The notes under the pieces: generated by a model
What the model saw: only the letters and a program-made list of their open reading frames with translations
Database searches by the model: none
Told to the model about the DNA's origin: nothing
Source of the DNA: a virus
Reading direction: 5' to 3' (one strand)
DNA: 64,000 nucleotides
IMG/VR virus record: IMGVR_UViG_3300045988_179859
Shown here: piece after piece, positions 1 to 64,000 of the stretch
How positions within the stretch are numbered: position 1 is the stretch's first letter
How the letters are laid out: each line of letters starts with the position of its first letter
Program-made: the position numbers and the translations under genes

Positions 1-60
1 TATGATATTATATATTAAGCCTTTCTTTTGCAGAGAAGTGAAGTTAGTTACTATTTTAGT

Positions 61-86
61 CGAGTTTTGGCGAACTCGGCTTTTTA
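61..86 (+). terminator. rho-independent terminator
   Basis: hairpin cgagtt..aactcg followed by T-run. Confidence 0.5.
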
Positions 87-87
87 G

Positions 88-116
88 TTGATTTATTTTA
101 AAAATTGTGGTAGAAT
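88..116 (+). promoter_or_regulatory. sigma-A promoter (TTGATT-17-TGnTAGAAT)
   Basis: -35 at 88-93, 17-nt spacer, extended -10 at 109-116. Confidence 0.55.
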
Positions 117-135
117 AACTTAAATGAGTTGTTAG

Positions 136-243
136 CGGTGATGCGCTACCATTAAATGTGCGACAAAAAAGCAGTGATGCGCCACTATTGAGTGCGCGAT
201 AAAAATGCGGTAATGCTCGACCAATAAGTGGGCAACAAAACAG
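136..243. repeat. 3 tandem imperfect 36-bp direct repeats
   Basis: gcggtgatgcgctaccattaaatgtgcgacaaaaaa / gcagtgatgcgccactattgagtgcgcgataaaaat / gcggtaatgctcgaccaataagtgggcaacaaaaca. Confidence 0.7.
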
Positions 244-395
244 CAACTCGTTTACGAAATCCCACCACGAGAAATTTTCCCTCGATTTCGCAATAACCTT
301 ATGGAAGATTAGTCGACGAGGACGGAACAGGCAGCCGTCGCACCCTAGCGGTTTTAAAGAGATGTGGGAGGGTCATCCCACCGGGGCTAATCGAA

Positions 396-424
396 ACAGA
401 CGGCATCGCTCGTCTGTTTTTTAT
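396..424 (+). terminator. rho-independent terminator
   Basis: acagacg-N8-cgtctgt followed by TTTTTT. Confidence 0.65.
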
Positions 425-453
425 TTGACAAAAATCTTTAGAAATGTTAGACT
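425..453 (+). promoter_or_regulatory. sigma-A promoter (TTGACA-17-TGnTAGACT)
   Basis: perfect -35, 17-nt spacer, TGn plus TAGACT; sits directly after terminator 396-424. Confidence 0.6.
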
Positions 454-459
454 ATATTT

Positions 460-657
460 AGTCGAGGGATAGAATCGATGTGGAATATAATATAATAAAA
501 ATTTACACTATTGCGGGCTCGTGGATATAGCTTGCACCCGCCTGTGGGCTCATCTGAGTAAAACAATAACAGGACTACCCGCCTGAGGATTAGACGGTCA
601 TATCCAGCGCGAGGTGAAACTCAATGCGTGAAAACGAACTATCGGTTCGTTTTTTTT
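460..657 (+). ncRNA. candidate about 200-nt structured RNA
   Basis: runs from promoter 425-453 to terminator 632-658; GC-rich segment 500-625 with long-range complementarity (ggatat/atatcc, gcggg/cccgc). Confidence 0.3.
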
Positions 658-658
658 A
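632..658 (+). terminator. rho-independent terminator
   Basis: aacgaac-N5-gttcgtt followed by T8. Confidence 0.65.
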
Positions 659-750
659 TTTGGTAAGCGACGGACTATTATTTTCAAATTTTTGAAAATA
701 ATCGAAGAAATTAGCAAGTGTTTCTAAAAATTTGAAGATAGTCTTTGATG

Positions 751-779
751 TTGATTTTGTTTTCGAACTGTGATAGAAT
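751..779 (+). promoter_or_regulatory. sigma-A promoter (TTGATT-17-TGnTAGAAT)
   Basis: -35 at 751-756, -10 at 774-779 with TG at 771-772. Confidence 0.55.
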
Positions 780-855
780 AGATTTACTAAATAAAAATTT
801 CGAATTTTTGACGGAGCAACGTTACGACGATGTTCTATTTTTTTTATTTTTTTTG

Positions 856-884
856 TTGACGTTTTTCGAGATTTGTGGTAGACT
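856..884 (+). promoter_or_regulatory. sigma-A promoter (TTGACG-17-TGnTAGACT)
   Basis: -35 at 856-861, -10 at 879-884, TG at 876-877. Confidence 0.55.
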
Positions 885-890
885 ATAGTT

Positions 891-1007
891 AGTCGAAAAT
901 GTAAAGGTGTTCGCCCACCTATTAAGCGGCGGCGATAACGATTTTGGAGATTCCGCGCCTTACTGGAAGTTTTAATTTTGAGTCGAGTCTTGTACTCGAT
1001 CTTTTTT
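891..1007 (+). ncRNA. candidate small RNA (about 115 nt)
   Basis: promoter 856-884, hairpin ggtg-ttcgc-ccacc, terminator 980-1008. Confidence 0.3.
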
Positions 1008-1008
1008 A
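980..1008 (+). terminator. rho-independent terminator
   Basis: tcgagt-N5-actcga followed by T6. Confidence 0.6.
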
Positions 1009-1037
1009 TTGCATTATTTTCGAATTTTTGATAGAAT
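1009..1037 (+). promoter_or_regulatory. sigma-A promoter (TTGCAT-17-TGnTAGAAT)
   Basis: -35 at 1009-1014, -10 at 1032-1037. Confidence 0.55.
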
Positions 1038-1043
1038 ACAATC

Positions 1044-1196
1044 AAAAGACATCGTTAAAATGACAGCCGTGACGGTTCTGACGGCTTTGCCAAATAAAAA
1101 TTGACCGAATTGATGATAGCTGTGACAGTTCTGACAGCTTAGACAACTAAAAAGTGACTGAAACGATGTAACGATGGAGTTTTCTCTATCGTTTTT
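1044..1196 (+). ncRNA. candidate small RNA with two covarying hairpins (or two micro-ORFs)
   Basis: hairpins 1065-1086 and 1118-1139 share the loop GAC(G/A)GTTCTG; their stems differ by compensatory changes. Confidence 0.35.
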
Positions 1197-1197
1197 C
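1168..1197 (+). terminator. rho-independent terminator
   Basis: acgatgg..ctatcgt followed by T5. Confidence 0.5.
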
Positions 1198-1198
1198 T

Positions 1199-1227
1199 TT
1201 GACAGTTTTCGTCATTTTTGATAGAAT
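1199..1227 (+). promoter_or_regulatory. sigma-A promoter (TTGACA-17-TGnTAGAAT)
   Basis: -35 at 1199-1204, -10 at 1222-1227, TG at 1219-1220. Confidence 0.6.
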
Positions 1228-1233
1228 ATAGTT

Positions 1234-1698
1234 ATGGAACCGGAAATTCCGTTAGATTGTTGAGGTGCATAGGTCGCTACGGATTTGTGTGCGTAGATCT
1301 GAAAATTGGTTTGCTTGGGATCCGAATCGTAGATAAAACAAGCCGTGGTTGTTTCGATACCATATAGTCGATACAGTCAAAGCTTATCAGAATTGTTCTG
1401 TAAAAAGTTATTTCGATTAGAATTAGTGACTCTAATCTATGTTCGAGAAATAACAAAAAATCATGATCGTTGGTGACAACAAAGGTTATGTGACGGTTAC
1501 GTTAGAGTAAGGTCAGATGTGTCGAAAGCTATCAGCAAGCGCCATGTTGGTAGTTGTACATCTTTGAATTGGGTTTTCGGTGAATACCGCGGGGCGTAAG
1601 AAAACCGAATGTGATTGCGAATTCGATTAAGATATGGCTTTTTCGAATTTAAAATTGCATATTTAGGAGGAACAGACGACCTTGATCGTCTGTTTTTT
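1234..1698 (+). ncRNA. candidate about 465-nt non-coding transcript
   Basis: runs from promoter 1199-1227 to terminator 1672-1699; no + strand ORF of 60 aa or more and no ORF preceded by an SD. Confidence 0.25.
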
Positions 1699-1699
1699 A
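1672..1699 (+). terminator. rho-independent terminator (duplicate of 396-424)
   Basis: acagacg-N9-cgtctgt followed by T6. Confidence 0.65.
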
Positions 1700-1700
1700 T

Positions 1701-1729
1701 TTGACATATCTTAAGAAATATGTTAGACT
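1701..1729 (+). promoter_or_regulatory. sigma-A promoter (TTGACA-17-TGnTAGACT), duplicate of 425-453
   Basis: same terminator-promoter module as 396-453. Confidence 0.6.
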
Positions 1730-1736
1730 GAAAATC

Positions 1737-1806
1737 TAGTGAAAAATCACTAGAAAAATAAACATAATAAGACACAAAATTGATCGAGAATTTCTCGATC
1801 TTTTTT
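1737..1806 (+). ncRNA. sRNA-like unit 1 of 4 tandem paralogues
   Basis: promoter, then 5' hairpin ctagtgaaaaatcactag, then terminator. Confidence 0.35.
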
Positions 1807-1807
1807 G
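1781..1807 (+). terminator. rho-independent terminator
   Basis: gatcgag-N5-ctcgatc followed by T6. Confidence 0.65.
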
Positions 1808-1836
1808 TTGACAAGTGCTTGATTTTTTGATATACT
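1808..1836 (+). promoter_or_regulatory. sigma-A promoter (TTGACA-17-TGnTATACT)
   Basis: -35 at 1808-1813, -10 at 1831-1836. Confidence 0.6.
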
Positions 1837-1842
1837 TAATAG

Positions 1843-1924
1843 TGCTTCTGAGTAGAAGCTCTCCAATATTTTTTTTGTTTTTATACTCCTGGAAAAGACT
1901 GAAGATAGTTCTTCGGTCTTTTTT
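1843..1924 (+). ncRNA. sRNA-like unit 2
   Basis: 5' hairpin gcttctgagtagaagc, then CTCCAATA motif, then terminator. Confidence 0.35.
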
Positions 1925-1925
1925 G
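1895..1925 (+). terminator. rho-independent terminator
   Basis: gactgaaga-N4-tcttcggtc followed by T6. Confidence 0.6.
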
Positions 1926-1926
1926 T

Positions 1927-1955
1927 TTGACAAAAATTCAATTTTATGCTATACT
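1927..1955 (+). promoter_or_regulatory. sigma-A promoter (TTGACA-17-TGnTATACT)
   Basis: -35 at 1927-1932, -10 at 1950-1955. Confidence 0.6.
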
Positions 1956-1961
1956 TAATAA

Positions 1962-2031
1962 TGTCCTCATAAAGAGGATCTCCTTAAATTTATTTCCGCG
2001 AAAAGCCGGAGGAAGAGTTCTTCGGTTTTTT
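1962..2031 (+). ncRNA. sRNA-like unit 3
   Basis: 5' hairpin gtcctcataaagaggatc, then CTCCTTAAAT, then terminator. Confidence 0.35.
2001..2031 (+). terminator. rho-independent terminator
   Basis: A-tract/GC stem then T6. Confidence 0.45.
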
Positions 2032-2034
2032 GTG

Positions 2035-2063
2035 TTGACAAAATATTCTTTTTATGATAAACT
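2035..2063 (+). promoter_or_regulatory. sigma-A promoter (TTGACA-17-TGnTAAACT)
   Basis: -35 at 2035-2040, -10 at 2058-2063. Confidence 0.55.
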
Positions 2064-2069
2064 TATAAG

Positions 2070-2150
2070 TGCTCGGTTAAGAAGCACCTCCAATAAATAT
2101 TTTGTGATTATGCCATAGGGAAAAGCGTCGAGAAGTCGGCGTTTTTCTTT
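2070..2150 (+). ncRNA. sRNA-like unit 4
   Basis: 5' hairpin gtgctcggttaagaagcac, then CTCCAATAAAT, then terminator. Confidence 0.35.
2124..2150 (+). terminator. rho-independent terminator
   Basis: gcgtcga-N4-tcggcgt followed by T5. Confidence 0.45.
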
Positions 2151-2178
2151 TGCGTAATTTTTAGGTGTGTGCTATAAT
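2150..2178 (+). promoter_or_regulatory. sigma-A promoter (TTGCGT-17-TGnTATAAT)
   Basis: -10 TATAAT at 2173-2178 with TGc. Confidence 0.55.
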
Positions 2179-2313
2179 GGAAACTGTAGAGAAAACTATC
2201 GCGAATGCGTAGCTAATGGATCAGATGTCGGTCTGCCAGGTTGATGATTCGTAAAAGGCTGAATCAGGTTTTGCATATTTGTCCGTAAGCAGATATCTTA
2301 ATAAATATGCCTC

Positions 2314-2340
2314 GGAGAGCTGTAAACAGGCTCTTTTTTG
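2314..2340 (+). terminator. rho-independent terminator
   Basis: gagagc..gctctt followed by T6. Confidence 0.5.
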
Positions 2341-2358
2341 TGTAATTAAAAAAAGCAC

Positions 2359-2387
2359 TTGACAGATGTTATTGATTGTGGTACTCT
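2359..2387 (+). promoter_or_regulatory. sigma-A promoter (TTGACA-17-TGnTACTCT)
   Basis: -35 at 2359-2364, -10 at 2382-2387. Confidence 0.5.
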
Positions 2388-2393
2388 ATAGTT

Positions 2394-2479
2394 GTCCTCG
2401 TAGGGATGGTATAAGGATTAGAGTCTGGGCAATGGGCTGTAGAAACACTGAAGAGAAGTCTCTTCAGTGTTTTTTTTTG
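2394..2479 (+). ncRNA. candidate small RNA (about 85 nt)
   Basis: promoter 2359-2387 followed by strong terminator 2445-2480. Confidence 0.3.
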
Positions 2480-2480
2480 C
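2445..2480 (+). terminator. rho-independent terminator
   Basis: 11-bp stem acactgaagag/ctcttcagtgt followed by T9. Confidence 0.7.
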
Positions 2481-2482
2481 GT

Positions 2483-2510
2483 AAAAAAAAGCAACTACTC
2501 AGTAGTTGCT
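2483..2510 (-). terminator. terminator for minus-strand micro-ORF
   Basis: A8 then gcaactact-c-agtagttgc; on the minus strand the hairpin is followed by T8. Confidence 0.5.
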
Positions 2511-2532
2511 TTCTGTTGGGTGGCGTTAACGA

Positions 2533-2634
2533 TTATTCGTCATCATCGTCATCGTCACCCCAACGCTCTTCAGCCCAATCCGGAATGTCATCGCCGAATC
2601 GTTCTTCGAGCCAATCTGGATAGTTGTTTGGCAT
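2533..2634 (-). CDS. 33-aa highly acidic peptide MPNNYPDWLEERFGDDIPDWAEERWGDDDDDDE
   Basis: GGTGAGGA Shine-Dalgarno 5 nt upstream of ATG; internal repeat PDW-EER-GDD; terminator downstream on the minus strand. Confidence 0.35.
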   Translation of the reverse strand: MPNNYPDWLEERFGDDIPDWAEERWGDDDDDDE

Positions 2635-2700
2635 GATCCTCACCACTTTTCTGTTTTTGTTACTTTTATTATATGTTTCTATTTATATTTTAGCAAGAGG

Positions 2701-2728
2701 TTGTTTTATTAGAAGAGAGTGCTATAAT
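2701..2728 (+). promoter_or_regulatory. sigma-A promoter (TTGTTT-16-TGnTATAAT) upstream of CDS 2764
   Basis: extended -10 TGCTATAAT at 2720-2728. Confidence 0.5.
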
Positions 2729-2763
2729 ATAAGTGAAATTATTTAGAAATCAGGTGAATTGTT

Positions 2764-3765
2764 ATGGACATGGTTGAGTTGATTGATATGTATCGAACTA
2801 AATTAGATAGTGATCCTTACAGTTGTTTGCTTTTCGCGTTACAGTTACCGAGTATTTGTTCACGAATAGAATATCCTAAAGATTCATCGTTCGATTTTGG
2901 TTTTTATAAAGGCGATAATCGTGTCGATGATGGAAGTTTATATAAAGTTTGGTTGTATAATCATATTGATTCTTTTAAATCTTTATTTTGTCCGCGGATT
3001 GATGTTAATTCGTTTATCAACGATATTTATAAATTGAGATGCAAATTAACGCATACGGGCATTTTATGTGATGATGATTGTCAAAGTGTTGATGCAGAAA
3101 CAACTTTTTATTTTGTTGACAGCCCATATCGAGAAGATGCTAAGTTTGAAAGGGAGGGTAGTTTATTCTTTTTACCATTACCGCAATTTTGTCGAACGAT
3201 GTATAATATTGCGGAAAATGTTATTTTTAGTAATACTATTCCTAACGTAACACCTTATTCTGATCTCTTATTATCGTCTGATGATTTTCATAGAATTCAA
3301 GCCGCGATTCATGTTAAGAATATTGCTGTTTCGGATGCAAGTGATTATGATGATAAAGATTGGTTACTTAAGAATATTTATGATAGATTGTTTGTTGCAA
3401 ATAATCCTTTTGAATTTAGATTAAAATTCATTAAAACAAAGAAGACGGCTAAGGACGCTGATCTTCGAGTATTAGGGTTTAATTCTAATACGAAAGAAGC
3501 TTTCGAAAAATTTTATGCTGAAAACCCTGGTGGTATTTATGAAATTTGGGATTTTTGTAATAAATATGATTGTGTTTTTGATGAAAATGAGTATTTTATT
3601 AAAAAGAAATATGATGAAGATAAATCGGAATTTTGTAAAAATTTCAAAAGATCTACAACTGTATTATGTTTATCTAAAAAAGATTATGATCGAATGTGCG
3701 AAGTTTGGTCTTCTCTTGATTATTTCGATAGACATTATTCTATGAGTTTGGATGATATTCTATAG
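2764..3765 (+). CDS. hypothetical protein, possible HEPN-like (Rx4H motif LRCKLTH)
   Basis: 333-aa ORF directly downstream of promoter 2701-2728; contains R-x4-H. Confidence 0.55.
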   Translation: MDMVELIDMYRTKLDSDPYSCLLFALQLPSICSRIEYPKDSSFDFGFYKGDNRVDDGSLYKVWLYNHIDSFKSLFCPRIDVNSFINDIYKLRCKLTHTGILCDDDCQSVDAETTFYFVDSPYREDAKFEREGSLFFLPLPQFCRTMYNIAENVIFSNTIPNVTPYSDLLLSSDDFHRIQAAIHVKNIAVSDASDYDDKDWLLKNIYDRLFVANNPFEFRLKFIKTKKTAKDADLRVLGFNSNTKEAFEKFYAENPGGIYEIWDFCNKYDCVFDENEYFIKKKYDEDKSEFCKNFKRSTTVLCLSKKDYDRMCEVWSSLDYFDRHYSMSLDDIL

Positions 3766-3782
3766 CGATTGTTCTAACAAAC

Positions 3783-3816
3783 AAAATAAAAGACACTCGT
3801 AAGAGTGTCTTTTTTA
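3783..3816. terminator. bidirectional terminator aaagacactc-gtaa-gagtgtcttt
   Basis: A-run, then 10-bp stem, then T-run; near-identical copy at 59603-59640. Confidence 0.65.
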
Positions 3817-4947
3817 GTTAAACATTTTATCGAAAATAGCGGCGAGAACATCAACAACGATGGCATTACCTGCTTGTTTGTAGAGTTGCGTGTCACTATT
3901 GACGGCTTTGGCTTTATAGAAGTCTTCATCGGTGCATCCCATCAAGCGCCAACATTCGAGAGGTGTCAATTTGCGAATTTTAAAATCAGGCATTTCTAAA
4001 ACGTAATTGTCTTTTTGAACAGAGGTGAGTGTATTAGAGACGCCGTTTTGATTTAATTCGAAATGTTGCTTGGTGATTGTTTTTGTCGGATCGTTAGGAT
4101 CTTTTTCGTAACGTCCACGACTGGCACCGATAACGAAATCTTTGATTTGATCTTCGGCTTCGCTGATAAAGGGTTGACGCGCACCACCTGTCATAGTTGT
4201 AAGAGTCGGTGCTATGCCATCTGTACTGTAGACGCGATATGGCGATGCATTCACACGATTGGGTCTATCGAGTTGTCCGATTTGTTTAATATCGGTCGAT
4301 GGTTTTAATTTAAAGGTTAATTTAGCGACTTGTTCTTGCGACAAGTAGTGACGGTCTTCAACGTCTTGTAAGAGTACGTCTTTTAGTGTTTTATCGAGAG
4401 GTTTCGCTTCAGGAAACTCGTAAGGTTTATGTTTACCGAAAATAGAAACAACGAAGACGCGTTCACGGTTTTGAGGTACGCCGTAGTCCTTACTGTTAAG
4501 AACTTTCCAGTAGTTTGTGTATCCTTTTGATTCTAGCCATTCTAGCCACAAATCGAAGTTGTGTTTATGTGTTTTTCCGACTAGATTCTTAACATTTTTC
4601 ATTAGGAGATATTTTGGACGTTTGATGTCGATAACTTTTTGACATTCCCACAAGAGACTACTGCGCGTACCACTATTCGGATCCAAACCGTGTTGTAATC
4701 CGGCAACTGAAATAGATTGACATGGGAAACTGTATGTGAAGAGATCGTGGTCAGGAATCGTTTTTGTATCAATTTGAGAGATGTCGCCTAAGTTGTTCAC
4801 CGAGCCGTGAATAGCTTCGTAAGAACGAATCGCATAAGAATCAATCTCTGAGATTGCGACAACGTCATGATCAATATTTGCACGGGAAAGCCCCATTGTT
4901 TGAGTACCAATTCCGCTGAATGCTTCAAAAACTCGTAATTTTGCCAT
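3814..4947 (-). CDS. DNA cytosine-5 methyltransferase
   Basis: FSGIG (motif I), FPCQ (motif IV catalytic Cys), ENV. Confidence 0.9.
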   Translation of the reverse strand: MAKLRVFEAFSGIGTQTMGLSRANIDHDVVAISEIDSYAIRSYEAIHGSVNNLGDISQIDTKTIPDHDLFTYSFPCQSISVAGLQHGLDPNSGTRSSLLWECQKVIDIKRPKYLLMKNVKNLVGKTHKHNFDLWLEWLESKGYTNYWKVLNSKDYGVPQNRERVFVVSIFGKHKPYEFPEAKPLDKTLKDVLLQDVEDRHYLSQEQVAKLTFKLKPSTDIKQIGQLDRPNRVNASPYRVYSTDGIAPTLTTMTGGARQPFISEAEDQIKDFVIGASRGRYEKDPNDPTKTITKQHFELNQNGVSNTLTSVQKDNYVLEMPDFKIRKLTPLECWRLMGCTDEDFYKAKAVNSDTQLYKQAGNAIVVDVLAAIFDKMFN

Positions 4948-5044
4948 TTATTAAAAATCCTTATAATTGTTGTTAATTCAGGATTAATTATAGCATATTT
5001 TAACGAATTTCGCAAAAGAAAAACCGTAGCAATGCTACGGTTAG

Positions 5045-5527
5045 TTATTCGTTTACTTCTAGTAAATCAATTAGTATTTGTTGACATTCTTCTTGGAAAG
5101 ATCCGTTGCCTGAACATGCACCGCTGATGTGTACAGTGTCTAGAGCTGTTGCGCAAAGTTTTTTCAATCCGAGAGTGTATTCGTACAAGTGTTCATCTAT
5201 GTAGAAAACGTCAGCGCCTTTGTCTTCTGAGTAGAATACAATGAGACCATTATCAATACTGTGATAGTAATCGGCAATTTCTTCTTGGCGATATGCGACT
5301 CGTAAACCTTTTTTATCGTCATTCATGTCGAGGATTTCAGCGTTTACTCGGAAGTTGTCTAGATATTTGGAACCTTTATCGAAATCAGCTACAATGAATG
5401 AATCCATATTGTTTTTCAGCATGTAGTTATAGAGTTTTTTCAAGTTAGGTTCTAGTTTCTTTCCAAATTTTTCGATTTTAATCATATTTTCTTCTAGATT
5501 TTTACGTTGGAAATCTGTGTATAGCAT
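5045..5527 (-). CDS. hypothetical protein (160 aa) upstream of the MTase
   Basis: ORF with coding-like composition; no recognisable motif. Confidence 0.55.
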   Translation of the reverse strand: MLYTDFQRKNLEENMIKIEKFGKKLEPNLKKLYNYMLKNNMDSFIVADFDKGSKYLDNFRVNAEILDMNDDKKGLRVAYRQEEIADYYHSIDNGLIVFYSEDKGADVFYIDEHLYEYTLGLKKLCATALDTVHISGACSGNGSFQEECQQILIDLLEVNE

Positions 5528-5552
5528 AGTGTTCCTTCTTTTTTTATTTTTT

Positions 5553-7775
5553 TTATTCGTTCCAGATTTTATCGTTCAAGAAATCTTTCAACGTTGGTAA
5601 CGCTTTAGACGAACGCCAAATATCATATCGTTTTAATTGATCGTCTTTGAAATCTTTGCTCCATGATCCAATCATATAATTTGTAGGCGTTTTGTTCATA
5701 GACGGATCGCTTTCAACTTTTGTTTTAGAGCTCAATTGGAAATTCGCAAGCGAATTGTCCATATAGTTGAGTTCTGGGAATGTGACGGTCTTAATCGATG
5801 TTTTATCGAGTGGAATTTGATCGGCACTCAAACCAGAACCGATTTCTCTAACAGTGTCAGGTTTTGCGAAGTCTGATGTATCTTTTCCATCATTGAAGGC
5901 TTTCATAATAGCTACGAAGATGTCAGACCGTGTAGTTTGATCGGCGCTAATCCAATGGTCGGGCTCATTCGGTGAATCGTACCCTGTCCAGACACTAACG
6001 GCTGTATTCTTCGTACCACCACTCATCCACGAATCACTAGCTGATTGTTCAGGTCGAGGAACGCCGTCAGATTCATCATAAGCAACTGTACCTGTTTTGA
6101 CAAAGTAGCCTTTATATTCAGGAATTTTAGCGGATTTTGCGGAGCCGTCATCTTGAGGAACACCTTCAAGCATTTTCGCTAAGATGTACGCGGTTGATGC
6201 TTTCATTGCGCGTTTCTCATTCGGTTTGATCGTTTTAATGGATCCATCTGAAAACTCTAATTTATCGATATAATTAGGTTCGCGATAGATTCCGCCGTTA
6301 GCAATAGCACCGAAGCCTGCTGCGAAGTCAGCTGTTGACAAGTTCAATCCGAGAGCATCGGCACCGCCGTACGTTTCCTTGACATCCATATTGAGATTTT
6401 TCAAGAAGTTTTTAGCGAGATTCGATCCAGTAACTGTGTCGAGCATACGAATAGCCGGAGTATTAAGCGAAAGTCGTAAGGCTTTCTTCATATCAACAAC
6501 CCCGTACGTATATCCGCCGTAATTTTGTGCGACAATGTTCGTACCCGGATATTGGTACGGACTCGAATCCAATCTGTAATTAGATCCTAATTGTAGATAT
6601 TCGATACCCGGTGCATAATCGATAAACGGTTTAACGGTTGAACCGCTCGATCTGGTACGTTGCGTTGCACGGTTGTAACTGTACGGATTTTCTGATTTTT
6701 GATTTCGTGAACCAGACTGTGCGATAACAGCACCTGTTTGAGGGTTCGTTATCGTTACGGCGACTTGTTGTCCGTCGTTACGGTAGTATTTTGGATCGGA
6801 TACGATTGATTGAAGTTTTGAGTCTTCCGCTGAATCCATATTTGTGTAAATCTGAATCGGTGCCTTTTCAAGATCGTAACCGAGATCTTTTAATTGCTGA
6901 AGCGTCGATGTCACATAGGCGTTATGTTCAGAAACTTTAGAGAGTACTTCTTTATTGCGCCAATAACGTTCTTTTAAGCCATCAGTTACGTTGATCTTTT
7001 TAGCGGCTTCGTATTCTTTTTTTGTTAACAAATCATTCGAATAAGCCACGTAAAGAACAATGTTTTTTCTACGATTGGCTTCTTCAGGGTGATCGTAAGC
7101 GTTATATCCTGACGGGGCTTGTCCGAGCCCTGCGATATAGGCTAACCGAGCGATATTTTCCGGTGTTCGTTCAGACATTTGGTCTAACGATTTACCATAA
7201 TAGGTGATCGCTACAGTGTTTGCTCCGAATGACCCTTCACCCATAGCGATTTTGTTGACGTACCATTCAAGAATTTGTTTCTTATTCCAGTTTGTATCTA
7301 ACTGAAGTGCGAGCCAGAATTCTTTAATTTTACGTTCAACTGTTCTATCTTTAACATCACTAGAGAAGGCGACGTTCTTGATTAGCTGTTGTTCGATAGA
7401 AGAACCGCCACGACGTCCTCGTGAAAGAATAGCGTTTGCGAGACCTTTAATCGAAACACCTCGATCTTGGAAGAAGGTGTCGTCTTCTGTGTTTAACAGA
7501 AGTTTCACATACAAATCGGGCAATTTATCGTATTTGATGTAATTTCGACGGATGTCTGTTTGTGACCAAATAACATTGCCTTTTTTGTCGTACATGTTGG
7601 ATGTTGCTTCGCTACGGAGCATTTTTTCCGTAATGACAGGTGCTTTGTCGATAATGGTTTTCACCTTATAGGCTACAATAGGTGTGGCAATTAAGATTGT
7701 TACGCCTATTGTTATTGCGCTATATTTGAGAAACTTTTTTGCGAAAAAGCCTATTTTAGATAATACTGTTTTCAA
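5553..7775 (-). CDS. class A penicillin-binding protein (GT51 transglycosylase plus transpeptidase)
   Basis: N-terminal TM; GT51 motifs EDDTFFQDRG, GGSSIEQQLIKN and RKIKE; transpeptidase motifs STVK, SLN and KTGT. Confidence 0.9.
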   Translation of the reverse strand: MKTVLSKIGFFAKKFLKYSAITIGVTILIATPIVAYKVKTIIDKAPVITEKMLRSEATSNMYDKKGNVIWSQTDIRRNYIKYDKLPDLYVKLLLNTEDDTFFQDRGVSIKGLANAILSRGRRGGSSIEQQLIKNVAFSSDVKDRTVERKIKEFWLALQLDTNWNKKQILEWYVNKIAMGEGSFGANTVAITYYGKSLDQMSERTPENIARLAYIAGLGQAPSGYNAYDHPEEANRRKNIVLYVAYSNDLLTKKEYEAAKKINVTDGLKERYWRNKEVLSKVSEHNAYVTSTLQQLKDLGYDLEKAPIQIYTNMDSAEDSKLQSIVSDPKYYRNDGQQVAVTITNPQTGAVIAQSGSRNQKSENPYSYNRATQRTRSSGSTVKPFIDYAPGIEYLQLGSNYRLDSSPYQYPGTNIVAQNYGGYTYGVVDMKKALRLSLNTPAIRMLDTVTGSNLAKNFLKNLNMDVKETYGGADALGLNLSTADFAAGFGAIANGGIYREPNYIDKLEFSDGSIKTIKPNEKRAMKASTAYILAKMLEGVPQDDGSAKSAKIPEYKGYFVKTGTVAYDESDGVPRPEQSASDSWMSGGTKNTAVSVWTGYDSPNEPDHWISADQTTRSDIFVAIMKAFNDGKDTSDFAKPDTVREIGSGLSADQIPLDKTSIKTVTFPELNYMDNSLANFQLSSKTKVESDPSMNKTPTNYMIGSWSKDFKDDQLKRYDIWRSSKALPTLKDFLNDKIWNE

Positions 7776-7793
7776 ATCGTAATCACCTTCTTT

Positions 7794-9011
7794 CTATTGT
7801 GGAACGCCCGGTCTTGTGATAGACGGCGCGGTTGGTCTAACGTGTGTTTCACTAGATCGTGTTTCTGTTTCACGTGAAACACTCGATGACGGAGGTGTGT
7901 TTTCTGTAGATTCGCTCGATGACGGCGGTGTCGGTTGTACTTGTTTTTTAATATTAACCGTGACCGTCATTGTGGAACCTTTTACGATTTTCTCGTATTT
8001 ATTTTTAGCAGGAGTCTGTTCAAGAATCGTATCGTATGGTTTTGATGATACGTCTTTTTCGACAATCTTCAGAGTGATCTGATTTGCATCAGCCCATTGT
8101 TGAAGGTCTGATAATTTCTTATTAGTGAAGTCGGGCAAATCAATGATTAAACCTTTTAAGCGATCTTGTTCAGCTACGAATTGTTTTTCGAATTGTTCGA
8201 ATTCGGCTTTTGCTTCTTGATCGTTTAAGTAATTCTTATAGTTTTCAGTTGCGTGTTCGTTTGATTTGACAGCGCTTGAACTATTTTGAATAAGTGGTTT
8301 GATTTTATTTTCGATATAGTTCCATTTATAGTGTAATTTTGCAATCATTTGATTGAGATAATTTACGTGTTCTGAAACCATGTCTGTTTTTAATTTATAT
8401 TTATCTATTTGATAGTCTTTGTTGATTGCATCGAGAACAATTGCATATTGATTTGAATCAGATGCTAGTTGTTGGAGAGACGTGTAAATGTTTTCAGCGG
8501 CTTTGTGTCCGTCTTCTATGAGATACGGGTAAAGTACGTCGAAACTATTTTTAAGATAATCTTGAATCGACTTCAATGTTTCTTTTTCAGGGATGTGTCC
8601 GTCTTTTGTGAGAACGTTGAATTTATCAAGAACTTCGTATAGTTTGTTGATTTCATCGTAGTTTTTTAAAGACGCTTGATAACTCTTTGGGAGTTTTTTA
8701 TGGAGTGATCGCAATTCGTCCATGTTCGCCGACGACGGCGTTCCTTTAAAGTTGTGAGTATTGACATCCCATACGAGTGCTTCTTGCTTGTTATAGGCTT
8801 GAATGAGATCTTTTGTGTGATCATCAGCGGTTAATAATTCTGGCGTTAAATCAGCAAGAGGTGTCTTTGAAACACGTTTCCATGTTTTTGTCGTATCAAA
8901 ACGTTGGATAAGTGTATAAGCGATAACACCTGTTGTTGCAACACTTGCGGTTATCAACGCAAGACTACTAGCAAGAACGATTCGTTTTTTAATGTTCTTT
9001 CGTTTTTTCAC
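7794..9011 (-). CDS. membrane-anchored protein with C-terminal PASTA-like domain and a Pro/Ser/Thr-rich tail
   Basis: N-terminal TM; a PASTA-like beta3-alpha segment near the C terminus (…KPYDTILEQTPAKNKYEKIVKGSTMTVTVNIKK). Confidence 0.6.
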   Translation of the reverse strand: MKKRKNIKKRIVLASSLALITASVATTGVIAYTLIQRFDTTKTWKRVSKTPLADLTPELLTADDHTKDLIQAYNKQEALVWDVNTHNFKGTPSSANMDELRSLHKKLPKSYQASLKNYDEINKLYEVLDKFNVLTKDGHIPEKETLKSIQDYLKNSFDVLYPYLIEDGHKAAENIYTSLQQLASDSNQYAIVLDAINKDYQIDKYKLKTDMVSEHVNYLNQMIAKLHYKWNYIENKIKPLIQNSSSAVKSNEHATENYKNYLNDQEAKAEFEQFEKQFVAEQDRLKGLIIDLPDFTNKKLSDLQQWADANQITLKIVEKDVSSKPYDTILEQTPAKNKYEKIVKGSTMTVTVNIKKQVQPTPPSSSESTENTPPSSSVSRETETRSSETHVRPTAPSITRPGVPQ

Positions 9012-9115
9012 ATATGGAGTCCTTTCTGTTTAAGGTAAGGCTATTATATCATAAAAGTCTTTATTTGTCGTGTGTTTTGTGCAATTTGACGTAAAAAAAT
9101 AAGACCGTGCTGGTC

Positions 9116-9349
9116 TTATTTCTTGTAATGTTTGATAAGAGCGCGAACTTTATCTGGTTGGTTTCCGCTGAAATCACCGATTTCAGATTCAACGACAGGC
9201 GCTGCTTTCCAACCATGTTCTTTCAAGTATTCTTTATATTCGGGTTGTTCGTCAACGTTGATTTCTTGGAAATCGATGTTGTTTGTTGTCAATTGTTTCT
9301 TGACCATTTTACATTGGATGCAGTTGTTTTTTGAGTATATGGTAATCAT
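9116..9349 (-). CDS. nrdH: NrdH-like glutaredoxin
   Basis: 77 aa with an N-terminal CIQC redox motif. Confidence 0.85.
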   Translation of the reverse strand: MITIYSKNNCIQCKMVKKQLTTNNIDFQEINVDEQPEYKEYLKEHGWKAAPVVESEIGDFSGNQPDKVRALIKHYKK

Positions 9350-9406
9350 TTGAATTTCCTTTTCTAGTAATTTGTCAAAGTAATGCTTGACGGACAGACG
9401 TGTCCG

Positions 9407-9712
9407 CTAATAACGGAAGATGTTTTTAAAGAACAAGCTGAATTCGTTCAAGACCCACGGTACGTGTTGATCCCAAATGGCGGTTAATTGCGACCAAACA
9501 TGTTTTAACGGTTCGGTTTTAAACCATGCTTCTGGATCGTTGAGTAGAAGTGACATATCGCTAAAATAAGCGATAAGGAATACTCCAATCAGTGCGATCC
9601 CAACAATGCCAATGAGTGATTTTGTGGCTTTAAAGAGACGAATCGCTAAATATATTTGAAATAGAGATAGTCCGGTGATGCCCGACATATAAAGTAACCA
9701 TGAGAGAATCAT
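9407..9712 (-). CDS. small membrane protein (3 TM)
   Basis: hydrophobic 101-aa ORF. Confidence 0.45.
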   Translation of the reverse strand: MILSWLLYMSGITGLSLFQIYLAIRLFKATKSLIGIVGIALIGVFLIAYFSDMSLLLNDPEAWFKTEPLKHVWSQLTAIWDQHVPWVLNEFSLFFKNIFRY

Positions 9713-9855
9713 GTGTTGCCACCTTTCGATTGATATTTTCTATTATAGCACAATTCAAAAGAAAAAGAAACCACTCGCGAATGCGAATGGCTCTTTTTAG
9801 ATTTATTTTCGATTCAGAGGACGATAACTTTCTTAACAGTATCGCTTATAGGGTT

Positions 9856-10131
9856 TTATTTTACAACTTCTTTAAGTGCTTTACCAGCTTTGAATCCTGG
9901 AACTTTTGATGCAGGAATTACAAGTTCAGCACCTGTTTGAGGGTTACGCCCTTTACGTTCTGCACGTTCGCGAACATCGAAGCTACCAAATCCGATGATT
10001 TGTACTTTTTCACCGTTTGCAAGTGATTCAGAGATTGTATCAAAAACAGTGTTTACGACAAGAGCTGCTTGTTTCTTGCTCAATTCTGCTGTTTCAGCTA
10101 CTTTAGCGATCAAATCTTGTTTGTTTGCCAT
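9856..10131 (-). CDS. hup: HU-family DNA-binding protein
   Basis: 91 aa with the HU signature …RNPQTGAE…; close to Lactococcus/Streptococcus HU. Confidence 0.9.
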
Positions 10132-10260
10132 GTTATTATGTACTTCTCGACATTGAAGTCGAGCCTTTCTGTTATAAATGTTGTTATTTCAAGGTTTTTC
10201 TCAACCTTATGTGTCTATTATAGCACATCGTTTTTTAATGTCAAATAAAAAGTGCGATTT

Positions 10261-10608
10261 CTAAGCCTTTTTCGAATTTTTTTCAAGAATCGCGTCTGCG
10301 AGTGCGCTATTTTCGGCACTTTCAGGCTCTTCGTCAGCGATTTCGTCTAACCATTCTTTAAAGTGTGGATTGAGAACACCTTCGAAGTCGGCTTCTTTTA
10401 AGTATTTTCGGTAGAGCTTGTCTAAGACTTTTTGATCGTACACGTGATATTCCGCGACCATGAGCGCTTGCACGAAGCTCTTGATCGAATCTTCTTGCAA
10501 GTCAATCATGAACTTCGCACTGTCACGAGTTTCTTTACGTTTCACGGTTGCGAGTTTTTCTTCATAGTATTTCTCGCGCTCAGCTTTCGTTTGATACATG
10601 ACAGTCAC
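10261..10608 (-). CDS. hypothetical protein
   Basis: 115-aa ORF translationally coupled (ATGA overlap) to the kinase gene. Confidence 0.5.
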   Translation of the reverse strand: MTVMYQTKAEREKYYEEKLATVKRKETRDSAKFMIDLQEDSIKSFVQALMVAEYHVYDQKVLDKLYRKYLKEADFEGVLNPHFKEWLDEIADEEPESAENSALADAILEKNSKKA

Positions 10609-11252
10609 CCCGCAAGAATCCGTGCGACCATTTCATCGTCCGACAGGTCTGCCGTGATGATAATATCTGTATCATATTTTGGAATGTCGTCCAAAGCTGT
10701 TTCTGATACGTGTTCTTCGGCTTCAATTGACGGAACGAATCCGTCACGAGCTTCTAAACGTGCATGGCGAGTTTTTCTGTCAATATTCATATGAACGAGA
10801 ACTGCGCCGTGTTCGTGACAGGCTTCGTATTCGTTCGGGAACCGAACATCGGTAATGATGACCGTGTACGATTGTCTCGTAAGCGAAGCAACTTTATCGA
10901 AAGTCTTGCGAATGAAATATAACGGATCACTCGCACGACGAACGTCACCGTAAAACTGGAATAACTTACGAATTTCCGGTGTCTTTTTATATGCGGAAAC
11001 ATTTGTTAAGTTTTGCGGCAAGATTTCATTGAAAATGGAATCTATGACGTGTTTCGGTAAATCAAACTCGGCACTCAACTCGAGCAAGTCTTTACCTGAT
11101 CGTTTGTGTTTAATTAAACTGTCAATTTCTTCTTTTAAAGCGTCCGCAAAAGAGACGCATTTGACAGGTCCTTCTAAATGGGTAATCAGGAGTCGGGCTA
11201 GATAATCCTTGCCCGATCCCATTTTACCGTAAAGTCCATAGATTTTCGGCAT
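10605..11252 (-). CDS. P-loop kinase, dNMP-kinase-like
   Basis: N-terminal Walker A YGKMGSGKDY; resembles T4 gp1 dNMP kinase and the CoaE family. Confidence 0.65.
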   Translation of the reverse strand: MPKIYGLYGKMGSGKDYLARLLITHLEGPVKCVSFADALKEEIDSLIKHKRSGKDLLELSAEFDLPKHVIDSIFNEILPQNLTNVSAYKKTPEIRKLFQFYGDVRRASDPLYFIRKTFDKVASLTRQSYTVIITDVRFPNEYEACHEHGAVLVHMNIDRKTRHARLEARDGFVPSIEAEEHVSETALDDIPKYDTDIIITADLSDDEMVARILAG

Positions 11253-11263
11253 AATAGTCCTTT

Positions 11264-12919
11264 CTAGTTAGTCGGTGTAGTTTTTACGAAACCACGCACC
11301 GATGCAATGGCACTTCGATCGAAAGTTCGTTTAAGTTTTTCGTCTGCGCCCTTATAGGATGGATCCATAAAGTCTTTGATGTTGTATTTCGTAATTAAGG
11401 GTTCGTCTGCGTCCATCTGATTCGTAATTCGCACACGATCTGTTCGTTGAGATTTGTCTTCTAAGAGACCTGTTTCTTTACCCCAATCGCGAGTGTATTG
11501 TAAGAATTGATTACGACTGTATGTGATACTGTTCGCATTAAATTCCCGCATCCATTCTTTATAGACGGGATAAATAAGTTTAGTTGGAAGAACCGTCCAT
11601 TGAAATACGTCATACATATCGTCCCAGAATTCGAATACGTTGTTGTTTTCTGATTTATATTCAGTTAATAACGATTTTGTCGCTTGAGGAACGATAAAGG
11701 TGTCGAATTGATCCATCTCTAACGCTTTTGATAAAACGTATTCTTTAACAATGGGATCACAAATAAATTGACTTTTAATGTATTTCTTTTCGATACCCTC
11801 GAAAGTGTGATCGAACGGAACCATGACGAGACGACGATAAAAGGAATTCGTTTTATCTCGAAACTTGGGCATACCGTTGATCATTTGAATTGTTACGTGT
11901 TTGACGACAGCCGGATAAGAGTCTTTGTGTTTAGGTTCGATTGAGATATCATCACCTGTGACGGCTGCTTTAAAATCGTCAACGTTATCGATATAAACGC
12001 CAACAGGGTTTTCGTCTGCGATATTTACGACTTTACCAATAAGGTTTCGTTTTTCGAAACGTTTGCTGTAATCGTGAATTTTGAGAGACGAATAGTTTCC
12101 TTGTCCAACAATATTTTTGATGAGTTGTCCATAAGTACCTTTACCGTTGTTTCCTTCGCGTGATACAAACAGGATTGCCTTATTATAAGAATGTCCTGGG
12201 TTGAATGATGCGGCAAGAACTTGCCAGAGCAGTAGTTCTTTTTCTGGATCATGATCTGCGAGTTCACGAATCCATTCATCAACTGTCCAGTCAGAGCCAT
12301 CTGGTTCTTTTAAGACAGGCGTTGTTGTGACTGGTTTATAGTCAGTCTGGATTTTAGAAGTCGCGACAAAGTCAGGTCGAAACGGTTCTAAGGTTTTGGT
12401 TTCTTTATTGAAAATACCGTTATTGACGACAACGTGTGCAGAATCAAGTGATTCGTAAACGACAGGTGCCATCATGGTTACATACGAGAGAATGTTTTTA
12501 CGCATGTTCATTGATAGTGGTTGTTGCAATAGAGAAACGTGAAGTTCGATGAATTCATCACATTCTTCATATAAGCCTAAATTTTTACTATTTGGATCCG
12601 GATTGAACATATAGAGGTTCGTGTCCGTTTTTGAAGATAGCGCAGAGTAGGCAATACGGACGATCGGCAACGTAAATGTCAAAACAAGAGCTAATTCAAA
12701 GTCGGTTAATTTTGCCGGTTCTTTTGAATTGTTCATTGTTGCTAACATTTGTTTGTGAGCTAGGACACCTTTATAAGTATTTCGTAACTCTACGTCGATG
12801 TCGTTCATCGTAGTAATATTGAAGGTACGACTGTTATTGTTTAGATAATCTAGAATATCAGCTAACGTTGGATCTTCTGTCGTCAAACGGATTGGATTTG
12901 TTGATAGTTGCATTACCAA
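11264..12919 (-). CDS. phage/plasmid primase-helicase (P4/D5-family SF3 NTPase)
   Basis: Walker A VSREGNNGKGT, typical of the primase C-terminal/D5 helicase domain. Confidence 0.8.
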   Translation of the reverse strand: MVMQLSTNPIRLTTEDPTLADILDYLNNNSRTFNITTMNDIDVELRNTYKGVLAHKQMLATMNNSKEPAKLTDFELALVLTFTLPIVRIAYSALSSKTDTNLYMFNPDPNSKNLGLYEECDEFIELHVSLLQQPLSMNMRKNILSYVTMMAPVVYESLDSAHVVVNNGIFNKETKTLEPFRPDFVATSKIQTDYKPVTTTPVLKEPDGSDWTVDEWIRELADHDPEKELLLWQVLAASFNPGHSYNKAILFVSREGNNGKGTYGQLIKNIVGQGNYSSLKIHDYSKRFEKRNLIGKVVNIADENPVGVYIDNVDDFKAAVTGDDISIEPKHKDSYPAVVKHVTIQMINGMPKFRDKTNSFYRRLVMVPFDHTFEGIEKKYIKSQFICDPIVKEYVLSKALEMDQFDTFIVPQATKSLLTEYKSENNNVFEFWDDMYDVFQWTVLPTKLIYPVYKEWMREFNANSITYSRNQFLQYTRDWGKETGLLEDKSQRTDRVRITNQMDADEPLITKYNIKDFMDPSYKGADEKLKRTFDRSAIASVRGFVKTTPTN

Positions 12920-12946
12920 TACCTTGACGTTGATACGCCAGCCTTT

Positions 12947-13756
12947 CTATTCAGAGTCATTTTCATTTAATAAAGTAAGAATACTGTTTGCAATGACAGA
13001 TGCTTCGATGTCACCACTTTGACTAAAATCGTGAACAGCTTGAATTAAACGTTCACGTTCATCGCCATTATTTGGAAGCGTTTCGGCTTCAGGCATAAGT
13101 GTGATTGTGACGCCGTGCTGTTCACATAATTGTGAAATGATTTCGTATTCCGGTTTTGAAAATTGATTCGTGAATATAAGAACGAGTTCGTCAACTAAAT
13201 CCGCTTGAATTAAATGACAGAGACGCGTAAATTGTTCACTCTTAAAGGAATGAAGTGGTTCGTTGTTAATTAAGGTTTCGGTTACAACCTTTTTACCGAG
13301 ACGTCGTTCTAACAGGTAACGCGACAATTTAATAAAACCATTCGTAATAGGTATCGGAATTGGTTTGTTAATGATTTGTCCGTTTTCATCAAATTCGCGC
13401 ACGACCGATTGAATGTAAGCGACAATTCGGTGAATTTCCGCCTTACGACCTTTACGTCGACGCATACGATTGAATTCGCTAATTTGACTTAGAGTATATT
13501 TTCGCCAACCGTTTTCCGTGACAGTGCGAGGTGCGAAGTCACCTTCTTTTTCATAACGTTTCAAGGTTTGGATCGAAACCCCTACGAGGTCACCGAATTC
13601 TTTCGGCGATAATAACATTTCTTTTGTTTCTTCCATAGATTTTGAAGCCTGCTTTCTATTTTGTTTGGTAAGATGAGTATAGCAAAAAATTGAAATTTTG
13701 TCAATAGATTGGGGGGTAAAAACACGCAAATTAATTCTGATATTAATTTGATTCAT
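12947..13756 (-). CDS. excisionase/MerR-like HTH protein, possible replication regulator or initiator
   Basis: N-terminal HTH (LLSPKEFGDLVGVSIQTLKRYEKEG); no serine-recombinase YxRVSS motif. Confidence 0.55.
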   Translation of the reverse strand: MNQINIRINLRVFTPQSIDKISIFCYTHLTKQNRKQASKSMEETKEMLLSPKEFGDLVGVSIQTLKRYEKEGDFAPRTVTENGWRKYTLSQISEFNRMRRRKGRKAEIHRIVAYIQSVVREFDENGQIINKPIPIPITNGFIKLSRYLLERRLGKKVVTETLINNEPLHSFKSEQFTRLCHLIQADLVDELVLIFTNQFSKPEYEIISQLCEQHGVTITLMPEAETLPNNGDERERLIQAVHDFSQSGDIEASVIANSILTLLNENDSE

Positions 13757-13799
13757 AGATGTGACTCAATCTATATCAAATTATACACACCCTAATTTT

Positions 13800-13826
13800 C
13801 TTAATTAGAATGATTCTAATTAAGAC
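13800..13826. promoter_or_regulatory. 27-bp perfect palindrome tcttaattagaa-tga-ttctaattaaga (candidate operator)
   Basis: 12-bp arms; lies between the HTH gene start and the iterons. Confidence 0.5.
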
Positions 13827-13843
13827 GTTTTCGGGCAAATTCT

Positions 13844-14131
13844 GTTCCATTTTGTACCACTTTTTTGAATTTTGTGGAACGCTCGAAACGCAACTGGCAG
13901 TAGGTGTTTCGTTACACCCAAAAACACGTTCCACCTACGAGGGGGTCAAACTTTTTATTTATATTTTTTAATTTTTTGTATATTTTGTATATTACTCTTT
14001 TTAAATATATTATATATACACATAAAAAGTGGAACAAGTGGAATAAATCTCGATAGCTCTCACCACGTAAGGGTTTCGGATGTTCCACTTTTTAAAAAAT
14101 CAGTGGAACGCATGTGGAACAAGTGGAACAA
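13844..14131. repeat. candidate replication origin: 9 GTGGAAC/GTTCCAC iterons flanking an AT-rich unwinding element (13950-14025)
   Basis: copies at 13845, 13875, 13928, 14030, 14039, 14083, 14105, 14115 and 14125; three copies phased 10 bp apart. Confidence 0.6.
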
Positions 14132-14145
14132 AAAGATGTTTCAAA

Positions 14146-14409
14146 TTATTTGATTTTCAAAATATGTTTCACATCAATATTTGTTGCGTACTTTTTATTT
14201 TTCGCTGGTTCGTATGACACCTCTACGAGGTCGCCGTGTTTGAGTGTGTAAATAAAGTTCAACAAAGTTTCTTTGTCTTTTGGAATATACATCGAAGCAT
14301 TACAAAAATCGTTCGAGTTTACTCGATGCAAGCGAAGCGATAAGGAGTAGTCTTCTTTTTTATTTTTAATAATACGATTGACACGTACAATTTTAAATGT
14401 ATTTTTCAA
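14146..14409 (-). CDS. hypothetical protein (87 aa)
   Basis: ORF only. Confidence 0.4.
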   Translation of the reverse strand: MKNTFKIVRVNRIIKNKKEDYSLSLRLHRVNSNDFCNASMYIPKDKETLLNFIYTLKHGDLVEVSYEPAKNKKYATNIDVKHILKIK

Positions 14410-14421
14410 AACACTACCTCC

Positions 14422-15114
14422 TTATCGAATGAGAAAGATTCGAACGAGTAGGTTCAAAATAGTAGCAAGTCCAACGATGAGCGCCAGAGTTTCTAATCGT
14501 TTCATCCATTTATAGCGTCGAGTACCCGATTCGCCCGCGAGACGCATTAGGAAGTTTCTCGTATCGTGAGAACTCGGTCGCGAGGATTCTGTTTCTTTTT
14601 TTGTTGTGATGAATTTCGGCACGATTTTCTTTACTTGATTTTGCTTATCGCGTTTTTTAAGTTTTTCGTAAATTGGATCGTAAATCTTTTCTGCGGAGTT
14701 GGGGTCGATCGGATCACCATAAGTATCAAAGGCGAAGTATTTTTGTTTGTATACTTGAGCCGTCATATCAGGCAGTTCGTCTTTTGATCTGTCGATATTT
14801 ACAACGTTTGAATAAAATTGATGTTTGTCGGTGATGTTGTACACAGTTCCAACATCAAAAGTCATATCTGATACAATGGTGTCGGGTTGCGTTGCAGTAA
14901 TGATAGAATATTCGCCAACGTATGCTTCTTTAAAGAGAATAACGTTTTGGCTAATCCATGAGGTATCGGGTAACGAATCAATAGATTCGACCCAACCGCC
15001 AACTTGTCCGTCGAGAACCATATCTACTAAGTTAGACGGAATAGGTCCTTCTTGTACGATTTGTGTGACAGTTCTCCCGTCAACAATTCTTTTATTGTTT
15101 GTAAGTTTAATCAT
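14422..15114 (-). CDS. hypothetical protein with C-terminal TM (230 aa)
   Basis: ORF, hydrophobic C terminus. Confidence 0.5.
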   Translation of the reverse strand: MIKLTNNKRIVDGRTVTQIVQEGPIPSNLVDMVLDGQVGGWVESIDSLPDTSWISQNVILFKEAYVGEYSIITATQPDTIVSDMTFDVGTVYNITDKHQFYSNVVNIDRSKDELPDMTAQVYKQKYFAFDTYGDPIDPNSAEKIYDPIYEKLKKRDKQNQVKKIVPKFITTKKETESSRPSSHDTRNFLMRLAGESGTRRYKWMKRLETLALIVGLATILNLLVRIFLIR

Positions 15115-15342
15115 AATTTTTTACACTTCTTTCTGGATGTTATGTAATCACATCAGAAAACGACCGTGAGAAAATCACGGTCTGTAGTGAATTAACTTGG
15201 TCGTTCTGTAATTAATTATTGACTGATCTTTTATGCTATGCTATAATTATTCTATTAGAAGTCATCGAAGGTGCTATTCGTACAACTAGGTGGCCTTTTT
15301 TTGTAGCCGAATTGTCCTTAAATTTTGCACCTTTTCGATTTT

Positions 15343-15354
15343 TGTGATATAATA
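15343..15354 (+). promoter_or_regulatory. element consensus extended -10 TGTGATATAATA
   Basis: 40 nt upstream of CDS 15394. Confidence 0.5.
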
Positions 15355-15393
15355 AGGCTATCTAAAAATTAGTCACGAAAGGACTCTTATAAA

Positions 15394-16611
15394 ATGTTAG
15401 AATATATTGCCGGCATGGATGTCGGAAACGGATATTTAAAACTAGGTATTAACGATAAAGTAGAAGTATTTCCATCAATTGCTGTGAACCGTTACTCTGT
15501 TCACAATGATTTGAAATTGACGCTTGACGATAGCGCTTCGTTTGCGAATGACGCTTTTAATCAAATGGATGCGTCATTCTCAAGTCCTCTCGTAAACGAC
15601 ACAACGCGTCGTATCTTCGGTAGTCGTGCTCTTGCAAGTGGTGAACCATTAGAAGAATTTGACGTATTCTCGCGTAAGTCAAAAGCCGACGATGATCTGT
15701 CAGGGGTTCTCATTCTAGGGTCTCTTGCAAGTCGTGCTATTCACGATTACTACGCAGAACATAAAGCGTTGCCTACTGAGATTCTTCCCGTAGATGTATG
15801 GCTTTCGACAGCTCTTCCGATTGCCGAATATGAAAAACACCATGCAGATTACGCTCATAAATTGAAAAATAGTGGATCTGCACACCTTGTTACGATTCAT
15901 AATTTTGCGCAAACAATCACTATCGCAATTACTATCAAAGAAGTATATATTGCGAACGAAGGTGAGGCTGCCCAATACGGTTTGCGTCACGCGCAGTCTA
16001 ATTTCCTTGACTTGATCGAAGCTGATGCGAAGAAACGTGCGGTCAATGGTGAATTGGATGATGTGACGGGTTACGATTTGGTGCATGCGGAGAATACTCT
16101 CGGCATCGATATTGGTGAAGGGACTGTCGATTTCGCGGTATTCACTAACGGTAAATTCAACCAAGATGCGTCAACGTCATTCTTGAAAGGATACGGAAAC
16201 GTACTCGAGGCGGCACTTGATCGTTTGATCGAAGAAGGATATACTTACAAGACACGTAAAGAGCTCTCTGAGTTTATCAATAAAGAACCTAGCAAGTTGA
16301 GTCGTAACAAGTATACGCACGTAGCTGGTGTTGTAGACGAAGAATCATATCGTTTCGCACAGCAACTTCGTAATGAGATTTCTAAAATCTATACTCGTGT
16401 GGGTGCAACGAATGAAGTTATTTTCGTATACGGTGGTGGTTCAGGTGGTCTTGAACAACACCTCTATAACGAGATCGTGAATCTTTTGTCTGATTTCAAT
16501 AGCGGTGGAACTCCAATCATTTATTTGAACGCTGCATATTCACGTTTCTTGAACGAACACGGTTTGTATAGTCTTGCAAAAGGTCTATATAATATCGCGC
16601 ATAAAGACTAA
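15394..16611 (+). CDS. actin-like ATPase (ParM/Alp family)
   Basis: phosphate-1 motif GMDVGNGYLK and phosphate-2 motif GIDIGEGTVDF. Confidence 0.8.
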   Translation: MLEYIAGMDVGNGYLKLGINDKVEVFPSIAVNRYSVHNDLKLTLDDSASFANDAFNQMDASFSSPLVNDTTRRIFGSRALASGEPLEEFDVFSRKSKADDDLSGVLILGSLASRAIHDYYAEHKALPTEILPVDVWLSTALPIAEYEKHHADYAHKLKNSGSAHLVTIHNFAQTITIAITIKEVYIANEGEAAQYGLRHAQSNFLDLIEADAKKRAVNGELDDVTGYDLVHAENTLGIDIGEGTVDFAVFTNGKFNQDASTSFLKGYGNVLEAALDRLIEEGYTYKTRKELSEFINKEPSKLSRNKYTHVAGVVDEESYRFAQQLRNEISKIYTRVGATNEVIFVYGGGSGGLEQHLYNEIVNLLSDFNSGGTPIIYLNAAYSRFLNEHGLYSLAKGLYNIAHKD

Positions 16612-16620
16612 TAGGGGGCT

Positions 16621-17160
16621 TTGCATATGTCGGTTTACAAAACAATCGGCATTTGTCTAAACTTACTACTACAAATTGCCAGATGGTCGGCTATTTACGG
16701 ATTAATGTTATTAACCGGTCATCTATTAAGGCTCTCTACGAATTGGTCGCTTATGGATATCTATATAGGTATGGTTGTGTTCTGTATCGGTTTTACGGGT
16801 GATCGTTTATTGTTTGCGATACGCTCTGGATTTAACGTGAAGACGTGGGCACTATTAAGTGATTATGTGTGTCTCGCGTTATCGTATAAAATGATGTCAC
16901 TGTTAAGTGGAATCTCAAACGAAACATTTTGGCAGTATTTCGTACTTGCGACGGTATCGATGATCGGGTTAGATGTTCTTTTACAACGTTATATCGGATG
17001 GCTTTTCAAAAACAAGAGGTCACTCTTTAAATTGTTTAGCCACAATACGTTCGTAGTGGACGATCGTTTGATTCATGTCAGTGAATATGAGTTAGATGGA
17101 ACATTTTCAACCTATATGCAAATTTTGGAAACGAAAGCGGGTGTTTCAAATGAACTATAA
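16621..17160 (+). CDS. polytopic membrane protein (179 aa)
   Basis: 4-5 predicted TM segments. Confidence 0.5.
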   Translation: MHMSVYKTIGICLNLLLQIARWSAIYGLMLLTGHLLRLSTNWSLMDIYIGMVVFCIGFTGDRLLFAIRSGFNVKTWALLSDYVCLALSYKMMSLLSGISNETFWQYFVLATVSMIGLDVLLQRYIGWLFKNKRSLFKLFSHNTFVVDDRLIHVSEYELDGTFSTYMQILETKAGVSNEL

Positions 17161-17365
17161 TGCAGATGATATTCGAAATCAGGAATTCCATTTGTCTTTT
17201 CGTGGTTATAAGCCACAAGAAGTTGAGGGATTTCTCGATAAAATTGCAGAAGATTATGTAACCGTTTCTGATTATGAAGAATTGGTTCTTGAGAAGAAAG
17301 AATTAGAAGAAACGGTTGATAAGCTTCGTGAAAAAGTTCGATATTTGGAATCGACTTCGTTATAG
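17150..17365 (+). CDS. DivIVA/GpsB N-terminal domain protein (71 aa)
   Basis: DIRNQEFHLSFRGYKPQEVEGFLDKIAEDY matches the DivIVA/GpsB lipid- and PBP-binding domain; I chose the start at 17150 rather than 17096. Confidence 0.7.
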   Translation: MNYNADDIRNQEFHLSFRGYKPQEVEGFLDKIAEDYVTVSDYEELVLEKKELEETVDKLREKVRYLESTSL

Positions 17366-17373
17366 GTGACGAT

Positions 17374-18165
17374 ATGAATGTTTTAGAATATGTGATTGAT
17401 TTCCCGAAATCGTATGGCGAAGATCGTTTGGCTATCGGAAACGATGTCGTTTGCGCCATTGATGGGTCAAGCCCGATCAAACAAATAGCAGTACTACCTT
17501 TTCATTCTCAAGCTGAATGGTTGGCGTCAGCTGTAGCCGGTGCCGTGTCAGTGTGTGTGAATGGTACGATTCCTGAATATGCACAAATGGCTGTTGATTC
17601 TATTAAGTTTCGATATGCTGAAATGCTTGAAAATTTTCCAGATGAGATGAAACCTTGTGCTGTTTTAGCCGGCGTGCAAGTTATTGATGATAAATTACAC
17701 GCTTATGCGATTGGTGATTGTTCCGCAGTTATTGAAAAAATAGACGGTACGATTGAAATCGTAACGGATAATCGTATTCGTCGATTTTCAGATGTCACTA
17801 AAGCGATGCGTAATAAAGCAATCGCCTGTGGTGAAGATCCTGTTAAAGCCGTTCAAGAACAAATGACAAAAAACAGACATGTTATGAACACGCCTGATGG
17901 TTTTTGGACAGTTGCTTTAAAAGGTCATTTCGAAGACGAATTTGTGGAACGTATCTACGATGTAGATGATGTGAAACAATGCTTAGTCTTCTCGGATGGA
18001 TTTGAACGAGTATTTCTTCATGAGTTGGTTTCTATAGAAGCTGTACTCAATGGAAATGTTAGTTTGAATTCAGCATTAAAGGTTCTTCGAAAATGGGAAC
18101 GTAACGCTACAAACTTAGATGTCAAACGGCATGATGACGCTTGTGCGATTTTAATCGAACTATAA
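17374..18165 (+). CDS. possible PP2C-family (SpoIIE/RsbU-like) Ser/Thr phosphatase
   Basis: motifs AIDGSS, IGDCS, FSDGFE and terminal RHDDACAILI in PP2C order. Confidence 0.5.
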   Translation: MNVLEYVIDFPKSYGEDRLAIGNDVVCAIDGSSPIKQIAVLPFHSQAEWLASAVAGAVSVCVNGTIPEYAQMAVDSIKFRYAEMLENFPDEMKPCAVLAGVQVIDDKLHAYAIGDCSAVIEKIDGTIEIVTDNRIRRFSDVTKAMRNKAIACGEDPVKAVQEQMTKNRHVMNTPDGFWTVALKGHFEDEFVERIYDVDDVKQCLVFSDGFERVFLHELVSIEAVLNGNVSLNSALKVLRKWERNATNLDVKRHDDACAILIEL

Positions 18166-18193
18166 GAAAAAGGATAACTTTGTAGTTATCCTT

Positions 18194-18946
18194 TTATTGT
18201 TGCCAAATGTTATATTCTTGTTTAAAGGCGTCTTTGATTTTTTGATTGGCGTCTTTATAGGTTGTTTTCTTAACTAGACTTCCCTGAACGACAATTCGAC
18301 CACGAGCATAGTTATCGGTGCATGTAATCAATGTTACGAGTGGGTCAGAATTTGGTCCTGGTTCATCCAAAACACTTGTTTCGGTTGGTTCAATTTTGCG
18401 CACGGATATAATTGTGTATGTGTATACATACTCTTTATCGGTCATGTAGATTTGTTGACCTTCTTGTGCGTGTTCAAGTGGTGAGAATAATAAACTAGTC
18501 GCACCCCAGATTCCGAAGACGTGGTGGCTGGCAAGACCGTAGTTACCTTGACCCATGACTTGATTTTCTTTTGTTGTTCCCGCTCCGTAGTAGAGACTTT
18601 GATCGTCAACTCCTTTGAAGATTGGCATGTTGATTCCTAAGTCGGGAATTGCGATACCTGCAATAACAGGGAGATCTTCAGGTGCGGGTGGTGGTGAGCT
18701 AATAACGCGATCGGGGTCAAGAGGTTTGACTTCTTCCCAGTTGTAATTGGCTGGGGCTTCTTCTGCGTTTTTCTTAAGAGTTTCTTTCGGTACGTTTGCG
18801 ACAATGAGTTTATTCGTTCGCGATGCCATTTTCGAATGAGCTATCGGTTTGTTGAACATAAGTGCAAACGCAAGACCGACTGTAAGTGCTAAATTTATGA
18901 GGATTAAGGCGATAAGTATGAGTCGCCTTGATTTAGATACCGGCAT
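18194..18946 (-). CDS. sortase
   Basis: N-terminal TM; catalytic TLITCT motif; conserved His upstream. Confidence 0.85.
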   Translation of the reverse strand: MPVSKSRRLILIALILINLALTVGLAFALMFNKPIAHSKMASRTNKLIVANVPKETLKKNAEEAPANYNWEEVKPLDPDRVISSPPPAPEDLPVIAGIAIPDLGINMPIFKGVDDQSLYYGAGTTKENQVMGQGNYGLASHHVFGIWGATSLLFSPLEHAQEGQQIYMTDKEYVYTYTIISVRKIEPTETSVLDEPGPNSDPLVTLITCTDNYARGRIVVQGSLVKKTTYKDANQKIKDAFKQEYNIWQQ

Positions 18947-19049
18947 AGAATTGTCCTTTCTGTTTGATAAAAACAGTATACCACAAACTGTTGCTTTTGT
19001 ACACCAAATTTGTTATAATTAATAGAATTTAAACAGAAAGGGCTTTATT

Positions 19050-19565
19050 ATGCGAAAAGAAAATGATGCACGTCTTGCGATACGTGTACCAAAAGAAACT
19101 GCGGAATTTATTAAGTACCAAGCAGGTAAAGAAGGAATCTCTCAAAAAGATTATACGCTTCGAGCGATTAATTTCTATAATGACTTTCAATATATGGCTA
19201 AAGAGGGTTATGCTGACCCGTTAGCTCAAATGACCGCTATTCGTCATCGTTCGGAGAAAATCAGACAGTGGTGCCAAAAATTAGATATTGACATGGCTGA
19301 TTTCTATTTCGATGCTCTGAATTTTTATTTAGATGCATTGACGTTATCCGATGGTCAACCAGACACAATGAGTATGGTGACACTGAATACCTTGTTGCGT
19401 ACAATTTCGGCTCAGTTAGATTCTGTGGAAACGAAGATTGACACGCAAACAAATATCGCTATTAATGGATTTAGTTCATTTGCACGTATCAGTGCGGGTG
19501 CGTCTTATTTGATAGACGATGTGGATGATGGTGTGTTACCTGAAACGAAAGTAAATATGAGGTAA
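19050..19565 (+). CDS. hypothetical protein, possible RHH-type DNA-binding N terminus
   Basis: ORF with upstream TTGTTATAAT promoter. Confidence 0.5.
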   Translation: MRKENDARLAIRVPKETAEFIKYQAGKEGISQKDYTLRAINFYNDFQYMAKEGYADPLAQMTAIRHRSEKIRQWCQKLDIDMADFYFDALNFYLDALTLSDGQPDTMSMVTLNTLLRTISAQLDSVETKIDTQTNIAINGFSSFARISAGASYLIDDVDDGVLPETKVNMR

Positions 19566-19569
19566 GGAA

Positions 19570-20790
19570 ATGAGTTTAGCAACATTAGATGCTATCAATA
19601 AAGCAAAAGAAAAAGCTTTAAAAGAAAAACAAGAAGCTGAAAAGAAAGTTCTTGTTGAGCCAAAAGAGGAATCCGTTGAAAAGAAACCGAGTGTGGTCGT
19701 TGAGAAAAAACCGACGGAGACGGTTGATGCAAAACCTGTCGAGAAAGTTGCTGTTGAAAAACCTGTAGAAACGTCTACGGGATTGGTTGAAACGAAAGAT
19801 GATGTTGATTGGGAACATAAATACAAAGAACTTGAAGCAAAAATGAAACGTCAGGCGCAAGCTTCAGCAAAACAGTTAGACGATGTGCAAAAGAAAGCAG
19901 CGACTAGAGTTCTTGAACAGCAACGAATTAATGAATCACTTACAAAAGAAGTAGATCATTGGAAGAACCAAGTGAAAGAGCGTGACGCATTTGACTTCGG
20001 TTCGAATGATACATTTAATCATCAGTTTAAGTTTGTTGGTGCAAATACCATGTTTGGAAAAAACTGGAAAAATCCATTTAAAAACTTAGATCGCGAAGGC
20101 GCTCGGGTGGATATTCATTTGCGAGCATTACACCCTGCTTTTGATTTTATTGCTAGTTTAAAAGGGCGTGAAGTTCAAATTAGTAAGAATTTCAAAACGA
20201 AAATCTCCCCGGAGAATTCGTTCTATCGGGGGACTGGTGATCAGCCGAATAGACGGGCGCTTGTGTACTTTGTTATGATGACCTTCGCTTATCAATTCAA
20301 TTTAGATGATCTTGTGAAATATGCATGGTATTGGGTGAAGGCTGAACATACGGAATTGGCGTCAAAACCAGATGCTATTCGTGAATTAGTGCAAGGTAGT
20401 GAATCCAATGGATCGAAAGCTTTTGACTTTTATGTATTAGCTTTAGCTTATCGTGATGTGTGTGAGGAAAAACGACGCTATGAATTAAGTGAAAATGAGA
20501 TCAGTACGCAATTGTATGATCTTCGTGACATGATTGATAAACAAGCTGAATTATCACGAACTATTCGTGATGGTGTTTTGACAGATGAATTATTGACGGC
20601 GCTTCTTGTAGGTCGTGAATTAGGTATTCACAATCATGCTCTTCGAAGTGGTTTGAAACCGTCTGATTTGAAAGAATATTTAGCTGCACGTGTGCCTGAT
20701 ACCGAGACCGAAATTGCACGGACAATTATGCATGAAGCGAAGTCTTATGCGTCTGAAGTTGCTCGTCGTGACGCTAAAGCTGGAAAATAA
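19570..20790 (+). CDS. hypothetical protein with Lys/Glu-rich N terminus (406 aa)
   Basis: ORF only. Confidence 0.55.
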   Translation: MSLATLDAINKAKEKALKEKQEAEKKVLVEPKEESVEKKPSVVVEKKPTETVDAKPVEKVAVEKPVETSTGLVETKDDVDWEHKYKELEAKMKRQAQASAKQLDDVQKKAATRVLEQQRINESLTKEVDHWKNQVKERDAFDFGSNDTFNHQFKFVGANTMFGKNWKNPFKNLDREGARVDIHLRALHPAFDFIASLKGREVQISKNFKTKISPENSFYRGTGDQPNRRALVYFVMMTFAYQFNLDDLVKYAWYWVKAEHTELASKPDAIRELVQGSESNGSKAFDFYVLALAYRDVCEEKRRYELSENEISTQLYDLRDMIDKQAELSRTIRDGVLTDELLTALLVGRELGIHNHALRSGLKPSDLKEYLAARVPDTETEIARTIMHEAKSYASEVARRDAKAGK

Positions 20791-20846
20791 TTGGCGCGAT
20801 TGTTTAAATTATGATACAATAGAACTAATTAATATGAAAGGACTGT

Positions 20847-23345
20847 GTGATGTTACTCATTGTTACAGAAAAACCGAGCGCGTGTAAGAATTTCGCAAAA
20901 GCGCTTGGTGGTAATAAAGGTACGTTTAATGGTCAAGATTATGAATTGATTGCTCTTGCGGGACATACAATGGAGTATGTCGATCCGAAAGACATGGTTT
21001 CTAAGGAGAAATCTGAGCAATATAAATCTTGGGATATTAAATATTTACCTTGGAATTTAAAAGAAATGACTTTCGACCGTCAGGTCGCTAAGAATAAAGG
21101 TAAACTGATTGCTAATCTGAAATCAGCCGCGAAACGTGCGGATGCTCTTGTTATTGCAACCGATGTGGATCCTTCTGGTGAGGGTGAATTGATTGCGATG
21201 GAAGCCTTTCAAGAGATTGGATGGAAAGGTCCAATCAAACGAATGTATTTCGTAGATGAATCTGTTAAGCAAATTCAAAAAGCGTTTAAGTCTATGCGCG
21301 ATGTTTCTGATTCTAGTCGAAATGGTGATTATTTGAAGGCCGAGACGCGTTCTCGTTGGGATTTTGCCTCTATGCAGATTGTACGGGCGGCGACGAGTAT
21401 TGCGCGAAGATTGAAAATGAAGGTTGTTCTTAGAAATGGGCGATTGAAATCAGTTATCACGCGTCTTGTTTTCATGCAAGAAGAGGCTATTCGGAAGTAT
21501 AAACGTAAGCCTTACTATGAAGTACAATTTAAAGATGATAATGGTCATGTTTACAAGCGGAAATTCAATGAAGGTGATACATGGCGGTATGATTTAGAAG
21601 TGGATGTTCCGCTCGGTGATTATTCGAAGTCATCTGTTATGGAAGATGGTCGAACACGTAAGGAAACTAAACCTCCGAAATTGCTCGATTTAATGGGTCT
21701 CGCCGCGATTCTCGCACCGCGTGGATTTAATTCGAAGAAAGTCTTAGCTGTTTATCAGAAGATGTATGAAGCTAAAATCGTATCGTATCCTCGTACAGAA
21801 GATAAAGTGATTTCGGTTGAACAATTCAATGATATGTTGCCGTTGATTGACAACATTGCGAAGGTTGTTGGTGTTGATAATGGATTATTGACGCATAGGC
21901 AACTTCGTACGACTCACGTTAAAGACGGCGGTAGTCACGGGGCAAATCGTCCAGGTGAAGTTGTTCCAAAATCACTTGAATCTTTATCTGTATTTGATGA
22001 TGGAAGCAAAGGAATTGCTGCCGCTATCTATACTACTCTTGCGAAGAACTTTTTAGCGATGTTTGGTGAGAATTATGTTTATGACAGTGTGGCTGGTCAT
22101 GTTGTAGAACATCCTGATTTTAAAACAACGTTCTCGCTTCCAGTATCAAGTGGTTGGAAAGCAATCTATACGGATTCGGATAAAGATGATGAAGATGATG
22201 ATACTGCTACAAAGGGTATCGGTACATCGGCTGATCCGTTTGTTGCTGAGGGAGCTAATCCGAAACCTGCGACACCTACTATCAAGTGGCTCAAAGCGCA
22301 ACTTGAGAAATATGATGTCGGTACAGGGGCAACGCGTACGTCAACGATTGCTGAAATTACAAATGATGTGGCTGAACGTCGATTGATGGATGAGAAACGT
22401 GGTCGTTTGTCTATGACGCTTGTCGGTAAAGTAAATGCTGTGTTGTTGAAAGATACATGGATTGCGTCTCCTGAAATCACACAAGAACTTTTCCAAAATA
22501 TGGAAGCTGTTGGACAATTACAGAAATCTGTCGATGAAGTTGTTAATTCTGTAACGAAACTTGTAAAACACGATATCGAGGTTATGGAAAAGAACGAAGC
22601 GTTGGCTGGTCGTTATATTGATTCTGTTTTAGCGGATGGTGGTGCTGATGCGAAGACTTTTGCGAAGTTGAAAACAAAAGCACCTGTTCCAAAAGTAAAA
22701 GGCGTTTTCCAAGGAAAAGAAGTTGAATTCTATAATTCAGTGATGGGTGTTTATCAACCGACTGATGATGAAATGAAGACGGCTCTCAGTGGTGGTGAAT
22801 TCATTGTTAATTTGAAGAATAAGGCTGGAAAACCATATAAAGGTCGGATTGCGTTTGGCTATGACGATAAATATGGTTATGGTTATAAGTATCTCGGTCC
22901 AGTTCAAACAGGTCCTGCGAAAGTTAAGATTCAGTTCGAGGGGCAAGAGATTGAAATTAAACCGGTATTTGGCTCATACGAATTAAATCAAAGCGAATTG
23001 GACGCATTGAGTCGAAAAGAAGAAGTTCGAATTAATACGAAAACGTCCAAGGGAGACCCTTGGAACCCCTCATTGAAGATTGTTAATGATCCTAAGTGGG
23101 GTTGGATTGTCACGTTTGTGAAAGCAACTCCGAAAGGGAAACCTGAACGATCTGCGATGAAGCCAGAGTTTTCAGGATATAAGTTCTCTGAAGAAGAAAA
23201 GGATCACTTATATGCAGGTGGTTCAACGCCTGTTACTTTGAAATCGGGTAAAAAAGGTTTCGTGAAGTGGGGTCAAACGTCGTTTAAGAATAAGGAAGGA
23301 AAGACGGTCAAATACTACGGATATTACGTAGACGAATGGCTGTAA
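20847..23345 (+). CDS. type IA DNA topoisomerase (Topo III-like)
   Basis: TOPRIM motifs LLIVTEKPS and DVDPSGE; active-site Tyr in SYPRTE. Confidence 0.9.
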   Translation: MMLLIVTEKPSACKNFAKALGGNKGTFNGQDYELIALAGHTMEYVDPKDMVSKEKSEQYKSWDIKYLPWNLKEMTFDRQVAKNKGKLIANLKSAAKRADALVIATDVDPSGEGELIAMEAFQEIGWKGPIKRMYFVDESVKQIQKAFKSMRDVSDSSRNGDYLKAETRSRWDFASMQIVRAATSIARRLKMKVVLRNGRLKSVITRLVFMQEEAIRKYKRKPYYEVQFKDDNGHVYKRKFNEGDTWRYDLEVDVPLGDYSKSSVMEDGRTRKETKPPKLLDLMGLAAILAPRGFNSKKVLAVYQKMYEAKIVSYPRTEDKVISVEQFNDMLPLIDNIAKVVGVDNGLLTHRQLRTTHVKDGGSHGANRPGEVVPKSLESLSVFDDGSKGIAAAIYTTLAKNFLAMFGENYVYDSVAGHVVEHPDFKTTFSLPVSSGWKAIYTDSDKDDEDDDTATKGIGTSADPFVAEGANPKPATPTIKWLKAQLEKYDVGTGATRTSTIAEITNDVAERRLMDEKRGRLSMTLVGKVNAVLLKDTWIASPEITQELFQNMEAVGQLQKSVDEVVNSVTKLVKHDIEVMEKNEALAGRYIDSVLADGGADAKTFAKLKTKAPVPKVKGVFQGKEVEFYNSVMGVYQPTDDEMKTALSGGEFIVNLKNKAGKPYKGRIAFGYDDKYGYGYKYLGPVQTGPAKVKIQFEGQEIEIKPVFGSYELNQSELDALSRKEEVRINTKTSKGDPWNPSLKIVNDPKWGWIVTFVKATPKGKPERSAMKPEFSGYKFSEEEKDHLYAGGSTPVTLKSGKKGFVKWGQTSFKNKEGKTVKYYGYYVDEWL

Positions 23346-23357
23346 GAAGGTACTAAA

Positions 23358-24284
23358 GTGGCAAAACAAGTATATAGTATTCCGTTCGATTTGAATAAGA
23401 CGCAAATGGACCGTCAGTTCCAGTTGCAGTCTAAGAAAAACGGAATCAAATTTACGAAAAAGCCGATCACTATGATGACGCTTGTTATCTGGGTTGCGGC
23501 GATTATGATTTTGATGTATGTTGAAATGAATAGTTTTATTGGACAAGGTTCTATCTTTGGTGGGATTTTGTTTGCTATTGGTTTCATTGCATTTGCTTAT
23601 TTGATGGGTCGACAAGATGAAACGCATCGATATGGCTATCAAGTATTACCGCTTTATATTCAATATGTTTTGAAGAAGGCGCGTGAATTAACATTGATTC
23701 GAAATACACCTTTGACAAAAGCTCGTCGATTTTTCGGTCTTAAGTTTATTGAGAAAAAGGGTATTGAATCTGGTGTTATTCGAATGATTGATAATCGATG
23801 GGCTCGTATTTATCAAGTGGTTGGTAATGCGTCTCTCATGTTGTTCGATGAAGATGCGACTCATGTCTTGGATAAAACTGCTAAGTTTTACAAGAGTATT
23901 CCTGAGGGTGTCGATGTGATTTTTGATACGGCTTCTGAACCGCAACGTGTTGATGAACAGCTTGCCGAATGTGAATATCGTAGATCTTTGGTGTATGATG
24001 ATTTACTTGTTGCATTGTATGACGAGCAAGAGTTTCTTTTAAGAGAAGCTGTTGGTGGTTATAAAGATGAGCATGCAATGATTGTTGAAGATGCTGATAA
24101 GTCAGATGAAGGGCATATTGCAATTCACCAATATATGATGTTGATTGCTGATTCAAAACAAGATTTGTACGAGGCTGAAGGTTTGGCGTTTGATGATATG
24201 AATAGGTCAGGGTATATGTTTAAATATATCAAACCGCTTGATTACGAAGAAGTTGTCAAATACTATAAGAATCTCTATACGTAA
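23358..24284 (+). CDS. membrane protein (2 N-terminal TM plus cytosolic domain)
   Basis: ORF, hydrophobic N terminus. Confidence 0.55.
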   Translation: MAKQVYSIPFDLNKTQMDRQFQLQSKKNGIKFTKKPITMMTLVIWVAAIMILMYVEMNSFIGQGSIFGGILFAIGFIAFAYLMGRQDETHRYGYQVLPLYIQYVLKKARELTLIRNTPLTKARRFFGLKFIEKKGIESGVIRMIDNRWARIYQVVGNASLMLFDEDATHVLDKTAKFYKSIPEGVDVIFDTASEPQRVDEQLAECEYRRSLVYDDLLVALYDEQEFLLREAVGGYKDEHAMIVEDADKSDEGHIAIHQYMMLIADSKQDLYEAEGLAFDDMNRSGYMFKYIKPLDYEEVVKYYKNLYT

Positions 24285-24286
24285 AA

Positions 24287-24330
24287 ATGAAAATAAAAAA
24301 TGGAAAAGTTGTGCGCTTTTCCTTTTTTTA
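24287..24330 (+). terminator. rho-independent terminator
   Basis: ggaaaag-N7-cttttcc followed by T7. Confidence 0.6.
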
Positions 24331-24376
24331 TGTTATAATAAGTAAGATTAATCTATAAGAAAGGACCTATTTTAAA

Positions 24377-26344
24377 GTGGCTTTAAAAAAGAAGAAAAAG
24401 AAGCAGTCTGTGAAAAAGGTTGCCGAGAAAAAACCACAAGCGAGTGTCGAAGAGGCTCCTGAAACAAATAAGTTGATTCGTCATTCTGATTTTATGAGTA
24501 GGATCAAACCTAAGAATAATTATTATTTCTTTAGTGATTATTTTGTGATTGATGGTTCAACGTATGGGTCAGTTCTAACATTGTTGCATAATGATGGTGC
24601 TGATAATAAACTTCCAAAGTTCTGGGGCGTTTTGGTTTCGTTGAATAACTGGGCGAACGATGAAGAATTTAAGGATGTTCGAATTCGATTTATTAATCAG
24701 GCGCGTAAACGTGATGATAACTGGGTTCGAACCAAACAAGTTCAATCAGAACGGGTTGTTGTATCTGACCAAGTGGAATCAAGTGGATTCTCGCGGAGTG
24801 ATAAAGCAACTGTTGGTGATAATGCGGAAGCTCTCGATCGTGTAACAGAAGAAATTCGTACGGGTGCCGCTTATTTAGATGTGCGTATGCATTATTTAAT
24901 TAAAGCGCCGTCACTTGATGTATTGGATAAAGCAGTTCGTCGTTTGAATCGTAATTTGCGAGATCATTTCGATACAGTTGTGGCTCGAGCGAAGTCTGGG
25001 GCTCAACGTCATGATTTGAATATGTTGCTTCGATCAACTGTTATGAATGATGAACGACAATTCGGTTTTACATCAGAAGAGTATGCTGGTTTTTATAATC
25101 TAGTAACACATGGTATCGAAGATTTGACCGGTGAATATGTTGGTCAGATGCGTGGTGATATTAACGCTTCGGCTGTGTTGTTTGATATTGATAAGTATCG
25201 ACATCATGTTGTAGTAGCGTCTGCGAGGGAAGCTCGGACGATGTCATATACGCAGGAAGAGTTGTCGCCTTATAAACCGCTAAAAGGTGCTGATATGTGG
25301 GGCGTCAAGATTGGACAAAACGCATTGATGAATCGACATCGGGTTGTTCATTTCGTACTAAACGGATCCGATATTCAATCGGTGGGTCTTGATTTATCTC
25401 GATTGACGGCGGACGTTAATATGAGTAAAGGATCGTTGAACCCGTTTGAAGTATTCGGTGAAAAACATGATGAAATGAACTTGTTTGCGGCTCAAACTGA
25501 GAAGATTATCCTGATGGCTCTTATGATGGTCAGTGGTGATGTGAAAGATGAATCATTGATCCGTACTGAACTGAATGATCTCTTGGCTGATTTCTATATT
25601 GACCAAAACATGTGGGTTAAAGATGCGTCAGATGCTATTAACCGAACACAAGTTAAGTTGGTTGGATTGCCTCACTCGGAATATCCACGGTTGCCTGAGT
25701 TTATCGCGTATATCAAACAAGAGTATGAAACACTCGCGCAAGGTGAACGTAACGAACCAGCTCGTCAAGAGCGTCTGAAATTGTTGCACGGTATCTTTAA
25801 AGAGATGCTTGCAAATAATGGTGATATTTTCGATACGATCACGTCTGATCGAATTGATGATGCTGATTATGATTCTCGGGTTATTTATGATTTTTCAGCA
25901 TTGCGTACGCGTGGTGATAACGTCGCAATGGCACAATTCGTAAATGTGTTGTCTTATGCGGTTCGATCTCTTGGTAAAGACGATGTGGTTATTGTTCATG
26001 GAACCGAATTAATTATGGATGTATTGAAACCGTATGTTTCTCGTCAGTTTGATGAATTGTTCAACAAGGGTGTTCGTGTTGTATACTGTTACGGTGATAT
26101 TGACGCGGTTCTCGACGACAAAGACTTTAACGATCTAGATGAAGCCGATTATACTTTGTTTGGACGTATGAGTTTGAACGATATTGATCGCTATCAAGAA
26201 ATTCTAGGTCGAGAAATTCCGAAGAATTTGAATGATTTGATTACGGCCGACAAAGACGAAAGTTGGTATCTGCGACGATCTTTTGAAAACGTGGTGTTCG
26301 ACTGTGACTTAGGGCTCGGCCTTTCTGTAGAAAGCGAGGTCTAA
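24377..26344 (+). CDS. hypothetical protein (655 aa), no P-loop
   Basis: Lys-rich N terminus; no Walker A despite sitting where a VirB4 would be expected. Confidence 0.6.
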   Translation: MALKKKKKKQSVKKVAEKKPQASVEEAPETNKLIRHSDFMSRIKPKNNYYFFSDYFVIDGSTYGSVLTLLHNDGADNKLPKFWGVLVSLNNWANDEEFKDVRIRFINQARKRDDNWVRTKQVQSERVVVSDQVESSGFSRSDKATVGDNAEALDRVTEEIRTGAAYLDVRMHYLIKAPSLDVLDKAVRRLNRNLRDHFDTVVARAKSGAQRHDLNMLLRSTVMNDERQFGFTSEEYAGFYNLVTHGIEDLTGEYVGQMRGDINASAVLFDIDKYRHHVVVASAREARTMSYTQEELSPYKPLKGADMWGVKIGQNALMNRHRVVHFVLNGSDIQSVGLDLSRLTADVNMSKGSLNPFEVFGEKHDEMNLFAAQTEKIILMALMMVSGDVKDESLIRTELNDLLADFYIDQNMWVKDASDAINRTQVKLVGLPHSEYPRLPEFIAYIKQEYETLAQGERNEPARQERLKLLHGIFKEMLANNGDIFDTITSDRIDDADYDSRVIYDFSALRTRGDNVAMAQFVNVLSYAVRSLGKDDVVIVHGTELIMDVLKPYVSRQFDELFNKGVRVVYCYGDIDAVLDDKDFNDLDEADYTLFGRMSLNDIDRYQEILGREIPKNLNDLITADKDESWYLRRSFENVVFDCDLGLGLSVESEV

Positions 26345-26345
26345 T

Positions 26346-29300
26346 GTGAAGAAGTTTAAATGGTTTATTCCACTGTTGCTCGTTGGGTTGACAGTCTTCG
26401 GTGGGAATTTGATTCAAAGTATCTCTCCATCAGCGGGGTCTGTGTTTGTACAGACGGTATATGCCGCTGACGATGAGGATAAAGACAAAGACGCAATTGA
26501 CAGTTCGATTTATGCGAAAGCCAGTGATATCGCAAATGCTTTCAACCAAGGTCTTTCAGCATTAGGTTCTGATAAAGACGAAGATGTTGAAAAAGCGAAT
26601 AAATTGCTCGACTTGGTTCGTCAGAATCCAACTTCAGCAACGAACGTGGGTAATGCTGGTGGAGCTCTTGGTTACGCGGATAATCCGACAGGTTTTGTTA
26701 GTCTTGGTACGAAGTTGAAAAACTGGATTATTTCGAAAGTGTCTGCAAACTCTTCAGCTTATAGTTATAAAGGTCTTGCGAACGTAACACTGAGTCCAAA
26801 CAATGACGATAGAGGCAATAGCGTTAAGACATCTTCTTTTATTGGATATGCTTTATACGGTAAGGCTTTGACTGAAAACGGTTATATGAAGATGGGTGAT
26901 TCGACTATCATTGGTACTGTTATTCAGTTTGGTCGCGTTATTGGTGGTATGATTATCTTGGTTCTTTATATGATCAATTTAGTCATTCCTGTGTTGTTCG
27001 CTGTTGTTCTTAAATTGATGATGATCTTCAATCCATTTGTTTGGTTGGCTAAAGGGTCAGGCGTTGCAAATGCAGCGACAGGCGGTTTATTGAAGAGTGC
27101 TATTGATACAAATATTCCGGGGGCTGAGTTCTTCGGAAACATGGTTCAAAGTTTCAATGGTCTTTATGCCGCGTTGACTTCGGCAGGATTGCTGTCTATT
27201 GTATTCTTGTTGATGTTCTTGATTGCGGGTGTATTCATCTTTGGTAAAATTGGTGGTGTTAAATCACGATTTGTCAAAATTGTGTTGCGTTTATTGATTA
27301 TTGTTTTAGGTATTCCTCTAGTAGGTGGTACTTATACATCAACTCTTAAGTGGCTTCAAAAAGAAGCAGCTGATTCAGGGGCTTCTGGTTATGTGAATTA
27401 TATCATTGCGTCATCGTTTATCCGTGTTGATTCATGGGTTGAAAATACGCGTTTGGCGCCTCCAACAGCAAAAGGTACGCTTGCTACGAGTCCGGGTGCT
27501 TCATTGATTAAGTATAATCCGAAAGAGATGGTTGCGTCTCGTGATACGCAAGATTTACGTCGAGTTGCGGCCGCAATTAATGTTATTGCCGCTCAAGGCG
27601 ATCATGAAGGAACTGGTTCAAATGATTGGGCTCGTGTTCTTGGAAATAATTTAGCAAGTACTAGTTCTAATGCAAGTGATGGATTAAGTTCATATCAAAG
27701 TGCTTCAGGCTATGGTAAAGATCAAGCAACTCTTGATAGCGGTGATTCGTTTACCGCTGATTTGAAAACGGTAGCTAATTCGTCAGCTGTATCATGGGTT
27801 GTAGATACCTTGTTCAAATTTATGGGATCTACTAAATACACGGGCGCCAACTACGATTCATTTGTTAAAGGTACAATTCATTCCAAACCTGGTTTGAAAG
27901 CCGCTAATGGATTGCTTTCATTGAACTTTGAGATCTTAGACAACGTTGGCGATTGGAAGAAAGATACATCGGAGGGCGTCAACAAAGGTTCAACGGGGTA
28001 CATTCTTTATGATGGTACTGGTATTAAAGGGCTAGGTGAGTCTGACGGTGGTAAAGGTGAAGGTGATGCAGGACGAGCTTTTGCTAAAGGCTATACTGAT
28101 CGTAAGTATAACTTCTATAACAATGGTTTCTTATCGGTAACACCTACAGGTAACGGGTTCATGGATAGTGATCAGGTTTCATATTATTTGAAATCAGGTG
28201 GATCTATTGCAAATGGTTCATGGCAAACGTCGCATTTGGATACAGCCGCGAATAATACCGGTTTTGGTTTTTCTGATTTGGCTATGTATAACTTCTTGAA
28301 TACATCGTTTGAAGGATCAGGTATGGTTGTTTATTCACCATCTAATTCGACAAGTATCTTGTCACTTGGTCAATATCAAACAGTTGTTATGCCGGGTCGT
28401 GGATTCGATGTGTTTATGTTATGGCTTGAAACGGTTGTTATTCTCCTAGTATTCGTTATTGTAGGTATTTTGTTCTGGTACGAAATGATTACTAAAGTGT
28501 TCTTCAATTTCTTCGGATTGTTGACGAATATCTTCGGTTCAGCGCTTGGATCACTTAACTTCTTTATGAAGATGGTTCTTTATGCAGGTGCCGCATTGAT
28601 CCAATTAGTAACTGCAATGGTGGCTTATTTAATGATTACACAAATCCTTATGGGTGTTGTGACAATGGCTAGTAAGTTGGCTGCAAATGCGACAATCGTG
28701 TTGCCTCTTGGTGCGATGAATATCCAAGCGGGTGCAACTATTGGTTCAGCTCTCGCTCGTATTCTTTCAATTTTCTTATTGTTGGCTATCGCCTTTAGTG
28801 CTCGCTACGTGTATAAAAAGCACGTAGCCAGTGCTATTATGGAATTCTTCACTGAAATGATTACGAAGTTTACTCATCGTTTGGATCAAGCTCAAGGTGG
28901 AGATGGAACGGCTGGTCAAAAGCTTCAAGCTGCTGGTGAGCAACACAAGAAAGACATTGATAAGTCTGATTATCAAGATGCTCTCGCACAAGAGAAAGCT
29001 CTTGATATGGAAGATCGTCGTCAAGGTAAACAAGGTCGTTCAAATGCTGAACTTCGAGCAGCCGCTCGAGCGAAAGCTATGCAAACTAAAGCAGCTCGAC
29101 TTAATGATGTGGCGCATGGTCGTACAAGTGAACATGCATTGAGCTCTGAAAAAGAATTGCAAGAAAGTCGTAAAGACCAGTTGGCTCAGAAGAAAGACGA
29201 AACGAACGAATATCGTCGTAATGCTCGTGAAATCAAGCGTAATTCTAAATTGTTGGAATCACGTGACTCTGCAATTGCTCAAGAAGTTGCTAAATATAAC

Positions 29301-31109
29301 AAAGATGTCGAGGGTAAAGGCTTTACATCTTTGGATCAAGGTTACGGTGACGTTGATGGTGACGGTCATGATATGGATCCTAAAACGATTAGTGATGAGG
29401 ATGCGGCGGCAAAAGCTGGTATCGGTAACTATGATGATCTGTATAAAGCAAATACGGAATTGAATCACGCTGAAAGTCAAATTCGAGGACGTATGTCTAA
29501 GAAACAGGAAGCCCGCGCTGATTTGATGAAAACTCGTGAAGGCAAACGTGCGGAATTGGAGAGCGCTAAGCGAAATCAATCACAAGTCGAAGGTCGTTTA
29601 GCTAATGCTATGCAGGTTCGAGATAAAGCACAAGGTGCTTTGGATGAAGCCATGGCTGGTGGCAATCAACCAACAATTGATGCCGCACGAGCTCGTTTGG
29701 CTGATGCTAACAGCAATGTCGCTAAGTTTGAACAACAATCTCAAGACGCGCAAAGCGAAGTTAGTGCCGCTCAAAAAGGTGTTGATGATGTAGATGCGCA
29801 ATTGGATGCGAACAATGAAGCTATCGCGGCGGACGACGCTGAACTTGACACAATTCGAAGCAATCGCGTATTGGTTCGTCGTGCTGCGAAGCACTTAGCT
29901 CGTAAGAGCGGTTTCCAATCGAATGTCGCTGGCGAAGTGCAACAAGTAACTTTGGCTGATGGTTCAAGAGGTACTGCGAAAGTCTTTAAGGGTGATCCTG
30001 ATAGAGCATTTAGTGATTTGACTAAATTGCGAAATTCTATGATTGAAGGTCAAGCACTTGAATCGCAATACAAATCTATGAAAGAATCTGATCCGGTCGG
30101 TGCTCAAAGAATCTATCAACAGCTTCAACAAAATAATCAACAACGTGCTTCTTCTGTACAAAATCTCGCCCAAATGGGATTCGATGTACAAAATATGACA
30201 ACACTTGATCAAGTGAATGAGGTTGGACAAGCGTTCGAGCAAGAATTCAATACTGTATCGGGTGGTCAAGGAAGTGTTGTTGTATCAGGTAATACTCAAG
30301 CGCGTTCAATCACACCGTACGGTCGTACGGTTAAAGCTCCTGTCGAAGGTGTCAAACCTGAGTTGTATACACCTCAAAATCAGGCGCCTGCACCGTTTAT
30401 TAATGGTCGTCAACAGCAAGTGGCATCACTTTATGATAACGGTGGTCCTGGAAATGTCGTACAGATGCCGACACGGACAGTGACTGCAACAAGTGGTCCA
30501 CAAAGTAATGACACTCGACGTACGATTCGAGCTAAACAAGAAACTCGAATTGTCAGTGGTGATCCATCTGTGGGTGTTGATCATCTCGATGTTATTTCTG
30601 AAGAACATGTTACACATGAGTCTGTCGGTGGTGGTGGCCCACGTAGAACGATTGTGAATCAAGTCCAAGGTTCACGTGTGGTTCAAGGGCAACCTTCTGT
30701 ACAGAGTCAATCTCCGATTATGAATCCGGTGTCAGGTGGTGTTTTAGGTGGTGGATATTCCGGACCAGCGCCTATTCAATCACAAGCGTCAGGTCCTCGT
30801 AATTTGGGAACGACGACTCTCACAACAGATACAACAGAATTTGTTCAAGGTGCTTCTAACGATACTCGTCGAACAGTTCGTCGTAATAACAATGTACGAG
30901 TTCAAGAACGGGCTTCTCAAGCAACAGATACTATTGAGGTTCGCGATGAAGGATTTGTTCAATACGAACAATCTCAACCGCAATCTCGACGGAATGTTGT
31001 TCGTACTACGAAAGGACAACCGAAAAGTCCAGTACAGCGTCCGGGTGTGACTTATGGGCCTAATAATAAGGTTCAACCGGCACCATTATCGCGTAAACCT
31101 AAAAAGTGA
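26346..31109 (+). CDS. giant polytopic membrane protein (1587 aa), VirB6/TcpH/ConG-like candidate
   Basis: signal peptide, two clusters of TM helices, long coiled-coil/Gln-rich C-terminal half. Confidence 0.7.
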   Translation: MKKFKWFIPLLLVGLTVFGGNLIQSISPSAGSVFVQTVYAADDEDKDKDAIDSSIYAKASDIANAFNQGLSALGSDKDEDVEKANKLLDLVRQNPTSATNVGNAGGALGYADNPTGFVSLGTKLKNWIISKVSANSSAYSYKGLANVTLSPNNDDRGNSVKTSSFIGYALYGKALTENGYMKMGDSTIIGTVIQFGRVIGGMIILVLYMINLVIPVLFAVVLKLMMIFNPFVWLAKGSGVANAATGGLLKSAIDTNIPGAEFFGNMVQSFNGLYAALTSAGLLSIVFLLMFLIAGVFIFGKIGGVKSRFVKIVLRLLIIVLGIPLVGGTYTSTLKWLQKEAADSGASGYVNYIIASSFIRVDSWVENTRLAPPTAKGTLATSPGASLIKYNPKEMVASRDTQDLRRVAAAINVIAAQGDHEGTGSNDWARVLGNNLASTSSNASDGLSSYQSASGYGKDQATLDSGDSFTADLKTVANSSAVSWVVDTLFKFMGSTKYTGANYDSFVKGTIHSKPGLKAANGLLSLNFEILDNVGDWKKDTSEGVNKGSTGYILYDGTGIKGLGESDGGKGEGDAGRAFAKGYTDRKYNFYNNGFLSVTPTGNGFMDSDQVSYYLKSGGSIANGSWQTSHLDTAANNTGFGFSDLAMYNFLNTSFEGSGMVVYSPSNSTSILSLGQYQTVVMPGRGFDVFMLWLETVVILLVFVIVGILFWYEMITKVFFNFFGLLTNIFGSALGSLNFFMKMVLYAGAALIQLVTAMVAYLMITQILMGVVTMASKLAANATIVLPLGAMNIQAGATIGSALARILSIFLLLAIAFSARYVYKKHVASAIMEFFTEMITKFTHRLDQAQGGDGTAGQKLQAAGEQHKKDIDKSDYQDALAQEKALDMEDRRQGKQGRSNAELRAAARAKAMQTKAARLNDVAHGRTSEHALSSEKELQESRKDQLAQKKDETNEYRRNAREIKRNSKLLESRDSAIAQEVAKYNKDVEGKGFTSLDQGYGDVDGDGHDMDPKTISDEDAAAKAGIGNYDDLYKANTELNHAESQIRGRMSKKQEARADLMKTREGKRAELESAKRNQSQVEGRLANAMQVRDKAQGALDEAMAGGNQPTIDAARARLADANSNVAKFEQQSQDAQSEVSAAQKGVDDVDAQLDANNEAIAADDAELDTIRSNRVLVRRAAKHLARKSGFQSNVAGEVQQVTLADGSRGTAKVFKGDPDRAFSDLTKLRNSMIEGQALESQYKSMKESDPVGAQRIYQQLQQNNQQRASSVQNLAQMGFDVQNMTTLDQVNEVGQAFEQEFNTVSGGQGSVVVSGNTQARSITPYGRTVKAPVEGVKPELYTPQNQAPAPFINGRQQQVASLYDNGGPGNVVQMPTRTVTATSGPQSNDTRRTIRAKQETRIVSGDPSVGVDHLDVISEEHVTHESVGGGGPRRTIVNQVQGSRVVQGQPSVQSQSPIMNPVSGGVLGGGYSGPAPIQSQASGPRNLGTTTLTTDTTEFVQGASNDTRRTVRRNNNVRVQERASQATDTIEVRDEGFVQYEQSQPQSRRNVVRTTKGQPKSPVQRPGVTYGPNNKVQPAPLSRKPKK

Positions 31110-31134
31110 TGAAAATTTTCATCACTTTTTTTTC
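31100..31134 (+). terminator. rho-independent terminator
   Basis: agtgatgaaaattttcatcact followed by T8. Confidence 0.65.
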
Positions 31135-31142
31135 GCACCTCT

Positions 31143-31171
31143 TGACAAACGATTTCATATTTGCTAAACTT
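31143..31171 (+). promoter_or_regulatory. sigma-A promoter TTGACA-17-TGnTAAACT
   Basis: same architecture as the leader promoters. Confidence 0.5.
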
Positions 31172-31267
31172 ATTATTGTAAAAACTTGCCCAAAAATAAT
31201 TAACGAAGGAGAATATTATGGATCTCAATAGGAGGGCAGGCGAGATTCATGGTAGATCATTAGTCCA

Positions 31268-31654
31268 ATGAATTCATTATTGACTAGCATTTACACCGAG
31301 CTTCCTGTCGGTGCGTGGGATTTGACGTCATTCCTTACAAATGCCTATAAACAAGTTGGCGAATGGGGTAAACTTTTGCTAATGCTCTTGGGTATTATCT
31401 TGATCGTTGTATCAGGTGTTAAGATCTGGCGTAACTTCACAAGTGAAAGCGCACAACGTCAACCTCGTTGGGGTATGACTATTTGCGGATTGCTCGTAGG
31501 TGGTGCTCTCTCTATTTCATCAGGTTGGACACTCTTGAACGATATCGCTCAAGGTGGTCAAAAGACTATCCAAGATTTGGGTGGTGGTGCTATTGTATTC
31601 AGTAATATTGTGGCACATCCCGCTGAAGCTATTCGTGCTTTGATTAGCTTCTAA
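31268..31654 (+). CDS. small 2-TM membrane protein (VirB2/VirB3-like candidate)
   Basis: 128 aa with two hydrophobic helices. Confidence 0.5.
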   Translation: MNSLLTSIYTELPVGAWDLTSFLTNAYKQVGEWGKLLLMLLGIILIVVSGVKIWRNFTSESAQRQPRWGMTICGLLVGGALSISSGWTLLNDIAQGGQKTIQDLGGGAIVFSNIVAHPAEAIRALISF

Positions 31655-31765
31655 TAGTTAGTACGGGATTGAAAGGCTAGGTGAAGACCTAGTCTTTTTT
31701 TTTTGTTGTGAAGTTGAAATATTTGTGATATAATAAGTCTATGACAAAACAGAAAGGGTTTTAAT

Positions 31766-33190
31766 ATGGCTTTTTGGAATAAGGGTATGACCGATGGTGG
31801 TGAAGATACCCGTAAGAATAAGTTAGATAAAGAATTTGACAAAGAAGCTGCCCGTGAAGAACGATTACGTAAATTTAAGATGGGTCAGCACAATATTATT
31901 GAGCGACAACTTGTAACGTTGGGTCTTGCGTTAGGTATTACGATTGTGGGAATCTCTATTTCTGCAAATGGTATGATTAAGAAAAACAGCCAAACGTTAT
32001 CAACAAAAGCAATTTATACGGAGCAAGCGGAATATTCTAAGAACTCAGCTGTTAAGGCGAAGGTTGTATCTGTCAACCGTTCTAAAGATGGAAAAACGGC
32101 TTACTTGTTGTTTTATTTTGAACAACCTGACCAAGTTTCGCAGGATGCTCGAAATTATAAAGTGTTCCTCTCAGCTTTTAATGATCGATTAAAAACCACA
32201 CCTGTTGGAAATATGTTCGTATTTGGTTCAACTGGTTATATGGGTGTTCGAATTCATGATGAAGCCGGTATTCCGAACCAGGTGTTAGATATTACGATTC
32301 GTTCTGAGAAAGATGTGGCAACGTCTAAACAAGATAATGAAAAAGCAACTCTTGAGAACGGATATGGTGAAACGTTTAGAAAATACAATCAGATCCGTTT
32401 TTATGCGAACTTTGGTGCGAAGAAAGCAACTGTTGTGGATTTAGCAAACGATGCATCGCCGTCTGAAATGTATTATCAATTAGTTGGTAAAGAAGAAGAT
32501 AAGAAATTGTTGGCTGAGTATGACGAAGAAGTTGCTTCTATCAAGACACAATTGGCTCGTATTGAAGAATATCAAACACGTATTGCCGATCGCGGTTACG
32601 ATGTACCAGAGCTTCCAGAAGTGTTCCGCGATATGAAAGTTACAGCCGATGGTCTTGAAACAACAGCAGTTGTTCCAGGTGGTTATAATTTGAAAGCGGG
32701 TTCTACGCTTCGTGATGGTTATTTGAAACAGTTAATTACTGGCGATATTGATGAAGATGATATTTCTAATTTGTTGGCTGTCAAGTCAGCTGAAACGAGT
32801 GGTTCGTTAACGAAGCAAGTTCAAAAATCAGATGGTACGTATGAAACCGTTGAGGTCAATATTGATAAGTCTAAATTAAAAGGTTTAGCGACAGTTGGTA
32901 ACGACGTACAGTCTTCACTTCAAATCAGAACGTTGAAGAAAACAGGTAGTGACCAAACGCTTGAGCTGAGCGCTGTTCAATCGGATCTTAATTCATCTAC
33001 GGAAATGGCTGTGGCGAAAGATGCGGAACAGTTGAGTCAAGCGTATCAAGCGCTATTCCAATCGTTGCAAAAGGTTCAGGTTACAATTAACCGTAAGCGT
33101 GTTGCTTTGGATGAAGGAATGTTATCACAAAAAACCCTTTATACTCAAACATCAGGTGCGAAGACATTTAATGTTTGGCAACAAAAATAA
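31766..33190 (+). CDS. membrane-anchored extracytoplasmic protein (474 aa), VirB8/TcpC-like candidate
   Basis: single N-terminal TM then about 390 aa outside the membrane. Confidence 0.5.
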   Translation: MAFWNKGMTDGGEDTRKNKLDKEFDKEAAREERLRKFKMGQHNIIERQLVTLGLALGITIVGISISANGMIKKNSQTLSTKAIYTEQAEYSKNSAVKAKVVSVNRSKDGKTAYLLFYFEQPDQVSQDARNYKVFLSAFNDRLKTTPVGNMFVFGSTGYMGVRIHDEAGIPNQVLDITIRSEKDVATSKQDNEKATLENGYGETFRKYNQIRFYANFGAKKATVVDLANDASPSEMYYQLVGKEEDKKLLAEYDEEVASIKTQLARIEEYQTRIADRGYDVPELPEVFRDMKVTADGLETTAVVPGGYNLKAGSTLRDGYLKQLITGDIDEDDISNLLAVKSAETSGSLTKQVQKSDGTYETVEVNIDKSKLKGLATVGNDVQSSLQIRTLKKTGSDQTLELSAVQSDLNSSTEMAVAKDAEQLSQAYQALFQSLQKVQVTINRKRVALDEGMLSQKTLYTQTSGAKTFNVWQQK

Positions 33191-33278
33191 GAATAAGCCC
33201 GTCCAATTCGGGCTTTTTTGAGACTTTTTAGGGCTTTTGTGATATAATAGGCTTAGTTATTTGCAGAAAGGAATAGTC

Positions 33279-33986
33279 ATGGCGAAATTGTCAAAAGAAA
33301 AGAAACTAAAATATGGTGATCGTGATCACTTAGTTTCTATTAAAACAAAATCAGGTAAAGAGATAGGCGGTCGTTTTTTTGATTGGTTGTTGCCTAGATG
33401 GTCTGTAGTACCAGTTGTCGTCTGCGGTTTAATTGTTGGTGGTAGCGTTGTAGGCAATATTTTACAGAATAAAGTAGTTGAATCTCGTAATGAACAGCTT
33501 GTTGCTAAGATTAAAACAGCTAAAGCAGAATTAAAACGCGAAAAGAAATCAGTCAAACCGAGTGTGATTTATAAAGATGTGGCGGTTCAAACTCATAATG
33601 CTGGTGCTACGGGTAAAGCGGTTGCTGATAGTATGATGACTGTTACGAAGAAACAAGATGTTTCTACAAGGGCGTCTGTGTCGGATGATGATGCTGTTAA
33701 GGCTACGAATGTTTTGATGAAGTCTTTGGATAAGAGCGCGTCTGAGTGGTCTAAGGTTAAATCGTGGTTGAAGCGACCTGATTGGACGCTAACGTTTGAG
33801 TCAGATGTTCCTTTTGAGGGCACGGATGTTCAAACAATGTTTACGATTAAGGATGGTTCTGGAAAAACAGTAGGTTATGTTCTTGCGAAGTATGATGCTG
33901 TCGAAGATTTGTTTACGAATGTCAAAACTGTATACGTGAAAGATGTTCGTGATTTGAAATTGGATGGGGGAACTAAGCATGAATAA
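33279..33986 (+). CDS. membrane-anchored protein, paralogue A
   Basis: start chosen at the SD-preceded MAKLSK; N-terminal TM; C-terminal domain paralogous to 36683-37405. Confidence 0.6.
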   Translation: MAKLSKEKKLKYGDRDHLVSIKTKSGKEIGGRFFDWLLPRWSVVPVVVCGLIVGGSVVGNILQNKVVESRNEQLVAKIKTAKAELKREKKSVKPSVIYKDVAVQTHNAGATGKAVADSMMTVTKKQDVSTRASVSDDDAVKATNVLMKSLDKSASEWSKVKSWLKRPDWTLTFESDVPFEGTDVQTMFTIKDGSGKTVGYVLAKYDAVEDLFTNVKTVYVKDVRDLKLDGGTKHE

Positions 33987-34572
33987 GTATAAGAATTTGA
34001 TTAAGAACGTTCTGGTTACGATTGTTACAATGTTTGTTACGTGGATTTCCTTATTGCTGATTAGTGTGTTTTTAGCGGGTCCGTCGAAGTTGAATTCACA
34101 GTTGAAAGATATGTATGCGTCCGTGCGAAACCAGATTGTTGATGCGCGCGGTGTGTCGCATTCGAAAAAGACAGAGACTAAGAAAAATATTAAAGGTGTT
34201 TCGACTGATATTTTTGAAGATGATTCAAAACAAGCGGAAAAGGCGTTCAAGTCATATTTGGCAATTGATTCGGCTAAGGATTACACCGATGTTAAAAAAC
34301 TTGTAACGAATCAGTTTACATCCGAATCGAATTTTGTTAAAATGTTTTTTGAAAGCGATACATTTACGAATAAAATGTCGTTTAAATCATTGGATGTTAT
34401 TATGAAATCGTGGTCTGAAGACGGATCTGTTGCGTATAATGGTATTTTAAGCTATACTGTTAATGGTAAAGAGCATCGTCGATTGGTTACATTTACTATG
34501 TTTTATAACACGGATGATCGTACTAGTCGTGATTTGAAAGATGTTCAAGTAAATGATGCTGAATTTATGTAG
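33979..34572 (+). CDS. membrane-anchored protein, paralogue B
   Basis: start at the SD-preceded MNKYKN; paralogous to 37405-38064. Confidence 0.6.
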   Translation: MNKYKNLIKNVLVTIVTMFVTWISLLLISVFLAGPSKLNSQLKDMYASVRNQIVDARGVSHSKKTETKKNIKGVSTDIFEDDSKQAEKAFKSYLAIDSAKDYTDVKKLVTNQFTSESNFVKMFFESDTFTNKMSFKSLDVIMKSWSEDGSVAYNGILSYTVNGKEHRRLVTFTMFYNTDDRTSRDLKDVQVNDAEFM

Positions 34573-34585
34573 AAAGGCGTAGGGT

Positions 34586-36565
34586 ATGGCTGAAGATAAA
34601 GAATTGAAAGGATCTATTCAAGGAAATGAATCTCCGCAGAATCCGCCAAAAGAACCGAAGTCATCGATTGAAAAAGCAGGTGACGAATTAAAGGAGCAAG
34701 CGAAGTCGGATCCAAAATTAAAAGATCCGGGTGGTAAAGGTCTTGATAAAGATCAACCAGAACCACCTTCGTTGAAGGATGCGTTCAAGAAAAACTCAAA
34801 CGATGATGGTGGTAAAGGTCTTCTTGGTAAAGCTAAGGGTAGCGGAAAAGGTTCGAAAAATGATTCTCCCGAAGATGCTTTAAAAGGAAAACTGCAAGAT
34901 ACCGGTAAGAAGATAGCAAAAGAAGCGGCAAAACCTGCGGGTAAAGCGGGAGCTGCGACTCTCGGTGGTAATATCTTTATGGGTGCGATGAATCAAGCGG
35001 CTACAGCGTCGGTTGGTTTGTTCGCGGCTATTCTCGGATTTATTGTCGACATGGTTGTCGGTATCGTTGGTTTTGTTGGTGGTCTGATTATGGGACTTCT
35101 GACGTTTACTTGGCAGATGGTCGTTATGGCCGTGTCTGGGACAATTGCTATTATTAGTGTTGTTGTGATGATTATTGCACAGAGTAACCAGGTACAGCGG
35201 GCTCGTGCTGCTGATGAAGCGTTCAGATGTAATGATGCCAACGTGGAGAATCGCGCGAAACAAAAGATTTCGGCGGCCAAGAAAGGTGAACTTTCTGCTG
35301 AAGATCAAGCCCGTGTTGATGAAAACTCTAAGAAAACACTTTCTGTGTTGACGAAATACGGATTGGACGAAACGCAAATTGCGGCTGTTTTGGGAGCTTG
35401 GAATTCTGAATCAAGTATTCAACCGAAACGTTATGAAACGGACTATATTGTTAAAGAAAAATATGATCAATTGGATAAAGATGGTCCTACAGCCGAATCA
35501 TTAGTAGGTGGTTGGGGTGCGTTTCTTGCAATGTATAATGGTACTGGTCTTAATGAGAGTGGTTATCTTCATGAAGGTAAACATTATATCGGGGTAGGTC
35601 TTGGTCAATGGACAGGTCCTCGTGCGAAACAATTGTGGGACTTTTCTAAGTCGATTAAAAAATCGATGTTCGACATGGATACTCAGTTGGCGTTTATGAT
35701 CAGTGATAACGATAGTGGTAAATCTCGATTGGATGCGTATAAAGAAGCGTCTAAAGGTAAATCTGTGGATGAAGCTACTGCGTTGTTCTTAGCAATGTGG
35801 GAGGGTGTGCCTGGTAATAAATTAGCAGCCCGACAACAGGCCGCCGCTGAACGTTTGATTGCGATTAAGAAGATGGATAAAGATGAAGCATATGCCGCGT
35901 CAATCTTATCTCTTGCAAACGTTAAAGCCTCTGCGGCAAATAGTAAACAGTCTAAATTGAATGAAAAAGATGACTGTGGTGTTGCTCTTAAAGATAGTGG
36001 AGCTGTTGATTATGCCGAAGATGGTACTGGTGAATTTCCTGCGGGTATTACGGGATACGCTTGGAAACCAAAGGATCTACCAAAAGAACTCAAACCGTAT
36101 GTGAAAGATCCAGCAAAAGTTGGAATGTCGTATGGTTCACGTAAAGGTTGGGCTGAAGGATCTGGGCAGTGTGTTGACTTGACTGAATCATATGGTACGT
36201 GGATTTGGAAGGGTGCTGTTTCTGTTGTTCAAGGTAATGGTAATCAACAAGCAAACGCTTGGGCTAATATTTTCGGAACAAAAGTTTCAAAAGATCCTAT
36301 TAAAGCCGGTTCTATTTTCTCAACACCTGGTCCGAGCAGTGCGGGTCATACCGGTATTGTGGTTCATATTTTTAAGAATCGCGATATTATGGTTGTAGAG
36401 CAGAATTTTGATAAGTTTTCAGGTTCTGATTTCGCCGGGTTGCCTAATACGTGGAATTATCGTTATATCAAAAAAGCTCAGTATGAACAAGAAGGTATGA
36501 CTTTTGCGGCACCTAAAGATGGTAAGCCTGATTGGGACGGCAAGGGAAAAACTTCTAAGAAATAA
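34586..36565 (+). CDS. bifunctional peptidoglycan hydrolase (lysozyme/muramidase-like plus C-terminal CHAP), VirB1 analogue
   Basis: glycine-zipper TM region; CHAP Cys (GSGQCVD) and His (AGHTGIV); central GLGQWTGPRA lytic domain. Confidence 0.8.
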   Translation: MAEDKELKGSIQGNESPQNPPKEPKSSIEKAGDELKEQAKSDPKLKDPGGKGLDKDQPEPPSLKDAFKKNSNDDGGKGLLGKAKGSGKGSKNDSPEDALKGKLQDTGKKIAKEAAKPAGKAGAATLGGNIFMGAMNQAATASVGLFAAILGFIVDMVVGIVGFVGGLIMGLLTFTWQMVVMAVSGTIAIISVVVMIIAQSNQVQRARAADEAFRCNDANVENRAKQKISAAKKGELSAEDQARVDENSKKTLSVLTKYGLDETQIAAVLGAWNSESSIQPKRYETDYIVKEKYDQLDKDGPTAESLVGGWGAFLAMYNGTGLNESGYLHEGKHYIGVGLGQWTGPRAKQLWDFSKSIKKSMFDMDTQLAFMISDNDSGKSRLDAYKEASKGKSVDEATALFLAMWEGVPGNKLAARQQAAAERLIAIKKMDKDEAYAASILSLANVKASAANSKQSKLNEKDDCGVALKDSGAVDYAEDGTGEFPAGITGYAWKPKDLPKELKPYVKDPAKVGMSYGSRKGWAEGSGQCVDLTESYGTWIWKGAVSVVQGNGNQQANAWANIFGTKVSKDPIKAGSIFSTPGPSSAGHTGIVVHIFKNRDIMVVEQNFDKFSGSDFAGLPNTWNYRYIKKAQYEQEGMTFAAPKDGKPDWDGKGKTSKK

Positions 36566-36682
36566 TTCTTTTGCGAAAACCTGTAATTCTATTATAGGTT
36601 TTCTTTTAAAATGTTTTATTTTTGGCGTTTTTTAAGATATTGTGATATAATGTTAGTATGTTTTGATGAAAGGAAATATGTG

Positions 36683-37405
36683 ATGGTTAAACATAAAGAT
36701 AAAAAAGAAAAACCATCTTTCAAAGATGCTTTTGCTGAAGGACGTAATAAATTTACACCGCATACGAAAACAGGTGCTACGTATGGTGAAGCGTTGACGT
36801 CAAATTTGGCGAAGAATTGGTCTGTTATTCCAAGTTTGATTGCGTTGGTTGTAGCCGGAGCTGTTGCGTTGACAATGCAAAATAATATTCAGACAAGAAC
36901 TCAACAGATTACTCAAATCGAATCTAAGATTAAAGGTCTTCAAAATAAGTTGGATTTAGCAAAAAATAGTAGTAGCGAAAAAGTTGTTAAAAAAACAGTT
37001 GATGTTAAGATGCATAATGCAACAGATGCGGGAAATCGATTGATTAAGTATGAAACTGACTTAATGAGATTGATGGATATTACTATTGCGGGAGATACTC
37101 CGTCGAAAGAACATATCCAAGAAGCTTTTGATACACAAGATAAAATTCAAAAAATGACTGGTTTGAATGAAAGTGAAGCCGCTGCTACATGGATCAAAAT
37201 TCCATCTTGGACGATGGAATTCAAATCAGTTGTTTCTTATGAAGGTAATGAAATTCCGTCATTGTTTATTCTTAAAGATGATAAGGGTGATCTGATGGGT
37301 CTTGTTACGGCTGTGTATCATGCAGATACGGATTCGTTCTCAAATGTGAATGTAACATATACTACAGCGGGTGATGCTGTTAACTATAATCGGGGTGGTC
37401 GCTAA
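36683..37405 (+). CDS. membrane-anchored protein, paralogue A'
   Basis: start moved to the SD-preceded MVKHKD because the ORF's 5' end overlaps its own promoter. Confidence 0.6.
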   Translation: MVKHKDKKEKPSFKDAFAEGRNKFTPHTKTGATYGEALTSNLAKNWSVIPSLIALVVAGAVALTMQNNIQTRTQQITQIESKIKGLQNKLDLAKNSSSEKVVKKTVDVKMHNATDAGNRLIKYETDLMRLMDITIAGDTPSKEHIQEAFDTQDKIQKMTGLNESEAAATWIKIPSWTMEFKSVVSYEGNEIPSLFILKDDKGDLMGLVTAVYHADTDSFSNVNVTYTTAGDAVNYNRGGR

Positions 37406-38064
37406 TGAAAAGAAATACAATCAATACAATTATTTTGACTGGCGCGGCTGTTATTAGTGCTAGTTTGATCGGATTTTCTGTAGTAACTGCGTCGCAAATG
37501 GATACGAAATATAGTCGTTTACAATCCGAATATAAAACGATGCAGACTGAAATTGCACGTAATCGTAAAGAAAATGTAAAAGTTGTAACTGAGACCGAGA
37601 AAAATATTCAGGGTGTCTCTAATCAACAACTTAAAGAAGATAAACGTCAAGCGAGTATTTATTTTGCACCAGCGTTCACATGGACGTCTGGTAATGAATA
37701 TGATGCAACACGCAAATCTTATATTGATAAACTTGGAACTGATTCGCAATTTGTACAGAATTATTTGAAAGAAAATATTCGAATTGAAGTTGCGAATAAG
37801 AATCTTAAAAACAATGATATCGACATTCAAGGTTTGAAATCAAACTTTGAAGAAATGGTGCTTTATCCAACAACGTGGAAGCCAGATGGTACTATTACGT
37901 ATGTTGGTGTTATTAAGTATTATGTGTTTAAGAACGAATCTGATTTGAATGATAAAACAGGACTTCTTAAATCAAAAGCCGTTGTTGAATTTACTATGTC
38001 TGGTGCTAATGCGAAAGACCGTCAAATTTCTGACGTGAAAGCATACGCTGGATCTCTCGAATAA
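37405..38064 (+). CDS. membrane-anchored protein, paralogue B'
   Basis: TAATG coupling; N-terminal TM. Confidence 0.6.
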   Translation: MKRNTINTIILTGAAVISASLIGFSVVTASQMDTKYSRLQSEYKTMQTEIARNRKENVKVVTETEKNIQGVSNQQLKEDKRQASIYFAPAFTWTSGNEYDATRKSYIDKLGTDSQFVQNYLKENIRIEVANKNLKNNDIDIQGLKSNFEEMVLYPTTWKPDGTITYVGVIKYYVFKNESDLNDKTGLLKSKAVVEFTMSGANAKDRQISDVKAYAGSLE

Positions 38065-38090
38065 TAGAAAGGAAAGGGTCTTCAATATCT

Positions 38091-38399
38091 ATGAACGTGA
38101 CATTTTTTGACACACATCCACGAACTAAATTAATTTATTACACGCTTGCCTTCTTTACATCAATTATTGTTTGGATTGCTGCAATTTTCTCTATTAGTGC
38201 GTCTGCGTATGTACTTATTATTGGAACAGGTGGTAATGCCGTATTGATGTTGGGGCTTGGAATTGTTTCGCTATTGCCGTTGAGTTTATTGATGACGATG
38301 TTTGCATACAATGGTATTAAAAAGCGTGGTGATCGAATGGTTTCTGCTTATAAATTAGAATGGTCAGAATTTAGAAAACGTCGTGCTGAAAAAAAGTAA
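38091..38399 (+). CDS. small 3-TM membrane protein
   Basis: 102 aa, hydrophobic. Confidence 0.5.
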   Translation: MNVTFFDTHPRTKLIYYTLAFFTSIIVWIAAIFSISASAYVLIIGTGGNAVLMLGLGIVSLLPLSLLMTMFAYNGIKKRGDRMVSAYKLEWSEFRKRRAEKK

Positions 38400-38410
38400 A
38401 AATTGGGTCT

Positions 38411-38440
38411 TGACATTTTTAGTTGAAAAGATATACAATA
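38411..38440 (+). promoter_or_regulatory. sigma-A promoter TTGACA-16/17-TATACAAT
   Basis: followed by 10-bp-stem hairpin 38444-38467 and a second hairpin 38478-38495 in the leader. Confidence 0.5.
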
Positions 38441-38532
38441 ATAGCGTAGTGAATACTACGCTATTATTTCTTTGCCGGTTTAAAGGAAACCGTGCACGCG
38501 GCTTTTTCCAGTCGTAAATGAAAGGAAAACAA

Positions 38533-39114
38533 ATGGCAGATTTTCGTGGTAAATCCTATAAGGATGTTCGATTGTATGTGGTTGACAAGCCAATTTTTGA
38601 GATCAAAAAGCAAGGCGAACCGACAGGACGTTATTGGATGAATATTTCCGCAGCGAACGATAAGTTTGAAAACGAGAAAGATTTTATTGATCGTCCATCG
38701 CTCGGATATGGTCGTCCATATCAAGATAAAAACGGTGAAACGCAGTATGATCATTCTATGGCATACAGTAAATCACAACTCGATCGAATTGCATCCGCAG
38801 TTGGGCTAGATCCAGAGAACTATGATGTTCAAGAACTTCGTGGGAAAACCTTCCGTGGTGATTTGATGCAAGCGTCATCTAAATCTCAAAAAGGTTTGAT
38901 CGTGAACACTAGTAAAATGCTTAAAGCAGATGAACCTTTGGATAAAGCAGCTCATGATGCAAATACAGCTCGTGCTGCAGAATTGAGACCTGAACGTGAC
39001 GCAGAAATTAAAGCGAAAGCACAGGAAGCATCTGAAAAAGCACCAGCGCCCGAAGTACAACAAGAAGCTGAATCTCAAGGTCTTGAGATCTCTGATGATG
39101 ATCTTCCGTTCTAA
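38533..39114 (+). CDS. SSB-like protein with canonical acidic tip …DDDLPF
   Basis: the C-terminal tip matches the SSB-Ct motif; N-terminal segment VRLYVVDKP…GRYWMNISAAND resembles the SSB OB fold (VILVGN…VRYMPNG.AVANITLAT). Confidence 0.6.
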   Translation: MADFRGKSYKDVRLYVVDKPIFEIKKQGEPTGRYWMNISAANDKFENEKDFIDRPSLGYGRPYQDKNGETQYDHSMAYSKSQLDRIASAVGLDPENYDVQELRGKTFRGDLMQASSKSQKGLIVNTSKMLKADEPLDKAAHDANTARAAELRPERDAEIKAKAQEASEKAPAPEVQQEAESQGLEISDDDLPF

Positions 39115-39180
39115 GTTGTACGGTTTGCTATGAAGGCAGATGAAAATCTGCCTTTCTTTTTTAAGTAAAGGATTAAAATC

Positions 39181-41040
39181 ATGGTTTATTTGACACAAAG
39201 ACAAACAATGGTTCCGCAACGTATGTTTGTATCAAGTATTATTGCGGAAAAAGATGAAAACGGAAATGTAATTCCGGATATGTATCGTATGGAATTAACA
39301 ATGGCTAATGATTTAGAGGGTCGTGTTGTTAATCCTGTATTGAATTCAAATGTTGATGATTCTGCGTCAATTTATTCAAAAGATGAATTAGTTGAATTGG
39401 CTAAGAATTTGGGAATCGATTTCGATGGTTCGAATATTAATGATTTAGAAGAAGCTCTTTATCGTGATAACTATGTGTTTGACGCTGAATTGTTGACTGT
39501 TAGTGACCCGGCTAAAGGTCGCTTGTCTTATCATATTGATACGACTCGTGTAAAAGAATCTGAACAACCGTTTGATTATAATGCACATCTTAAAAATACG
39601 TCAGAGTTGAATCAAGAATATATGCGTATGACACAAGATCCAAATAGTGTTTTGTACGCTGTGAATAAGCTTCGGTTAAGTGATTATGTTTCGTCTAGTA
39701 AAGCGAACGATTTAGAATCTATCTTTTATGCTGAGCGTGCGTTTCGAGATGGTGATGCTACGTATGCTGATGCTCGACCGTTAGATGTAGTGAATCGGTT
39801 ATCTGACAAGATCACGGTTAAAAGTAGTGATTTCACAATGTTCCGTGTATTCTCGAGCAATGAAGCGAAACAAATTAATGAAAGTAAAGTTCCGTTTGAG
39901 AAAGCGCTCGAAGATGAAGGGATCACATTAACGGCGGCTGATTATGAACCTCCTGTTGAAGAACGGGAACATGATCCCTATTCTGTTGTCGATATTGATG
40001 ATCTTGAGATTCCTAAAATGGAATACTTGGAACCTGAAATTCCGTCAGATGAAGAAATGGCTCGCTTAGAAGGTCGTGAAGACGAAGAACTCGAACGAGA
40101 ACGCTTACATCACGAAGACGATGAAATCCCTGTAGCTTCAAAACAAGAAGTTTCTGAAGAAAAAGCTGAAGAAGAGGTCGAACAATTACCTCGTGATGAG
40201 GAAGGTTTGCTTAAAGAAACAGGTGATCTAGAACCGTTTGATCGTAAAGATAAACGTATGTTTATAGATGGTGTTCCCGTAAAAGTTGTAACGGGACAGT
40301 CTGGCGAAACTCGGTATAATATTCCGCTCACGATGGCGAACGATAAACATGATCCATTAACAGCTTATGTTAAACCAAAATTGAACACCGCTAATCAATG
40401 GTATGGTCAAAACGATATGGATCGTATTGCAAACGTTACACACGTTCCTGTTGATTATGTGATGGAGGATTTCGATAAGAAAGCATTATCGGCTGATGTT
40501 ATTCGTAATGAAAAAGGTGAGTATCGTATGAATACTCGTACGTTGAAGCATGTTGATGATTTTGATTATGATAAACATGTGAAAGTTACGAAAGAAACAC
40601 AATCATTGTACGAATTATGGAGTAATGCGCTTAATTCGACAGGTAAAGCGTTGAAAGCAACAGCTAAAGATGCAATGTTCCGGGCTTATCAATTGAAAGA
40701 GCGTTTTGGTGAATGGCGTCATAACATTAAAGATGAATATGATGAATGGTCTCTCCACCAAGAAGGACGTCAAAAGACAAAACTGAAAGACAAGGTTTTG
40801 AATTTGAAAGAAGATTTGAGTGCGTGGTCGCGTGGTCAAGATGAATCACAAGGTTTTAAAACTCGATCTGAGCGTTATAAACAAACGAAAATGACGTCTA
40901 AATTTATGTCTAAGCTTGAAGCCGCTTATTGGAATCGTGCGCAGGGTATTGCGAATAAGTTTGGTTTTTCTTCTAAAGAAATCAATACACCTGAACAAGC
41001 AAGTCCTACTAAACAGGATGATTATGGATTGGGTCGGTAA
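39181..41040 (+). CDS. protein with two tandem SSB/OB-like modules (619 aa)
   Basis: internal duplication …MYRMELTMANDLEG… / …RYNIPLTMANDKHD…. Confidence 0.55.
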   Translation: MVYLTQRQTMVPQRMFVSSIIAEKDENGNVIPDMYRMELTMANDLEGRVVNPVLNSNVDDSASIYSKDELVELAKNLGIDFDGSNINDLEEALYRDNYVFDAELLTVSDPAKGRLSYHIDTTRVKESEQPFDYNAHLKNTSELNQEYMRMTQDPNSVLYAVNKLRLSDYVSSSKANDLESIFYAERAFRDGDATYADARPLDVVNRLSDKITVKSSDFTMFRVFSSNEAKQINESKVPFEKALEDEGITLTAADYEPPVEEREHDPYSVVDIDDLEIPKMEYLEPEIPSDEEMARLEGREDEELERERLHHEDDEIPVASKQEVSEEKAEEEVEQLPRDEEGLLKETGDLEPFDRKDKRMFIDGVPVKVVTGQSGETRYNIPLTMANDKHDPLTAYVKPKLNTANQWYGQNDMDRIANVTHVPVDYVMEDFDKKALSADVIRNEKGEYRMNTRTLKHVDDFDYDKHVKVTKETQSLYELWSNALNSTGKALKATAKDAMFRAYQLKERFGEWRHNIKDEYDEWSLHQEGRQKTKLKDKVLNLKEDLSAWSRGQDESQGFKTRSERYKQTKMTSKFMSKLEAAYWNRAQGIANKFGFSSKEINTPEQASPTKQDDYGLGR

Positions 41041-41119
41041 TCGACTTAAAATGTTGTCATTTTAAGAAAAAAATGATATAATAGACCTGCTATTAAATAA
41101 GAACTATACGAGGTACTAA

Positions 41120-42118
41120 ATGGAAACACTTGGACATCACGTTAATACTTCAAAAGGACGTGAAATTTTACGAACATTTGGTGGTCTCTTAACCACTGAA
41201 CAAATTAAAACAGATACTGAATTTCAGGTGAAATCTACTAAGCTTCGAATTCCTGGTCAGAAAGACATGGACGGTCGTATTCGTCGCCCATATCTTGATA
41301 TGGATGTTGAAGTGACGGGTATGGTTGTTAATAACGAAGGCTCGTCAGATGCTGTTCATTTTCCGAAACAAGACCGTTCTAAAATGCGTTATCGTTACGA
41401 ATTAGATGATCATGAACTTCAAGATTTGATTAGTCGTGGAATGTATCGTGATCGTAGTTTCGAACGCGATTTGGCACACGTTTTCTATAATCAACCGTTT
41501 ATTGATCGTACAAATGTAACAGTTCATACTACTAAAGTTAATTATGACGGTATTGCTGTTCCGTATGTGTTGGTTGATAATGTGGACACGTTGCTTGTTG
41601 ATTATGCGGAAAGCCGTGAAAATCAACAAGTTCGATCTGGTTTTAGTGTTGCGTTTGACGATGCAATGTTAATGATTGATAAAGCGGATCAATTGGCTAT
41701 TACGACTGCTCATAATGCTAAAGCGTTTGATGGTGTAGATTCTGAATTCGAAAGTGATCGTACAGTTGCGTTGACTCAATTGCTTGATGGAACGGAAGAC
41801 TATGCCGATCAATACAATATTGAATCTACTGGTTTTGACGAAACACCTGAAGACGAAGTTGTTGAAGAGCAACCTGTTATTGAAGATCCTATTTTGGCAC
41901 AGGATGTTAATAAATTGAGTGAATCACTCGATCTTCCAGAAGAGCTTCCTGTTGAGGAACCTGTAGTGGAACAACCTAAAGAAGATGTTGTTGAAGATGC
42001 GGAACCTGAGCATAAGAAGACTTTGAAAGAGCGTTTGGCTGAAATGGAATCTGAGAAACAAGAAAATGTTTCACGTGAAACAGATGAAAATGTTCTTGAT
42101 GACGATTTTGAATTTTAG
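41120..42118 (+). CDS. acidic protein with SSB-tip-like C terminus …DDDFEF
   Basis: 332 aa with acidic C-terminal third. Confidence 0.55.
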   Translation: METLGHHVNTSKGREILRTFGGLLTTEQIKTDTEFQVKSTKLRIPGQKDMDGRIRRPYLDMDVEVTGMVVNNEGSSDAVHFPKQDRSKMRYRYELDDHELQDLISRGMYRDRSFERDLAHVFYNQPFIDRTNVTVHTTKVNYDGIAVPYVLVDNVDTLLVDYAESRENQQVRSGFSVAFDDAMLMIDKADQLAITTAHNAKAFDGVDSEFESDRTVALTQLLDGTEDYADQYNIESTGFDETPEDEVVEEQPVIEDPILAQDVNKLSESLDLPEELPVEEPVVEQPKEDVVEDAEPEHKKTLKERLAEMESEKQENVSRETDENVLDDDFEF

Positions 42119-42123
42119 TTAGA

Positions 42124-42152
42124 AAAGAACGATTAAGTTCGTTCTTTTTTTT
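42124..42152 (+). terminator. rho-independent terminator
   Basis: aagaacg-N8-cgttctt followed by T8. Confidence 0.6.
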
Positions 42153-42174
42153 AGAATAGAAAGGGCAACTTACT

Positions 42175-44367
42175 TTGAAACGAGATATTGTTATTTCCAA
42201 TCATTTCACGACAAAACGTTCTGATGGTACGGCTACGAGGGGTGCGACACCCGGTCAATTTGTAACTCGATATATGAGTCGTGATGAAAAAGGAGCGACT
42301 GAGCCATTAGCGCCGTTTATGCTCGATGCTGAAGATACGTATAACAAAGGTACAAAACGCTATTATGCTCGAGAAGAAGAGATCGAAGGTATTAAGGCGG
42401 AAACCTTGGATCATGACGGTTTAGAAATTAAACGACGTTTTAAAAAGATAGACGGTCTTGGCGGTCGTGCTTTTGGTTCTCGTAATTTATCCTTGTCGGA
42501 TAGAGAATTAAAAGAAGAGTCTAATAAGATTCAGCAAGCGTTTGATGAAAATCATGCTGTACAATTAATGGTGATTTCTTTTTCTGAGAAGTTTTTGCGC
42601 GAATATGATGTATTAGATGATGATTTTGTATATAAGGGGGATGGGTCTTATCGTAATAACTATGATCAGATGAAACTGCGAATGGCTATTACGAGAGGTG
42701 TGTCTGACATGACGGATGTCGGTGGTTATGCGAATCCAGTATGGGTCGGTACGCTTCAGGTAGATACGTCACATTTGCATTGCCATTTGGCTTTGTGTGA
42801 TACTGACTTTTCAGATGCTCGTACGCGAGAGGGTGGCGATGACCGTGGTAAGATTTGGGATGCTGAGAAATCGGCAATGAGACATGGTATTGCTCGTCAA
42901 TTGGATTTGATGCGAGGATATTCGTTTCATCACAAGGGTACGCAAAAAGATCAAGAAAACGTTTTAGCCTTTGTTAAAGATGTGGACTTCCACGAAGCAT
43001 CGTATAATAGAGAACTTCAGCTAGTCATGGGATCGTTGCCTGAAGATAAAACTTTATGGAACACTGAATCGACAGATACGTCTATGAAATACCCTAACGA
43101 AGTCGCGCGCGGTTTTGTACAGCGCCTCTATATTGATTATCCCGAACAGACAGGTTATCGCGAAGCTTATGACCGAATTGTTTCTATGGCGGACGATGAA
43201 TCTTTTGTTGAGAACGGTCGTAAGGAACTGATCGATCGTGGCGTGAATGCACTGTACAGACAAATTGCGCAAGTTGATGATGGAGAAGTTTCTGTTAAGA
43301 CGGATCTATTGCGAGTGCAATCTATGGACGACGATAGTTTGAAGCGTGCCATTGTGGCACGTGGCGATCGCTTTGAAGAATTCGATCCGTACGGATTCGA
43401 GCTTCGTACGCGAGCTTATACTGGACGGATTCGTAAGCATGTGCGTGAAGTAGAATCGCAAGCGAAGAACTTGATCGAGTATAATAATAGTGCGCACACG
43501 GAAGACGCATCTCGTATGGGCGTCTATTATGCAACTGAACTGAGATACCATGCCGAAACAGCTGATAAGTATCGCTCGTTCTTTGCCTGGAATGTGAAGC
43601 GTGATAAAGAAGTTCGTGATAAGTACAACGCAGTCGAAGATACGTATACGATGCTTCGTGAGCGAAACAACTTATACGACAGTCCTATCGAAAACGTTGT
43701 AGAGAAATACGGCTATGATTCTGTACAGATTGCGCGCAAGAATCAGGACGAATTTAACGCACGTGTGCAACTTGATACGAACGTGACAGATGCTTCTTTA
43801 TTGTTTACGACGTCCGGTCGACGTGTTTATCGGGAGCATACTCGTGAGTTGGCGCGTCAGTATCGCATGCAAAATCAAACGTACGCCGTTTCTGCCTATG
43901 CAGGCGGTCAGTTGTCGGCTCCGATGCTTGTCGAGACATTAAACAACGGAGACACAGCCCCTTATGCACCACAAGCAATGAGCGATATGTATTCTAAAGA
44001 GTATTTTAACGAAGTTAAGGCGCATGATTTGCATGATTTAGATGTGGATTATTATGGGCAGTCATCTGTTGGTTTTACGCGACAGGTGGTTGAGCAGTTT
44101 GCTGACCAGTACAATAGGCGCCTGGAATCGTACGTGGGTGCTCGCGATTACTTGGAAGAGACTGACCAAAGTCTTGAGAGTATTCGTACGACTGAGCGCG
44201 ATTTGTATCGTATGCGAGACACGGTGGAGAAACTCTATGACGGTGAGTTTGAAGTGCCCGAATTGGTATTCGATGAAGCGAAGAAAAAGAAGCAGTTGGA
44301 AGAGACTATTACGCTCGATACCAATATTCAAGTGCTAGAATCTTTACATGAAGAGCTTAGTTTGTAA
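42175..44367 (+). CDS. conjugative relaxase (histidine-triad type)
   Basis: 3-His motif DTSHLHCHLAL; TTG start with SD AAAGGG. Confidence 0.75.
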   Translation: MKRDIVISNHFTTKRSDGTATRGATPGQFVTRYMSRDEKGATEPLAPFMLDAEDTYNKGTKRYYAREEEIEGIKAETLDHDGLEIKRRFKKIDGLGGRAFGSRNLSLSDRELKEESNKIQQAFDENHAVQLMVISFSEKFLREYDVLDDDFVYKGDGSYRNNYDQMKLRMAITRGVSDMTDVGGYANPVWVGTLQVDTSHLHCHLALCDTDFSDARTREGGDDRGKIWDAEKSAMRHGIARQLDLMRGYSFHHKGTQKDQENVLAFVKDVDFHEASYNRELQLVMGSLPEDKTLWNTESTDTSMKYPNEVARGFVQRLYIDYPEQTGYREAYDRIVSMADDESFVENGRKELIDRGVNALYRQIAQVDDGEVSVKTDLLRVQSMDDDSLKRAIVARGDRFEEFDPYGFELRTRAYTGRIRKHVREVESQAKNLIEYNNSAHTEDASRMGVYYATELRYHAETADKYRSFFAWNVKRDKEVRDKYNAVEDTYTMLRERNNLYDSPIENVVEKYGYDSVQIARKNQDEFNARVQLDTNVTDASLLFTTSGRRVYREHTRELARQYRMQNQTYAVSAYAGGQLSAPMLVETLNNGDTAPYAPQAMSDMYSKEYFNEVKAHDLHDLDVDYYGQSSVGFTRQVVEQFADQYNRRLESYVGARDYLEETDQSLESIRTTERDLYRMRDTVEKLYDGEFEVPELVFDEAKKKKQLEETITLDTNIQVLESLHEELSL

Positions 44368-44383
44368 AAAATATTGTCAAATT

Positions 44384-44412
44384 AGCGAAAACTTTTGCGT
44401 TTTCGCTTTTTA
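44384..44412 (+). terminator. hairpin/terminator agcgaaaac-tttt-gttttcgct
   Basis: 9-bp perfect stem followed by T-run. Confidence 0.55.
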
Positions 44413-44463
44413 TTTGATATAATGGACACATAGATTAAAAATAAACAGAAGGGATCTCACTAA

Positions 44464-45120
44464 ATGAAATATAATCCCGCGGTTCGAAAGAATATTCTTT
44501 TGCAAGAAATGACCGCTTATACTAACCAAGAAAACGTTGCTTTTACTGAAGCGTTGGCGGCTGTAGAGCAACTTGACGATAACACAAATGATGAACTTGC
44601 ACAAGCACTTGTTGCATTTATGCGTTCACTTGTTCATGATAATATTGCTCGTTCAAACCAAGTACGTAATGCTTTGAACACGTTCTTTGATGAAACAGGT
44701 GAGTTTGATGAAGATACTTATCTTTTGTTCAAACCGTATGAAGTTGTTGAACCCAAAGAAGAGTCTGTGGTTGAAACACAAGAGCATGTTGTTGAAGAAA
44801 AAGAAGCACCTGTCGTTGAAGAAGACGAACCGGTTGCTGATGAAGAACCAGTGAGCGAATCTGAAGAACAAGTTCAAGACGAAGTTGTTGAGTCTGAAGA
44901 AGAAGTGGTTCCGACAGACGTTTCTGAAGAAGATGCTGAAGTCTTGGCTACTTTGCCAGAAGATGCTGAAGTCTTGGCTACTTTGCCAGAAGATGATGAG
45001 GCTGAAACCGAAGAAGTTGACGTAATTGGTGATGTTTTTGGTACGTCTGAAGAAGAATTGAAAACTCGTGATCGGGCTGAAGCATTGAGTGCTGAAATCG
45101 AATTACCAGATTCGTTGTAA
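44464..45120 (+). CDS. acidic protein with tandem repeat (218 aa)
   Basis: perfect 30-bp duplication at 44931-44990 encoding EDAEVLATLP twice. Confidence 0.6.
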   Translation: MKYNPAVRKNILLQEMTAYTNQENVAFTEALAAVEQLDDNTNDELAQALVAFMRSLVHDNIARSNQVRNALNTFFDETGEFDEDTYLLFKPYEVVEPKEESVVETQEHVVEEKEAPVVEEDEPVADEEPVSESEEQVQDEVVESEEEVVPTDVSEEDAEVLATLPEDAEVLATLPEDDEAETEEVDVIGDVFGTSEEELKTRDRAEALSAEIELPDSL

Positions 45121-45131
45121 AGGGTGGTGCT

Positions 45132-47138
45132 ATGGATCGTTTTGAATTAGAAGAACATCTATTAGGCCAGGAACAAACAGTTGAACGTGTATCGGACAAA
45201 GGAGAGCGTAAAACACAAACGGAATACGTTTTTCCTATGTTGCGTGACTATGCGAAACCATTGACACCGTTGACATTTCCTGTTGAGGGACGTGATCATG
45301 AAATCGGATTGATTCAAGAAACGTTTGCTCGCGCGTCTGTGTCAAATATCTTCTTACGAGGTCCAGCCGGGGTTGGTAAAACGACTTTGGTTCGGGCGAT
45401 GATTAAAGAAGATAAAAATCGTCTTTACTTTGAAGTGGATCTTCCAAAGATGACCGCTGTTGAATCAAGTGGTGAAGATGTAAACTCTGTTATTGCACGA
45501 CGTATGCAGGCGATGCTTGATGAAGTTAAAGAATTCGGTCGACGTGCTCGGGCGATTTTAGCGTCTGAGGGTGTTAAAGAGATGATTGATATTGTGTTGT
45601 TCATCGATGAATTTCACTTGCTATTTCAATTGTCACCAGCCGCGGTTGAAGCAATGAAACCTGACTTAGCGGATTCTGTTAAACGGAATATTCGTGTAGT
45701 TGGGGCGACAACGAATGATGAGTATTACAAGTATCGTATTGATGACAACTTGCCATTCATTGAACGTTTTGTTTCAATTCAATTGTTCCCACCTAATGAT
45801 ACTCAAGTTATTGAAATCTTGAAAGGTTCTGCAAATGACGCAATCGCTCGAGATTTTACGTTGAAAGATAAATTTAGAAACAAAGGTATCTATTCACAAA
45901 TTGTTGAGTATACAAACCGATATATTCCGGCTTCAAGTCAACCGCGTAAAGCATTGATGATGTTGGATTCACTTATCGGGGCAGCTCGTTATCGTAATAT
46001 TCCAGTTACCCGAAAATTATTAGCTGAAAAGATTTACGATTTAGTTGGTGTAAACGTTGCAATTAACGTTGATGGTCAACAAATCAAGTCACAATTATCT
46101 GATCGGGTATATGACCAGGATTTAGCGATTGATGCGATTGAGCGTTATCTTCAATTAGTCGTTGCCGACTTGTATGATAAGTCTCGACCTATGGCTTCGT
46201 TCTTATTTACGGGTGCCAGCGGGGTCGGTAAAACGGAATTAGCAAAAGCTTTAGCCTTTGTAATGTTCGGTAAAGATGATGCGATGATTCGTTTTAATAT
46301 GTCAGAGTACTCTGAAGAACATCGTGTAACGGCTTTACGTGAAGAACTAGCACGACAAATCGATATTAAGCCATTCTCAATTCTTCTACTGGACGAAATT
46401 GAGAAAGCTCATCCGTCTTGTACGCGTTTGTTGCTTCAAATTTTGGACGATGGTGAATTATCTGACCAAAACGGACGTTTGAAATCGTTTAAGAATACAA
46501 TTATTATTTCGACAACTAACGTCGGTGCTGATGTGTATTCTGAGATCGCTCCGTATTTGAAAGGTCGTGGATCATCTACAGCAATGGCTTTGTTGAAATA
46601 CAAACCGTTAATTTTGAAAGCGTTACGCGATAGCAAGTCGTTTCCGAATGAGTTGATTAACCGTTACAATGCGGTAATTCCATTTACGCCACTACAAAAT
46701 GAAACGAAATTGAAGATTGCTCATAAGAAATTAAAAGATCTTCGTCAAGATGTTTTCTATAAACATGGATATGACTTGCGTGTTGGTGCGGAAGTTGCTA
46801 CATGGCTCGTTTATCAAAAAGGTGGCGGTGTTGCTACAGAAGATGGTGGTGCTCGTGGTATTGTACGTGCACTGGATGATGATTTCAAAACAGCAATCGC
46901 TCGGGCTATTAATAATGGCGAAGCGTTAGAAGGCAAACTATATGCGGCTGTTGATCCTGAACCGGATCAACCAGATCCAGATCGTAAACGGGATATGGCA
47001 TTTACGGATGACTTCCATAAAGAAGATATCTCTAAAGTGTTTGTCGGTGATATGGTGTATGCTACGGCGCTTTCAGCGAAGAACAAAGACGCTATTGCAA
47101 GATGGCATGAAAAACAAAGAAACAATAAGTACAAATGA
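45132..47138 (+). CDS. Clp/Hsp100-family double AAA+ ATPase (ClpL-like size)
   Basis: D1 Walker A GPAGVGKT preceded by EGRDHEI; D2 GASGVGKTELAKALA and LLLDEIEKAHP…LLQILDDG. Confidence 0.85.
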   Translation: MDRFELEEHLLGQEQTVERVSDKGERKTQTEYVFPMLRDYAKPLTPLTFPVEGRDHEIGLIQETFARASVSNIFLRGPAGVGKTTLVRAMIKEDKNRLYFEVDLPKMTAVESSGEDVNSVIARRMQAMLDEVKEFGRRARAILASEGVKEMIDIVLFIDEFHLLFQLSPAAVEAMKPDLADSVKRNIRVVGATTNDEYYKYRIDDNLPFIERFVSIQLFPPNDTQVIEILKGSANDAIARDFTLKDKFRNKGIYSQIVEYTNRYIPASSQPRKALMMLDSLIGAARYRNIPVTRKLLAEKIYDLVGVNVAINVDGQQIKSQLSDRVYDQDLAIDAIERYLQLVVADLYDKSRPMASFLFTGASGVGKTELAKALAFVMFGKDDAMIRFNMSEYSEEHRVTALREELARQIDIKPFSILLLDEIEKAHPSCTRLLLQILDDGELSDQNGRLKSFKNTIIISTTNVGADVYSEIAPYLKGRGSSTAMALLKYKPLILKALRDSKSFPNELINRYNAVIPFTPLQNETKLKIAHKKLKDLRQDVFYKHGYDLRVGAEVATWLVYQKGGGVATEDGGARGIVRALDDDFKTAIARAINNGEALEGKLYAAVDPEPDQPDPDRKRDMAFTDDFHKEDISKVFVGDMVYATALSAKNKDAIARWHEKQRNNKYK

Positions 47139-47192
47139 AAGGAATAGATTTATCAATATCTGTATTGCATGAATCTTGGGTAAAAGAGACCA

Positions 47193-49499
47193 ATGGCGGT
47201 ATTTGGTAAGAAAAGTTTATTTGCGCAATTACAATTTAATGAAACGGTTGCGGAGACGGTATACGATAATATTAAGGAATTGTATAACGATTCCGATCAA
47301 CGAGGCGCAATTGTTGAATATACAGATGGTGATCATAAGAACTATGTCATCATCGCAATGTTAGCTGATGACTTAGAAGCAGCTTTCGGTAAGAAATATA
47401 AGAAAAATGAGGAAGTTGGTTCTTTCTCTGCTTCTATTAACGATGGACTGATTCAAGCGGTTCTTGTTGAAGGGGATTTCGAGTCAGGAACTTTGGCTTT
47501 GATTCCAACAACAGATACGTTGGCGGATATGACGGAATGGTCATTTATCGAAAAAACGCCAATGCACATCGCGGTCGTAACTCCTGATTTTAATGCTAAA
47601 GATGGTGTTATTCTTCTGTCTGATACGGTTACGTTGAACGAATTGACAAATATTCGTAACGGACATATGACCATTAAAATTAAAAACGATGAAAACGGTG
47701 AACCTGATGAAGCAGAAATCATCAATCTTCACGAAGTTAAAGATGAACCTGTTTCTCGTGTAGAAGAAACGGTTGAAGAATCTGATGATTTGGGTTATGA
47801 TCCTGACGCTGATCCAGATGTTGAATATGATCCTGATTCAGATTATGACGAAGTTGAATCCGTTGAAGAATATTCAGAAGATCCTGTGTATGAAGAATCT
47901 CAATACGAAGGCGAACCCGTGTATGAGGATCCGGTCGATTACAACGATACCGTTGATTATAATGAACCGGCTTACGAACAACCAATGTTTGATCCTGAGC
48001 AAGACTTTGACCCGCAAGCATCCGTTGTAGAACAAGTACCTGTTGTCCAACCAGACGTTGAAAACTTAGTGGATATTCAAGAAGAATTGATCAAACAATT
48101 GAATTCTGATTCACTCGATATTGAAGTGTCAGATGAAGAATTCTATAAAGTATTTGGTCAAGATAATCATTCTGTAGAGTTATTCAATGAACAGCCTAAT
48201 GATCCGAATAATCACTTGGATCAACACGTTGCGCAAATGGCGAGCGTTGCAAATACAAGAATTCTTCGTTATTTAGATGAACGCACAAATACGCTTGCAA
48301 GTGAATATGTGTTAGCGCTTCGTACGTACGCTGATAAGCTTACGAAAACACTTGACTATCATGATGGTAATACGGAAGCGGGTCAAAAGTATAATGACAT
48401 TAAAGCAGAACGTGACCGTATTATTCAAACCATTTATATGGAACACGAAGCTAAGAAAGACGAAATTCAACGTGAATACGATGCACGCAAAGATAAATTT
48501 ATTGAAGAACGTAAGCTTCAAGCAGAACGTGAATTCGATGATGAAAATCGTGCACAATTAGCTAAAGATCTTGAATTAGATACGGCTAAACTTGAACTTG
48601 AAGGTCAAGATTATGAGTCTAAAGGTCTTCGTGAATTGCATACTCGTCGTCGTGATGTGGCTCGTGTATTCATGGAACGTGCGACTACAAACTTGTTGAT
48701 GCACTATCGTGATGAAATGGCGAAAGTTTATAAAGGTGTGAAAGAGTTGGCGCTTAGTGAAAGCAACCACATCAATCGTTACATCGAACAAAACTTTGCG
48801 TCAGAAGTTATGCGTGCAAATGCGATTCAAAAACAATTGGATATGCAAGCTGACCTTACAGCGTTGCAAGATAAGTTTAGCGCACAATTGCTTGAAAAGA
48901 ATGCTGAAATTGAAGCAATTCGTGATAAAGCGGCTTCTGATTATAAAGCTCTTGAAGAAAAATCATCATTCAATCTTCGCGATCTTAAGAAAGAATTGCA
49001 GGCTGAACTCGATGCTGAACGTGTGGTTAATAAAGAACTTCGTGCATCACTTGATCGTATGACTGAGAAATTCGAAACTCTTGAAGAGAAGAAAGAAGAA
49101 GAATATCGTCATCGTCTTAAAGTATCAGACGACCGTGCTGAAGCTCTTGAACGTCGTATCGATGCTCGTGAAAAAGACATCATTGTTGCAAATCGTAACC
49201 GTTGGATTGTTGCGGCATTAGCAGCACTTGCAACCGCTATCGGTGGTGTGATGATTACAGCTTATGTAATGAATCAAGCACAAGCAACTACAAATCATTC
49301 AGTTGAAACGCAAATTACGCAATTGAAACGTGATTTGGAAGATGCGAAGAAAGATGCGCAAACTGCTAAGACTGAAGCGAATAATGCTAAAACTGAAAGC
49401 AATACGAAGCAAGCTCAAATTGATAGCTTGACAAAAGCTCTCGGTGATCGTGCAAATCAAGCACAACCAAATGGGCAAAATCAACCAGCCCAACCCTAA
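47193..49499 (+). CDS. acidic coiled-coil protein with C-terminal TM (768 aa)
   Basis: Asp/Glu/Pro/Tyr-rich low-complexity region, long coiled coil, TM near the C terminus. Confidence 0.6.
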   Translation: MAVFGKKSLFAQLQFNETVAETVYDNIKELYNDSDQRGAIVEYTDGDHKNYVIIAMLADDLEAAFGKKYKKNEEVGSFSASINDGLIQAVLVEGDFESGTLALIPTTDTLADMTEWSFIEKTPMHIAVVTPDFNAKDGVILLSDTVTLNELTNIRNGHMTIKIKNDENGEPDEAEIINLHEVKDEPVSRVEETVEESDDLGYDPDADPDVEYDPDSDYDEVESVEEYSEDPVYEESQYEGEPVYEDPVDYNDTVDYNEPAYEQPMFDPEQDFDPQASVVEQVPVVQPDVENLVDIQEELIKQLNSDSLDIEVSDEEFYKVFGQDNHSVELFNEQPNDPNNHLDQHVAQMASVANTRILRYLDERTNTLASEYVLALRTYADKLTKTLDYHDGNTEAGQKYNDIKAERDRIIQTIYMEHEAKKDEIQREYDARKDKFIEERKLQAEREFDDENRAQLAKDLELDTAKLELEGQDYESKGLRELHTRRRDVARVFMERATTNLLMHYRDEMAKVYKGVKELALSESNHINRYIEQNFASEVMRANAIQKQLDMQADLTALQDKFSAQLLEKNAEIEAIRDKAASDYKALEEKSSFNLRDLKKELQAELDAERVVNKELRASLDRMTEKFETLEEKKEEEYRHRLKVSDDRAEALERRIDAREKDIIVANRNRWIVAALAALATAIGGVMITAYVMNQAQATTNHSVETQITQLKRDLEDAKKDAQTAKTEANNAKTESNTKQAQIDSLTKALGDRANQAQPNGQNQPAQP

Positions 49500-49502
49500 T
49501 TC

Positions 49503-49583
49503 GAAAACACTACCCAAAACACTAGTTGGACGTAAAAAATAAGTTCAGAAAACACTAGCTATCTGGGTAGTGTTTTTTTTTTG
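49503..49583 (+). repeat. three AAAACACTA(C/G) direct repeats embedded in a long inverted repeat (cactaccc … gggtagtg) plus T-run
   Basis: repeat copies at 49504, 49516 and 49549; 8-bp outer stem; T10. Confidence 0.5.
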
Positions 49584-49600
49584 CAAGCAAAGGTCAAAAA

Positions 49601-49610
49601 TGATATAATA
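49601..49610 (+). promoter_or_regulatory. extended -10 TGATATAATA only 6 nt upstream of ATG 49616 (leaderless mRNA candidate)
   Basis: no SD; -10 ends 5 nt before the start codon. Confidence 0.45.
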
Positions 49611-49615
49611 GAACC

Positions 49616-51481
49616 ATGAAAAGAACGAATGAATATGTAAAAGTTCCAAATGGAACGATGTTTTTCCCTAAGGTCTATTTGACGCGAGACGAAATTACGA
49701 ATATGTACGTTTACGGACACGTGCGTCCAAGTTGGTTTAAGTTGGTGCTTGTTGACGATTCGGAACTCGATGAAATTATAGCCGTAAATAAGCCTCTGAG
49801 ATCGTCTAAGGTTGAGGCATATAATCAGCTTGTCGCTCTCTCAAACGCTCGCTATGACGAAATGAGAGCCGATTTAGAACGTTTTGCAGATGGTTCGTTA
49901 GACTTGATGGATTTGTCGGTGAAATATTGGACTTATTTTAAAGATACTCGTAAGTTGTTTAAAGATGTTTTGACGGATGTCGATGTTGATTTCTTTTGGA
50001 AACAGCATAAAAAGCACAGTCAAAAAGAAACAACGATGCGAATCTATGGCGTAGAGCACACGACGCAGTTGGAGTCTAATCAAGAACTACGCAAGCAAAC
50101 GACTCGTCAAAAATATGGCGTAGATAACGTTATGCAGTTGGATTCTATTAAGCAAAAACAAAAGGAAACAATGCTTGAGAAATACGGTGCTGATCACAAT
50201 TTTAAGTTATCGGATGCGGTACGATCATGGAATAAGCATGTTTATGAGATCTTAAAAGAAGAATGGGCTGATGTTTTTGAAAAGTTAGGTGTTATGTCGG
50301 CACAAGATATTGCGTCCGTTTTGAATTTAAAAAGACGATCTTTTGTTTTATACGGCGACGACGAAATGGCGCTGATCTCTTTGTTAGAAGCGTGGGCGAA
50401 GATTAAAGGCGAACCTGTCGTCTATCCAACTAATGCGATGTTTCGATTAAATATGACGTTTACGTGCCCATGGTTAACACTTTATAGTAAGCGTGGTTTA
50501 GTTTCTGTTCCAGATGCATTTTTGAATACGTCAGCGTCACGTTATGAACAGATGGTTGCGAATTACTTAGACGAACTTGGTGTCGATTACGTTGCGAATC
50601 ATCGTAAGCTATTAAACGGATTAGAACTTGATTTCTATATTCCGTCTAAGAATCTCGCAATCGAAGTCAATCCGAACTGCTCACATAATAGTAATCTTTA
50701 TGCGACAGAACCTGAGCGTGTCTGTTACGGACACGTGCAAGAGGCTTTTTACCACTATAACAAGTACAAGTCAGCCGCTAAGAAGGGCATTACTTTGATT
50801 CACTTGTATGGTTACGATTTAGATCCTGTGGTATTCAACACGCGCACGAAAACACGCATTAAGCAACTTGTGAGTGGCTATTCTGTCCGATTATTTGCGA
50901 GAAACACTGTGATTAAAAAGGCCACGAAGCAAGCGGACAAGAAAAAAGCACGCGAATTTCTTAATGAATATCACGTGCAAGGTGCGAGTAGAGCATCTGT
51001 TTATTATCTAGTTTATAATGATTCTAATTTAGTGGCGGTTGCGTCTTTTGATATGAATAATCGTAATTTTGAATCGGAATTGAAGCGTTTGTGCGTGAAA
51101 CCGGATGTACAAATTGTGGGGCTAACGTCGAAGATTATTGCTCGTTTCTTTAAAGATTACGATATAGAAGAACTTTACAGTTATTCTGATAATAATATCG
51201 GTAATGGTTTGTCTTATCAGAAAGCAGGTGGCGTTTTGGTCAAGGAAACTGGTCCGTCACTCTTATTTAGTTCCTGGACAGATCCGACAGATGTTTATTC
51301 GTGGCAGATTGCGACACCATGGGGCGCGCGCGAGGGATTACTGTCGAAGTACGGTCAATTTGATTCGCAAGAGAAGATTGACCTGTTTGTCGAGACAGAA
51401 TTGCCTCACCGGACAGACGATAAGAAGGGCTATGACAGAATCTATACAGCTGGTTCTAAGCTGTGGTTATTTAAAAGATGA
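49616..51481 (+). CDS. Vsr/DUF559-like nuclease-fold protein with triplicated KYGxxHxxQL module
   Basis: LELDFYIPSKNLAIEVNPNCSH resembles the Vsr/DUF559 core; C-terminal domain paralogous to 55508-57064. Confidence 0.6.
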   Translation: MKRTNEYVKVPNGTMFFPKVYLTRDEITNMYVYGHVRPSWFKLVLVDDSELDEIIAVNKPLRSSKVEAYNQLVALSNARYDEMRADLERFADGSLDLMDLSVKYWTYFKDTRKLFKDVLTDVDVDFFWKQHKKHSQKETTMRIYGVEHTTQLESNQELRKQTTRQKYGVDNVMQLDSIKQKQKETMLEKYGADHNFKLSDAVRSWNKHVYEILKEEWADVFEKLGVMSAQDIASVLNLKRRSFVLYGDDEMALISLLEAWAKIKGEPVVYPTNAMFRLNMTFTCPWLTLYSKRGLVSVPDAFLNTSASRYEQMVANYLDELGVDYVANHRKLLNGLELDFYIPSKNLAIEVNPNCSHNSNLYATEPERVCYGHVQEAFYHYNKYKSAAKKGITLIHLYGYDLDPVVFNTRTKTRIKQLVSGYSVRLFARNTVIKKATKQADKKKAREFLNEYHVQGASRASVYYLVYNDSNLVAVASFDMNNRNFESELKRLCVKPDVQIVGLTSKIIARFFKDYDIEELYSYSDNNIGNGLSYQKAGGVLVKETGPSLLFSSWTDPTDVYSWQIATPWGAREGLLSKYGQFDSQEKIDLFVETELPHRTDDKKGYDRIYTAGSKLWLFKR

Positions 51482-51570
51482 GTCTTTTGCGAGACTCGCA
51501 AAAGTGCATGTTTGTGCGAAATCGGTGACGAAACTCGCAGAAATTTGCACTTTTTTTTGTAATCGTTTTA

Positions 51571-51580
51571 TGATATAATA
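51571..51580 (+). promoter_or_regulatory. element consensus extended -10 TGATATAATA
   Basis: upstream of the coupling-protein gene. Confidence 0.5.
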
Positions 51581-51636
51581 AGTCTATTGGGCAGAAAAGA
51601 TTATTTTAATGCCATTAGACAGAAAGGAAAACTTCA

Positions 51637-54600
51637 ATGGGGAAATTTAAAAATCCATTAAAAGTGAAACCTCAAACAGGTTATCAAAAAATGAAAAGTC
51701 TCCCGGTCGATCAATATGGTAAATATCGAGATCGTATCAATAGCCAACAAGCAGCTCGTAAGATTCGAAATACGCAAGGCTACGATTCGTCAAAGGTGTT
51801 TGGTTTGGTTGGCGGAATCGGGACGTTTATTTCAGGCTTAGGCGCTACGTGGGTAGTTTCGGTCATGTATCGAGCGATCAACGGGATGATGAATGGTAAA
51901 GGTTCATCTGCATTATCATCGGCGTCCATGTCGTTACCCTGGTGGGCGTGGCCTGTCAATCTATTAGTAGGGACTATGGTCGGATTTATCGTTTACGATA
52001 AATTCAAGAGGAAACAGAGCACAGATCGTATTTTAGATGAAGATGGTCAACTGAACGATTATACGTCAGACGGTCACGTTATGTATAAAGAAGAAATTGT
52101 AGAACGTTTTCCAGTTTTTCCTGACCGTGGTGCTCATAGTAGTGTGAAGCCGTCAGCTATTTTAAGCCATGCGTTTTTATCGAATAAAGGTGTTCCCGCG
52201 GTTATGATGACAAAACGTTATACCGCTGACGTTATTGTTCCAAACGAGGATGATCCTGAAGATTTTGAGATTTTTTATGAAGGTGAAGAGGTTCTTGATA
52301 GTGAGGGGAACCCAATCCTTGAAAAGAAACCGATGATCGATATGGATAAGGGTGGCGAAGTTTTCGATAAAATTAGTATTTTCGAAGGCAACCCTCAACG
52401 TGTATTCGATCATGCAAAAGAATTAGTGTTCGATAGTGAAGGTAAGGCTAGAGGTGACGACCAATCAGCTCCGTATAAGTCATTGATCGATATGATGAAC
52501 AATGATTGGGAGATTCCAGCTTACGAACGACAACGTCCAACGGGTGTCTATTTCGTTGATACAGCGCCGGTAAACGTTATGATTCTCGCTATTACTAGGG
52601 CTGGTAAGGGACAGACATATATTGAAGCGCTTCTTGACATGTGGACTCGGGAAAAACGGCAATGGAATATCGTAAACAATGACCCTAAAGGAGAGCTTCT
52701 TGTTAAGTTCTATGTGCGGGCAACTATTCGTGGATATGACATTGTACAGTTTAACTTGATCAATCCTATGAAGACGGATATCTTCAATCCTCTTGGTTAT
52801 GCGGTAGAAGCTGCGCGTGAAGGACGTATGGAGAAAGTTGCCGAGTATTTGACCAACTTGTCTTCTGTATTCTTCCCGAAAGATGGTGGTGAGGATCCGG
52901 TATGGCCTCAATCTGCGTCAGCTGCATTTGAACGTACTTGTCTTGCGCTTATTGACTTCTATCGAGAAGAAGAAATGGAAATGCGTCGTCGGGCAGAACT
53001 CGATGGGCGTAACGTTCACTTGCTTGATGCTGAAATTAATAACATGTGGGGTAAAGTAACGCTTTATAATGTGTTTAAGATGTTTTCAAGTTTGGTTTCT
53101 AAGAAAGAAACTGACCCGATGAAAACATGGGTTAAAGAAGAAGACAAGCCACCGACGGTTATTAACGATGAGACTGGTGAAGAAGTTCTTGATCCATCTG
53201 TTAAGCCAACTGAAAAAGTGTTGCTTGATTTGTTCTTCGATGCGACAGAAGCGTTGCCGAAAAACCGTATGCGCGATCTTTTGGACTCATCTAATAAGAC
53301 CTTGAAATCGATGATGCAAAGTGAAAAAATGCTTAGTTCTGTATACGGAATCGCTACAGCATCAATGCGTTTCTTCACTGACCCAACGATTATTGCCTTG
53401 ACTTCAGGTACAGCTTCTCAGAACTTTGACATTGAGTCACTGTCATTCCCACGTCGGGTGGCCGTTCGATTCACATCTGAGTGGATGGCTCGTTATAAAT
53501 ACGCTGGTAAGTTGGTTCGTTGGTCTGCATGGACAGATGATACCTTTACAGAAGAACTAGATCCGAAACTTTTTGGACATTCATTTAATATCGGTCGTGA
53601 TGGTTGGGTTCATTACGCCTTTGATGGTAAATTCGAAGGACGTGATGGCTATATTAAGATGGAAATCGTCAACCCTGATAATAATGTTCCGATGAAGATT
53701 TTCTATTTTAAAGCACGTCTTGATTATCTGACACGACTTGATGGTAAGTCCTTCATTAAGAATCCTGTTACGAAAGAGAAGATTCTTCGAAATGGTACTT
53801 TGACCGAATTGCGTCCGGTTAAAGATAAAGAAGGTCGTCGTAAGTTTGTTCCTCGTAACACTATGATTAAGAAGACGGTTAAAGATTTCCGTAATTATAG
53901 CGAGGGCGGACGTAATTTACGAGATAAGGAAATTGAAGTTCATGCGTTTTCTGATTTGAAATTGCGTTATACGGACAAACCGAAATTTGTAAACTTTATT
54001 ACACCTCCGCACTTGACGGCTTATGCTCGTTTGATTTTGATCTTGATTAAACAGGTTACAGACTCTGCGTTTTCTAGTGCGTATTTGACGAAGGCGAATC
54101 AAAAACCGCTTTATGGTACGAACTACATGTTAGACGAGTTGGGTAACTTGCAGTCGGACGGTCATGGTATTAACGACTTGGAAACACTTCTTTCTATCGG
54201 TTTGTCTGCCGATCAACGTTTCCACTTGATTCTGCAAACACTCCAACAGCTTGAAGCGGTTTATGGTGGTGATAAGAATAAGATTATCTCTGGTAACTCG
54301 AACGATTTGATCTTCTTGAAATCTAATGACGTAACGATGATTGATGATTTGGTTGCTGTTGCAGGTAAACGTCACGTTGAACGTGTTAATAGCTTGACGG
54401 TTTCTGAAAATACTCAATCGCGTGTTCAAAAGACAGACGGTCGTATTTCGAAAACGAAAACTGTGCTTGAAGAAGATGTTATTTCTCGAAATGAATTCTT
54501 GCGATTGGATAAGTTTGGTGCGATTGTAATGCGTGCGGGTGATGATCCTATTTATAACTATGGAGCATCATCTCTGCCTCCAGTATTTGCAATGCAAAAC

Positions 54601-55485
54601 GATACGATTCAAGAGCCTGGTGTAGAATATACACTTCAAACCATTCCAACTATGTCTTCTGTGTTGGAATTTGACCCAGAAAAGAATCAGCCGAACTTTT
54701 ATGCGATGCTTGAGAAACGTTTGTCGCAAGCCCGTTTAGTTGAAGAAATGGAAAGTAAGTATCGTGGAGCATACGGTTATAGTCAGCATGATATTGATAT
54801 TATGGATGCTGATGAGTATGCGCGTGACATTATGGATGCAGTTAATGATGAGCTTTATGAAATTGAACAAGATTACTTAGCTCAACATGAATTAGATGAT
54901 GAAATGACGTCTTCTGGTAATGCATCTGTTATGTATGAAAATATTGCTCGTGAACGTGAAGCTTCGATTACGGTTAATGTTGATTACGAAAAAGCTGTGA
55001 CGAAAGCTGAAAAAGAATTGGTTCCAGATTATCGTGAAAAAATCTATGCTGGCGGAATGGTTAGTCGTGATATGTTGGTTAGTCAACACGGTAAAGGTTT
55101 GAGTGGCGGTACTGGTATGGATGCTGTTGTTATTGAAGCTGTACTCAAGACTAAATCACAATTCATGGGTGACACTAAATTCCGTTGGGATGATGATAAA
55201 CAAATCTTGTCAAATGTGGCTGGTGTTCGATTTGTAAGTTATGATCCATCGGTTAAAGAATACGAAAAGAGTGCTCAAGACCCTAATTCGAAAGTCTATA
55301 TGGAAGCAACTGATGGTCTTGCTCTTGAGGGATACCGCGTTGAACCGGAGTTTTACGAATATCTTGCAAAATTAGATTCTTGGGAGTCTATTGCGGGCGG
55401 TTCGTTCGATAAGACCGTTCGTGATATTTGTAATCGTCGTGAAAATACGATTGACACCGATGCTCCTGAAGACGAAGAATTCTAA
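51637..55485 (+). CDS. type IV coupling protein (VirD4/TraG family), 1282 aa
   Basis: 2 N-terminal TM; Walker A AITRAGKGQT (compare VirD4 APTRSGKGVG); YMLDELGNL box. Confidence 0.85.
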   Translation: MGKFKNPLKVKPQTGYQKMKSLPVDQYGKYRDRINSQQAARKIRNTQGYDSSKVFGLVGGIGTFISGLGATWVVSVMYRAINGMMNGKGSSALSSASMSLPWWAWPVNLLVGTMVGFIVYDKFKRKQSTDRILDEDGQLNDYTSDGHVMYKEEIVERFPVFPDRGAHSSVKPSAILSHAFLSNKGVPAVMMTKRYTADVIVPNEDDPEDFEIFYEGEEVLDSEGNPILEKKPMIDMDKGGEVFDKISIFEGNPQRVFDHAKELVFDSEGKARGDDQSAPYKSLIDMMNNDWEIPAYERQRPTGVYFVDTAPVNVMILAITRAGKGQTYIEALLDMWTREKRQWNIVNNDPKGELLVKFYVRATIRGYDIVQFNLINPMKTDIFNPLGYAVEAAREGRMEKVAEYLTNLSSVFFPKDGGEDPVWPQSASAAFERTCLALIDFYREEEMEMRRRAELDGRNVHLLDAEINNMWGKVTLYNVFKMFSSLVSKKETDPMKTWVKEEDKPPTVINDETGEEVLDPSVKPTEKVLLDLFFDATEALPKNRMRDLLDSSNKTLKSMMQSEKMLSSVYGIATASMRFFTDPTIIALTSGTASQNFDIESLSFPRRVAVRFTSEWMARYKYAGKLVRWSAWTDDTFTEELDPKLFGHSFNIGRDGWVHYAFDGKFEGRDGYIKMEIVNPDNNVPMKIFYFKARLDYLTRLDGKSFIKNPVTKEKILRNGTLTELRPVKDKEGRRKFVPRNTMIKKTVKDFRNYSEGGRNLRDKEIEVHAFSDLKLRYTDKPKFVNFITPPHLTAYARLILILIKQVTDSAFSSAYLTKANQKPLYGTNYMLDELGNLQSDGHGINDLETLLSIGLSADQRFHLILQTLQQLEAVYGGDKNKIISGNSNDLIFLKSNDVTMIDDLVAVAGKRHVERVNSLTVSENTQSRVQKTDGRISKTKTVLEEDVISRNEFLRLDKFGAIVMRAGDDPIYNYGASSLPPVFAMQNDTIQEPGVEYTLQTIPTMSSVLEFDPEKNQPNFYAMLEKRLSQARLVEEMESKYRGAYGYSQHDIDIMDADEYARDIMDAVNDELYEIEQDYLAQHELDDEMTSSGNASVMYENIAREREASITVNVDYEKAVTKAEKELVPDYREKIYAGGMVSRDMLVSQHGKGLSGGTGMDAVVIEAVLKTKSQFMGDTKFRWDDDKQILSNVAGVRFVSYDPSVKEYEKSAQDPNSKVYMEATDGLALEGYRVEPEFYEYLAKLDSWESIAGGSFDKTVRDICNRRENTIDTDAPEDEEF

Positions 55486-55521
55486 AAAGAAAAACTCTAG
55501 CGAAATGCTAGAGTTTTTTTA
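55486..55521. terminator. bidirectional terminator shared by convergent genes
   Basis: A7, then actctagc-N5-gctagagt, then T7. Confidence 0.65.
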
Positions 55522-57064
55522 TGTAGCGAAGACTTCCTGTGTCGTACACGCGATAGTAATTTCGACTGCGCATGATTTCAATTTCGCTTAAGTTGCTATC
55601 AAAACCTTCTCGCACGAGTTTCTTTTTCGTTGTCTCATAGCGAGTTTTGCAATCGAATGTGTTACGCTGAACCCATACGTAATTCGGTGGCGTTATTCCG
55701 TCTAGAATAAAACCAGAGCGTTCGTATATGTTGGACACTGTAAAGCGCTTATTGAGGTCCATGTATGTGACGAGCGTTTCACCGTTTGTTGTATAGTGTT
55801 TTGTGAAGTACATTAGTAGCTTATCAAAGGCACCGTGCACGATATAGTGTGGATTGACACAATATCGGTATAGTTCCCACGTATGAGATGTAAATCTCGA
55901 TTTTCCACAAGTGAGCACGGCTATCAACTCGTCACCATAATACATACCGAAACGGTGAAGTGCGCTTTGATCTGCACCTTGGAAATGATAACGATTCAGA
56001 AATTTTTGAGAGGTTTTCTTGTCAATTTCTTTAACGATGCACTTGCGAGCACCGATTTTGGGTTTGTTTTCGGTGAGTGTTTGGATTCGTGTTTCGAGCG
56101 CTTTTAGCTTTTGAGTGCTCTGTAAGTCAGAATCGTAAATGTGGACGAGTGCGATCTTGTCTTTTAGTGCTTGTTGAGATTTGGCTTGATGGTAGTTTTT
56201 ATCCGTGAAGCCCCTTTTTGGATCATCGATGGTATGCGTCGATATGGGATTTACTTCGATGCCGAGGTTGTGATCGGGAAGCCAAATATCGATTTCCTGC
56301 TTGTTGGTTAAGAGATCACGTCGATTTAGTTGGTACTTAATATTGTTATCTTGTAAGATTTTCAGTACCGTTGCAACTTGGTTGGATGTACTTGTGGGTT
56401 TTACGAGATGATTGAGCTCATACGTGTTGAAATACCAAGACACGGTCGCGGGCGCGATATGGAGGTACTGTGCGAGATTACTTTTCGACGGTACTTCTTG
56501 GTGTTCGTTTATGTAATCGCGAATAGCGTTTAGGTAGCGAAGTCTGGTGGATTTTGCTTTACCGTGTAACTTCTCAGCGTCGATAAAGGCTTGATCGAGT
56601 TCTGATAAGTCATCTGTGAATTGTTTTTGGTAATGATGTTTCACCATTAATCGCTTCAGATTTTCTATTCGGATGCCGTATTTGCTCGCGACAGTGACTT
56701 TTGCGATGCCTTTATCGAGGTCTGTCGCGATGCTCGGCCAAAGCTCATCGTGTTTTCTTTCAAAATGTTTATGGACGTTTTCGCCACGAGTCCATGTGAC
56801 GCCTTCTTTTGCGAGGATTCGTGAGATGGCGCCATGGCTAACTTGAAAGCGCTTCGCTATCTCGTTGATTGTATAGCCATCATGATAGAGGTTCTGTATG
56901 GCTTGTGGGTCGAGATTTAGTGGTTGTTTTTCGATACCTAAATCTTTCAAGTATCTCGATACAGTGGCTGTTGATAGCTTTGTTTCGCGAGCGATTTCTT
57001 TTAAGGTTTTCTTTTGCGCGCGTAGCTTGCGCAACTCGCTCGCGAGGTTCTCTGTAAGTGGCAT
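55508..57064 (-). CDS. Vsr/DUF559-like nuclease-fold protein with N-terminal tandem HTH modules
   Basis: QEIDIWLPDHNLGIEVNPISTH core; C-terminal domain paralogous to 49616-51481. Confidence 0.65.
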   Translation of the reverse strand: MPLTENLASELRKLRAQKKTLKEIARETKLSTATVSRYLKDLGIEKQPLNLDPQAIQNLYHDGYTINEIAKRFQVSHGAISRILAKEGVTWTRGENVHKHFERKHDELWPSIATDLDKGIAKVTVASKYGIRIENLKRLMVKHHYQKQFTDDLSELDQAFIDAEKLHGKAKSTRLRYLNAIRDYINEHQEVPSKSNLAQYLHIAPATVSWYFNTYELNHLVKPTSTSNQVATVLKILQDNNIKYQLNRRDLLTNKQEIDIWLPDHNLGIEVNPISTHTIDDPKRGFTDKNYHQAKSQQALKDKIALVHIYDSDLQSTQKLKALETRIQTLTENKPKIGARKCIVKEIDKKTSQKFLNRYHFQGADQSALHRFGMYYGDELIAVLTCGKSRFTSHTWELYRYCVNPHYIVHGAFDKLLMYFTKHYTTNGETLVTYMDLNKRFTVSNIYERSGFILDGITPPNYVWVQRNTFDCKTRYETTKKKLVREGFDSNLSEIEIMRSRNYYRVYDTGSLRYIKKL

Positions 57065-57170
57065 GTGATCGTCCTTTCTATATAGTTATTTTATCATAAA
57101 ATTCGTTCAAGTTCTATTATGGCACGAAACTTGTTCGTGCTTTTTTGGGTGTTGCGTTTGAGATGATTGT

Positions 57171-57180
57171 ATGGTATAAT
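57171..57180 (+). promoter_or_regulatory. extended -10 TGGTATAAT
   Basis: upstream of the adhesin gene. Confidence 0.45.
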
Positions 57181-57217
57181 TCTTTTATATTAGTCTTGAA
57201 AGGAATCTTTTAAAGTA

Positions 57218-59602
57218 ATGAAAAAAAATTTATTTAAAGTAACTACTTGTGCGATGCTCGCTACGACTGCATTCGGATTCGCTGCTCCTTTAGCGCAACC
57301 CTTGACTGTTTTCGCTGATGAGGTCGTTGCAAATGCTACGACTGTGAAATCTTATGCAGAACTCGTGAACAAGGCTCGTAAAGCGGGTATTCAAGTTACG
57401 GAACTGCCTGAAAAAGTCTTTACAAATAAAGCTGATTATGACAAGCATGTAAGTGAACAAATTAAAATTTTGGAAGATGCGATTGCGCGTCAAGGATCGG
57501 TTGATACTACGAATTCTAAAGCTAAAGAAGCATTAGAAAAATATAATGCGGAGTTAAAAGCTTATAATGAGCAAATGGACGCTCGTAAAAAAGCGATTGC
57601 TGAATATCCGACTAAGAAAAAAGATTATGAAGGTAAATCAGCAACATACGAGGCTGAGAAAAAAGCGTATGAAGCTAAATTAGCTGAATATAATAAGGCT
57701 TTAGATGAAGCTACTAAAAATGCTAAAAAAGATGGTTATTTGAGTCAACCTGAAAGTCAAGATTTGATTTTCAAACGTGAACCAAATGCTAAATTGTCTG
57801 TTTCAGGTAACACTATTTATTTGGATGCTGCTGATGCTGTAGGTGGTATGGGCGTTATTAATGCTTCAGCCGGACGCCATATTGCGGCTGGTCATCAACG
57901 CAATACGATTCAGTGGCAAACTGTAAATAACCCAGGTGCTGTTGGTGGTGGATCTGGTGAATCCGGTCAAACACAAGCAACGGTTCTAGGTTTAGAACAA
58001 GGTAAGACTACAACTGTTACTTATGATGGTCTTCAAAATTCAACGTTTAAAGGTCGTAAAATTTCTAAGGTTGTTTATGACTATACGCTTGAAAGCTCAC
58101 CTTCAAATGATAATACAGTGACAGCGGTTGTTTATCAAGACCCAACGATTACGATTTACTTTGGTACAAATCGTGATAAACAAGGTGTTGATACGAAGAT
58201 TCGTATGAAAGCCACATTCTATTATGAAGACGGTTCTAAAGTTAATTTAGCTGATGGTAGTGCTTTGTTTAGTTTTGCAAGTTTGAACTATACGAATCAA
58301 GGTTTTAATGAGCAAGAATATGTTGGTGTAACTGATTCAATTCAACCTATTCAAATTACAGGTTCATCTATTGTGTACAAAGATGGCAAACTTGGTGCTA
58401 CATCTTCTAATAACACGAAGAGCGAAGGATCTAAGTTTGAACGTGGTGAGTGGGATTCGACGGCTGATAATCCAAATTCTTACTATGGTGCGGGTGCCGC
58501 AAAAGCAACAGCTAAAGCGGCCGCTGGTTCTGTAGAATTTATTATTGGTAACCATCCAACAGCGAATCCTGCGCGTGGAACTCAACGTCAATGGTTCCAA
58601 TTTAATTCTGAAGTGCGTTCAAATACGTTACCGCCAAAACCGCAGGCTCCTGTTCCGTTTAATGGTGAAGTTCCACAAGATCCCTCTAAGACGCCAGAGC
58701 CTAAGAAACCAGAAGCACCAAAACCTGTTGATGGATCACCTTTGGCTGTTCAAGTAACACCGGGTCGTTTGCAAGAACCTGAAAAACCGGCTGATCCTGA
58801 AAAACCTGCTGAAAAAGTGATTACGAAACACATCGATATCACAACCGGAAAAGAAATTTCTAAACAAGAAGACGGTAAACAGCCTAAGAAAGATATTCCT
58901 GGTTATGAATTCGTTGAAACGAAAGACGAAGGTGGAAACACAATCCACTATTATAAGCCAGTCGAAAAACCTGCTGAAAAAGTGATTACGAAACATATCG
59001 ACATCACGACTGGAAAAGAAATCTCTAAACAAGAAGATGGTAAACAACCTAAGAAGGATATTCCAGGTTATGAATTCGTTGAAACGAAAGACGAAGGTGG
59101 AAACACAATCCACTATTATAAGCCAGTCGAAAAACCTGCTGAAAAAGTGATTACGAAACATATCGACATCACGACTGGAAAAGAAATCTCTAAACAAGAA
59201 GATGGTAAACAACCTAAGAAGGATATTCCAGGTTATGAATTCGTTGAAACGAAAGACGAAGGTGGAAACACAGTTCACTACTACAAACCTGTCGAAAAGC
59301 CTTCTGAGAAAGTAATTACGAAACACATCGATATCACAACCGGAAAAGAAATTTCTAAACAAGAAGATGGTAAACAACCTAAGAAAGATATTCCCGGTTA
59401 TGAATTCGTTGAAACGAAAGACGAAGGTGGAAATACGATCCACTATTATAAACCAGTCGAAAAGAAAGAAACACCTAAAGAATTGCCTAAGACTAGTGAG
59501 CAATCTAAACAACGTACAACTGCGGTTCTCGGATTGTTGTCAGTTGTAGGACTTGGTGGTTTAGTAACTTACTTTGACCTTCGTAAACGTGACGAAAACT
59601 AA
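57218..59602 (+). CDS. cell-surface adhesin-like protein with 4 tandem 62-aa repeats and an LPKTS-type sorting signal
   Basis: signal peptide; LPKTS, then hydrophobic stretch, then RKRDEN at the C terminus. Confidence 0.85.
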   Translation: MKKNLFKVTTCAMLATTAFGFAAPLAQPLTVFADEVVANATTVKSYAELVNKARKAGIQVTELPEKVFTNKADYDKHVSEQIKILEDAIARQGSVDTTNSKAKEALEKYNAELKAYNEQMDARKKAIAEYPTKKKDYEGKSATYEAEKKAYEAKLAEYNKALDEATKNAKKDGYLSQPESQDLIFKREPNAKLSVSGNTIYLDAADAVGGMGVINASAGRHIAAGHQRNTIQWQTVNNPGAVGGGSGESGQTQATVLGLEQGKTTTVTYDGLQNSTFKGRKISKVVYDYTLESSPSNDNTVTAVVYQDPTITIYFGTNRDKQGVDTKIRMKATFYYEDGSKVNLADGSALFSFASLNYTNQGFNEQEYVGVTDSIQPIQITGSSIVYKDGKLGATSSNNTKSEGSKFERGEWDSTADNPNSYYGAGAAKATAKAAAGSVEFIIGNHPTANPARGTQRQWFQFNSEVRSNTLPPKPQAPVPFNGEVPQDPSKTPEPKKPEAPKPVDGSPLAVQVTPGRLQEPEKPADPEKPAEKVITKHIDITTGKEISKQEDGKQPKKDIPGYEFVETKDEGGNTIHYYKPVEKPAEKVITKHIDITTGKEISKQEDGKQPKKDIPGYEFVETKDEGGNTIHYYKPVEKPAEKVITKHIDITTGKEISKQEDGKQPKKDIPGYEFVETKDEGGNTVHYYKPVEKPSEKVITKHIDITTGKEISKQEDGKQPKKDIPGYEFVETKDEGGNTIHYYKPVEKKETPKELPKTSEQSKQRTTAVLGLLSVVGLGGLVTYFDLRKRDEN
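58776..59475 (+). repeat. 4 tandem 186-bp repeats (copies 2 and 3 identical)
   Basis: PVEKPAEKVITKHIDITTGKEISKQEDGKQPKKDIPGYEFVETKDEGGNTIHYYK repeated four times. Confidence 0.85.
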
Positions 59603-59640
59603 AAAAAATAAAAGATACTCGTAAGAGTATCTTTTTTTTA
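59603..59640. terminator. bidirectional terminator aaagatactc-gtaa-gagtatcttt (copy of 3783-3816)
   Basis: A8, then stem, then T8. Confidence 0.7.
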
Positions 59641-59641
59641 A

Positions 59642-61096
59642 TTATTCGTGATCGAATGGCACGTCTGTGTTTTCGATAACGTCGGCTTGAGCTTTGCCCA
59701 TTGCGCGACCTGTGAGGGTTGCTTGGATGAGATCTTTGACATCGAGACCCATGCCGTTTGTGATTTGGTTCATTGACGTCATGATGTCGCCAACCATTTT
59801 TCCAGAATTGCCCTCACCGTACATCGTGATCTTATCAACGTTCGAAAGTGGAGCGGCAACGTTTTTAGCGATTTCAGGCAAGACGTTGACGAGCATTTCT
59901 GTGATAGCGGCTTCACCGTATTTCTTCATTGCTTCCGCTTTCTTGTCAAGACCTTCTGCTTCGGCATCGAGTTTCATGCGGATAGCTTCGGCTTCGGCTT
60001 TACCTTTAGCTTCGATCCCTTTTGCTTCTTCTTCAGCTTGACGACGATTTGCTTCAGCGCGACGTTCTTGAGCTTCAGCTTCTTTTTGAGTTTCGAAGAG
60101 TTCAGCTTCAGCTGCTTTTTGACGACGAATCAATTCAGCTTCGGCGTTACGTTCAGCTGCGTATTTTTGTGCATCAGCTTCCGCCTCAACGCTGGCGGCT
60201 AGAGCTTGACGTTTAACGGCAACTTCGCGTTCTTTGACTTTAGCTTCTTGTTCTTGACGGGCAATTTCTGCTTCAGCTGTTTCAATTTCGATTGATTTAC
60301 GTTGAATTTGTGCTTGAATGTTGTACGCGGCTTCGGCTTTAGCTCGTTCTGTGTCTGATTCAACTTTAAGAGCTGCTTGTCGTTTAGCTAATTCCGTGTT
60401 CTTTTCAGCGATTTCAAGTTCTGCTTTGACGCGAGCATCATTGGCGAGTTTATTTGAAACAGCTTGTTGTTCTTGAACTTCTTGGGTTGCTTTAGCTTTA
60501 GCGATAGCTGCATCTTTCTTGATAGTTTCGGTATTGTCTACACCGAGATTATCAATAACACCATTTGCATCAGAAAGTCCTTGGATGTTGAAGGCAACAA
60601 TTTCAAGACCCATTTCTTCAAGGTCTTTGGTTGCATTTGCTTGAACGTTTTCTGAGAATACAGCACGATTTGTGACGATATCTTCCAATTTCATTTGGCC
60701 GATGATAGCACGCAAGTGTCCTTCAAGAGTGTCGCGGACTTCATCTGCGATTTCAGATGTGTCTTTGTATAAGAAGTTACGAGTTGCTGCTTTAAAGAGT
60801 TCTTCTTTATCGATTCCGATACGAACTTTTACAGCCGCATCAACTTTGATGTTGATGTAGTTGTTTGTTGGTACGAAATCAGCAGTACGAACATCGACAG
60901 AGATCATTGAAGCTGTCATGACGTCTACGCGTTCAATTAATGGAATTTTCCATCCAGTTTTACCGTGAATCGTACGCTGACCCCACGGTCCAGATACGAC
61001 TTTGATTTGTCCGGGACTTGCTGATACAAATCCTGAAGCGATGATTGTTCCGATAATCAGAACGAGGATTCCGATTACGATCCATGTGATAGGCAT
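59642..61096 (-). CDS. flotillin/SPFH-domain protein (FloT/YuaG-like)
   Basis: N-terminal TM; SPFH core; Ala/Glu-rich coiled coil with EAEA repeats. Confidence 0.85.
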   Translation of the reverse strand: MPITWIVIGILVLIIGTIIASGFVSASPGQIKVVSGPWGQRTIHGKTGWKIPLIERVDVMTASMISVDVRTADFVPTNNYINIKVDAAVKVRIGIDKEELFKAATRNFLYKDTSEIADEVRDTLEGHLRAIIGQMKLEDIVTNRAVFSENVQANATKDLEEMGLEIVAFNIQGLSDANGVIDNLGVDNTETIKKDAAIAKAKATQEVQEQQAVSNKLANDARVKAELEIAEKNTELAKRQAALKVESDTERAKAEAAYNIQAQIQRKSIEIETAEAEIARQEQEAKVKEREVAVKRQALAASVEAEADAQKYAAERNAEAELIRRQKAAEAELFETQKEAEAQERRAEANRRQAEEEAKGIEAKGKAEAEAIRMKLDAEAEGLDKKAEAMKKYGEAAITEMLVNVLPEIAKNVAAPLSNVDKITMYGEGNSGKMVGDIMTSMNQITNGMGLDVKDLIQATLTGRAMGKAQADVIENTDVPFDHE

Positions 61097-61140
61097 AAGA
61101 ATATATTCCTTTCAAATAATAAATTTCTAATTAGTTTTTG

Positions 61141-61168
61141 TTCGTTGGCTAGGCCAACGAATTTTTTA
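61141..61168 (+). terminator. hairpin ttcgttggc-tag-gccaacgaa followed by T-run
   Basis: 9-bp perfect stem. Confidence 0.5.
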
Positions 61169-61190
61169 AGGCTTGTGTTTGTAATTTTAA

Positions 61191-61202
61191 TGTGATATAA
61201 TA
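61191..61202 (+). promoter_or_regulatory. element consensus extended -10 TGTGATATAATA
   Basis: 40 nt upstream of ATG 61243. Confidence 0.5.
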
Positions 61203-61242
61203 TGACTGTTAAGAAATTTTTAAGTAAAGGACTCAATATAAT

Positions 61243-64000
61243 ATGTTAAAAGAAACATTTAGTATGCGTAAAATTGGGAAACATTTGGTTAATGTTTCTA
61301 TGTTAGGTCTTGCTGTAGCGCCTATTGCCGGTTCAGCGTTGGCACCCGTTACTGTTTTGGCGGCTGAGCAAACTGGTCGAAAGGTTGAAAAGATTCCTTT
61401 TAAAACCGAAACTAAAGAAGATCCGACTCTTCCAAAAGGTGAAAAGAAAGTCATTCAAAAAGGTGTTGAGGGTGAAAAAGAAATTGTGACTACAACGCCA
61501 ACTGAATCACAATCTAGTCGTAAACCGGTTGATGTTATTGTTCCTTATGATGTTTCAGGGTCTACTTATGGCGGTACATCTGAACTTGATCATTTGGAAG
61601 CTGTTGCTAAACAAGGTGCGGATGATACTCGTTATTTGATTATTGGTTATGATGAAGGAAACACTCCTGATGGATTTGCTTTGCGCAAGGTTATTAAAGG
61701 TGATACTGATAGTCAAACTAAAACGACGGGAGCACGGATTTCCAAGGTTACACGGTTCTTGTCTAAACAAGAAATTTTGACATTTGTTAAGAAAGTTCGT
61801 GAATTGTTACCCGCTTCTCATCAGGATGGGTCTTGGTCTTGGGATAAAGCTATGAAAGCTTTGAAGTATTATGATCCGCAATACATGGAAGAAGATGGTA
61901 CTTCTAAAGATATTGGAACACCGTATGAAGAGATTTTTGAAAAAGGTCGTGATAAAAACAGAGCTGTTGGTATTTTATGGTTTACTGACGATTGGGAAGG
62001 TTGGGAGAAATATGATACTAGCTTTTTCGATTGGGCGCAAAAGAATCACGCTGATCAATTTTTAACGGTTGTTTATGGCGGTACTAATTCATTGTCATAT
62101 AACACGTTGACTAAGGCTGGTCAAAAAGCTATTTTGACTACGGCTGGAAAAGACCAAACCGCTCTTGCTAATGAGATCGCTGAGAAATTTACTAAACTTG
62201 TGACAATTACAACTCCGGGTAAACCAACGACTAGTGAAAAAGTTATTAAAGAACCCGTAAATGAAATTATTGCGATCGGTACTAAAGAAGCAGAACCTGT
62301 GAAACCAGCTGAGCCTACCAAACGAACTGAAGAAATTCCATTTAAGACTGAAACAAAAGAAGATCCAACTCTTCCAGAAGGTGAGAAGAAAGTCGTTCAA
62401 AAAGGGGAAAAGGGTCTTCGTGAGTTTACAACGACACCTGATGTTACTGGTAATGTGACTGGTAAAGTTGATTTTGATATTAAAGCGGGAACATCTACAT
62501 CAAAAGAGAGTACGCGTAAACCGGTCGATCTATTAGCAATTATTGATACTTCTAGTTCTATGGTTAATAATTTCGGTCGAGCTCTTGATTCAACATTAGC
62601 TCTTGTAAAATCTTTGAATGATGATGATCAAATTACATTTGCGCATTATGGTTTTAACAGCACCGATACTTATAACACGGGCAATCGTCCAGCGAATACA
62701 GGTGTTATCGGAGCTAGTAATAAGTCTTATCAGGGTGCTATGACACAACCTATGACTAAGAAAGACGCTATTGCTTATCTTGAAAAGGCTAAACAATTCA
62801 AAGTGACGGCCGCTGGTGTTCATTTAGATGAGTTTATCGCGGATATGAAAAAACAAGGTGTTAAATTCCGTGAGGATGAAAACAAGAACTATCAAGATAT
62901 CTATATGGAACATCATAAAGCGGACAGCACCGTTTCAGTCATTCAATTCACAGATGGTTGGATGGATACAGAAGATATCGATAAAGATTTTGCCGCATGG
63001 GCTACTAAAAATGCTAAAACATTTATGACTGTTTCGTATAAGAATGATGCAGGTGCTAATGGTGGACCAACTGATCAGTCTGTTCGTAAAATGACAGAAG
63101 CCGGTCATAAAAATATTTATGATGAGCGTAAAGAAGCAATTGATAATAATAAAATTATTAAACAATTTGAATCAACGGCCACTGAAAAGGTTACGGTAAC
63201 CAAGCAAGATGTCAATATTGATGTTACGTTAACTATTCCAAAAGATGCTAAATTGGAGTCAGCTGAATTGGTTACTCCAAACGGTCCTGTTAAAATGGAT
63301 ATTAAAGATAATGTAGCGGTATATTCTGGTAAGAAAGTTGCGGATGGTCATTATTCATTGACATATAAAGTATCTGGTGGAAATGGTGATGTAAAAGTTG
63401 TTGTTAATAAAGATGGTAAGGAATTGGTTTCTAAGTCTGATAAATTAACAACTACAAAAGGATCTTCCACAGATAAGATTATTAAACAACCTGTCAATGA
63501 AATTATTCATATTGGTACTAAAGGTTCTAAATCTGACGTAACTGAAAAGAAAGTACCTTTTGAAACAATTAAGAAAGATGATCCGACTCTTGAAGAAGGA
63601 CAAGAAAAAGTTGTCCAAGAAGGTGTTGAAGGTGTTATTAAAGTAACAACGACTTATGAAACTCAAAAGGGTGAAAAAGTTAAAGGTTCTGAAAAAGTAA
63701 CGGAAGAAAAAGTAACTGATAAGGTCGATAAAATTATCGCTGTCGGTACTAAAGGTTCTAAATCTGAAGTGACTGAGAAGAAAGTACCTTTCGAAACAAT
63801 CTATAAACAAGATCCAACACTTAAAAAAGGTGAAGAAAAAGTTCTTCAAGAAGGTGTTGAAGGTTTGATTAAGGTTACGACTATTTATGAAACTCAAAAA
63901 GGTAAAAAAGTAGATGGTTCTGAAAAAGTAACTGAAGAAGCAGTCACTGAAAAAGTTGATAAGATCGTGGCTCAAGGTACAATGGAAAAACGTAAAGTTC
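61243..64000 (+). CDS. large surface protein with vWA and G5 repeat domains (3' end outside the window)
   Basis: signal peptide; vWA MIDAS motifs YDVSGST and IIDTSSSM; G5 repeats …DPTLPKGEKKVIQKGVEGEKE…; no in-frame stop checked across the stretches translated by hand. Confidence 0.65.
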   Translation, partial: MLKETFSMRKIGKHLVNVSMLGLAVAPIAGSALAPVTVLAAEQTGRKVEKIPFKTETKEDPTLPKGEKKVIQKGVEGEKEIVTTTPTESQSSRKPVDVIVPYDVSGSTYGGTSELDHLEAVAKQGADDTRYLIIGYDEGNTPDGFALRKVIKGDTDSQTKTTGARISKVTRFLSKQEILTFVKKVRELLPASHQDGSWSWDKAMKALKYYDPQYMEEDGTSKDIGTPYEEIFEKGRDKNRAVGILWFTDDWEGWEKYDTSFFDWAQKNHADQFLTVVYGGTNSLSYNTLTKAGQKAILTTAGKDQTALANEIAEKFTKLVTITTPGKPTTSEKVIKEPVNEIIAIGTKEAEPVKPAEPTKRTEEIPFKTETKEDPTLPEGEKKVVQKGEKGLREFTTTPDVTGNVTGKVDFDIKAGTSTSKESTRKPVDLLAIIDTSSSMVNNFGRALDSTLALVKSLNDDDQITFAHYGFNSTDTYNTGNRPANTGVIGASNKSYQGAMTQPMTKKDAIAYLEKAKQFKVTAAGVHLDEFIADMKKQGVKFREDENKNYQDIYMEHHKADSTVSVIQFTDGWMDTEDIDKDFAAWATKNAKTFMTVSYKNDAGANGGPTDQSVRKMTEAGHKNIYDERKEAIDNNKIIKQFESTATEKVTVTKQDVNIDVTLTIPKDAKLESAELVTPNGPVKMDIKDNVAVYSGKKVADGHYSLTYKVSGGNGDVKVVVNKDGKELVSKSDKLTTTKGSSTDKIIKQPVNEIIHIGTKGSKSDVTEKKVPFETIKKDDPTLEEGQEKVVQEGVEGVIKVTTTYETQKGEKVKGSEKVTEEKVTDKVDKIIAVGTKGSKSEVTEKKVPFETIYKQDPTLKKGEEKVLQEGVEGLIKVTTIYETQKGKKVDGSEKVTEEAVTEKVDKIVAQGTMEKRKV
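63490..63960 (+). repeat. 2 near-identical tandem G5-domain repeats, about 235 bp each
   Basis: IGTKGSKSDVTEKKVPFETIKKDDPTL… versus VGTKGSKSEVTEKKVPFETIYKQDPTL…. Confidence 0.7.

What the first reader, a model, noticed from the sequence alone, without database searches (positions are those of the whole stretch)
11264..14140. Replication module: primase-helicase, Xis/MerR-like HTH protein, 27-bp palindrome and a GTGGAAC iteron origin
Nine copies of GTGGAAC or its complement, some phased at 10 bp, flank a 75-bp segment of very high AT content at 13950-14025. This sits right beside a P4/D5-type primase-helicase (Walker A GNNGKGT) and an HTH protein. A perfect 27-bp palindrome (13800-13826) lies between the HTH gene start and the iterons and is probably its operator. 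The organisation is like PICI/SaPI and phage pri-rep-ori cassettes rather than RepA_N or rolling-circle plasmids. The 93-aa ORF called across the iterons (13872-14153) is almost certainly spurious.
Basis: partly seen in the sequence, partly recalled or inferred. Interest (0 to 1): 0.55.

Follow-up and report, generated by a model that had tools for sequence, protein, structure and literature searches.

The report
SaPI-type iteron origin on oral megaplasmid
This is very probably the replication origin and initiator of an uncultured, roughly 140-kb or larger conjugative plasmid from human mouth bacteria. It is built like the origins of staphylococcal pathogenicity islands, but it has no primase gene and instead carries a catalytically dead transposase-like DNA-binding protein.

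Summary
Seven exact and three near GTGGAAC repeats at 13844-14129 flank the most AT-rich 70 bp of the 64-kb window. Four inverted repeat pairs share one dyad centre near 13981.5. A 13+1+13 palindrome lies at 13799-13825, one base off the reported position.

The 549/551-aa protein is a homologue of SaPI5 PriRep5 (PDB 7OLA, E 5e-76). It covers the N-tier, the SF3 ATPase and the origin-binding C-terminal domain, but it has no primase domain. No primase was detected in the 64 kb.

The "HTH protein" starts at 13636 (229 aa). It is a full-length IS607-TnpA-like serine recombinase in which the catalytic Ser, Arg and Asp are all replaced.

In four related metagenomic lineages the iterons, AT core and symmetry persist along with the helicase (79-98% identity). 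The palindrome is kept only where the HTH protein is 77-91% identical, and is absent where it is about 30% identical.

My best reading is a SaPI-type self-loading-helicase origin serving a conjugative megaplasmid, with the dead transposase as regulator or accessory factor.

The main caveat is that third-codon GC skew has the same sign for at least 21 kb left and 50 kb right of the site. The origin therefore fires unidirectionally or is not the principal origin.

I rate it a new variant of a known kind.

The parts
11264..12919 (-). Rep: self-loading SF3 helicase-initiator (N-tier/D5_N, SF3 ATPase, C-terminal Pox_D5/winged-helix domain). It has no primase domain. The true start is probably ATG 12913 (549 aa), as in its 98% relatives.
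   Evidence: Pfam hits are DUF5906 6e-17, Pox_D5 and D5_N. TIGR01613 scores 212 bits against a cutoff of 109. phrog_864 matches only profile positions 257-613 of 1064. PDB 7OLA (SaPI5 PriRep5) gives E 5.4e-76, query residues 108-513 against 387-785, with the Walker A, Walker B, sensor and Arg motifs aligned.
12947..13636 (-). 229-aa protein with a MerR-type HTH and a degenerate serine-recombinase catalytic domain (a dead IS607-TnpA-like protein). It is the first gene of the HTH-rep operon.
   Evidence: MerR_1 and MerR score above Pfam cutoffs. NF033518 transpos_IS607 is the top NCBIfam hit in all 5 orthologues, but scores 37.9 bits against a cutoff of 110. tblastn matches annotated IS607 transposases at 22-24% identity over 78-96% of the length, with E down to 1e-5. 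A profile search hits PDB entries 3lhf, 3ilx and 6dgc. hhalign of the C-terminal domain alone against IS607 TnpA catalytic domains gives probability 92.7%, E 4e-7. In alignment A5, YxRVSS becomes AYIQSV or GYIHAP, and KDRLLRFG becomes TNQFSKPE or DNQFTDTE.
13676..13704 (-). Promoter P1 of the HTH-rep operon (TTGACA, 17 nt, TG-n-TATACT).
   Evidence: It matches 11 of 12 consensus positions and has an extended -10. The two hexamers are conserved in L005, L011, L001 and L003.
13799..13825 (.). 27-bp palindrome TCTTAATTAGAAT-G-ATTCTAATTAAGA, the candidate binding site for a dimer of the HTH protein.
   Evidence: The arms are 13 nt and 100% complementary. The palindrome is kept as 12+1+12 in L005 and 11+1+11 in L011 amid diverged flanks, and is absent in L001 and L003, whose HTH proteins are only 30-32% identical.
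13844..13934 (.). Left iteron set: 13844(-) ATGGAAC, 13854(-) GTGGTAC, 13874(+) GTGGAAC, 13928(-) GTGGAAC.
   Evidence: The positions mirror the right set about 13981.5.
13939..13950 (.). Conserved G/C block GAGGGGGTCAAA abutting the AT core. Its role is unexplained.
   Evidence: TTTGACCCCCT(C/A) is conserved at the same place in the window, L005, L011 and L001 (L003: TTTTACCCTCTC), while the surrounding spacers diverge.
13948..14025 (.). AT-rich core, the presumed DNA-unwinding element.
   Evidence: It is 91-93% AT and is the most AT-rich 70-mer of the 64 kb. A 90-96% AT core sits at the same place in L001, L003 and L005.
14029..14129 (.). Right iteron set: 14029(+), 14038(+, GTGGAAT), 14082(-), 14103(+), 14114(+), 14123(+).
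   Evidence: A 14-nt perfect inverted repeat joins 14023-14036 and 14081-14094.
14146..14409 (-). 87-aa conserved protein with a predicted OB fold. It may be an SSB/PriB-like accessory factor of the replicon (tentative).
13872..14153 (+). 93-aa ORF across the iterons. It is not a gene.
   Evidence: It has no family hit. The reading frame is not maintained in L005, L011, L001 or L003, and no gene is called there in L001, L003 or L005.

Best explanation
The 13844-14129 region is a replication origin of the SaPI/PICI type, serving a large conjugative plasmid-like element from human oral metagenomes.

Proposed mechanism:
1. Rep (11264-12913, an SF3 helicase homologous to SaPI5 PriRep5) recognises the AGTGGAACA iterons through its C-terminal winged-helix domain (inferred).
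2. The two mirror-image iteron sets position Rep oligomers on either side of the roughly 80-bp AT core. The core is melted and Rep self-loads as a 3'-5' replicative helicase (inferred from the homologue).
3. Priming must come from the host DnaG or from an unrecognised factor, because neither Rep nor the 64 kb encodes a recognisable primase (absence shown; source inferred).
4. The upstream gene of the operon encodes a catalytically dead IS607-TnpA-like HTH protein. It most likely binds the 27-bp palindrome next to the left iteron set as a dimer. There it would control rep expression, or assist or restrain origin firing. This is inferred from co-variation only.
5. The small OB-fold protein encoded immediately right of the origin may coat the unwound strands (tentative).
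6. Synonymous-site GC skew does not change sign at the site. Forks therefore probably leave it in one direction only, rightwards and co-oriented with the 40-kb block of plus-strand genes. Alternatively, this origin is not the one that dominates replication.
For: - The repeat cluster is far beyond chance. It is the only such non-coding cluster in the window and flanks its most AT-rich segment.
- Four inverted iteron pairs share one dyad centre: 13931/14032, 13877/14085, 13857/14106 and 13847/14117. P is about 0.001 under random placement.
- Rep is homologous to PriRep5 over the N-tier, ATPase and C-terminal domain with intact catalytic motifs. For PriRep5 and other SaPI Reps, the C-terminal domain binds 6-12 short iterons arranged in opposite orientation on either side of an AT-rich centre, and the protein self-loads (PMC9371898).
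- Iterons, AT core, symmetry and gene order are conserved in four further lineages whose helicases are 79-98% identical, with residues 408-480 of the C-terminal domain at 82-99%.
- A 35%-identical relative on the 5.7-kb S. thermophilus plasmid pCNRZ1202B has inverted GTTCTCT iterons flanking an AT-rich stretch right after its rep. This shows the family drives plasmid replicons.
- No other replication initiator family was found in the window.
- The origin lies 1.1-1.4 kb from the divergent switch in gene orientation at 15.1-15.4 kb.
Against: - Plus-strand GC3 skew is +0.1 to +0.6 in every gene for at least 21 kb to the left, apart from an IS insertion, a small T5orf172-domain gene beside it, and two genes to the right (15394, 31268). 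It runs on for 50 kb to the right of the site, regardless of gene orientation. The same uniform skew crosses the homologous site in L001 and L003. A long-used bidirectional origin should show a sign change.
- The origin is not immediately 3' of rep as in SaPIs.
- There is no primase.
- No binding or replication data exist.
- IS607 transposases bind helically phased 9-bp repeats (PMC6188088), so the HTH protein is a credible alternative iteron binder.
- Only 64 kb (71 kb with L018) of a 142-kb scaffold could be inspected, so another replicon may exist outside it.
Confidence: 0.58

Rival explanations
1. The iterons are bound by the dead IS607-TnpA-like HTH protein rather than, or as well as, the helicase. 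In this reading the exapted transposase is the origin-recognition or origin-pairing (handcuffing) protein and recruits the SF3 helicase, much as papillomavirus E2 helps load E1.
For: IS607-family TnpA dimers bind cooperatively to several 9-bp repeats spaced about 10 bp apart and pair two DNA ends (PMC6188088). The iterons here are 9-mers spaced 9-11 bp apart. The protein is a full-length TnpA homologue with a conserved HTH and is encoded directly between the origin and rep.
Against: The iteron sequence is unchanged in lineages where this protein is only 30-32% identical overall and, by my own count on alignment A2, about 56% identical in the HTH. The helicase C-terminal domain stays 76-85% identical in those lineages. 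What does change with the HTH protein is the palindrome. In the experimentally studied homologue, the helicase C-terminal domain is necessary for origin binding.
Confidence: 0.17
2. The site is a functional or relic Rep-iteron origin but is not the element's principal vegetative origin. It could be a secondary replicon, or one used only in particular conditions such as establishment after conjugation. The main origin would lie elsewhere on the 142-kb or larger element.
For: GC3 skew is uniform and strong across the site for at least 71 kb and in related elements. Only part of the element was visible. Related giant oral plasmid-like elements (Inocles) are reported to have V-shaped skew with an origin and a terminus (PMC12340149).
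Against: No other initiator was found in 64 kb. The module is a conserved backbone next to the actin-like partition gene in all lineages. Iteron symmetry and intact Rep motifs indicate ongoing selection. Unidirectional firing explains the skew equally well.
Confidence: 0.2
3. The repeats are a partition centromere for the neighbouring actin-like (ALP/ParM-type) segregation system, or simply a transcriptional control region, and not an origin.
For: An ALP gene lies 1.26 kb away (15394-16611). No convincing repeat array lies directly upstream of it. Centromeres are also arrays of short repeats.
Against: Two genes separate the repeats from the ALP gene. Dyad-symmetric repeat sets around a 91-93% AT core are the architecture of SF3-helicase origins, not of parC-type centromeres. 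A homologous helicase with known iteron-binding activity is encoded alongside. A small plasmid with a related rep and no ALP gene has the same kind of repeat/AT architecture.
Confidence: 0.06
4. The repeats are degenerate DnaA boxes of a host-DnaA-dependent origin.
For: TGTTCCACA resembles TTATCCACA at 7 of 9 positions. This is read directly from the sequence.
Against: Most copies match only 6 of 9 positions. The diverged lineages keep GTGGAA(C/T) and never drift towards GTGGATAA. DnaA-box matches with up to one mismatch are not enriched (16 against 18 expected). The single near-consensus box at 13781-13789 is not conserved in L011.
Confidence: 0.03

Closest known systems
SaPI/PICI replication module, in particular SaPI5 PriRep5 and its ori (PDB 7OLA/7OM0; PMC9371898)
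   Same: The SF3 helicase-initiator is homologous (E 5e-76) over the N-tier, ATPase and origin-binding C-terminal domain. Short iterons (10 here, 6-12 in SaPIs) lie in two sets of opposite orientation around a central AT-rich segment. No separate helicase loader is needed or found.
   Different: The primase part (PriRep5 residues 1-386) and any separate pri gene are absent. The origin lies upstream of a two-gene operon, not immediately 3' of rep. The gene in the 'pri' slot is a dead IS607-like recombinase. The host element is a conjugative megaplasmid with partition genes, not a phage-inducible island. The skew suggests unidirectional or non-dominant firing.
Small lactic-acid-bacteria plasmids with pri plus a P4-family helicase (e.g. 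S. thermophilus pCNRZ1202B, NZ_CP065508.1)
   Same: The helicase belongs to the same family (35% identity). Inverted iterons flank an AT-rich stretch. The replicon is a plasmid.
   Different: These plasmids have a separate primase gene overlapping the start of rep, and the origin lies directly after rep. There is no HTH/dead-recombinase gene, and the plasmids are 5-6 kb rather than 140 kb or more.
Sulfolobus plasmid pRN1 orf56/orf904 replication operon (PMC4234260, abstract seen)
   Same: A small DNA-binding repressor gene is followed by an SF3-helicase replication protein in one operon.
   Different: ORF904 carries a prim-pol domain, the origin is downstream of the gene, the repressor is CopG-like, and the host is archaeal.
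Papillomavirus E1/E2 origin (established knowledge)
   Same: It works in a similar way. An SF3 helicase assembles on dyad-symmetric sites around an AT-rich segment, and a dimeric DNA-binding protein has a palindromic site beside the origin.
   Different: There is no sequence relationship for the accessory protein. This analogy rests on my own knowledge and was not tested.
IS607-family serine transposase TnpA (NF033518; PDB 6DGB/6DGC, 3LHF, 3ILX)
   Same: The domain order is the same (N-terminal MerR-type HTH, then a serine-recombinase catalytic domain), and full-length homology is detectable.
   Different: The nucleophile Ser and the Arg/Asp catalytic residues are all replaced. The score is far below the family cutoff. 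There is no tnpB and there are no IS ends. The gene sits at a fixed position in a replication operon across lineages.
Inocle giant plasmid-like elements of oral Streptococcus (PMC12340149)
   Same: Both come from human oral metagenomes and are absent from isolate genomes and NCBI. Gene content is similar: bifunctional transglycosylase/PBP, sortase A, LPXTG adhesins, NrdH, VirB4/VirD4.
   Different: GC content is 39% here against 24-32% reported. No InoC (PF13814) gene was seen in the 64 kb. Inocle origins were defined only by GC skew, whereas this window shows no skew switch.

Membership tests
SaPI/PICI-type Rep-ori replicon | The initiator is an SF3 helicase with a C-terminal origin-binding (winged-helix) domain homologous to SaPI Rep. 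| tested here: met
   PDB 7OLA (PriRep5) gives E 5.4e-76, query residues 108-513 against 387-785, including the C-terminal domain (676-790).
SaPI/PICI-type Rep-ori replicon | There are 6-12 short iterons in two sets around a central AT-rich region, with at least 2 per side and the sets pointing in opposite directions. | tested here: met
   There are 4 left and 6 right iterons around a 91-93% AT core, and the inner and outer pairs are inverted about 13981.5.
SaPI/PICI-type Rep-ori replicon | The origin lies immediately downstream of the rep ORF. | tested here: not met
   Only 11 bp separate the rep stop (11264) from the next gene (ends 11252). The origin lies 0.9-1.2 kb upstream of rep, beyond the HTH gene.
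SaPI/PICI-type Rep-ori replicon | A dedicated primase is present (a pri gene upstream of rep, or fused to it). | tested here: not met
   Rep has no primase domain. The upstream gene is the HTH/dead recombinase. No primase family hit was found among the ORFs of 120 aa or more (plus a few shorter ones) that were scanned.
SaPI/PICI-type Rep-ori replicon | The module sits in a phage-inducible chromosomal island (integrase, Stl-type repressor, packaging-interference genes). | tested here: not met
   The context is a conjugative plasmid backbone with MobL relaxase, T4CP, VirB4-like protein, TopoIII, CHAP hydrolase and an ALP partition gene.
SaPI/PICI-type Rep-ori replicon | Rep binds the iterons and the cassette replicates autonomously. 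| not testable with these tools
   This needs EMSA or footprinting and a replication assay.
P4-family phage/plasmid primase (TIGR01613) | The protein matches the family's C-terminal (D5_N plus SF3 helicase) model above the cutoff. | tested here: met
   It scores 212.5 bits against a cutoff of 108.7.
P4-family phage/plasmid primase (TIGR01613) | An N-terminal primase catalytic domain (Toprim or AEP/prim-pol) is present. | tested here: not met
   Only about 70-107 residues precede D5_N. No Pfam, PHROG or NCBIfam primase domain was found, and phrog_864 aligns only from profile position 257.
IS607-family transposase (NF033518) | The protein has an N-terminal MerR-type HTH followed by a serine-recombinase catalytic domain. 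| tested here: met
   hhalign of the C-terminal domain alone gives probability 92.7%, E 4e-7.
IS607-family transposase (NF033518) | The score reaches the curated family cutoff. | tested here: not met
   It scores 37.9 bits against a cutoff of 110.
IS607-family transposase (NF033518) | The catalytic residues are present (YxRVSS nucleophile motif and the DRLxR motif). | tested here: not met
   The motifs read AYIQSV or GYIHAP, and TNQFSK or DNQFTD, in all orthologues.
IS607-family transposase (NF033518) | The gene lies within an IS, usually with tnpB and subterminal repeats at both ends. | tested here: not met
   No tnpB is adjacent. The gene holds a fixed syntenic position between the origin and rep in five lineages.
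MerR-family transcriptional regulator | A MerR-type winged HTH is present. | tested here: met
   PF13411 scores 36.5 bits (cutoff 21.6) and PF00376 scores 33.6 (cutoff 28.2).
MerR-family transcriptional regulator | The protein has a C-terminal coiled-coil/effector domain and an operator inside a long (19-20 bp) promoter spacer. | tested here: not met
   The C-terminal domain is resolvase-like. The P1 spacer is 17 bp, and the palindrome lies about 95 bp upstream of the -35.
Classical iteron plasmids (Rep_3/RepA-type winged-helix initiators) and RepA_N or rolling-circle replicons | A Rep_3, RepA_N or Rep_1/2/trans initiator is encoded next to direct iterons. | tested here: not met
   No such family was found in any scanned ORF.
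Inocle (giant oral extrachromosomal element) | The InoC marker gene is present (about 454 aa, N-terminal PF13814). | tested here: inconclusive
   There is no PF13814 hit among ORFs of the 64-kb window, but the rest of the 142-kb scaffold was not available.
Inocle (giant oral extrachromosomal element) | GC content is about 24-32%. | tested here: not met
   The window has 34-45% GC, about 39% on average. The paper's values were read.
DnaA-dependent oriC-type origin | DnaA boxes (TTATNCACA) cluster next to the unwinding element. | tested here: not met
   There are 16 matches with up to one mismatch in 64 kb against 18 expected, and only one lies near the site (13781-13789).
ParMRC/Alp-type centromere | A repeat array lies directly upstream of the actin-like gene and is bound by its adaptor. 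| tested here: not met
   The array is 1.26 kb away with two genes in between. There is no comparable array at 15115-15393. Binding could not be tested.

The most novel reading that the evidence does not exclude
An IS607-type serine transposase has been exapted, with its chemistry deleted, as a dedicated component of a plasmid replicon. It would bind the palindrome, and possibly the phased 9-bp iterons. By TnpA-like cooperative filament formation and pairing of two DNA segments, it would load, direct or handcuff a primase-less SF3 helicase. This would make a dyad-symmetric origin fire in one direction on a plasmid of 140 kb or more. That would be a new class of replication accessory factor and the first defined origin/initiator system for the uncultured giant conjugative plasmids of the human mouth.
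Probability: 0.2. Interest if true: 0.72.

Novelty: new variant of a known kind. Interest (0 to 1): 0.52.

Why it matters
- The element family is abundant in human oral metagenomes. The protein clusters hold hundreds of members, and none is in NCBI or UniRef. The family has no cultured representative.
- The related 'Inocle' literature locates origins only by GC skew.
- A concrete origin, an initiator and candidate regulators give a minimal replicon that can be cloned. That would allow host identification, vector construction and copy-number studies.
- The finding extends the SaPI-type self-loading SF3-helicase origin from small phage satellites and 5-kb plasmids to a conjugative megaplasmid.
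- It shows a primase-less version of the system.
- It provides a clear case of a transposase that lost all catalytic residues yet is conserved at a fixed position in a replication operon.
- The conflict between a symmetric origin and one-signed GC skew is a directly testable question about fork directionality.

Tried and rejected
- DNA-level searches of the 3.2-kb module against phage and plasmid collections found nothing.
- A genome-contig scan with the helicase found no relative in 185,579 species representatives.
- tblastn of the HTH protein at E 1e-5 found nothing. Relaxing to E 1 revealed the IS607 transposases.
- The AF2 model of the HTH protein from a 3-sequence alignment was too poor beyond the HTH (pLDDT 53), so no fold search was run on it.
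- An exhaustive HMMER search with its C-terminal domain found only its own orthologues and one spurious repeat protein.
- Helicases at 40-49% identity (L007-L009) have long non-coding, AT-rich upstream regions and no HTH gene. Their repeats are too weak to define iterons, so they gave no clean co-variation test.
- No convincing centromere-like array lies upstream of the ALP gene.
- Rfam gave only sub-threshold eukaryotic chance hits.
- DnaA boxes are not enriched.
- The 269-aa version of the HTH ORF was rejected. The promoter lies inside it, and the extension is frame-broken in L005 and not conserved in L011.
- Supplementary tables of the Inocle paper and the SaPIbov1 ori paper (PMC3804134) were not held.
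- Membership in Inocle was considered but not adopted, because the GC content differs and no InoC gene was seen.

Full report
**What is in the sequence**

GTGGAAC or its complement occurs 14 times in the window, against 5.5 expected from shuffles, and seven of the exact copies lie between 13874 and 14129. Allowing one mismatch adds 13844(-), 13854(-) and 14038(+), giving ten copies of an AGTGGAACA-like 9-mer.

These copies form a left set (13844-13934) and a right set (14029-14129). Between them lies a segment that is 93% AT over 13948-14017 and 91% AT over 13950-14025. That segment is the most AT-rich 70-mer of the whole 64 kb, and the GTGGAAC cluster is the only non-coding 7-mer cluster in the window.

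The layout is dyad-symmetric. The inverted pairs 13931/14032, 13877/14085, 13857/14106 and 13847/14117 all have their centre at 13981-13982. Two extra copies on the right (14041, 14126) have no partner. Random placement of ten sites gives four such pairs in about 0.1% of trials.

**The genes**

The 551-aa ORF probably starts at ATG 12913, giving 549 aa as in its 98% relatives. It carries D5_N, DUF5906 (SF3 ATPase, Walker A GNNGKGT) and Pox_D5 C-terminal domains, and it passes the TIGR01613 cutoff. It has no primase domain, and PHROG 'primase' profiles align only over their helicase halves.

Its only relative among solved structures is SaPI5 PriRep5 (7OLA/7OM0, E 5.4e-76). The alignment runs from PriRep5 residue 387 to 785. 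It covers the N-tier, the ATPase and the C-terminal domain, but not the primase part.

The paper on that structure states the following (PMC9371898):
- SaPI Reps are self-loading initiator-helicases.
- Their C-terminal winged-helix domain recognises 5-6-nt iterons.
- Six to twelve iterons lie around an AT-rich centre, with at least two on each side pointing in opposite directions.
- Deleting the PriRep5 C-terminal domain abolishes origin binding.

The repeat architecture found here fits that description point by point.

**The HTH protein**

A near-consensus promoter (TTGACA, 17 nt, TGnTATACT) lies at 13704-13676 on the minus strand, inside the 269-aa ORF. Relatives are called as 224-229 aa. 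The N-terminal extension is frame-broken in a 98% relative and not conserved in a 77% relative. The gene is therefore 12947-13636 (229 aa).

Residues 8-60 form a MerR-type HTH. The rest of the protein has almost no relatives among 1.8 billion representative proteins.

Several lines of evidence show it is a full-length homologue of IS607-family serine transposases:
- NF033518 is the top NCBIfam hit for all five orthologues, although it scores 38 bits against a cutoff of 110.
- tblastn matches annotated IS607 TnpA genes over 78-96% of the length, with E down to 1e-5.
- A profile search hits three IS607-type catalytic-domain structures.
- hhalign of the C-terminal domain alone against IS607 catalytic domains gives 92.7% probability, E 4e-7.

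In the alignment, the nucleophile motif YxRVSS reads AYIQSV or GYIHAP, and KDRLLRFG reads TNQFSKPE or DNQFTDTE. The Ser, both Arg and the Asp are all gone, while N-Q-F is invariant. The protein is thus a catalytically dead, conserved TnpA-like DNA-binding protein. It is neither an excisionase nor a classical MerR regulator.

**Context**

The window is a conjugative plasmid backbone. It carries a MobL relaxase, a T4 coupling protein, a VirB4-like protein, TopoIII, a CHAP/lysozyme hydrolase, sortase, a GbpC/SSSPR adhesin, a class A PBP, NrdH, HU, a dNMP kinase and an actin-like partition ATPase. No other replication initiator and no primase was detected (same calls).

The window is identical to ENA scaffold ZHAN15-1_SAMEA2738065 scaffold_26 (142,303 bp). 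The helicase and HTH clusters hold hundreds of members. All come from metagenomes and none from NCBI or UniRef.

Gene content resembles the 'Inocle' giant plasmid-like elements of oral Streptococcus. However, GC content is 39% here against 24-32% reported, and no InoC gene is seen, so I do not file the window under that name.

**Comparative evidence**

Four further lineages were recovered, with helicases 98, about 90, 83 and 79% identical: L005, L011, L001 and L003. All have the same gene order:
1. ALP gene
2. one or two variable genes
3. the 86-87-aa gene
4. about 500 bp of non-coding DNA
5. the HTH gene
6. rep
7. the dNMP kinase gene, and onwards

.

In all four lineages, GTGGAA(C/T) repeats flank a 90-96% AT core at the same positions and in the same orientations. 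The dyad arrangement is kept fully in L005 and partly in L011 and L001. In L003 the repeats have decayed and no dyad pair was identified.

The HTH protein, by contrast, is only 30-32% identical in L001 and L003. Those two lineages lack the palindrome. L005 and L011 (HTH 91% and 77% identical) keep it amid diverged flanks. The C-terminal domain of the helicase stays 76-95% identical throughout.

The simplest reading is that the iterons go with the helicase and the palindrome goes with the HTH protein.

Two more distant relatives are informative. A 35%-identical helicase on the 5.7-kb S. thermophilus plasmid pCNRZ1202B is preceded by a separate primase gene. Immediately after it come inverted GTTCTCT/AGAGAAC repeats around an AT-rich stretch. 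A PICI-like island on a Latilactobacillus curvatus plasmid has the classical order of int, HTH genes, prim-pol and helicase. The family therefore does run plasmid and satellite replicons. Normally a primase gene sits in the slot that is occupied here by the dead transposase.

**Evidence against a simple origin**

Third-codon-position GC skew on the plus strand is positive in nearly all genes. It ranges from +0.1 to +0.6, with only two slightly negative exceptions in the window. This holds for genes on either strand on both sides of the site: coding-strand GC3 skew is -0.29 for the minus-strand block at 3.8-15.1 kb and +0.30 for the plus-strand block at 15.4-55.5 kb.

The positive skew continues for another 7 kb left of the window. 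The exceptions there are a recently arrived IS200/605 element and a small adjacent T5orf172-domain gene. The same uniform sign crosses the homologous site in L001 and L003, and in the distant L008 and L009.

A bidirectional origin used over evolutionary time should show a sign change, and there is none. Two readings remain. Forks may leave this origin rightwards only, which would fit the 40-kb block of co-oriented genes beginning 1.1-1.4 kb to its right. Alternatively, another origin dominates. I cannot decide between these from 71 kb of a 142-kb scaffold.

**Alternatives considered**

- IS607 TnpA binds helically phased 9-bp repeats and pairs DNA ends (PMC6188088). The dead TnpA could therefore be the iteron binder or a handcuffing factor. 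Co-variation argues against it as the primary binder but does not exclude it.
- A centromere role for the neighbouring ALP system is unlikely, given the distance and the architecture.
- DnaA boxes are not enriched.
- No known RNA family matches.
- The 93-aa ORF is not conserved.

**Additional observation**

The 87-aa gene ends 17 bp from the outermost iteron. It is conserved in all lineages. It is predicted, with moderate confidence, to adopt an OB fold. That fold most resembles the PolC OB domain, PriB and SSB/RPA domains. It may be an ssDNA-binding accessory factor of the replicon.

**Verdict**

The SaPI-like interpretation is largely right for the helicase and the origin architecture. It is wrong about the primase and incomplete about the HTH protein.

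I rate this a new variant of a known kind: a SaPI-type self-loading-helicase origin that has no primase, lies upstream of its operon, is paired with an exapted dead IS607 transposase and its palindrome, and sits on an uncultured oral conjugative megaplasmid whose strand asymmetry does not switch at the site.

My confidence is about 0.58 that it is a Rep-iteron replication origin. Roles are much less certain for the HTH protein, the OB protein and fork direction.

Noticed in passing
[not shown]
   Followed up: partly
window 1-64000 and L018 1-7237: GC skew at third codon positions is strong and has one sign (plus strand G-rich, +0.1 to +0.6) in nearly all genes, whichever strand encodes them, over at least 71 kb. 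The 13-gene block at 3.8-15.1 kb, which includes rep, is therefore encoded on the C-rich strand. The same holds in L001, L003, L008 and L009.
   Followed up: partly
window 13939-13950: The G/C block GAGGGGGTCAAA (TTTGACCCCCTC on the helicase strand) directly abuts the AT core. It is conserved in the window and in L005, L011 and L001, and partly in L003, while the flanking spacers diverge. No function can be assigned.
   Followed up: no
window 13874-13889 and 14073-14088: The middle iteron pair extends to a 16-nt inverted repeat (GTGGAACGCTCGAAAC / GTTTCGGATGTTCCAC, 81% complementary). On each side of the AT core, two inverted iterons enclose a spacer of about 46-47 bp.
   Followed up: no
whole window; L018: The window is identical to ENA scaffold ZHAN15-1_SAMEA2738065 scaffold_26 (142,303 bp). 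The protein clusters of the module hold 290-450 members, all from metagenomes and none from NCBI or UniRef. Gene content resembles Inocle elements of oral Streptococcus, but GC content is 39% rather than 24-32%.
   Followed up: partly
window 15394-16611 (+) and 15115-15393: An actin-like (ALP/ParM-type) partition ATPase starts the long plus-strand gene block. No convincing centromere-like repeat array lies upstream of it, so its centromere and adaptor are unidentified.
   Followed up: partly
window 13780-13789: A perfect TATAAT on the minus strand, overlapping a single DnaA-box-like TTATACACA on the plus strand, lies 13 bp downstream of the palindrome. The TATAAT is kept in L005 and L011. It could be a second promoter whose -35 region falls inside the palindrome.
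   Followed up: no
L016 (S. thermophilus pCNRZ1202B) 2379-2721 and 3408-3773: This 5.7-kb plasmid has a SaPI-type origin (inverted GTTCTCT iterons around an AT-rich stretch) right after its rep. It also has a second, larger array of TAGTACACTT/AAGTGTACTAA repeats about 1 kb further on.
   Followed up: no
window 49616-51481 (+): A 621-aa protein with strong PHROG matches to homing/HNH endonucleases (E 4e-55) and a DUF7487 domain sits between the ClpB-like AAA+ gene region and the T4 coupling protein gene.
   Followed up: no
L018 4196-6256: An IS200/IS605-type element (Y1 transposase plus a 514-aa ORF) lies just left of the window. Its GC3 skew is near zero, unlike its neighbours, which fits a recent insertion.
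   Followed up: no
L008 4204-5000, L009 4141-5000, L007 3985-4792: Helicases at 40-49% identity, on contigs of up to 290 kb, have an 800-860-bp non-coding region upstream of rep. In L008 and L009 that region contains an 89-94% AT core. There is no HTH gene and no GTGGAAC repeat, which suggests that an origin upstream of rep may be general in this wider clade.
   Followed up: partly

What the first reader, a model, noticed from the sequence alone, without database searches (positions are those of the whole stretch)
15343..61202. Element-wide conserved extended -10 promoter T(G)TGATATAATA heading nearly every operon
Near-identical TGTGATATAATA elements occur at 15343, 31724, 33238, 36641 and 61191. 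Close variants occur at 41074, 44415, 49601, 51571, 57171, 24331, 20811 and 19012. All lie 30-60 nt upstream of operon start codons, and most follow a terminator. The -35 matches are weak. This suggests a coordinated regulon, either extended-10-driven constitutive expression or recognition by a common regulator. One instance, at 49601, sits 6 nt from the ATG, which implies a leaderless mRNA.
Basis: seen in the sequence. Interest (0 to 1): 0.5.

Follow-up and report, generated by a model that had tools for sequence, protein, structure and literature searches.

The report
Housekeeping extended -10 promoters, element-wide
The repeated TGTGATATAATA motif is the standard strong promoter signal read by the main RNA polymerase of Gram-positive bacteria, sitting in front of almost every gene block of a large uncultured conjugative element; it is real and under selection, but it is an ordinary kind of signal, not a special regulon.

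Summary
TGTGATATAATA occurs 4 times exactly (0.01 expected). TRTGNTATAAT occurs 14 times (0.48 expected). A generic sigma-A model not trained on the window gives 33 hits (5 expected), 29 of them in the 10% of the window that is non-coding.

Aligned on the -10, the sites read T-rich tail, TTGnnn, 17 bp, TRTGn, TATAAT, about 30-57 nt, GAAAGGA, start codon. This is the textbook Gram-positive sigma-A "-16 region" promoter.

In 18 relatives (91-96% identical) the core positions mismatch at 0.6%. The two degenerate positions (R at -16, n at -13) mismatch at 25%, like third codon positions, and -16 changes are A/G. TTG of the -35 and the -1/+1 pair are also conserved. No other shared motif exists, so a dedicated regulator is not supported.

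Relatives at 52% protein identity keep the terminator-plus-promoter arrangement at orthologous gaps. The leaderless inference at 49616 is supported: there is no SD, the N-terminus is conserved, and the same -10 plus 6 nt plus ATG geometry occurs in a homolog at about 45% identity.

Verdict: real, functional-looking, ordinary. TSS are unmapped and the host is unknown.

The parts
88..116 (+). promoter TTGATT-17-TGTGG-TAGAAT heading non-coding unit 1 (36-nt repeats plus skipping-rope RNA)
   Evidence: PWM 15.6
425..453 (+). promoter TTGACA-17-TAGACT heading non-coding unit 2
   Evidence: 13.9
751..779 (+). promoter TTGATT-17-TGTGA-TAGAAT, non-coding unit 3
856..884 (+). promoter TTGACG-17-TGTGG-TAGACT, non-coding unit 4
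   Evidence: 16.0
1009..1037 (+). promoter TTGCAT-17-TTTGA-TAGAAT, non-coding unit 5
1199..1227 (+). promoter TTGACA-17-TTTGA-TAGAAT, non-coding unit 6
   Evidence: 16.4
1701..1729 (+). promoter TTGACA-17-TATGT-TAGACT, small RNA unit 7
1808..1836 (+). promoter TTGACA-17-TTTGA-TATACT, small RNA unit 8
1927..1955 (+). promoter TTGACA-17-TATGC-TATACT, small RNA unit 9
   Evidence: (17.7)
2035..2063 (+). promoter TTGACA-17-TATGA-TAAACT, small RNA unit 10
2150..2178 (+). promoter TTGCGT-17-TGTGC-TATAAT, non-coding unit 11
2701..2728 (+). promoter (AGTGC-TATAAT) 35 nt before the ATG at 2764
4987..5015 (-). promoter TTGCGA-17-TATGC-TATAAT before the C5-methylase gene (start 4947)
9043..9053 (-). TATGATATAAT before the PASTA-domain gene (start 9011); no TTG at 16-18 bp
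9742..9752 (-). TGTGCTATAAT before the 101-aa gene (start 9712)
10217..10244 (-). promoter TTGACA-16-TGTGC-TATAAT before the HU gene (start 10131)
   Evidence: 19.7, the best score in the window
13676..13704 (-). promoter TTGACA-17-TTTGC-TATACT before the MerR-like/primase operon (start about 13636)
15219..15247 (+). promoter TTGACT-17-TATGC-TATAAT; its short transcript runs into the terminator at 15261-15302
15325..15353 (+). promoter TTGCAC-17-TGTGA-TATAAT before the actin-like partition operon (ATG 15394)
18991..19019 (+). promoter TTGCTT-17-TTTGT-TATAAT before 19050
20791..20820 (+). promoter TTGGCG-18-TATGA-TACAAT before the topoisomerase gene (ATG 20850)
24329..24339 (+). TATGTTATAAT immediately after the terminator at 24302-24329, before GTG 24377
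31142..31170 (+). promoter TTGACA-17-TAAACT; the -10 is degraded in this allele and is TGTATAAT in L002/3/6/7/8; before the leader and the gene at 31268
31706..31734 (+). promoter TTGTGA-17-TGTGA-TATAAT after the terminator at 31671-31704, before ATG 31766
33218..33248 (+). TGTGATATAAT (TTGAGA at 19 bp) after the terminator at 33195-33219, before ATG 33279
36622..36651 (+). promoter TTGGCG-18-TGTGA-TATAAT after the terminator at 36575-36607, before ATG 36683
38410..38439 (+). promoter TTGACA-18-TACAAT (no TG) in an almost invariant region, before 38518
41054..41082 (+). promoter TTGTCA-17-AATGA-TATAAT before ATG 41120 (332-aa gene plus MobL relaxase operon)
44395..44423 (+). promoter TTGCGT-17-TTTGA-TATAAT after the terminator at 44384-44411, before ATG 44464
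   Evidence: orthologous site L010:19159
49581..49609 (+). promoter TTGCAA-17-AATGA-TATAAT after the terminator at 49548-49582; the -10 ends 6 nt before ATG 49616
49616..51481 (+). DUF7487 gene with a predicted leaderless mRNA (predicted +1 is the A of the ATG)
51569..51579 (+). TATGATATAAT before the coupling-protein gene (ATG 51637); no TTG at 16-18 bp
57152..57180 (+). promoter TTGCGT-17-TATGG-TATAAT after the hairpin at 57121-57146, before the adhesin gene (ATG 57218)
61173..61201 (+). promoter TTGTGT-17-TGTGA-TATAAT after the hairpin at 61141-61167, before the surface-protein gene (ATG 61243)
39132..39162 (+). intrinsic terminator followed directly by the SD and ATG 39181 with no promoter (a read-through unit; the exception to the rule)

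Best explanation
The motif is the core of ordinary housekeeping-sigma (sigma-A, sigma-70 family) promoters of the Gram-positive "-16 region" or extended -10 class. The full form is TTGnnn, 17 bp, T-R-T-G-n, TATAAT.

Mechanism, from established knowledge of this class: sigma region 2 reads TATAAT. Region 3.0 contacts the TG (in Firmicutes the longer TRTG), which stabilises the open complex. As a result only the TTG of the -35 needs to be kept. Transcription starts 7 nt after the -10 at a purine.

The element is a large conjugative element, probably a megaplasmid, of an uncultured Bacilli-type host seen in metagenome assemblies. It is cut into many short transcription units. Almost every intergenic gap holds an intrinsic terminator, then such a promoter, then a 30-57 nt leader with a GAAAGGA ribosome-binding site. 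One unit, the DUF7487 gene at 49616, starts directly at the AUG and is leaderless.

Shown here: the sequence pattern, its enrichment, its placement and orientation, and purifying selection that matches the RNA polymerase contact pattern. Inferred: that host sigma-A holoenzyme uses the sites, where the transcripts start, and that expression is largely constitutive.
For: - Enrichment.
- A generic sigma-A matrix not trained on the window gives 33 hits against 5.1 in block shuffles; 29 of 33 lie in the 10.3% non-coding DNA and point at the downstream unit.
- Alignment on the -10 shows TTG at 16-18 bp in 19 of 24 sites and an SD GAAAGGA downstream.
- Footprint over 13 promoters, each compared with 8-18 of 18 related loci at 91-96% identity. 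Core positions (-17, -15, -14, -12 to -7) mismatch at 0.6%; 3 of 117 site-positions vary. Positions -16 and -13 mismatch at 25%; 12 of 26 vary, and -16 changes are A/G in 36 of 38 cases. Other values: spacer 11%, discriminator 27%, -35 TTG 2.3%, -1/+1 2.0%. Codon positions 1/2/3 mismatch at 2.5/1.3/20.3%. Fisher test, core against other intergenic positions: P = 5e-9.
- +1 is A or G in 109 of 128 comparisons, as expected for a start 7 nt after the -10 (PMC12641261).
- Divergent alleles keep only the promoter core, the terminator stem (with compensatory changes) and the SD.
- A relative at 52% protein identity (L010) has TRTGGTATAAT after terminators at orthologous gaps. More distant loci with GC of 33-52% use the same consensus in their gaps.
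- Literature: TRTGNTATAAT is the common promoter form in B. subtilis and S. pneumoniae, with a poorly conserved -35 (PMC5036317). 885 of 892 S. pyogenes TSS have extended -10 boxes with a less conserved -35 (PMC6431027).
Against: - No transcription start site or expression data exist for this element.
- The host is unidentified. There is only one remote hit in 185,579 species genomes and no relative in PLSDB or the phage collection.
- Promoter-specific repressors with different operators at each promoter cannot be excluded. A MerR-like protein (12947-13756) and a 518-aa multi-HTH protein (55508-57064) are encoded.
- A at -13 is more stable than expected for a free position: 59 of 61 comparisons keep A, whereas C and T sites vary.
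- Only part of the element is in the window. Related contigs are 56-303 kb, so a sigma factor or regulator could lie outside it.
Confidence: 0.86

Rival explanations
1. A dedicated regulon. An element-encoded sigma factor or a common DNA-binding regulator recognises the 12-mer TGTGATATAATA and switches all units together.
For: - The 12-mer is identical at four sites.
- A at -13 and A after the hexamer are more uniform than the generic consensus requires.
- Elements differ in their preferred -13 base: A or C in the window, G in L010.
- HTH proteins are encoded in the window.
Against: - Selection in relatives is absent at -16 (beyond purine), at -13 overall, and at -6 to -2 (25-27% mismatch). 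A protein reading the whole 12-mer would constrain these positions.
- No additional shared word or palindrome flanks the sites.
- No sigma-factor domain hit passing a curated threshold was found in any scanned ORF.
- The same consensus heads units in relatives with GC of 33-52% and matches the published host-polymerase consensus (PMC5036317).
Confidence: 0.06
2. Master-promoter model. As in pLS20, the conjugation genes are mainly expressed from one regulated upstream promoter by processive antitermination through the many internal terminators. The extended -10 sites would be minor secondary promoters.
For: - The element has a MobL relaxase like pLS20.
- It has many intrinsic terminators inside the transfer region.
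- pLS20 has more than 20 internal terminators read through by conAn (PMC8191782).
- At least one unit (39181) has a terminator but no promoter, so some read-through must occur.
Against: - No ConAn1 domain (PF17362) was found in any scanned window ORF.
- The 171-aa protein at 19050 has no plasmid homolog.
- The internal promoters are near-consensus and under stronger constraint than second codon positions, which is not expected for incidental secondary promoters.
- The two models are not mutually exclusive.
Confidence: 0.08
3. The matches are chance products of AT-rich intergenic DNA, or copies of one duplicated or mobile sequence.
For: - The window is about 39% GC and its gaps are T-rich.
- A plain -35/-10 hexamer scan is not enriched: 49 found against 52 expected, and 56 against 52.5.
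Against: - Dinucleotide-preserving and block shuffles give far fewer matches.
- Every intergenic match upstream of an ORF points at that gene and lies 6-146 nt (mostly 29-57 nt) from its start.
- Sequences flanking the core differ between sites, so they are not repeat copies.
- Core positions are conserved in relatives, while the one genic match at 27397 is not.
Confidence: 0.01

Closest known systems
Gram-positive sigma-A "-16 region" (TRTGn) extended -10 promoters (B. subtilis, S. pneumoniae, S. pyogenes)
   Same: The sequence is identical (TRTGnTATAAT). The spacer is 17 bp. The -35 is poorly conserved apart from TTG. The start is predicted about 7 nt downstream at a purine. A Firmicutes-type SD follows (PMC5036317, PMC6431027, PMC12641261).
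   Different: Nothing differs in the motif itself. Only the setting is particular. There are about 30 near-consensus copies in 64 kb of a mobile element, and most sit directly behind an intrinsic terminator. TSS are not mapped.
E. coli sigma-70 extended -10 (TGn) promoters
   Same: TG at -15/-14 is one base upstream of TATAAT and compensates for an imperfect -35 (established knowledge; PMC2613000, title and abstract only).
   Different: Here the four-base TRTG form is conserved, with T at -17 invariant in relatives, and the TTG of the -35 is retained at 17 bp.
pLS20 conjugation operon (single promoter Pc plus conAn processive antitermination)
   Same: It is a conjugative element of a Gram-positive host with a MobL-family relaxase. 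It has many intrinsic terminators within the transfer gene region (PMC8191782).
   Different: pLS20 uses one regulated promoter and reads through its terminators. Here almost every terminator is followed by its own near-consensus promoter, and no ConAn1 (PF17362) is detectable in the window. Relaxase identity to the plasmid MobL relaxases matched in PLSDB is only about 21-33%.
Leaderless mRNAs of streptococci (about 9% of mRNAs)
   Same: The -10 box ends 6 nt before an AUG, there is no SD, and the arrangement is kept in a distant homolog. Conservation of leaderless status across species is documented (PMC6431027).
   Different: The 5' end has not been mapped. Other homologs of the same gene (L020, L021) use a normal SD leader.

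Membership tests
Sigma-A extended -10 (TRTGn) promoter | -10 hexamer TATAAT or a near match | tested here: met
   20 of the 24 sites aligned have a perfect TATAAT (the 20th perfect TGNTATAAT is the genic site 27397). The others are TAGAAT or TACAAT, and further units outside that set carry TAGACT, TATACT or TAAACT. Positions -12, -11 and -7 are 100% conserved in 128 comparisons.
Sigma-A extended -10 (TRTGn) promoter | TG at -15/-14, with T at -17 and a purine at -16 | tested here: met
   TRTGNTATAAT occurs 14 times against 0.48 expected. Positions -17, -15 and -14 are invariant in relatives. Position -16 varies A/G in 36 of 38 changes.
Sigma-A extended -10 (TRTGn) promoter | -35 element about 17 bp upstream, which may be partial | tested here: met
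   TTG sits at 16-18 bp in 19 of 24 sites, 15 of them at 17 bp. TTG mismatches at 2.3% against 9.0% for the 3' half.
Sigma-A extended -10 (TRTGn) promoter | Intergenic, oriented towards a downstream gene or RNA | tested here: met
   29 of 33 PWM hits lie in the 10.3% non-coding DNA, and all are co-oriented with the next unit.
Sigma-A extended -10 (TRTGn) promoter | Primary transcript 5' end 6-8 nt downstream of the -10 | not testable with these tools
   Only indirect evidence is available. The base 7 nt downstream is 100% conserved and is a purine in 109 of 128 comparisons. The -1 base is 96% conserved and is mostly a pyrimidine.
Sigma-A extended -10 (TRTGn) promoter | Use by host sigma-A holoenzyme without an accessory factor | not testable with these tools
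   The host is unknown. No sigma gene was seen in the window.
Leaderless mRNA (gene 49616-51481) | Start codon AUG at or within a few nt of the TSS | tested here: inconclusive
   The geometry fits exactly: the -10 is 49604-49609, and 6 nt later comes ATG 49616. The TSS has not been measured.
Leaderless mRNA (gene 49616-51481) | No Shine-Dalgarno sequence, and the annotated Met is the true start | tested here: met
   There is no room for an SD. The next in-frame ATG (codon 15) has only GGA upstream. Residues 2-19 are conserved from this Met in 31 homologs down to 41% identity.
Leaderless mRNA (gene 49616-51481) | Arrangement conserved in relatives | tested here: met
   L022 (about 45% identity, GC 33%) has TTGACA-17-TGTGTTATAAT, then 6 nt, then ATG. 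The extension MWYNRTM of P0022 implies TGGTATAAT, then 6 nt, then ATG. L020 and L021 are SD-led.
conAn-type processive antitermination (pLS20-like) | ConAn1 protein (Pfam PF17362) near the start of the conjugation region | tested here: not met
   No PF17362 hit was found in any scanned ORF, even at E up to 1 for the small ones. Only this 64-kb window was tested.

The most novel reading that the evidence does not exclude
This family of uncultured conjugative elements may have given up the single, tightly regulated conjugation operon typical of Gram-positive elements. In its place it would have 16 or more terminator-insulated units, each with its own near-consensus constitutive promoter, and one of them leaderless.

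The same promoter type also drives a 2.5-kb array (1-2500) of about 12 orphan small RNAs. These include a skipping-rope RNA, three 36-nt tandem repeats that resemble type III antitoxin arrays, and an RNA that on lactic-acid-bacteria plasmids precedes an RNase-like ORF. Such RNAs could act as anti-defence or antitoxin decoys expressed as soon as the element enters a cell.
Probability: 0.15. Interest if true: 0.6.

Novelty: new member of a known kind. Interest (0 to 1): 0.22.

Why it matters
On its own the motif teaches nothing new about transcription. It is the textbook Gram-positive housekeeping promoter. Its practical value is annotation:

- It gives a conserved, base-resolution promoter, terminator and RBS map for an uncharacterised conjugative element that recurs in many metagenome assemblies. 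The element's 474-aa and actin-like proteins are indexed in 106 and 146 blocks of the contig collection.
- It corrects three start codons.
- It predicts one leaderless gene.
- It shows a transcriptional layout of many insulated units, which contrasts with the single-operon-plus-antitermination layout of pLS20.
- It also points to the ORF-free small-RNA array at 1-2500, which is the more unusual feature of the window.

Tried and rejected
- Megablast of 24 kb against PLSDB and the phage collection gave no match. The relaxase finds only MobL relatives at 21-33% identity. The element could therefore not be tied to a known plasmid or host.
Host identity remains unresolved, so I could not compare the motif with the host's own promoters.
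- The built-in hexamer-only promoter scan is uninformative: 49 found against 52 expected, and 56 against 52.5. The signal appears only when the extended -10 is included.
- A search for any further shared word around 20 promoters, to test for an operator, found only T-runs and the SD. An earlier version with mismatches timed out.
- The conAn hypothesis gave no PF17362 hit and no plasmid homolog for the 171-aa protein.
- PADLOC, NCBIfam and Pfam gave nothing for the 333-aa protein at 2764 or for the roughly 215-aa ORFs next to the unit-2 RNA on LAB plasmids, apart from one sub-threshold RNase hit.
- A viral-contig scan for the unit-2 core found nothing.
- The supplementary text of the skipping-rope paper is not held.
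- MFE z-scores are not significant for units 1, 2, 4 and 11.

Full report
**Observation**

The 12-mer TGTGATATAATA is present exactly at 15343, 31724, 33238 and 61191, all on the + strand. Dinucleotide-preserving shuffles give 0.01 matches. With up to two mismatches there are 26 matches against 9.9 expected.
- on the + strand, 106, 769, 1027, 1217, 2168 and 2718;
- on the minus strand, 9042, 9741 and 10216.

The shorter, standard patterns are also strongly enriched. TGNTATAAT occurs 20 times against 3.7 expected. TRTGNTATAAT occurs 14 times against 0.48 expected. A plain -35/-10 hexamer scan is not enriched, so the signal lies in the extended -10.

**What the window is**

Pfam places the sites on a large conjugative element of Gram-positive type:
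- an actin-like partition protein at 15394;
- a type IA topoisomerase at 20847;
- a lysozyme/CHAP wall hydrolase at 34586;
- a MobL relaxase at 42175;
- a ClpB-like ATPase at 45132;
- a coupling protein at 51637;
- GbpC/SSSPR and G5 surface proteins;
- a sortase;
- on the minus-strand arm, a D5-type primase-helicase, a MerR-like protein, HU, a PBP and a C5 methylase.

GC content is about 39%. PLSDB and the phage collection hold nothing similar at the DNA level. The relaxase is only 21-33% identical to the plasmid MobL relaxases matched in PLSDB. Identical proteins occur on many metagenome contigs of 56-303 kb. Only one remote relative was found in 185,579 species genomes, an uncultured Bacilli MAG. 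The host therefore remains unnamed.

**Anatomy**

I aligned 24 sites on the -10. They read:
1. a T-rich stretch, usually the tail of a terminator;
2. TTGnnn;
3. a spacer that places the -35 16-18 bp from the hexamer, usually 17, and whose last five bases are T/A-R-T-G-n;
4. TATAAT;
5. a leader of about 30-57 nt containing GAAAGGA;
6. the start codon.

TTG lies 16-18 bp from the hexamer in 19 of 24 sites, 15 of them at exactly 17 bp. About 17 of 24 sites have a hairpin plus T-run within 20-70 nt upstream (coordinates).

A sigma-A weight matrix written from the general Firmicutes consensus, not trained on this window, gives 33 hits at a threshold where block shuffles give 5.1. Of these, 29 lie in the 10.3% of the window that is non-coding, and all point at the downstream unit.

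**Selection**

Eighteen related loci at 91-96% DNA identity cover window 4.9-43.2 kb. I compared 13 promoters, each with the 8-18 loci that cover it. Mismatch rates were as follows:

| Positions | Mismatch rate | Notes |
|---|---|---|
| Core (-17, -15, -14, -12 to -7) | 0.6% | 3 of 117 site-positions vary |
| Degenerate (-16, -13) | 25% | 12 of 26 vary; 36 of 38 changes at -16 are A/G |
| Spacer | 11% | |
| Discriminator (-6 to -2) | 27% | |
| -35 TTG | 2.3% | |
| -35 3' half | 9.0% | |
| -1/+1 pair | 2.0% | |
| Codon positions 1/2/3 | 2.5 / 1.3 / 20.3% | |

The Fisher test of core against other intergenic positions gives P = 5e-9. The base 7 nt after the hexamer is invariant, and it is a purine in 109 of 128 comparisons.

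So the pattern of constraint reproduces the degeneracy of TRTGnTATAAT, and the expected start point, position by position. In gaps where two diverged alleles exist (33145-33315 and 36520-36730), only the promoter core, the terminator stem and the SD survive. The 31671 terminator shows compensatory stem changes. The single genic antisense match at 27397 is lost in 7 of 8 relatives, which serves as an internal control.

**Deeper relatives**

- L010 (52% protein identity in the 474-aa marker, GC 36%) has TGTGGTATAAT, TATGGTATAAT or TGTGATATAAT after terminators in the gaps orthologous to 24334, 31165, 31729, 36646, 41077 and 44418.
- L015 and L016 (36% and 27% identity to that marker) have promoter-like sequences in some of the same gaps, but they are weaker or follow a different consensus.
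- L020, L021 and L022 (43-45% identity in the DUF7487 protein; GC 40%, 52% and 33%) also put TTGACA-17-TRTGnTATAAT-type sites in their intergenic gaps.

The arrangement is therefore a family trait.

**Regulator test**

Outside the -35, TRTG and -10 elements, the only words enriched around 20 promoters are T-runs and the SD. No sigma factor and no ConAn1 antitermination protein (PF17362) was found in any scanned ORF. I therefore see no evidence for a dedicated factor. Promoter-specific repressors cannot be excluded.

**Comparison with what is known**

- TRTGNTATAAT with a poorly conserved -35 is described as the common promoter form of B. subtilis and S. pneumoniae (PMC5036317).
- 885 of 892 S. 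pyogenes TSS carry extended -10 boxes with less conserved -35 boxes (PMC6431027).
- TSS centre 7 bp downstream of the -10, and TRTG is noted as the Firmicutes form (PMC12641261).

The motif is thus a member of a thoroughly known class. The contrast is in genome organisation. pLS20, the MobL archetype, expresses a conjugation operon of more than 32 kb from one promoter. It reads through more than 20 internal terminators with conAn (PMC8191782, PMC13401043). Here nearly every terminator is followed by its own promoter.

**Leaderless claim**

The -10 at 49604-49609 ends 6 nt before ATG 49616, so the predicted +1 is the A of the ATG. No SD is possible in that space. Thirty-one homologs down to 41% identity align from this same Met, with residues 2-19 conserved. 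Three gene calls that read upstream translate the promoter itself (WYNRTM corresponds to TGGTATAATAGAACNATG). L022 shows TTGACA-17-TGTGTTATAAT, then 6 nt, then ATG. Two other homologs, L020 and L021, use an SD leader. About 9% of streptococcal mRNAs are leaderless, and this status is conserved between species (PMC6431027). The inference is therefore well supported but unmeasured, and it is not unusual.

Region 1-2500 has no credible ORF. It holds about 12 consecutive units on the + strand, each consisting of a promoter, a short transcript and a terminator.

- Unit 1 carries three 36-nt tandem repeats and a skipping-rope RNA (RF02924, 54 bits).
- The unit 2 core is 78-82% identical to unannotated DNA on 15 lactic-acid-bacteria plasmids. 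In the two I examined it precedes a roughly 215-aa ORF that is absent from the window.
- Units 7-10 and 12 fold as a 5' hairpin, then a single-stranded stretch, then a strong terminator. The stretch carries CUCC or CCUCC in units 8-10. The z-scores are -2.5 to -6.5.
- A relative, L035, keeps the array with unit loss and with compensatory stem changes.

I followed this up only partly. It is the basis of the more novel reading.

**Verdict**

It is wrong to suspect a special regulon. The feature is a new set of instances of a known kind, and its interest is low.

Noticed in passing
window 1-2500 (+ strand): This is an ORF-free array of about 12 consecutive units, each a promoter, a short transcript and a terminator. 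The -10 boxes are at 111, 448, 774, 879, 1032, 1222, 1724, 1831, 1950, 2058, 2173 and about 2384. Units 7-10 and 12 fold as a 5' hairpin, then a single-stranded stretch (with CUCC or CCUCC in units 8-10), then a strong terminator (z = -2.5 to -6.5). Relative L035 keeps the array with unit loss and compensatory stem changes.
   Followed up: partly
window 123-421: One transcription unit holds three 36-nt tandem repeats (134-241). Each ends in AAAAA, and a GGT/ACC to AGT/ACT covariation is seen between repeats. A skipping-rope RNA follows (RF02924, 311-388, 54 bits), then a terminator. The repeats resemble type III antitoxin arrays, but no toxin ORF follows and Rfam finds no ToxI.
   Followed up: partly
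window 510-638; L033:2501-2630; L034:2501-2630: The unit 2 core is 78-82% identical to unannotated DNA on 15 Lactococcus, Lactobacillus and Streptococcus plasmids. In the two examined (L033, L034) it has its own promoter-like sequence and terminator, and about 40 nt further on there is a roughly 215-aa ORF (sub-threshold PBECR4 RNase hit, E = 0.033). That ORF is missing in the window. The RNA is not in Rfam. Some covariation is seen with three sequences.
   Followed up: partly
window 38400-38520: This intergenic stretch is almost invariant among 8 relatives that differ by 4-9% elsewhere. It holds TTGACA-18-TACAAT, then a perfect 14-bp hairpin (38437-38468), then further conserved sequence, about 3.7 kb upstream of the relaxase gene. 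It is a candidate oriT or small RNA.
   Followed up: no
window 31142-31267: A leader of about 100 nt before the gene at 31268 is 100% conserved in 8 relatives. It contains a 17-codon uORF (MDLNRRAGEIHGRSLVQ) and a CTTGCCC/GGGCAGG pairing. The window allele, shared with L004 and L005, has a degraded -10 (TAAACT, with a 1-nt deletion), whereas L002/3/6/7/8 have TGTATAAT.
   Followed up: no
window 39132-39183: A terminator hairpin plus T-run is followed directly by AAAGGA and ATG 39181, with no room for a promoter. The 619-aa gene must therefore be expressed by read-through from the 38518 unit. This could be an attenuation point.
   Followed up: no
window 15219-15302: A strong promoter (TTGACT-17-TATGCTATAAT, PWM 18.3) lies 106 nt upstream of the partition-operon promoter. 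Its transcript would end after about 50 nt at the hairpin and T-run at 15261-15302. It may be a small RNA or a regulatory leader near the presumed origin region.
   Followed up: no
all promoter sites; L010: The free base at -13 is element- or arm-specific. It is A at 11 of the 15 right-arm sites aligned, and C at 2173, 2723, 4992, 9747, 10222 and 15242. It is G at 6 of 9 TGnTATAAT matches in L010. A at -13 is kept in 59 of 61 comparisons, while C and T sites vary.
   Followed up: partly
window 24377-31109, 31766-33190, 39181-41040, 47193-49499: Several large proteins of the transfer region (655, 1587, 474, 619 and 768 aa) have no credible Pfam match. The four tested against NCBIfam (all but the 1587-aa protein) have none there either. 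No VirB4-type ATPase was recognised in the window, which is unusual for a conjugative system.
   Followed up: no
L001:19432-20610; L008:7607-9667; L027:1939-3570 and 11919-13253; L028:11916-13250: Relatives carry IS605/TnpB-type or Y1-transposase insertions. Those in L001 and L008 lie in intergenic gaps of the window map. The 444-aa ORFs in L027 and L028 replace the small DivIVA-like gene at 17096-17365.
   Followed up: no
window 2533-2646 (minus strand): A small, very acidic 37-aa ORF (MVRIMPNNYPDWLEERFGDDIPDWAEERWGDDDDDDE) lies between the RNA array and the gene at 2764. It is absent from relative L035.
   Followed up: no

What the first reader, a model, noticed from the sequence alone, without database searches (positions are those of the whole stretch)
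15394..18165. Actin-like ATPase clustered with a polytopic membrane protein, a GpsB/DivIVA-domain protein and a PP2C-like phosphatase, but no ParR
The actin-like protein has ParM/Alp phosphate motifs but lacks the usual small ParR adaptor or a repeat centromere. It is followed by a 4-5-TM protein and a 71-aa protein whose sequence DIRNQEFHLSFRGYKPQEVEGFLD is the signature of the GpsB/DivIVA N-domain, then a protein with PP2C-ordered motifs ending …RHDDACAILI. In Firmicutes, GpsB docks class A PBPs and is regulated by PASTA Ser/Thr kinases and PP2C phosphatases. This element encodes its own PBP1A, PASTA protein, GpsB-like protein, PP2C, actin and flotillin. Together they form a putative self-contained envelope or division-site targeting system. 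It could position the plasmid or its T4SS at the septum.
Basis: partly seen in the sequence, partly recalled or inferred. Interest (0 to 1): 0.8.

Follow-up and report, generated by a model that had tools for sequence, protein, structure and literature searches.

The report
Adaptor-less plasmid actin with add-on genes
An uncultured human-gut conjugative megaplasmid carries a plasmid-segregation actin that has lost its usual DNA-binding adaptor gene and is always followed by an orphan membrane protein, while the DivIVA-like and PP2C-like genes beside it are optional add-ons, not parts of a fixed division-site machine.

Summary
All four gene calls hold. A (15394-16611) is a ParM/Alp-type actin. 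B (16627-17160) is a 4-TM protein. C (17150-17365) is a 71-aa DivIVA/GpsB N-domain-only protein. D (17374-18165) has a PP2C/PPM fold with intact metal-binding residues. They form one tightly packed operon and all are under purifying selection.

The proposed self-contained envelope or division system is not supported. C is a 233-bp single-gene indel, present in 4 of 11 near-identical elements sampled through the actin. D is absent from sister lineages, catalytically dead in one, and elsewhere sits in unrelated neighbourhoods. The element's PBP1A has an arginine-free 15-19-residue cytoplasmic tail with no GpsB-docking motif. The PASTA protein has no kinase domain.

The "no ParR" point is real and sharper than stated. 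In 51 of 54 loci with more distant actin relatives, a small conserved adaptor gene lies next to the actin. It occurs in 0 of 28 loci of this clade, including the whole 64-kb window. There the actin is always followed by B, an orphan family with only 3 clusters among 1.84 billion representative proteins.

Best reading: a core actin-membrane-protein pair (interaction inferred, not shown) plus accessory host-modulating genes. This is a new variant of type II partition and of moderate interest.

The parts
15219..15353 (+). Two sigma-70-like promoter candidates upstream of the actin gene. The first is TTGACT-17-TATAAT at 15219-15247. The second is TTTGCA-18-TATAAT at 15324-15353. Both have an extended TG.
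   Evidence: Consensus scan, 11/12 and 10/12 matches. These are consensus matches only, and the number of sites in the region is no higher than in shuffles.
15394..16611 (+). A: ParM/Alp-family actin-like ATPase, 405 aa. It is a backbone gene of the element.
   Evidence: Pfam ALP_N and MreB-like_C above cutoff. PHROG partition protein 4.6e-29. 441 homologues. ATPase motifs invariant. dN/dS 0.01-0.03.
16627..17160 (+). B: clade-restricted 4-TM membrane protein, 177 aa. Its tail after TM4 starts with the motif WLFxNxRSLFKLFSHN. It always follows A immediately.
   Evidence: No family hit. Four hydrophobic segments, and the most conserved 15-aa window is 124-140. Only 3 clusters among 1.84e9 representatives. 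Present after A in all 28 in-group loci. dN/dS 0.10-0.18. Ribosome-binding site AGGGGG.
17150..17365 (+). C: 71-aa protein made only of a DivIVA/GpsB N-terminal domain (short helix, loop SFRGY, long helix). It is a single-gene cassette that is variably present.
   Evidence: Pfam DivIVA 4.6e-13 and TIGR03544 5e-13. PDB GpsB and DivIVA N-domains at about 1e-5. AF2 model has helix 5-16 and helix 22-70. Indel relative to L004. dN/dS 0.18.
17374..18165 (+). D: divergent cytoplasmic PPM/PP2C-fold phosphatase, 263 aa, with intact metal-binding residues. It is an accessory gene.
18167..18195 (.). Hairpin AAAAAGGATAACTTTGTAGTTATCCTTTT between the convergent D and sortase genes. It is probably a bidirectional terminator that closes the A-B-C-D operon.
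   Evidence: Terminator scan reports a 12-pair stem. Sequence read directly.

Best explanation
SHOWN. The four genes form one compact operon. Promoter candidates lie at 15219-15353. B overlaps C by 11 nt and C-D are 8 nt apart. A terminator hairpin lies at 18167-18195. The operon sits on a Gram-positive-type conjugative element with GC about 0.39, a MobL relaxase, a 1282-aa coupling protein, a D5-type primase-helicase, a sortase and an adhesin. The element recurs as contigs of about 230-255 kb in human-gut metagenomes and has no cultured relative.

The operon is a mosaic.

1. A is a ParM/Alp-type partition actin and is extremely constrained (dN/dS 0.01-0.03).
2. More distant relatives of A (30-55% identity; Bacillaceae, Paenibacillus, Lactobacillaceae plasmids and metagenomic loci) have an adjacent small adaptor gene. 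The adaptor has a conserved N-domain (W..Q..S...YGxGD) and a short hydrophobic C-terminal tail. In this clade the adaptor gene is gone.
3. In this clade an orphan 4-TM protein, B, always follows A. This holds across lineages whose synonymous sites are saturated.
4. D is a catalytically intact PP2C-fold enzyme that comes and goes.
5. C is a DivIVA/GpsB N-domain-only mini-protein carried on a 233-bp cassette that only some near-identical elements have.

INFERRED. A still forms nucleotide-driven filaments used for maintenance or positioning of the element. B has taken over the partner role, tethering or nucleating the filament at the membrane through its conserved cytoplasmic juxtamembrane helix. 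This would resemble the way other actin-fold proteins bind short cytoplasmic peptides of membrane proteins (PilM-PilN, MreB-RodZ; my knowledge, not tested here).

C and D are accessory 'morons' riding on the operon's promoter. They most likely act on the host rather than on A. C keeps the DivIVA membrane loop (SFRGY). It also keeps GpsB-like residues: Y20/E26/D30 align with BsGpsB Y25/D31/D35. It lacks any higher-order oligomerisation domain, so it could compete with or piggy-back on host DivIVA/GpsB. D could reverse host Ser/Thr phosphorylation.

The confidence of 0.6 applies to the mosaic reading as a whole (A-B core pair, C and D accessory). The specific step that B is the physical partner of A is less certain, about 0.4.
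For: Gene identities.

Operon layout.

Element type and recurrence.

Adaptor family. Adaptors were found beside the actin on pMP118, on an L. reuteri plasmid, and in Evansella and metagenomic loci. The adaptor-domain HMM finds an adjacent adaptor in 51 of 54 out-group loci. It finds none in 28 in-group loci, including all six frames of the 64-kb window.

B. It follows A in every in-group locus. Across lineages B is 45-52% identical while A is 87-88%. B has dN/dS 0.10-0.18. It is an orphan family. Its most conserved segment is the tail just after TM4.

C. Indel. Always between B and D when present. dN/dS 0.18.

D. Accessory and degenerate states.

GpsB pocket residues and docking motif: the paper PMC6335420 and the alignment.
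Against: No direct evidence that A and B interact. Co-folding could not be run and too few lineages exist for covariation analysis.

Only about 64 kb of an element of about 235 kb was searched for the adaptor, so it could be encoded elsewhere.

A conserved array of GTGGAAC iterons lies 1.3 kb upstream (13843-14129). A highly conserved 171-aa protein with an RHH-like N-terminal pattern lies at 19050-19565 (dN/dS 0.02). Together these could be an unrecognised centromere and adaptor.

The stable B-C-D order wherever C is present, and the known link between GpsB/DivIVA and PP2C/PASTA-kinase signalling, leave room for a functional C-D connection.

The host is unknown, so whether it has GpsB, DivIVA or StkP cannot be checked.
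Confidence: 0.6

Rival explanations
1. First reader's model. A, B, C and D, together with the element's PBP1A, PASTA protein and flotillin, form one self-contained envelope or division-site targeting system. The system would position the plasmid or its T4SS at the septum.
For: All components are encoded on the element. A-D are co-transcribed. C retains the DivIVA membrane loop and GpsB-like Y/E/D residues. The A-B-C-D order is stable wherever C is present.
Against: C is present in only 4 of 11 near-identical actin-sampled loci and is a clean single-gene indel. D is absent, interrupted or catalytically dead in sister lineages that keep A, B, PBP1A and the rest of the backbone. D homologues elsewhere are not linked to an actin. 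The PBP1A tail lacks any Arg or docking motif. No kinase was found.
Confidence: 0.1
2. Conventional type II partition with an unrecognised adaptor and centromere. A different DNA-binding protein would link A to the GTGGAAC iteron array. Candidates are the 171-aa RHH-like protein at 19050-19565 and the 87-aa protein abutting the iterons. B would then be unrelated membrane cargo.
For: Seven of the window's 14 GTGGAAC copies lie in 13874-14129. They sit in two opposed clusters around an AT-rich core. The same architecture is conserved in three diverged lineages. The 171-aa protein is as constrained as A (dN/dS 0.02-0.06, 82-83% identity across lineages). Its N-terminus reads like a ribbon-helix-helix; this is my reading of the sequence, backed only by a weak PHROG hit at 0.004. 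The literature notes that ParR proteins have no diagnostic motif and can lie on either side of ParM (PMC12270681).
Against: The 171-aa family has no detectable similarity to the cognate adaptor family (hhalign probability 0.1), to Pfam/NCBIfam families or to PDB sequences. It is separated from A by B, C, D and an inverted sortase gene. The iterons flank an AT-rich core next to the MerR-like/D5 primase-helicase genes, which fits a replication origin at least as well. B's strict adjacency to A across saturated divergence is left unexplained.
Confidence: 0.25
3. A is not a segregation motor here. Instead it would organise replication or DNA transfer at the membrane, as reported for the prophage actin AlpC in viral DNA replication. 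B would be its membrane dock near the T4SS or replisome.
For: A-B lies between the replication genes (MerR-like/D5 helicase, iterons) and the transfer region (topoisomerase, relaxase, T4CP). A precedent exists for a mobile-element actin needed for DNA replication rather than partition (PMC4446434, title and abstract).
Against: No direct evidence. AlpC still has a DNA-binding adaptor, AlpA (my knowledge). The family's relatives look like ordinary plasmid partition operons.
Confidence: 0.12

Closest known systems
Type II (ParMRC / Alp) plasmid partition systems, e.g. R1 ParM-ParR-parC, pSK41 ParM, pLS20 Alp7A-Alp7R and B. thuringiensis pBMB67 ParM
   Same: A is an actin-fold ATPase of the ParM/StbA-Alp family on a large low-copy-type plasmid-like element. 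ATPase motifs are intact. Relatives have an adjacent small adaptor on either side, as described for ParR. The only solved structure detectable by sequence is pBMB67 ParM (4xe7/4xe8/4xhp, E 1e-5 to 0.02).
   Different: No adaptor gene lies next to A or anywhere in 64 kb. A polytopic membrane protein occupies the adaptor's downstream position in every member of the clade. No repeat array lies directly upstream of the operon. A is at most 36% identical to any actin in 72,556 sequenced plasmids. Similarity to Alp7A itself was not tested.
DivIVA (B. subtilis) and GpsB (B. subtilis, L. monocytogenes, S. pneumoniae)
   Same: C has the N-terminal DivIVA/GpsB domain. It carries the DivIVA-type loop SFRGY (DivIVA F17/R18 membrane loop; my knowledge). 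Its Y20/E26/D30 align with the PBP-binding Y25/D31/D35 of BsGpsB.
   Different: At 71 aa, C stops after one coiled-coil helix. It lacks the DivIVA C-terminal domain and the GpsB C-terminal trimerisation domain. It falls below the GpsB equivalog cutoff (47.9 against 91 bits). It is encoded on a mobile element as a variable cassette. tblastn found no significant match in PLSDB plasmids. In INPHARED phages the only match was one marginal hit covering about half of C, in an unannotated 4-kb Listeria record.
Bacterial PPM/PP2C Ser/Thr phosphatases (Stp1, PstP, PrpC/PhpP, tPphA, PppA)
   Different: Sequence identity is only 10-16%, and D falls below the Pfam gathering score. There is no membrane anchor and no partner kinase gene. 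The 80-member family is known only from metagenomic contigs, many of them 150-255 kb. The PPM fold also includes non-protein-phosphatase hydrolases such as SidD and Lem3, so the substrate is open.
'Hodor' conjugative megaplasmids of the human gut (bioRxiv 2026, PMC12934698)
   Same: Both are large uncultured gut conjugative elements with sortases and ParM/StbA. Both have been partly catalogued as huge phages. One relative of this element is an IMG/VR UViG of 229,674 bp.
   Different: Hodors have GC 44.6-47.1%, a Rep_3 initiator and ParA/ParB. The methods headings also mention an HD-nuclease relaxase. This element has GC about 0.39, a D5-type primase-helicase and a MobL relaxase. It therefore appears to be a different family.

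Membership tests
ParM/Alp actin-like partition ATPase (type II par) | Actin-fold ATPase with phosphate-1, phosphate-2 and adenosine motifs, and a family HMM match | tested here: met
   Pfam ALP_N and MreB-like_C above the gathering score. PHROG partition protein 4.6e-29. Invariant DxGNGYxK, DIGEGTxD and GGG.
ParM/Alp actin-like partition ATPase (type II par) | Adjacent gene for a small DNA-binding adaptor (ParR/AlpR-like) | tested here: not met
   The adaptor-domain HMM finds one in 51 of 54 out-group loci. It finds none in 28 in-group loci or in six-frame ORFs of the 64-kb window. The gene after A is a 4-TM protein.
ParM/Alp actin-like partition ATPase (type II par) | Centromere-like repeat array next to the operon | tested here: inconclusive
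   No repeat array lies in 15115-15393. A conserved GTGGAAC iteron array lies 1.3 kb upstream at 13843-14129. It sits beside the replication genes and may be oriV.
ParM/Alp actin-like partition ATPase (type II par) | Nucleotide-dependent filament formation and plasmid stabilisation | not testable with these tools
   Needs biochemistry or genetics.
DivIVA | N-terminal lipid-binding DivIVA domain | tested here: met
   Pfam DivIVA 49.7 bits (cutoff 28) and TIGR03544 48.5 bits (cutoff 22). PDB 2wuj at 1e-5 with SFRGY aligned. AF2 model shows helix-loop-long helix.
DivIVA | Long C-terminal coiled-coil/tetramerisation domain | tested here: not met
   Only profile positions 3-59 of 131 are matched. 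The protein ends at residue 71. The 71-aa length is conserved in nearly all of the 31 homologues found.
GpsB | Equivalog-level HMM score and the C-terminal trimerisation domain | tested here: not met
   NF010725 GpsB scores 47.9 bits against a cutoff of 91, matching profile positions 4-73 of 111 only.
GpsB | PBP-tail-binding residues Tyr25/Asp31/Asp35 (BsGpsB numbering) | tested here: inconclusive
   These align to Y20/E26/D30 in C (residues taken from PMC6335420). The D-to-E change and the lack of any SRxxR(R/K)-type partner in the window leave function open.
PPM/PP2C phosphatase | PPM fold | tested here: met
PPM/PP2C phosphatase | Conserved acidic metal-binding motifs | tested here: met
   Invariant G15-E16-D17, D30-G31, S207-D208-G209 and D254-D255 in 36 sequences. 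Assigning these to PPM motifs I, II, VIII and XI rests on my knowledge.
PPM/PP2C phosphatase | Pfam family membership at the curated threshold | tested here: not met
   PP2C_2 scores 20.6 bits against a gathering score of 24. Some homologues do carry PF13672.
PASTA-kinase / PP2C / GpsB signalling module | Cognate Ser/Thr kinase encoded with the phosphatase | tested here: not met
   The PASTA protein (7794-9011) has only a TM segment, a coiled region and one PASTA domain. No Pkinase hit among the 39 larger ORFs scanned with Pfam.

The most novel reading that the evidence does not exclude
In this megaplasmid clade a ParM-type cytomotive filament has been rewired from a DNA-adaptor partner to a dedicated polytopic membrane partner (B). 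That would create a membrane-tethered plasmid actin. In some strains it would be supplemented by a mobile-element-encoded mini-DivIVA/GpsB (C) and a PP2C (D). These would direct it to, or reprogramme, the host's division and cell-wall machinery.
Probability: 0.2. Interest if true: 0.8.

Novelty: new variant of a known kind. Interest (0 to 1): 0.5.

Why it matters
Type II partition is defined by three parts: actin, DNA-binding adaptor and centromere. Here the adaptor gene is missing from the locus across a whole clade and an orphan membrane protein sits in its place. That would be a natural experiment in how bacterial actin filaments change cargo or anchor.

A mobile-element-encoded DivIVA/GpsB N-domain-only protein has no significant full-length match in 72,556 plasmids or 50,697 phage records. 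It is a candidate tool by which a plasmid manipulates host division or wall synthesis.

The data also show that gene clustering in one operon can be misleading without comparative genomics. Two of the four genes are dispensable add-ons.

Tried and rejected
1. Near-identity DNA searches of 15000-18400 against plasmids and phages found nothing.

2. Two scans of GTDB species genomes did not identify a host. The actin query found no relative. The PBP1A query found only 27-28% matches in Jeotgalicoccus and Lacicoccus.

3. The 171-aa RHH-like protein (19050-19565) was tested as a hidden ParR. hhalign against the adaptor profile gave probability 0.1. There were no Pfam/NCBIfam hits and no PDB hits. 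It is rejected as a homologue of the cognate adaptor but kept as a weak rival.

4. Foldseek of the 71-aa C model against the PDB gave no hits. This is uninformative for a two-helix monomer. The sequence HMMs and the PDB sequence search settle the domain call.

5. A scan for GpsB-docking motifs [STR]Rxx[RY][RK] near TM segments in 42 window ORFs found none.

6. An attempt to locate Alp7A on pLS20 for comparison picked the wrong gene. It was abandoned, so similarity to Alp7A was not tested.

7. The afdb50 fold library was unavailable.

8. The 'Hodor' megaplasmids were considered as the identity of the element. They were rejected on GC content and replication/partition gene content.

9. A-B co-folding was not run. 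Both structure-prediction jobs went to D and C, and a fused A-B construct would not have been an accepted input.
Full report
**What is there**

Between 15394 and 18165 the + strand carries four tightly packed genes.

- A, 15394-16611, 405 aa.
- B, ATG at 16627 with an AGGGGG ribosome-binding site, ending at 17160, 177 aa.
- C, 17150-17365, 71 aa, overlapping the end of B by 11 nt.
- D, 17374-18165, 263 aa, starting 8 nt after C.

Two strong sigma-70-like promoter candidates lie at 15219-15247 and 15324-15353. A 12-pair hairpin at 18167-18195 separates D from a convergent sortase gene. The four genes therefore form one transcription unit.

**Gene identities**

A hits Pfam ALP_N (1.3e-7) and MreB-like_C (8.2e-9), both above threshold. 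It hits PHROG 691 'partition protein' at 4.6e-29 over its full length. The actin-fold ATPase motifs are invariant in 24 homologues. The only solved structure reachable by sequence is B. thuringiensis pBMB67 ParM, and only weakly.

B has no family hit in Pfam, NCBIfam or PHROGs. It has four hydrophobic segments. Read by the positive-inside rule (my inference), the topology is N-in/C-in with a 53-residue cytoplasmic tail.

C passes the curated cutoffs of Pfam DivIVA (49.7 bits) and TIGR03544 (48.5 bits). It does not pass the GpsB equivalog model (47.9 against 91 bits). It aligns to the solved N-domains of BsGpsB (4ug3, 6gp7) and BsDivIVA (2wuj) at about 1e-5. Its AF2 model is a short helix, a loop and a long helix.

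**The element**

The window encodes:

- a MobL relaxase, a 1282-aa T4 coupling protein and a CHAP/lysozyme;
- a topoisomerase, a ClpB-like ATPase and a D5-type primase-helicase;
- a C5 methylase, a sortase and a GbpC/SSSPR adhesin;
- PBP1A, a PASTA protein and a flotillin.

GC is about 0.39.

Nothing similar exists at DNA level in PLSDB or INPHARED. No species-representative genome has a close actin relative. Near-identical actin genes occur on human-gut metagenome contigs that repeatedly measure about 230-255 kb. One of these is catalogued in IMG/VR as a 229,674-bp viral genome.

This is most likely an uncultured conjugative megaplasmid. Circularity and host were not established. It differs from the recently described 'Hodor' gut megaplasmids in GC content and in its replication and partition genes.

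**Comparative genomics of the four genes**

I collected 94 loci. Loci whose actin is at least 75% identical to A (27 loci plus the window) share one backbone order. On the - strand lie D5 helicase, a MerR-like gene, an 87-aa gene and a tail-anchored membrane gene. On the + strand lie A and B, then the sortase (- strand), then a 171-aa gene, a gene of about 400 aa and the topoisomerase.

The content between B and the sortase varies:

- A-B-C-D: window, L014-L021, L023, L024.
- A-B-D: L004, L022, L025, L026, L039.
- A-B-[TnpB-like IS]-D: L027.
- A-B plus a 212-aa D paralogue that has lost every metal-binding aspartate: L028.
- A-B only: L001-3, L029-32, L037, L038, L053.

Counting only loci sampled through the actin, C is present in 4 of 11 members of the close lineage.

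Against L004, which is 96% identical in DNA, window bases 17141-17373 (exactly gene C) replace 10 bp.

D homologues at 37-51% identity lie on other contigs of 150-255 kb in unrelated neighbourhoods. One locus has tandem paralogues. C homologues (31 found, 57-99% identical) always lie between B and D in the six loci read.

All four genes are under purifying selection. In window against L019, dN/dS is 0.01 for A, 0.10 for B, 0.18 for C and 0.09 for D.

A and B are therefore the conserved core. D and especially C are accessory.

**The missing adaptor**

On L. salivarius pMP118 and an L. reuteri plasmid, the actin homologue (33-35% identical) is followed by a hydrophilic protein of 122-129 aa. In Evansella and metagenomic relatives (about 50-55%), a protein of 169-182 aa with the same N-terminal signature lies just upstream.

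These adaptors share an N-domain (W..Q..S...YGxGD; alignment A4), a low-complexity linker and a short hydrophobic C-terminal tail. This layout matches ParR-type adaptors. The literature notes that ParR can lie on either side of ParM and has no diagnostic motif (PMC12270681).

An HMM of the N-domain finds an adjacent adaptor in 51 of 54 out-group loci. Two of the exceptions are truncated contigs and the third is an undetected small ORF. The HMM finds none in the 28 in-group loci or in any frame of the 64-kb window.

In its place every in-group locus has B. The B family has only three clusters among 1.84 billion representative proteins. Across lineages B is 45-52% identical while A is 87-88%. 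Its most conserved stretch is the segment WLFxNxRSLFKLFSHN just after TM4.

I infer, but could not test, that B is the filament's partner in this clade.

GpsB docks the cytoplasmic mini-domains of class A PBPs through an arginine-containing SRxxR(R/K)-type motif. The motif is bound by Tyr25, Asp31 and Asp35 (PMC6335420).

C keeps equivalent residues (Y20/E26/D30) and a DivIVA-like SFRGY loop. The element's PBP1A, however, has at most a 15-19-residue cytoplasmic tail (MKTVLSKIGFFAKKFLKYS) with no arginine. No ORF in the window has such a motif near a TM segment.

The PASTA protein is an extracellular PASTA protein without a kinase domain. No kinase domain was found among the ORFs scanned. PBP1A is retained in lineages that lack C and D.

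The integrated 'self-contained system' is therefore not supported. What remains plausible is that C and D act on the host's GpsB/DivIVA - Ser/Thr-kinase node. C lacks any higher-order oligomerisation domain, so it could compete with or ride on host proteins. D could reverse host phosphorylation. The PPM fold also includes deAMPylases and phosphocholine hydrolases, so D's substrate is open.

**Candidate centromere or origin**

Seven of the window's 14 GTGGAAC copies lie in 13874-14129. They form two opposed clusters around an AT-rich core. The same architecture is conserved in two other lineages.

The array sits between the MerR-like/D5 operon and the 87-aa gene. I read it as a probable oriV, but a centromere role is not excluded.

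The 171-aa protein at 19050-19565 is as constrained as A and has an RHH-like N-terminal pattern (my reading of the sequence). It shows no detectable similarity to the adaptor family or to anything in Pfam or the PDB.

**Verdict**

The operon is a mosaic. It has a core pair, an adaptor-less ParM/Alp actin plus an orphan membrane protein, which is a new variant of type II partition whose mechanism is inferred. It also has two accessory genes: a mini-DivIVA/GpsB cassette and a divergent PP2C. Neither has a close counterpart in sequenced plasmids or phages. Interest is moderate. The A-B pairing and the mobile mini-DivIVA merit experiments. The proposed integrated divisome-targeting machine is unlikely.

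Noticed in passing
window 13843-14129: An array of (A)GTGGAA(C/T) heptad iterons in two opposed clusters flanks an AT-rich core of about 80 bp. It lies between the MerR-like/D5 primase-helicase operon and the 87-aa gene. The same architecture occurs in L001 (8890-9235) and L029 (4570-4925). It is a probable oriV and a possible centromere.
   Followed up: partly
window 19050-19565 and 19570-20790: The 171-aa protein has an RHH-like N-terminus and is among the most constrained genes of the region (dN/dS 0.02-0.06). Its stop lies 4 nt before the start of a 406-aa protein of unknown function, ahead of the topoisomerase. No family, PDB or adaptor-profile similarity was found.
   Followed up: partly
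window 14422-15114 (-) and 14146-14409 (-): An operon transcribed divergently from the actin gene encodes a tail-anchored membrane protein and an 87-aa protein. The N-domain of the membrane protein varies from 110 to 239 aa between lineages, while a YK.KY.AF.T.GDPIDP segment and the C-terminal TM are conserved. The 87-aa protein is conserved. Neither has a family hit.
   Followed up: partly
window 311-388 (+): Rfam skipping-rope RNA motif (RF02924): 54.1 bits against a gathering score of 36.7, E 4e-10.
   Followed up: no
L028 7757-8395: In one lineage the gene at the D position is a 212-aa paralogue that has lost all PPM metal-binding residues. GEDR becomes NETR, DGSSP becomes SGISP, SDGFE becomes SNYYS and HDD becomes KDI. 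It is either a pseudo-phosphatase or a decaying gene.
   Followed up: partly
L027 1985-3319: A 444-aa TnpB/IS605-OrfB-like gene is inserted between B and D in an otherwise near-identical element, at the place where C normally sits. The TnpB assignment rests on my reading of the translation; no family scan was run.
   Followed up: no
L094 (IMGVR_UViG_3300045988_183301, 229,674 bp): A member of the A-B-only lineage is catalogued in IMG/VR as a viral genome. No capsid or terminase genes were seen in the 64-kb window, so this is probably a megaplasmid filed as a huge phage.
   Followed up: no
L037 and L038 (both on BNJT01001543.1, 390,697 bp): Two diverged copies of the whole backbone segment (actin 75% and 85% identical to A) lie about 280 kb apart on one long-read contig. 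Both are full of frameshifts. This may reflect assembly error, a co-integrate or a chimera.
   Followed up: no
window 5553-9011 (-): The element carries its own class A PBP with a very short, arginine-free cytoplasmic tail. It also carries a TM + coiled region + single-PASTA protein with a Ser/Thr/Pro-rich C-terminus and no kinase domain. The PBP, followed by a 363-368-aa gene with no recorded Pfam hit, is conserved in the sister lineage L001/L002.
   Followed up: partly
L011 6203-7795: Tandem paralogues (264 + 264 aa) of the D phosphatase family lie on another contig of about 255 kb, in a region with ArdC/MPTase-PolyVal, a helicase and a PC4-like gene. This suggests that the family is common accessory cargo of such elements.
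   Followed up: no
L006 3467-10704: In one Bacillaceae-like relative, the adaptor-actin pair is followed directly by a type IV pilus cluster: prepilin peptidase, pilins, PilB/PilT/PilC-like ATPases and platform, and PilM.
   Followed up: no
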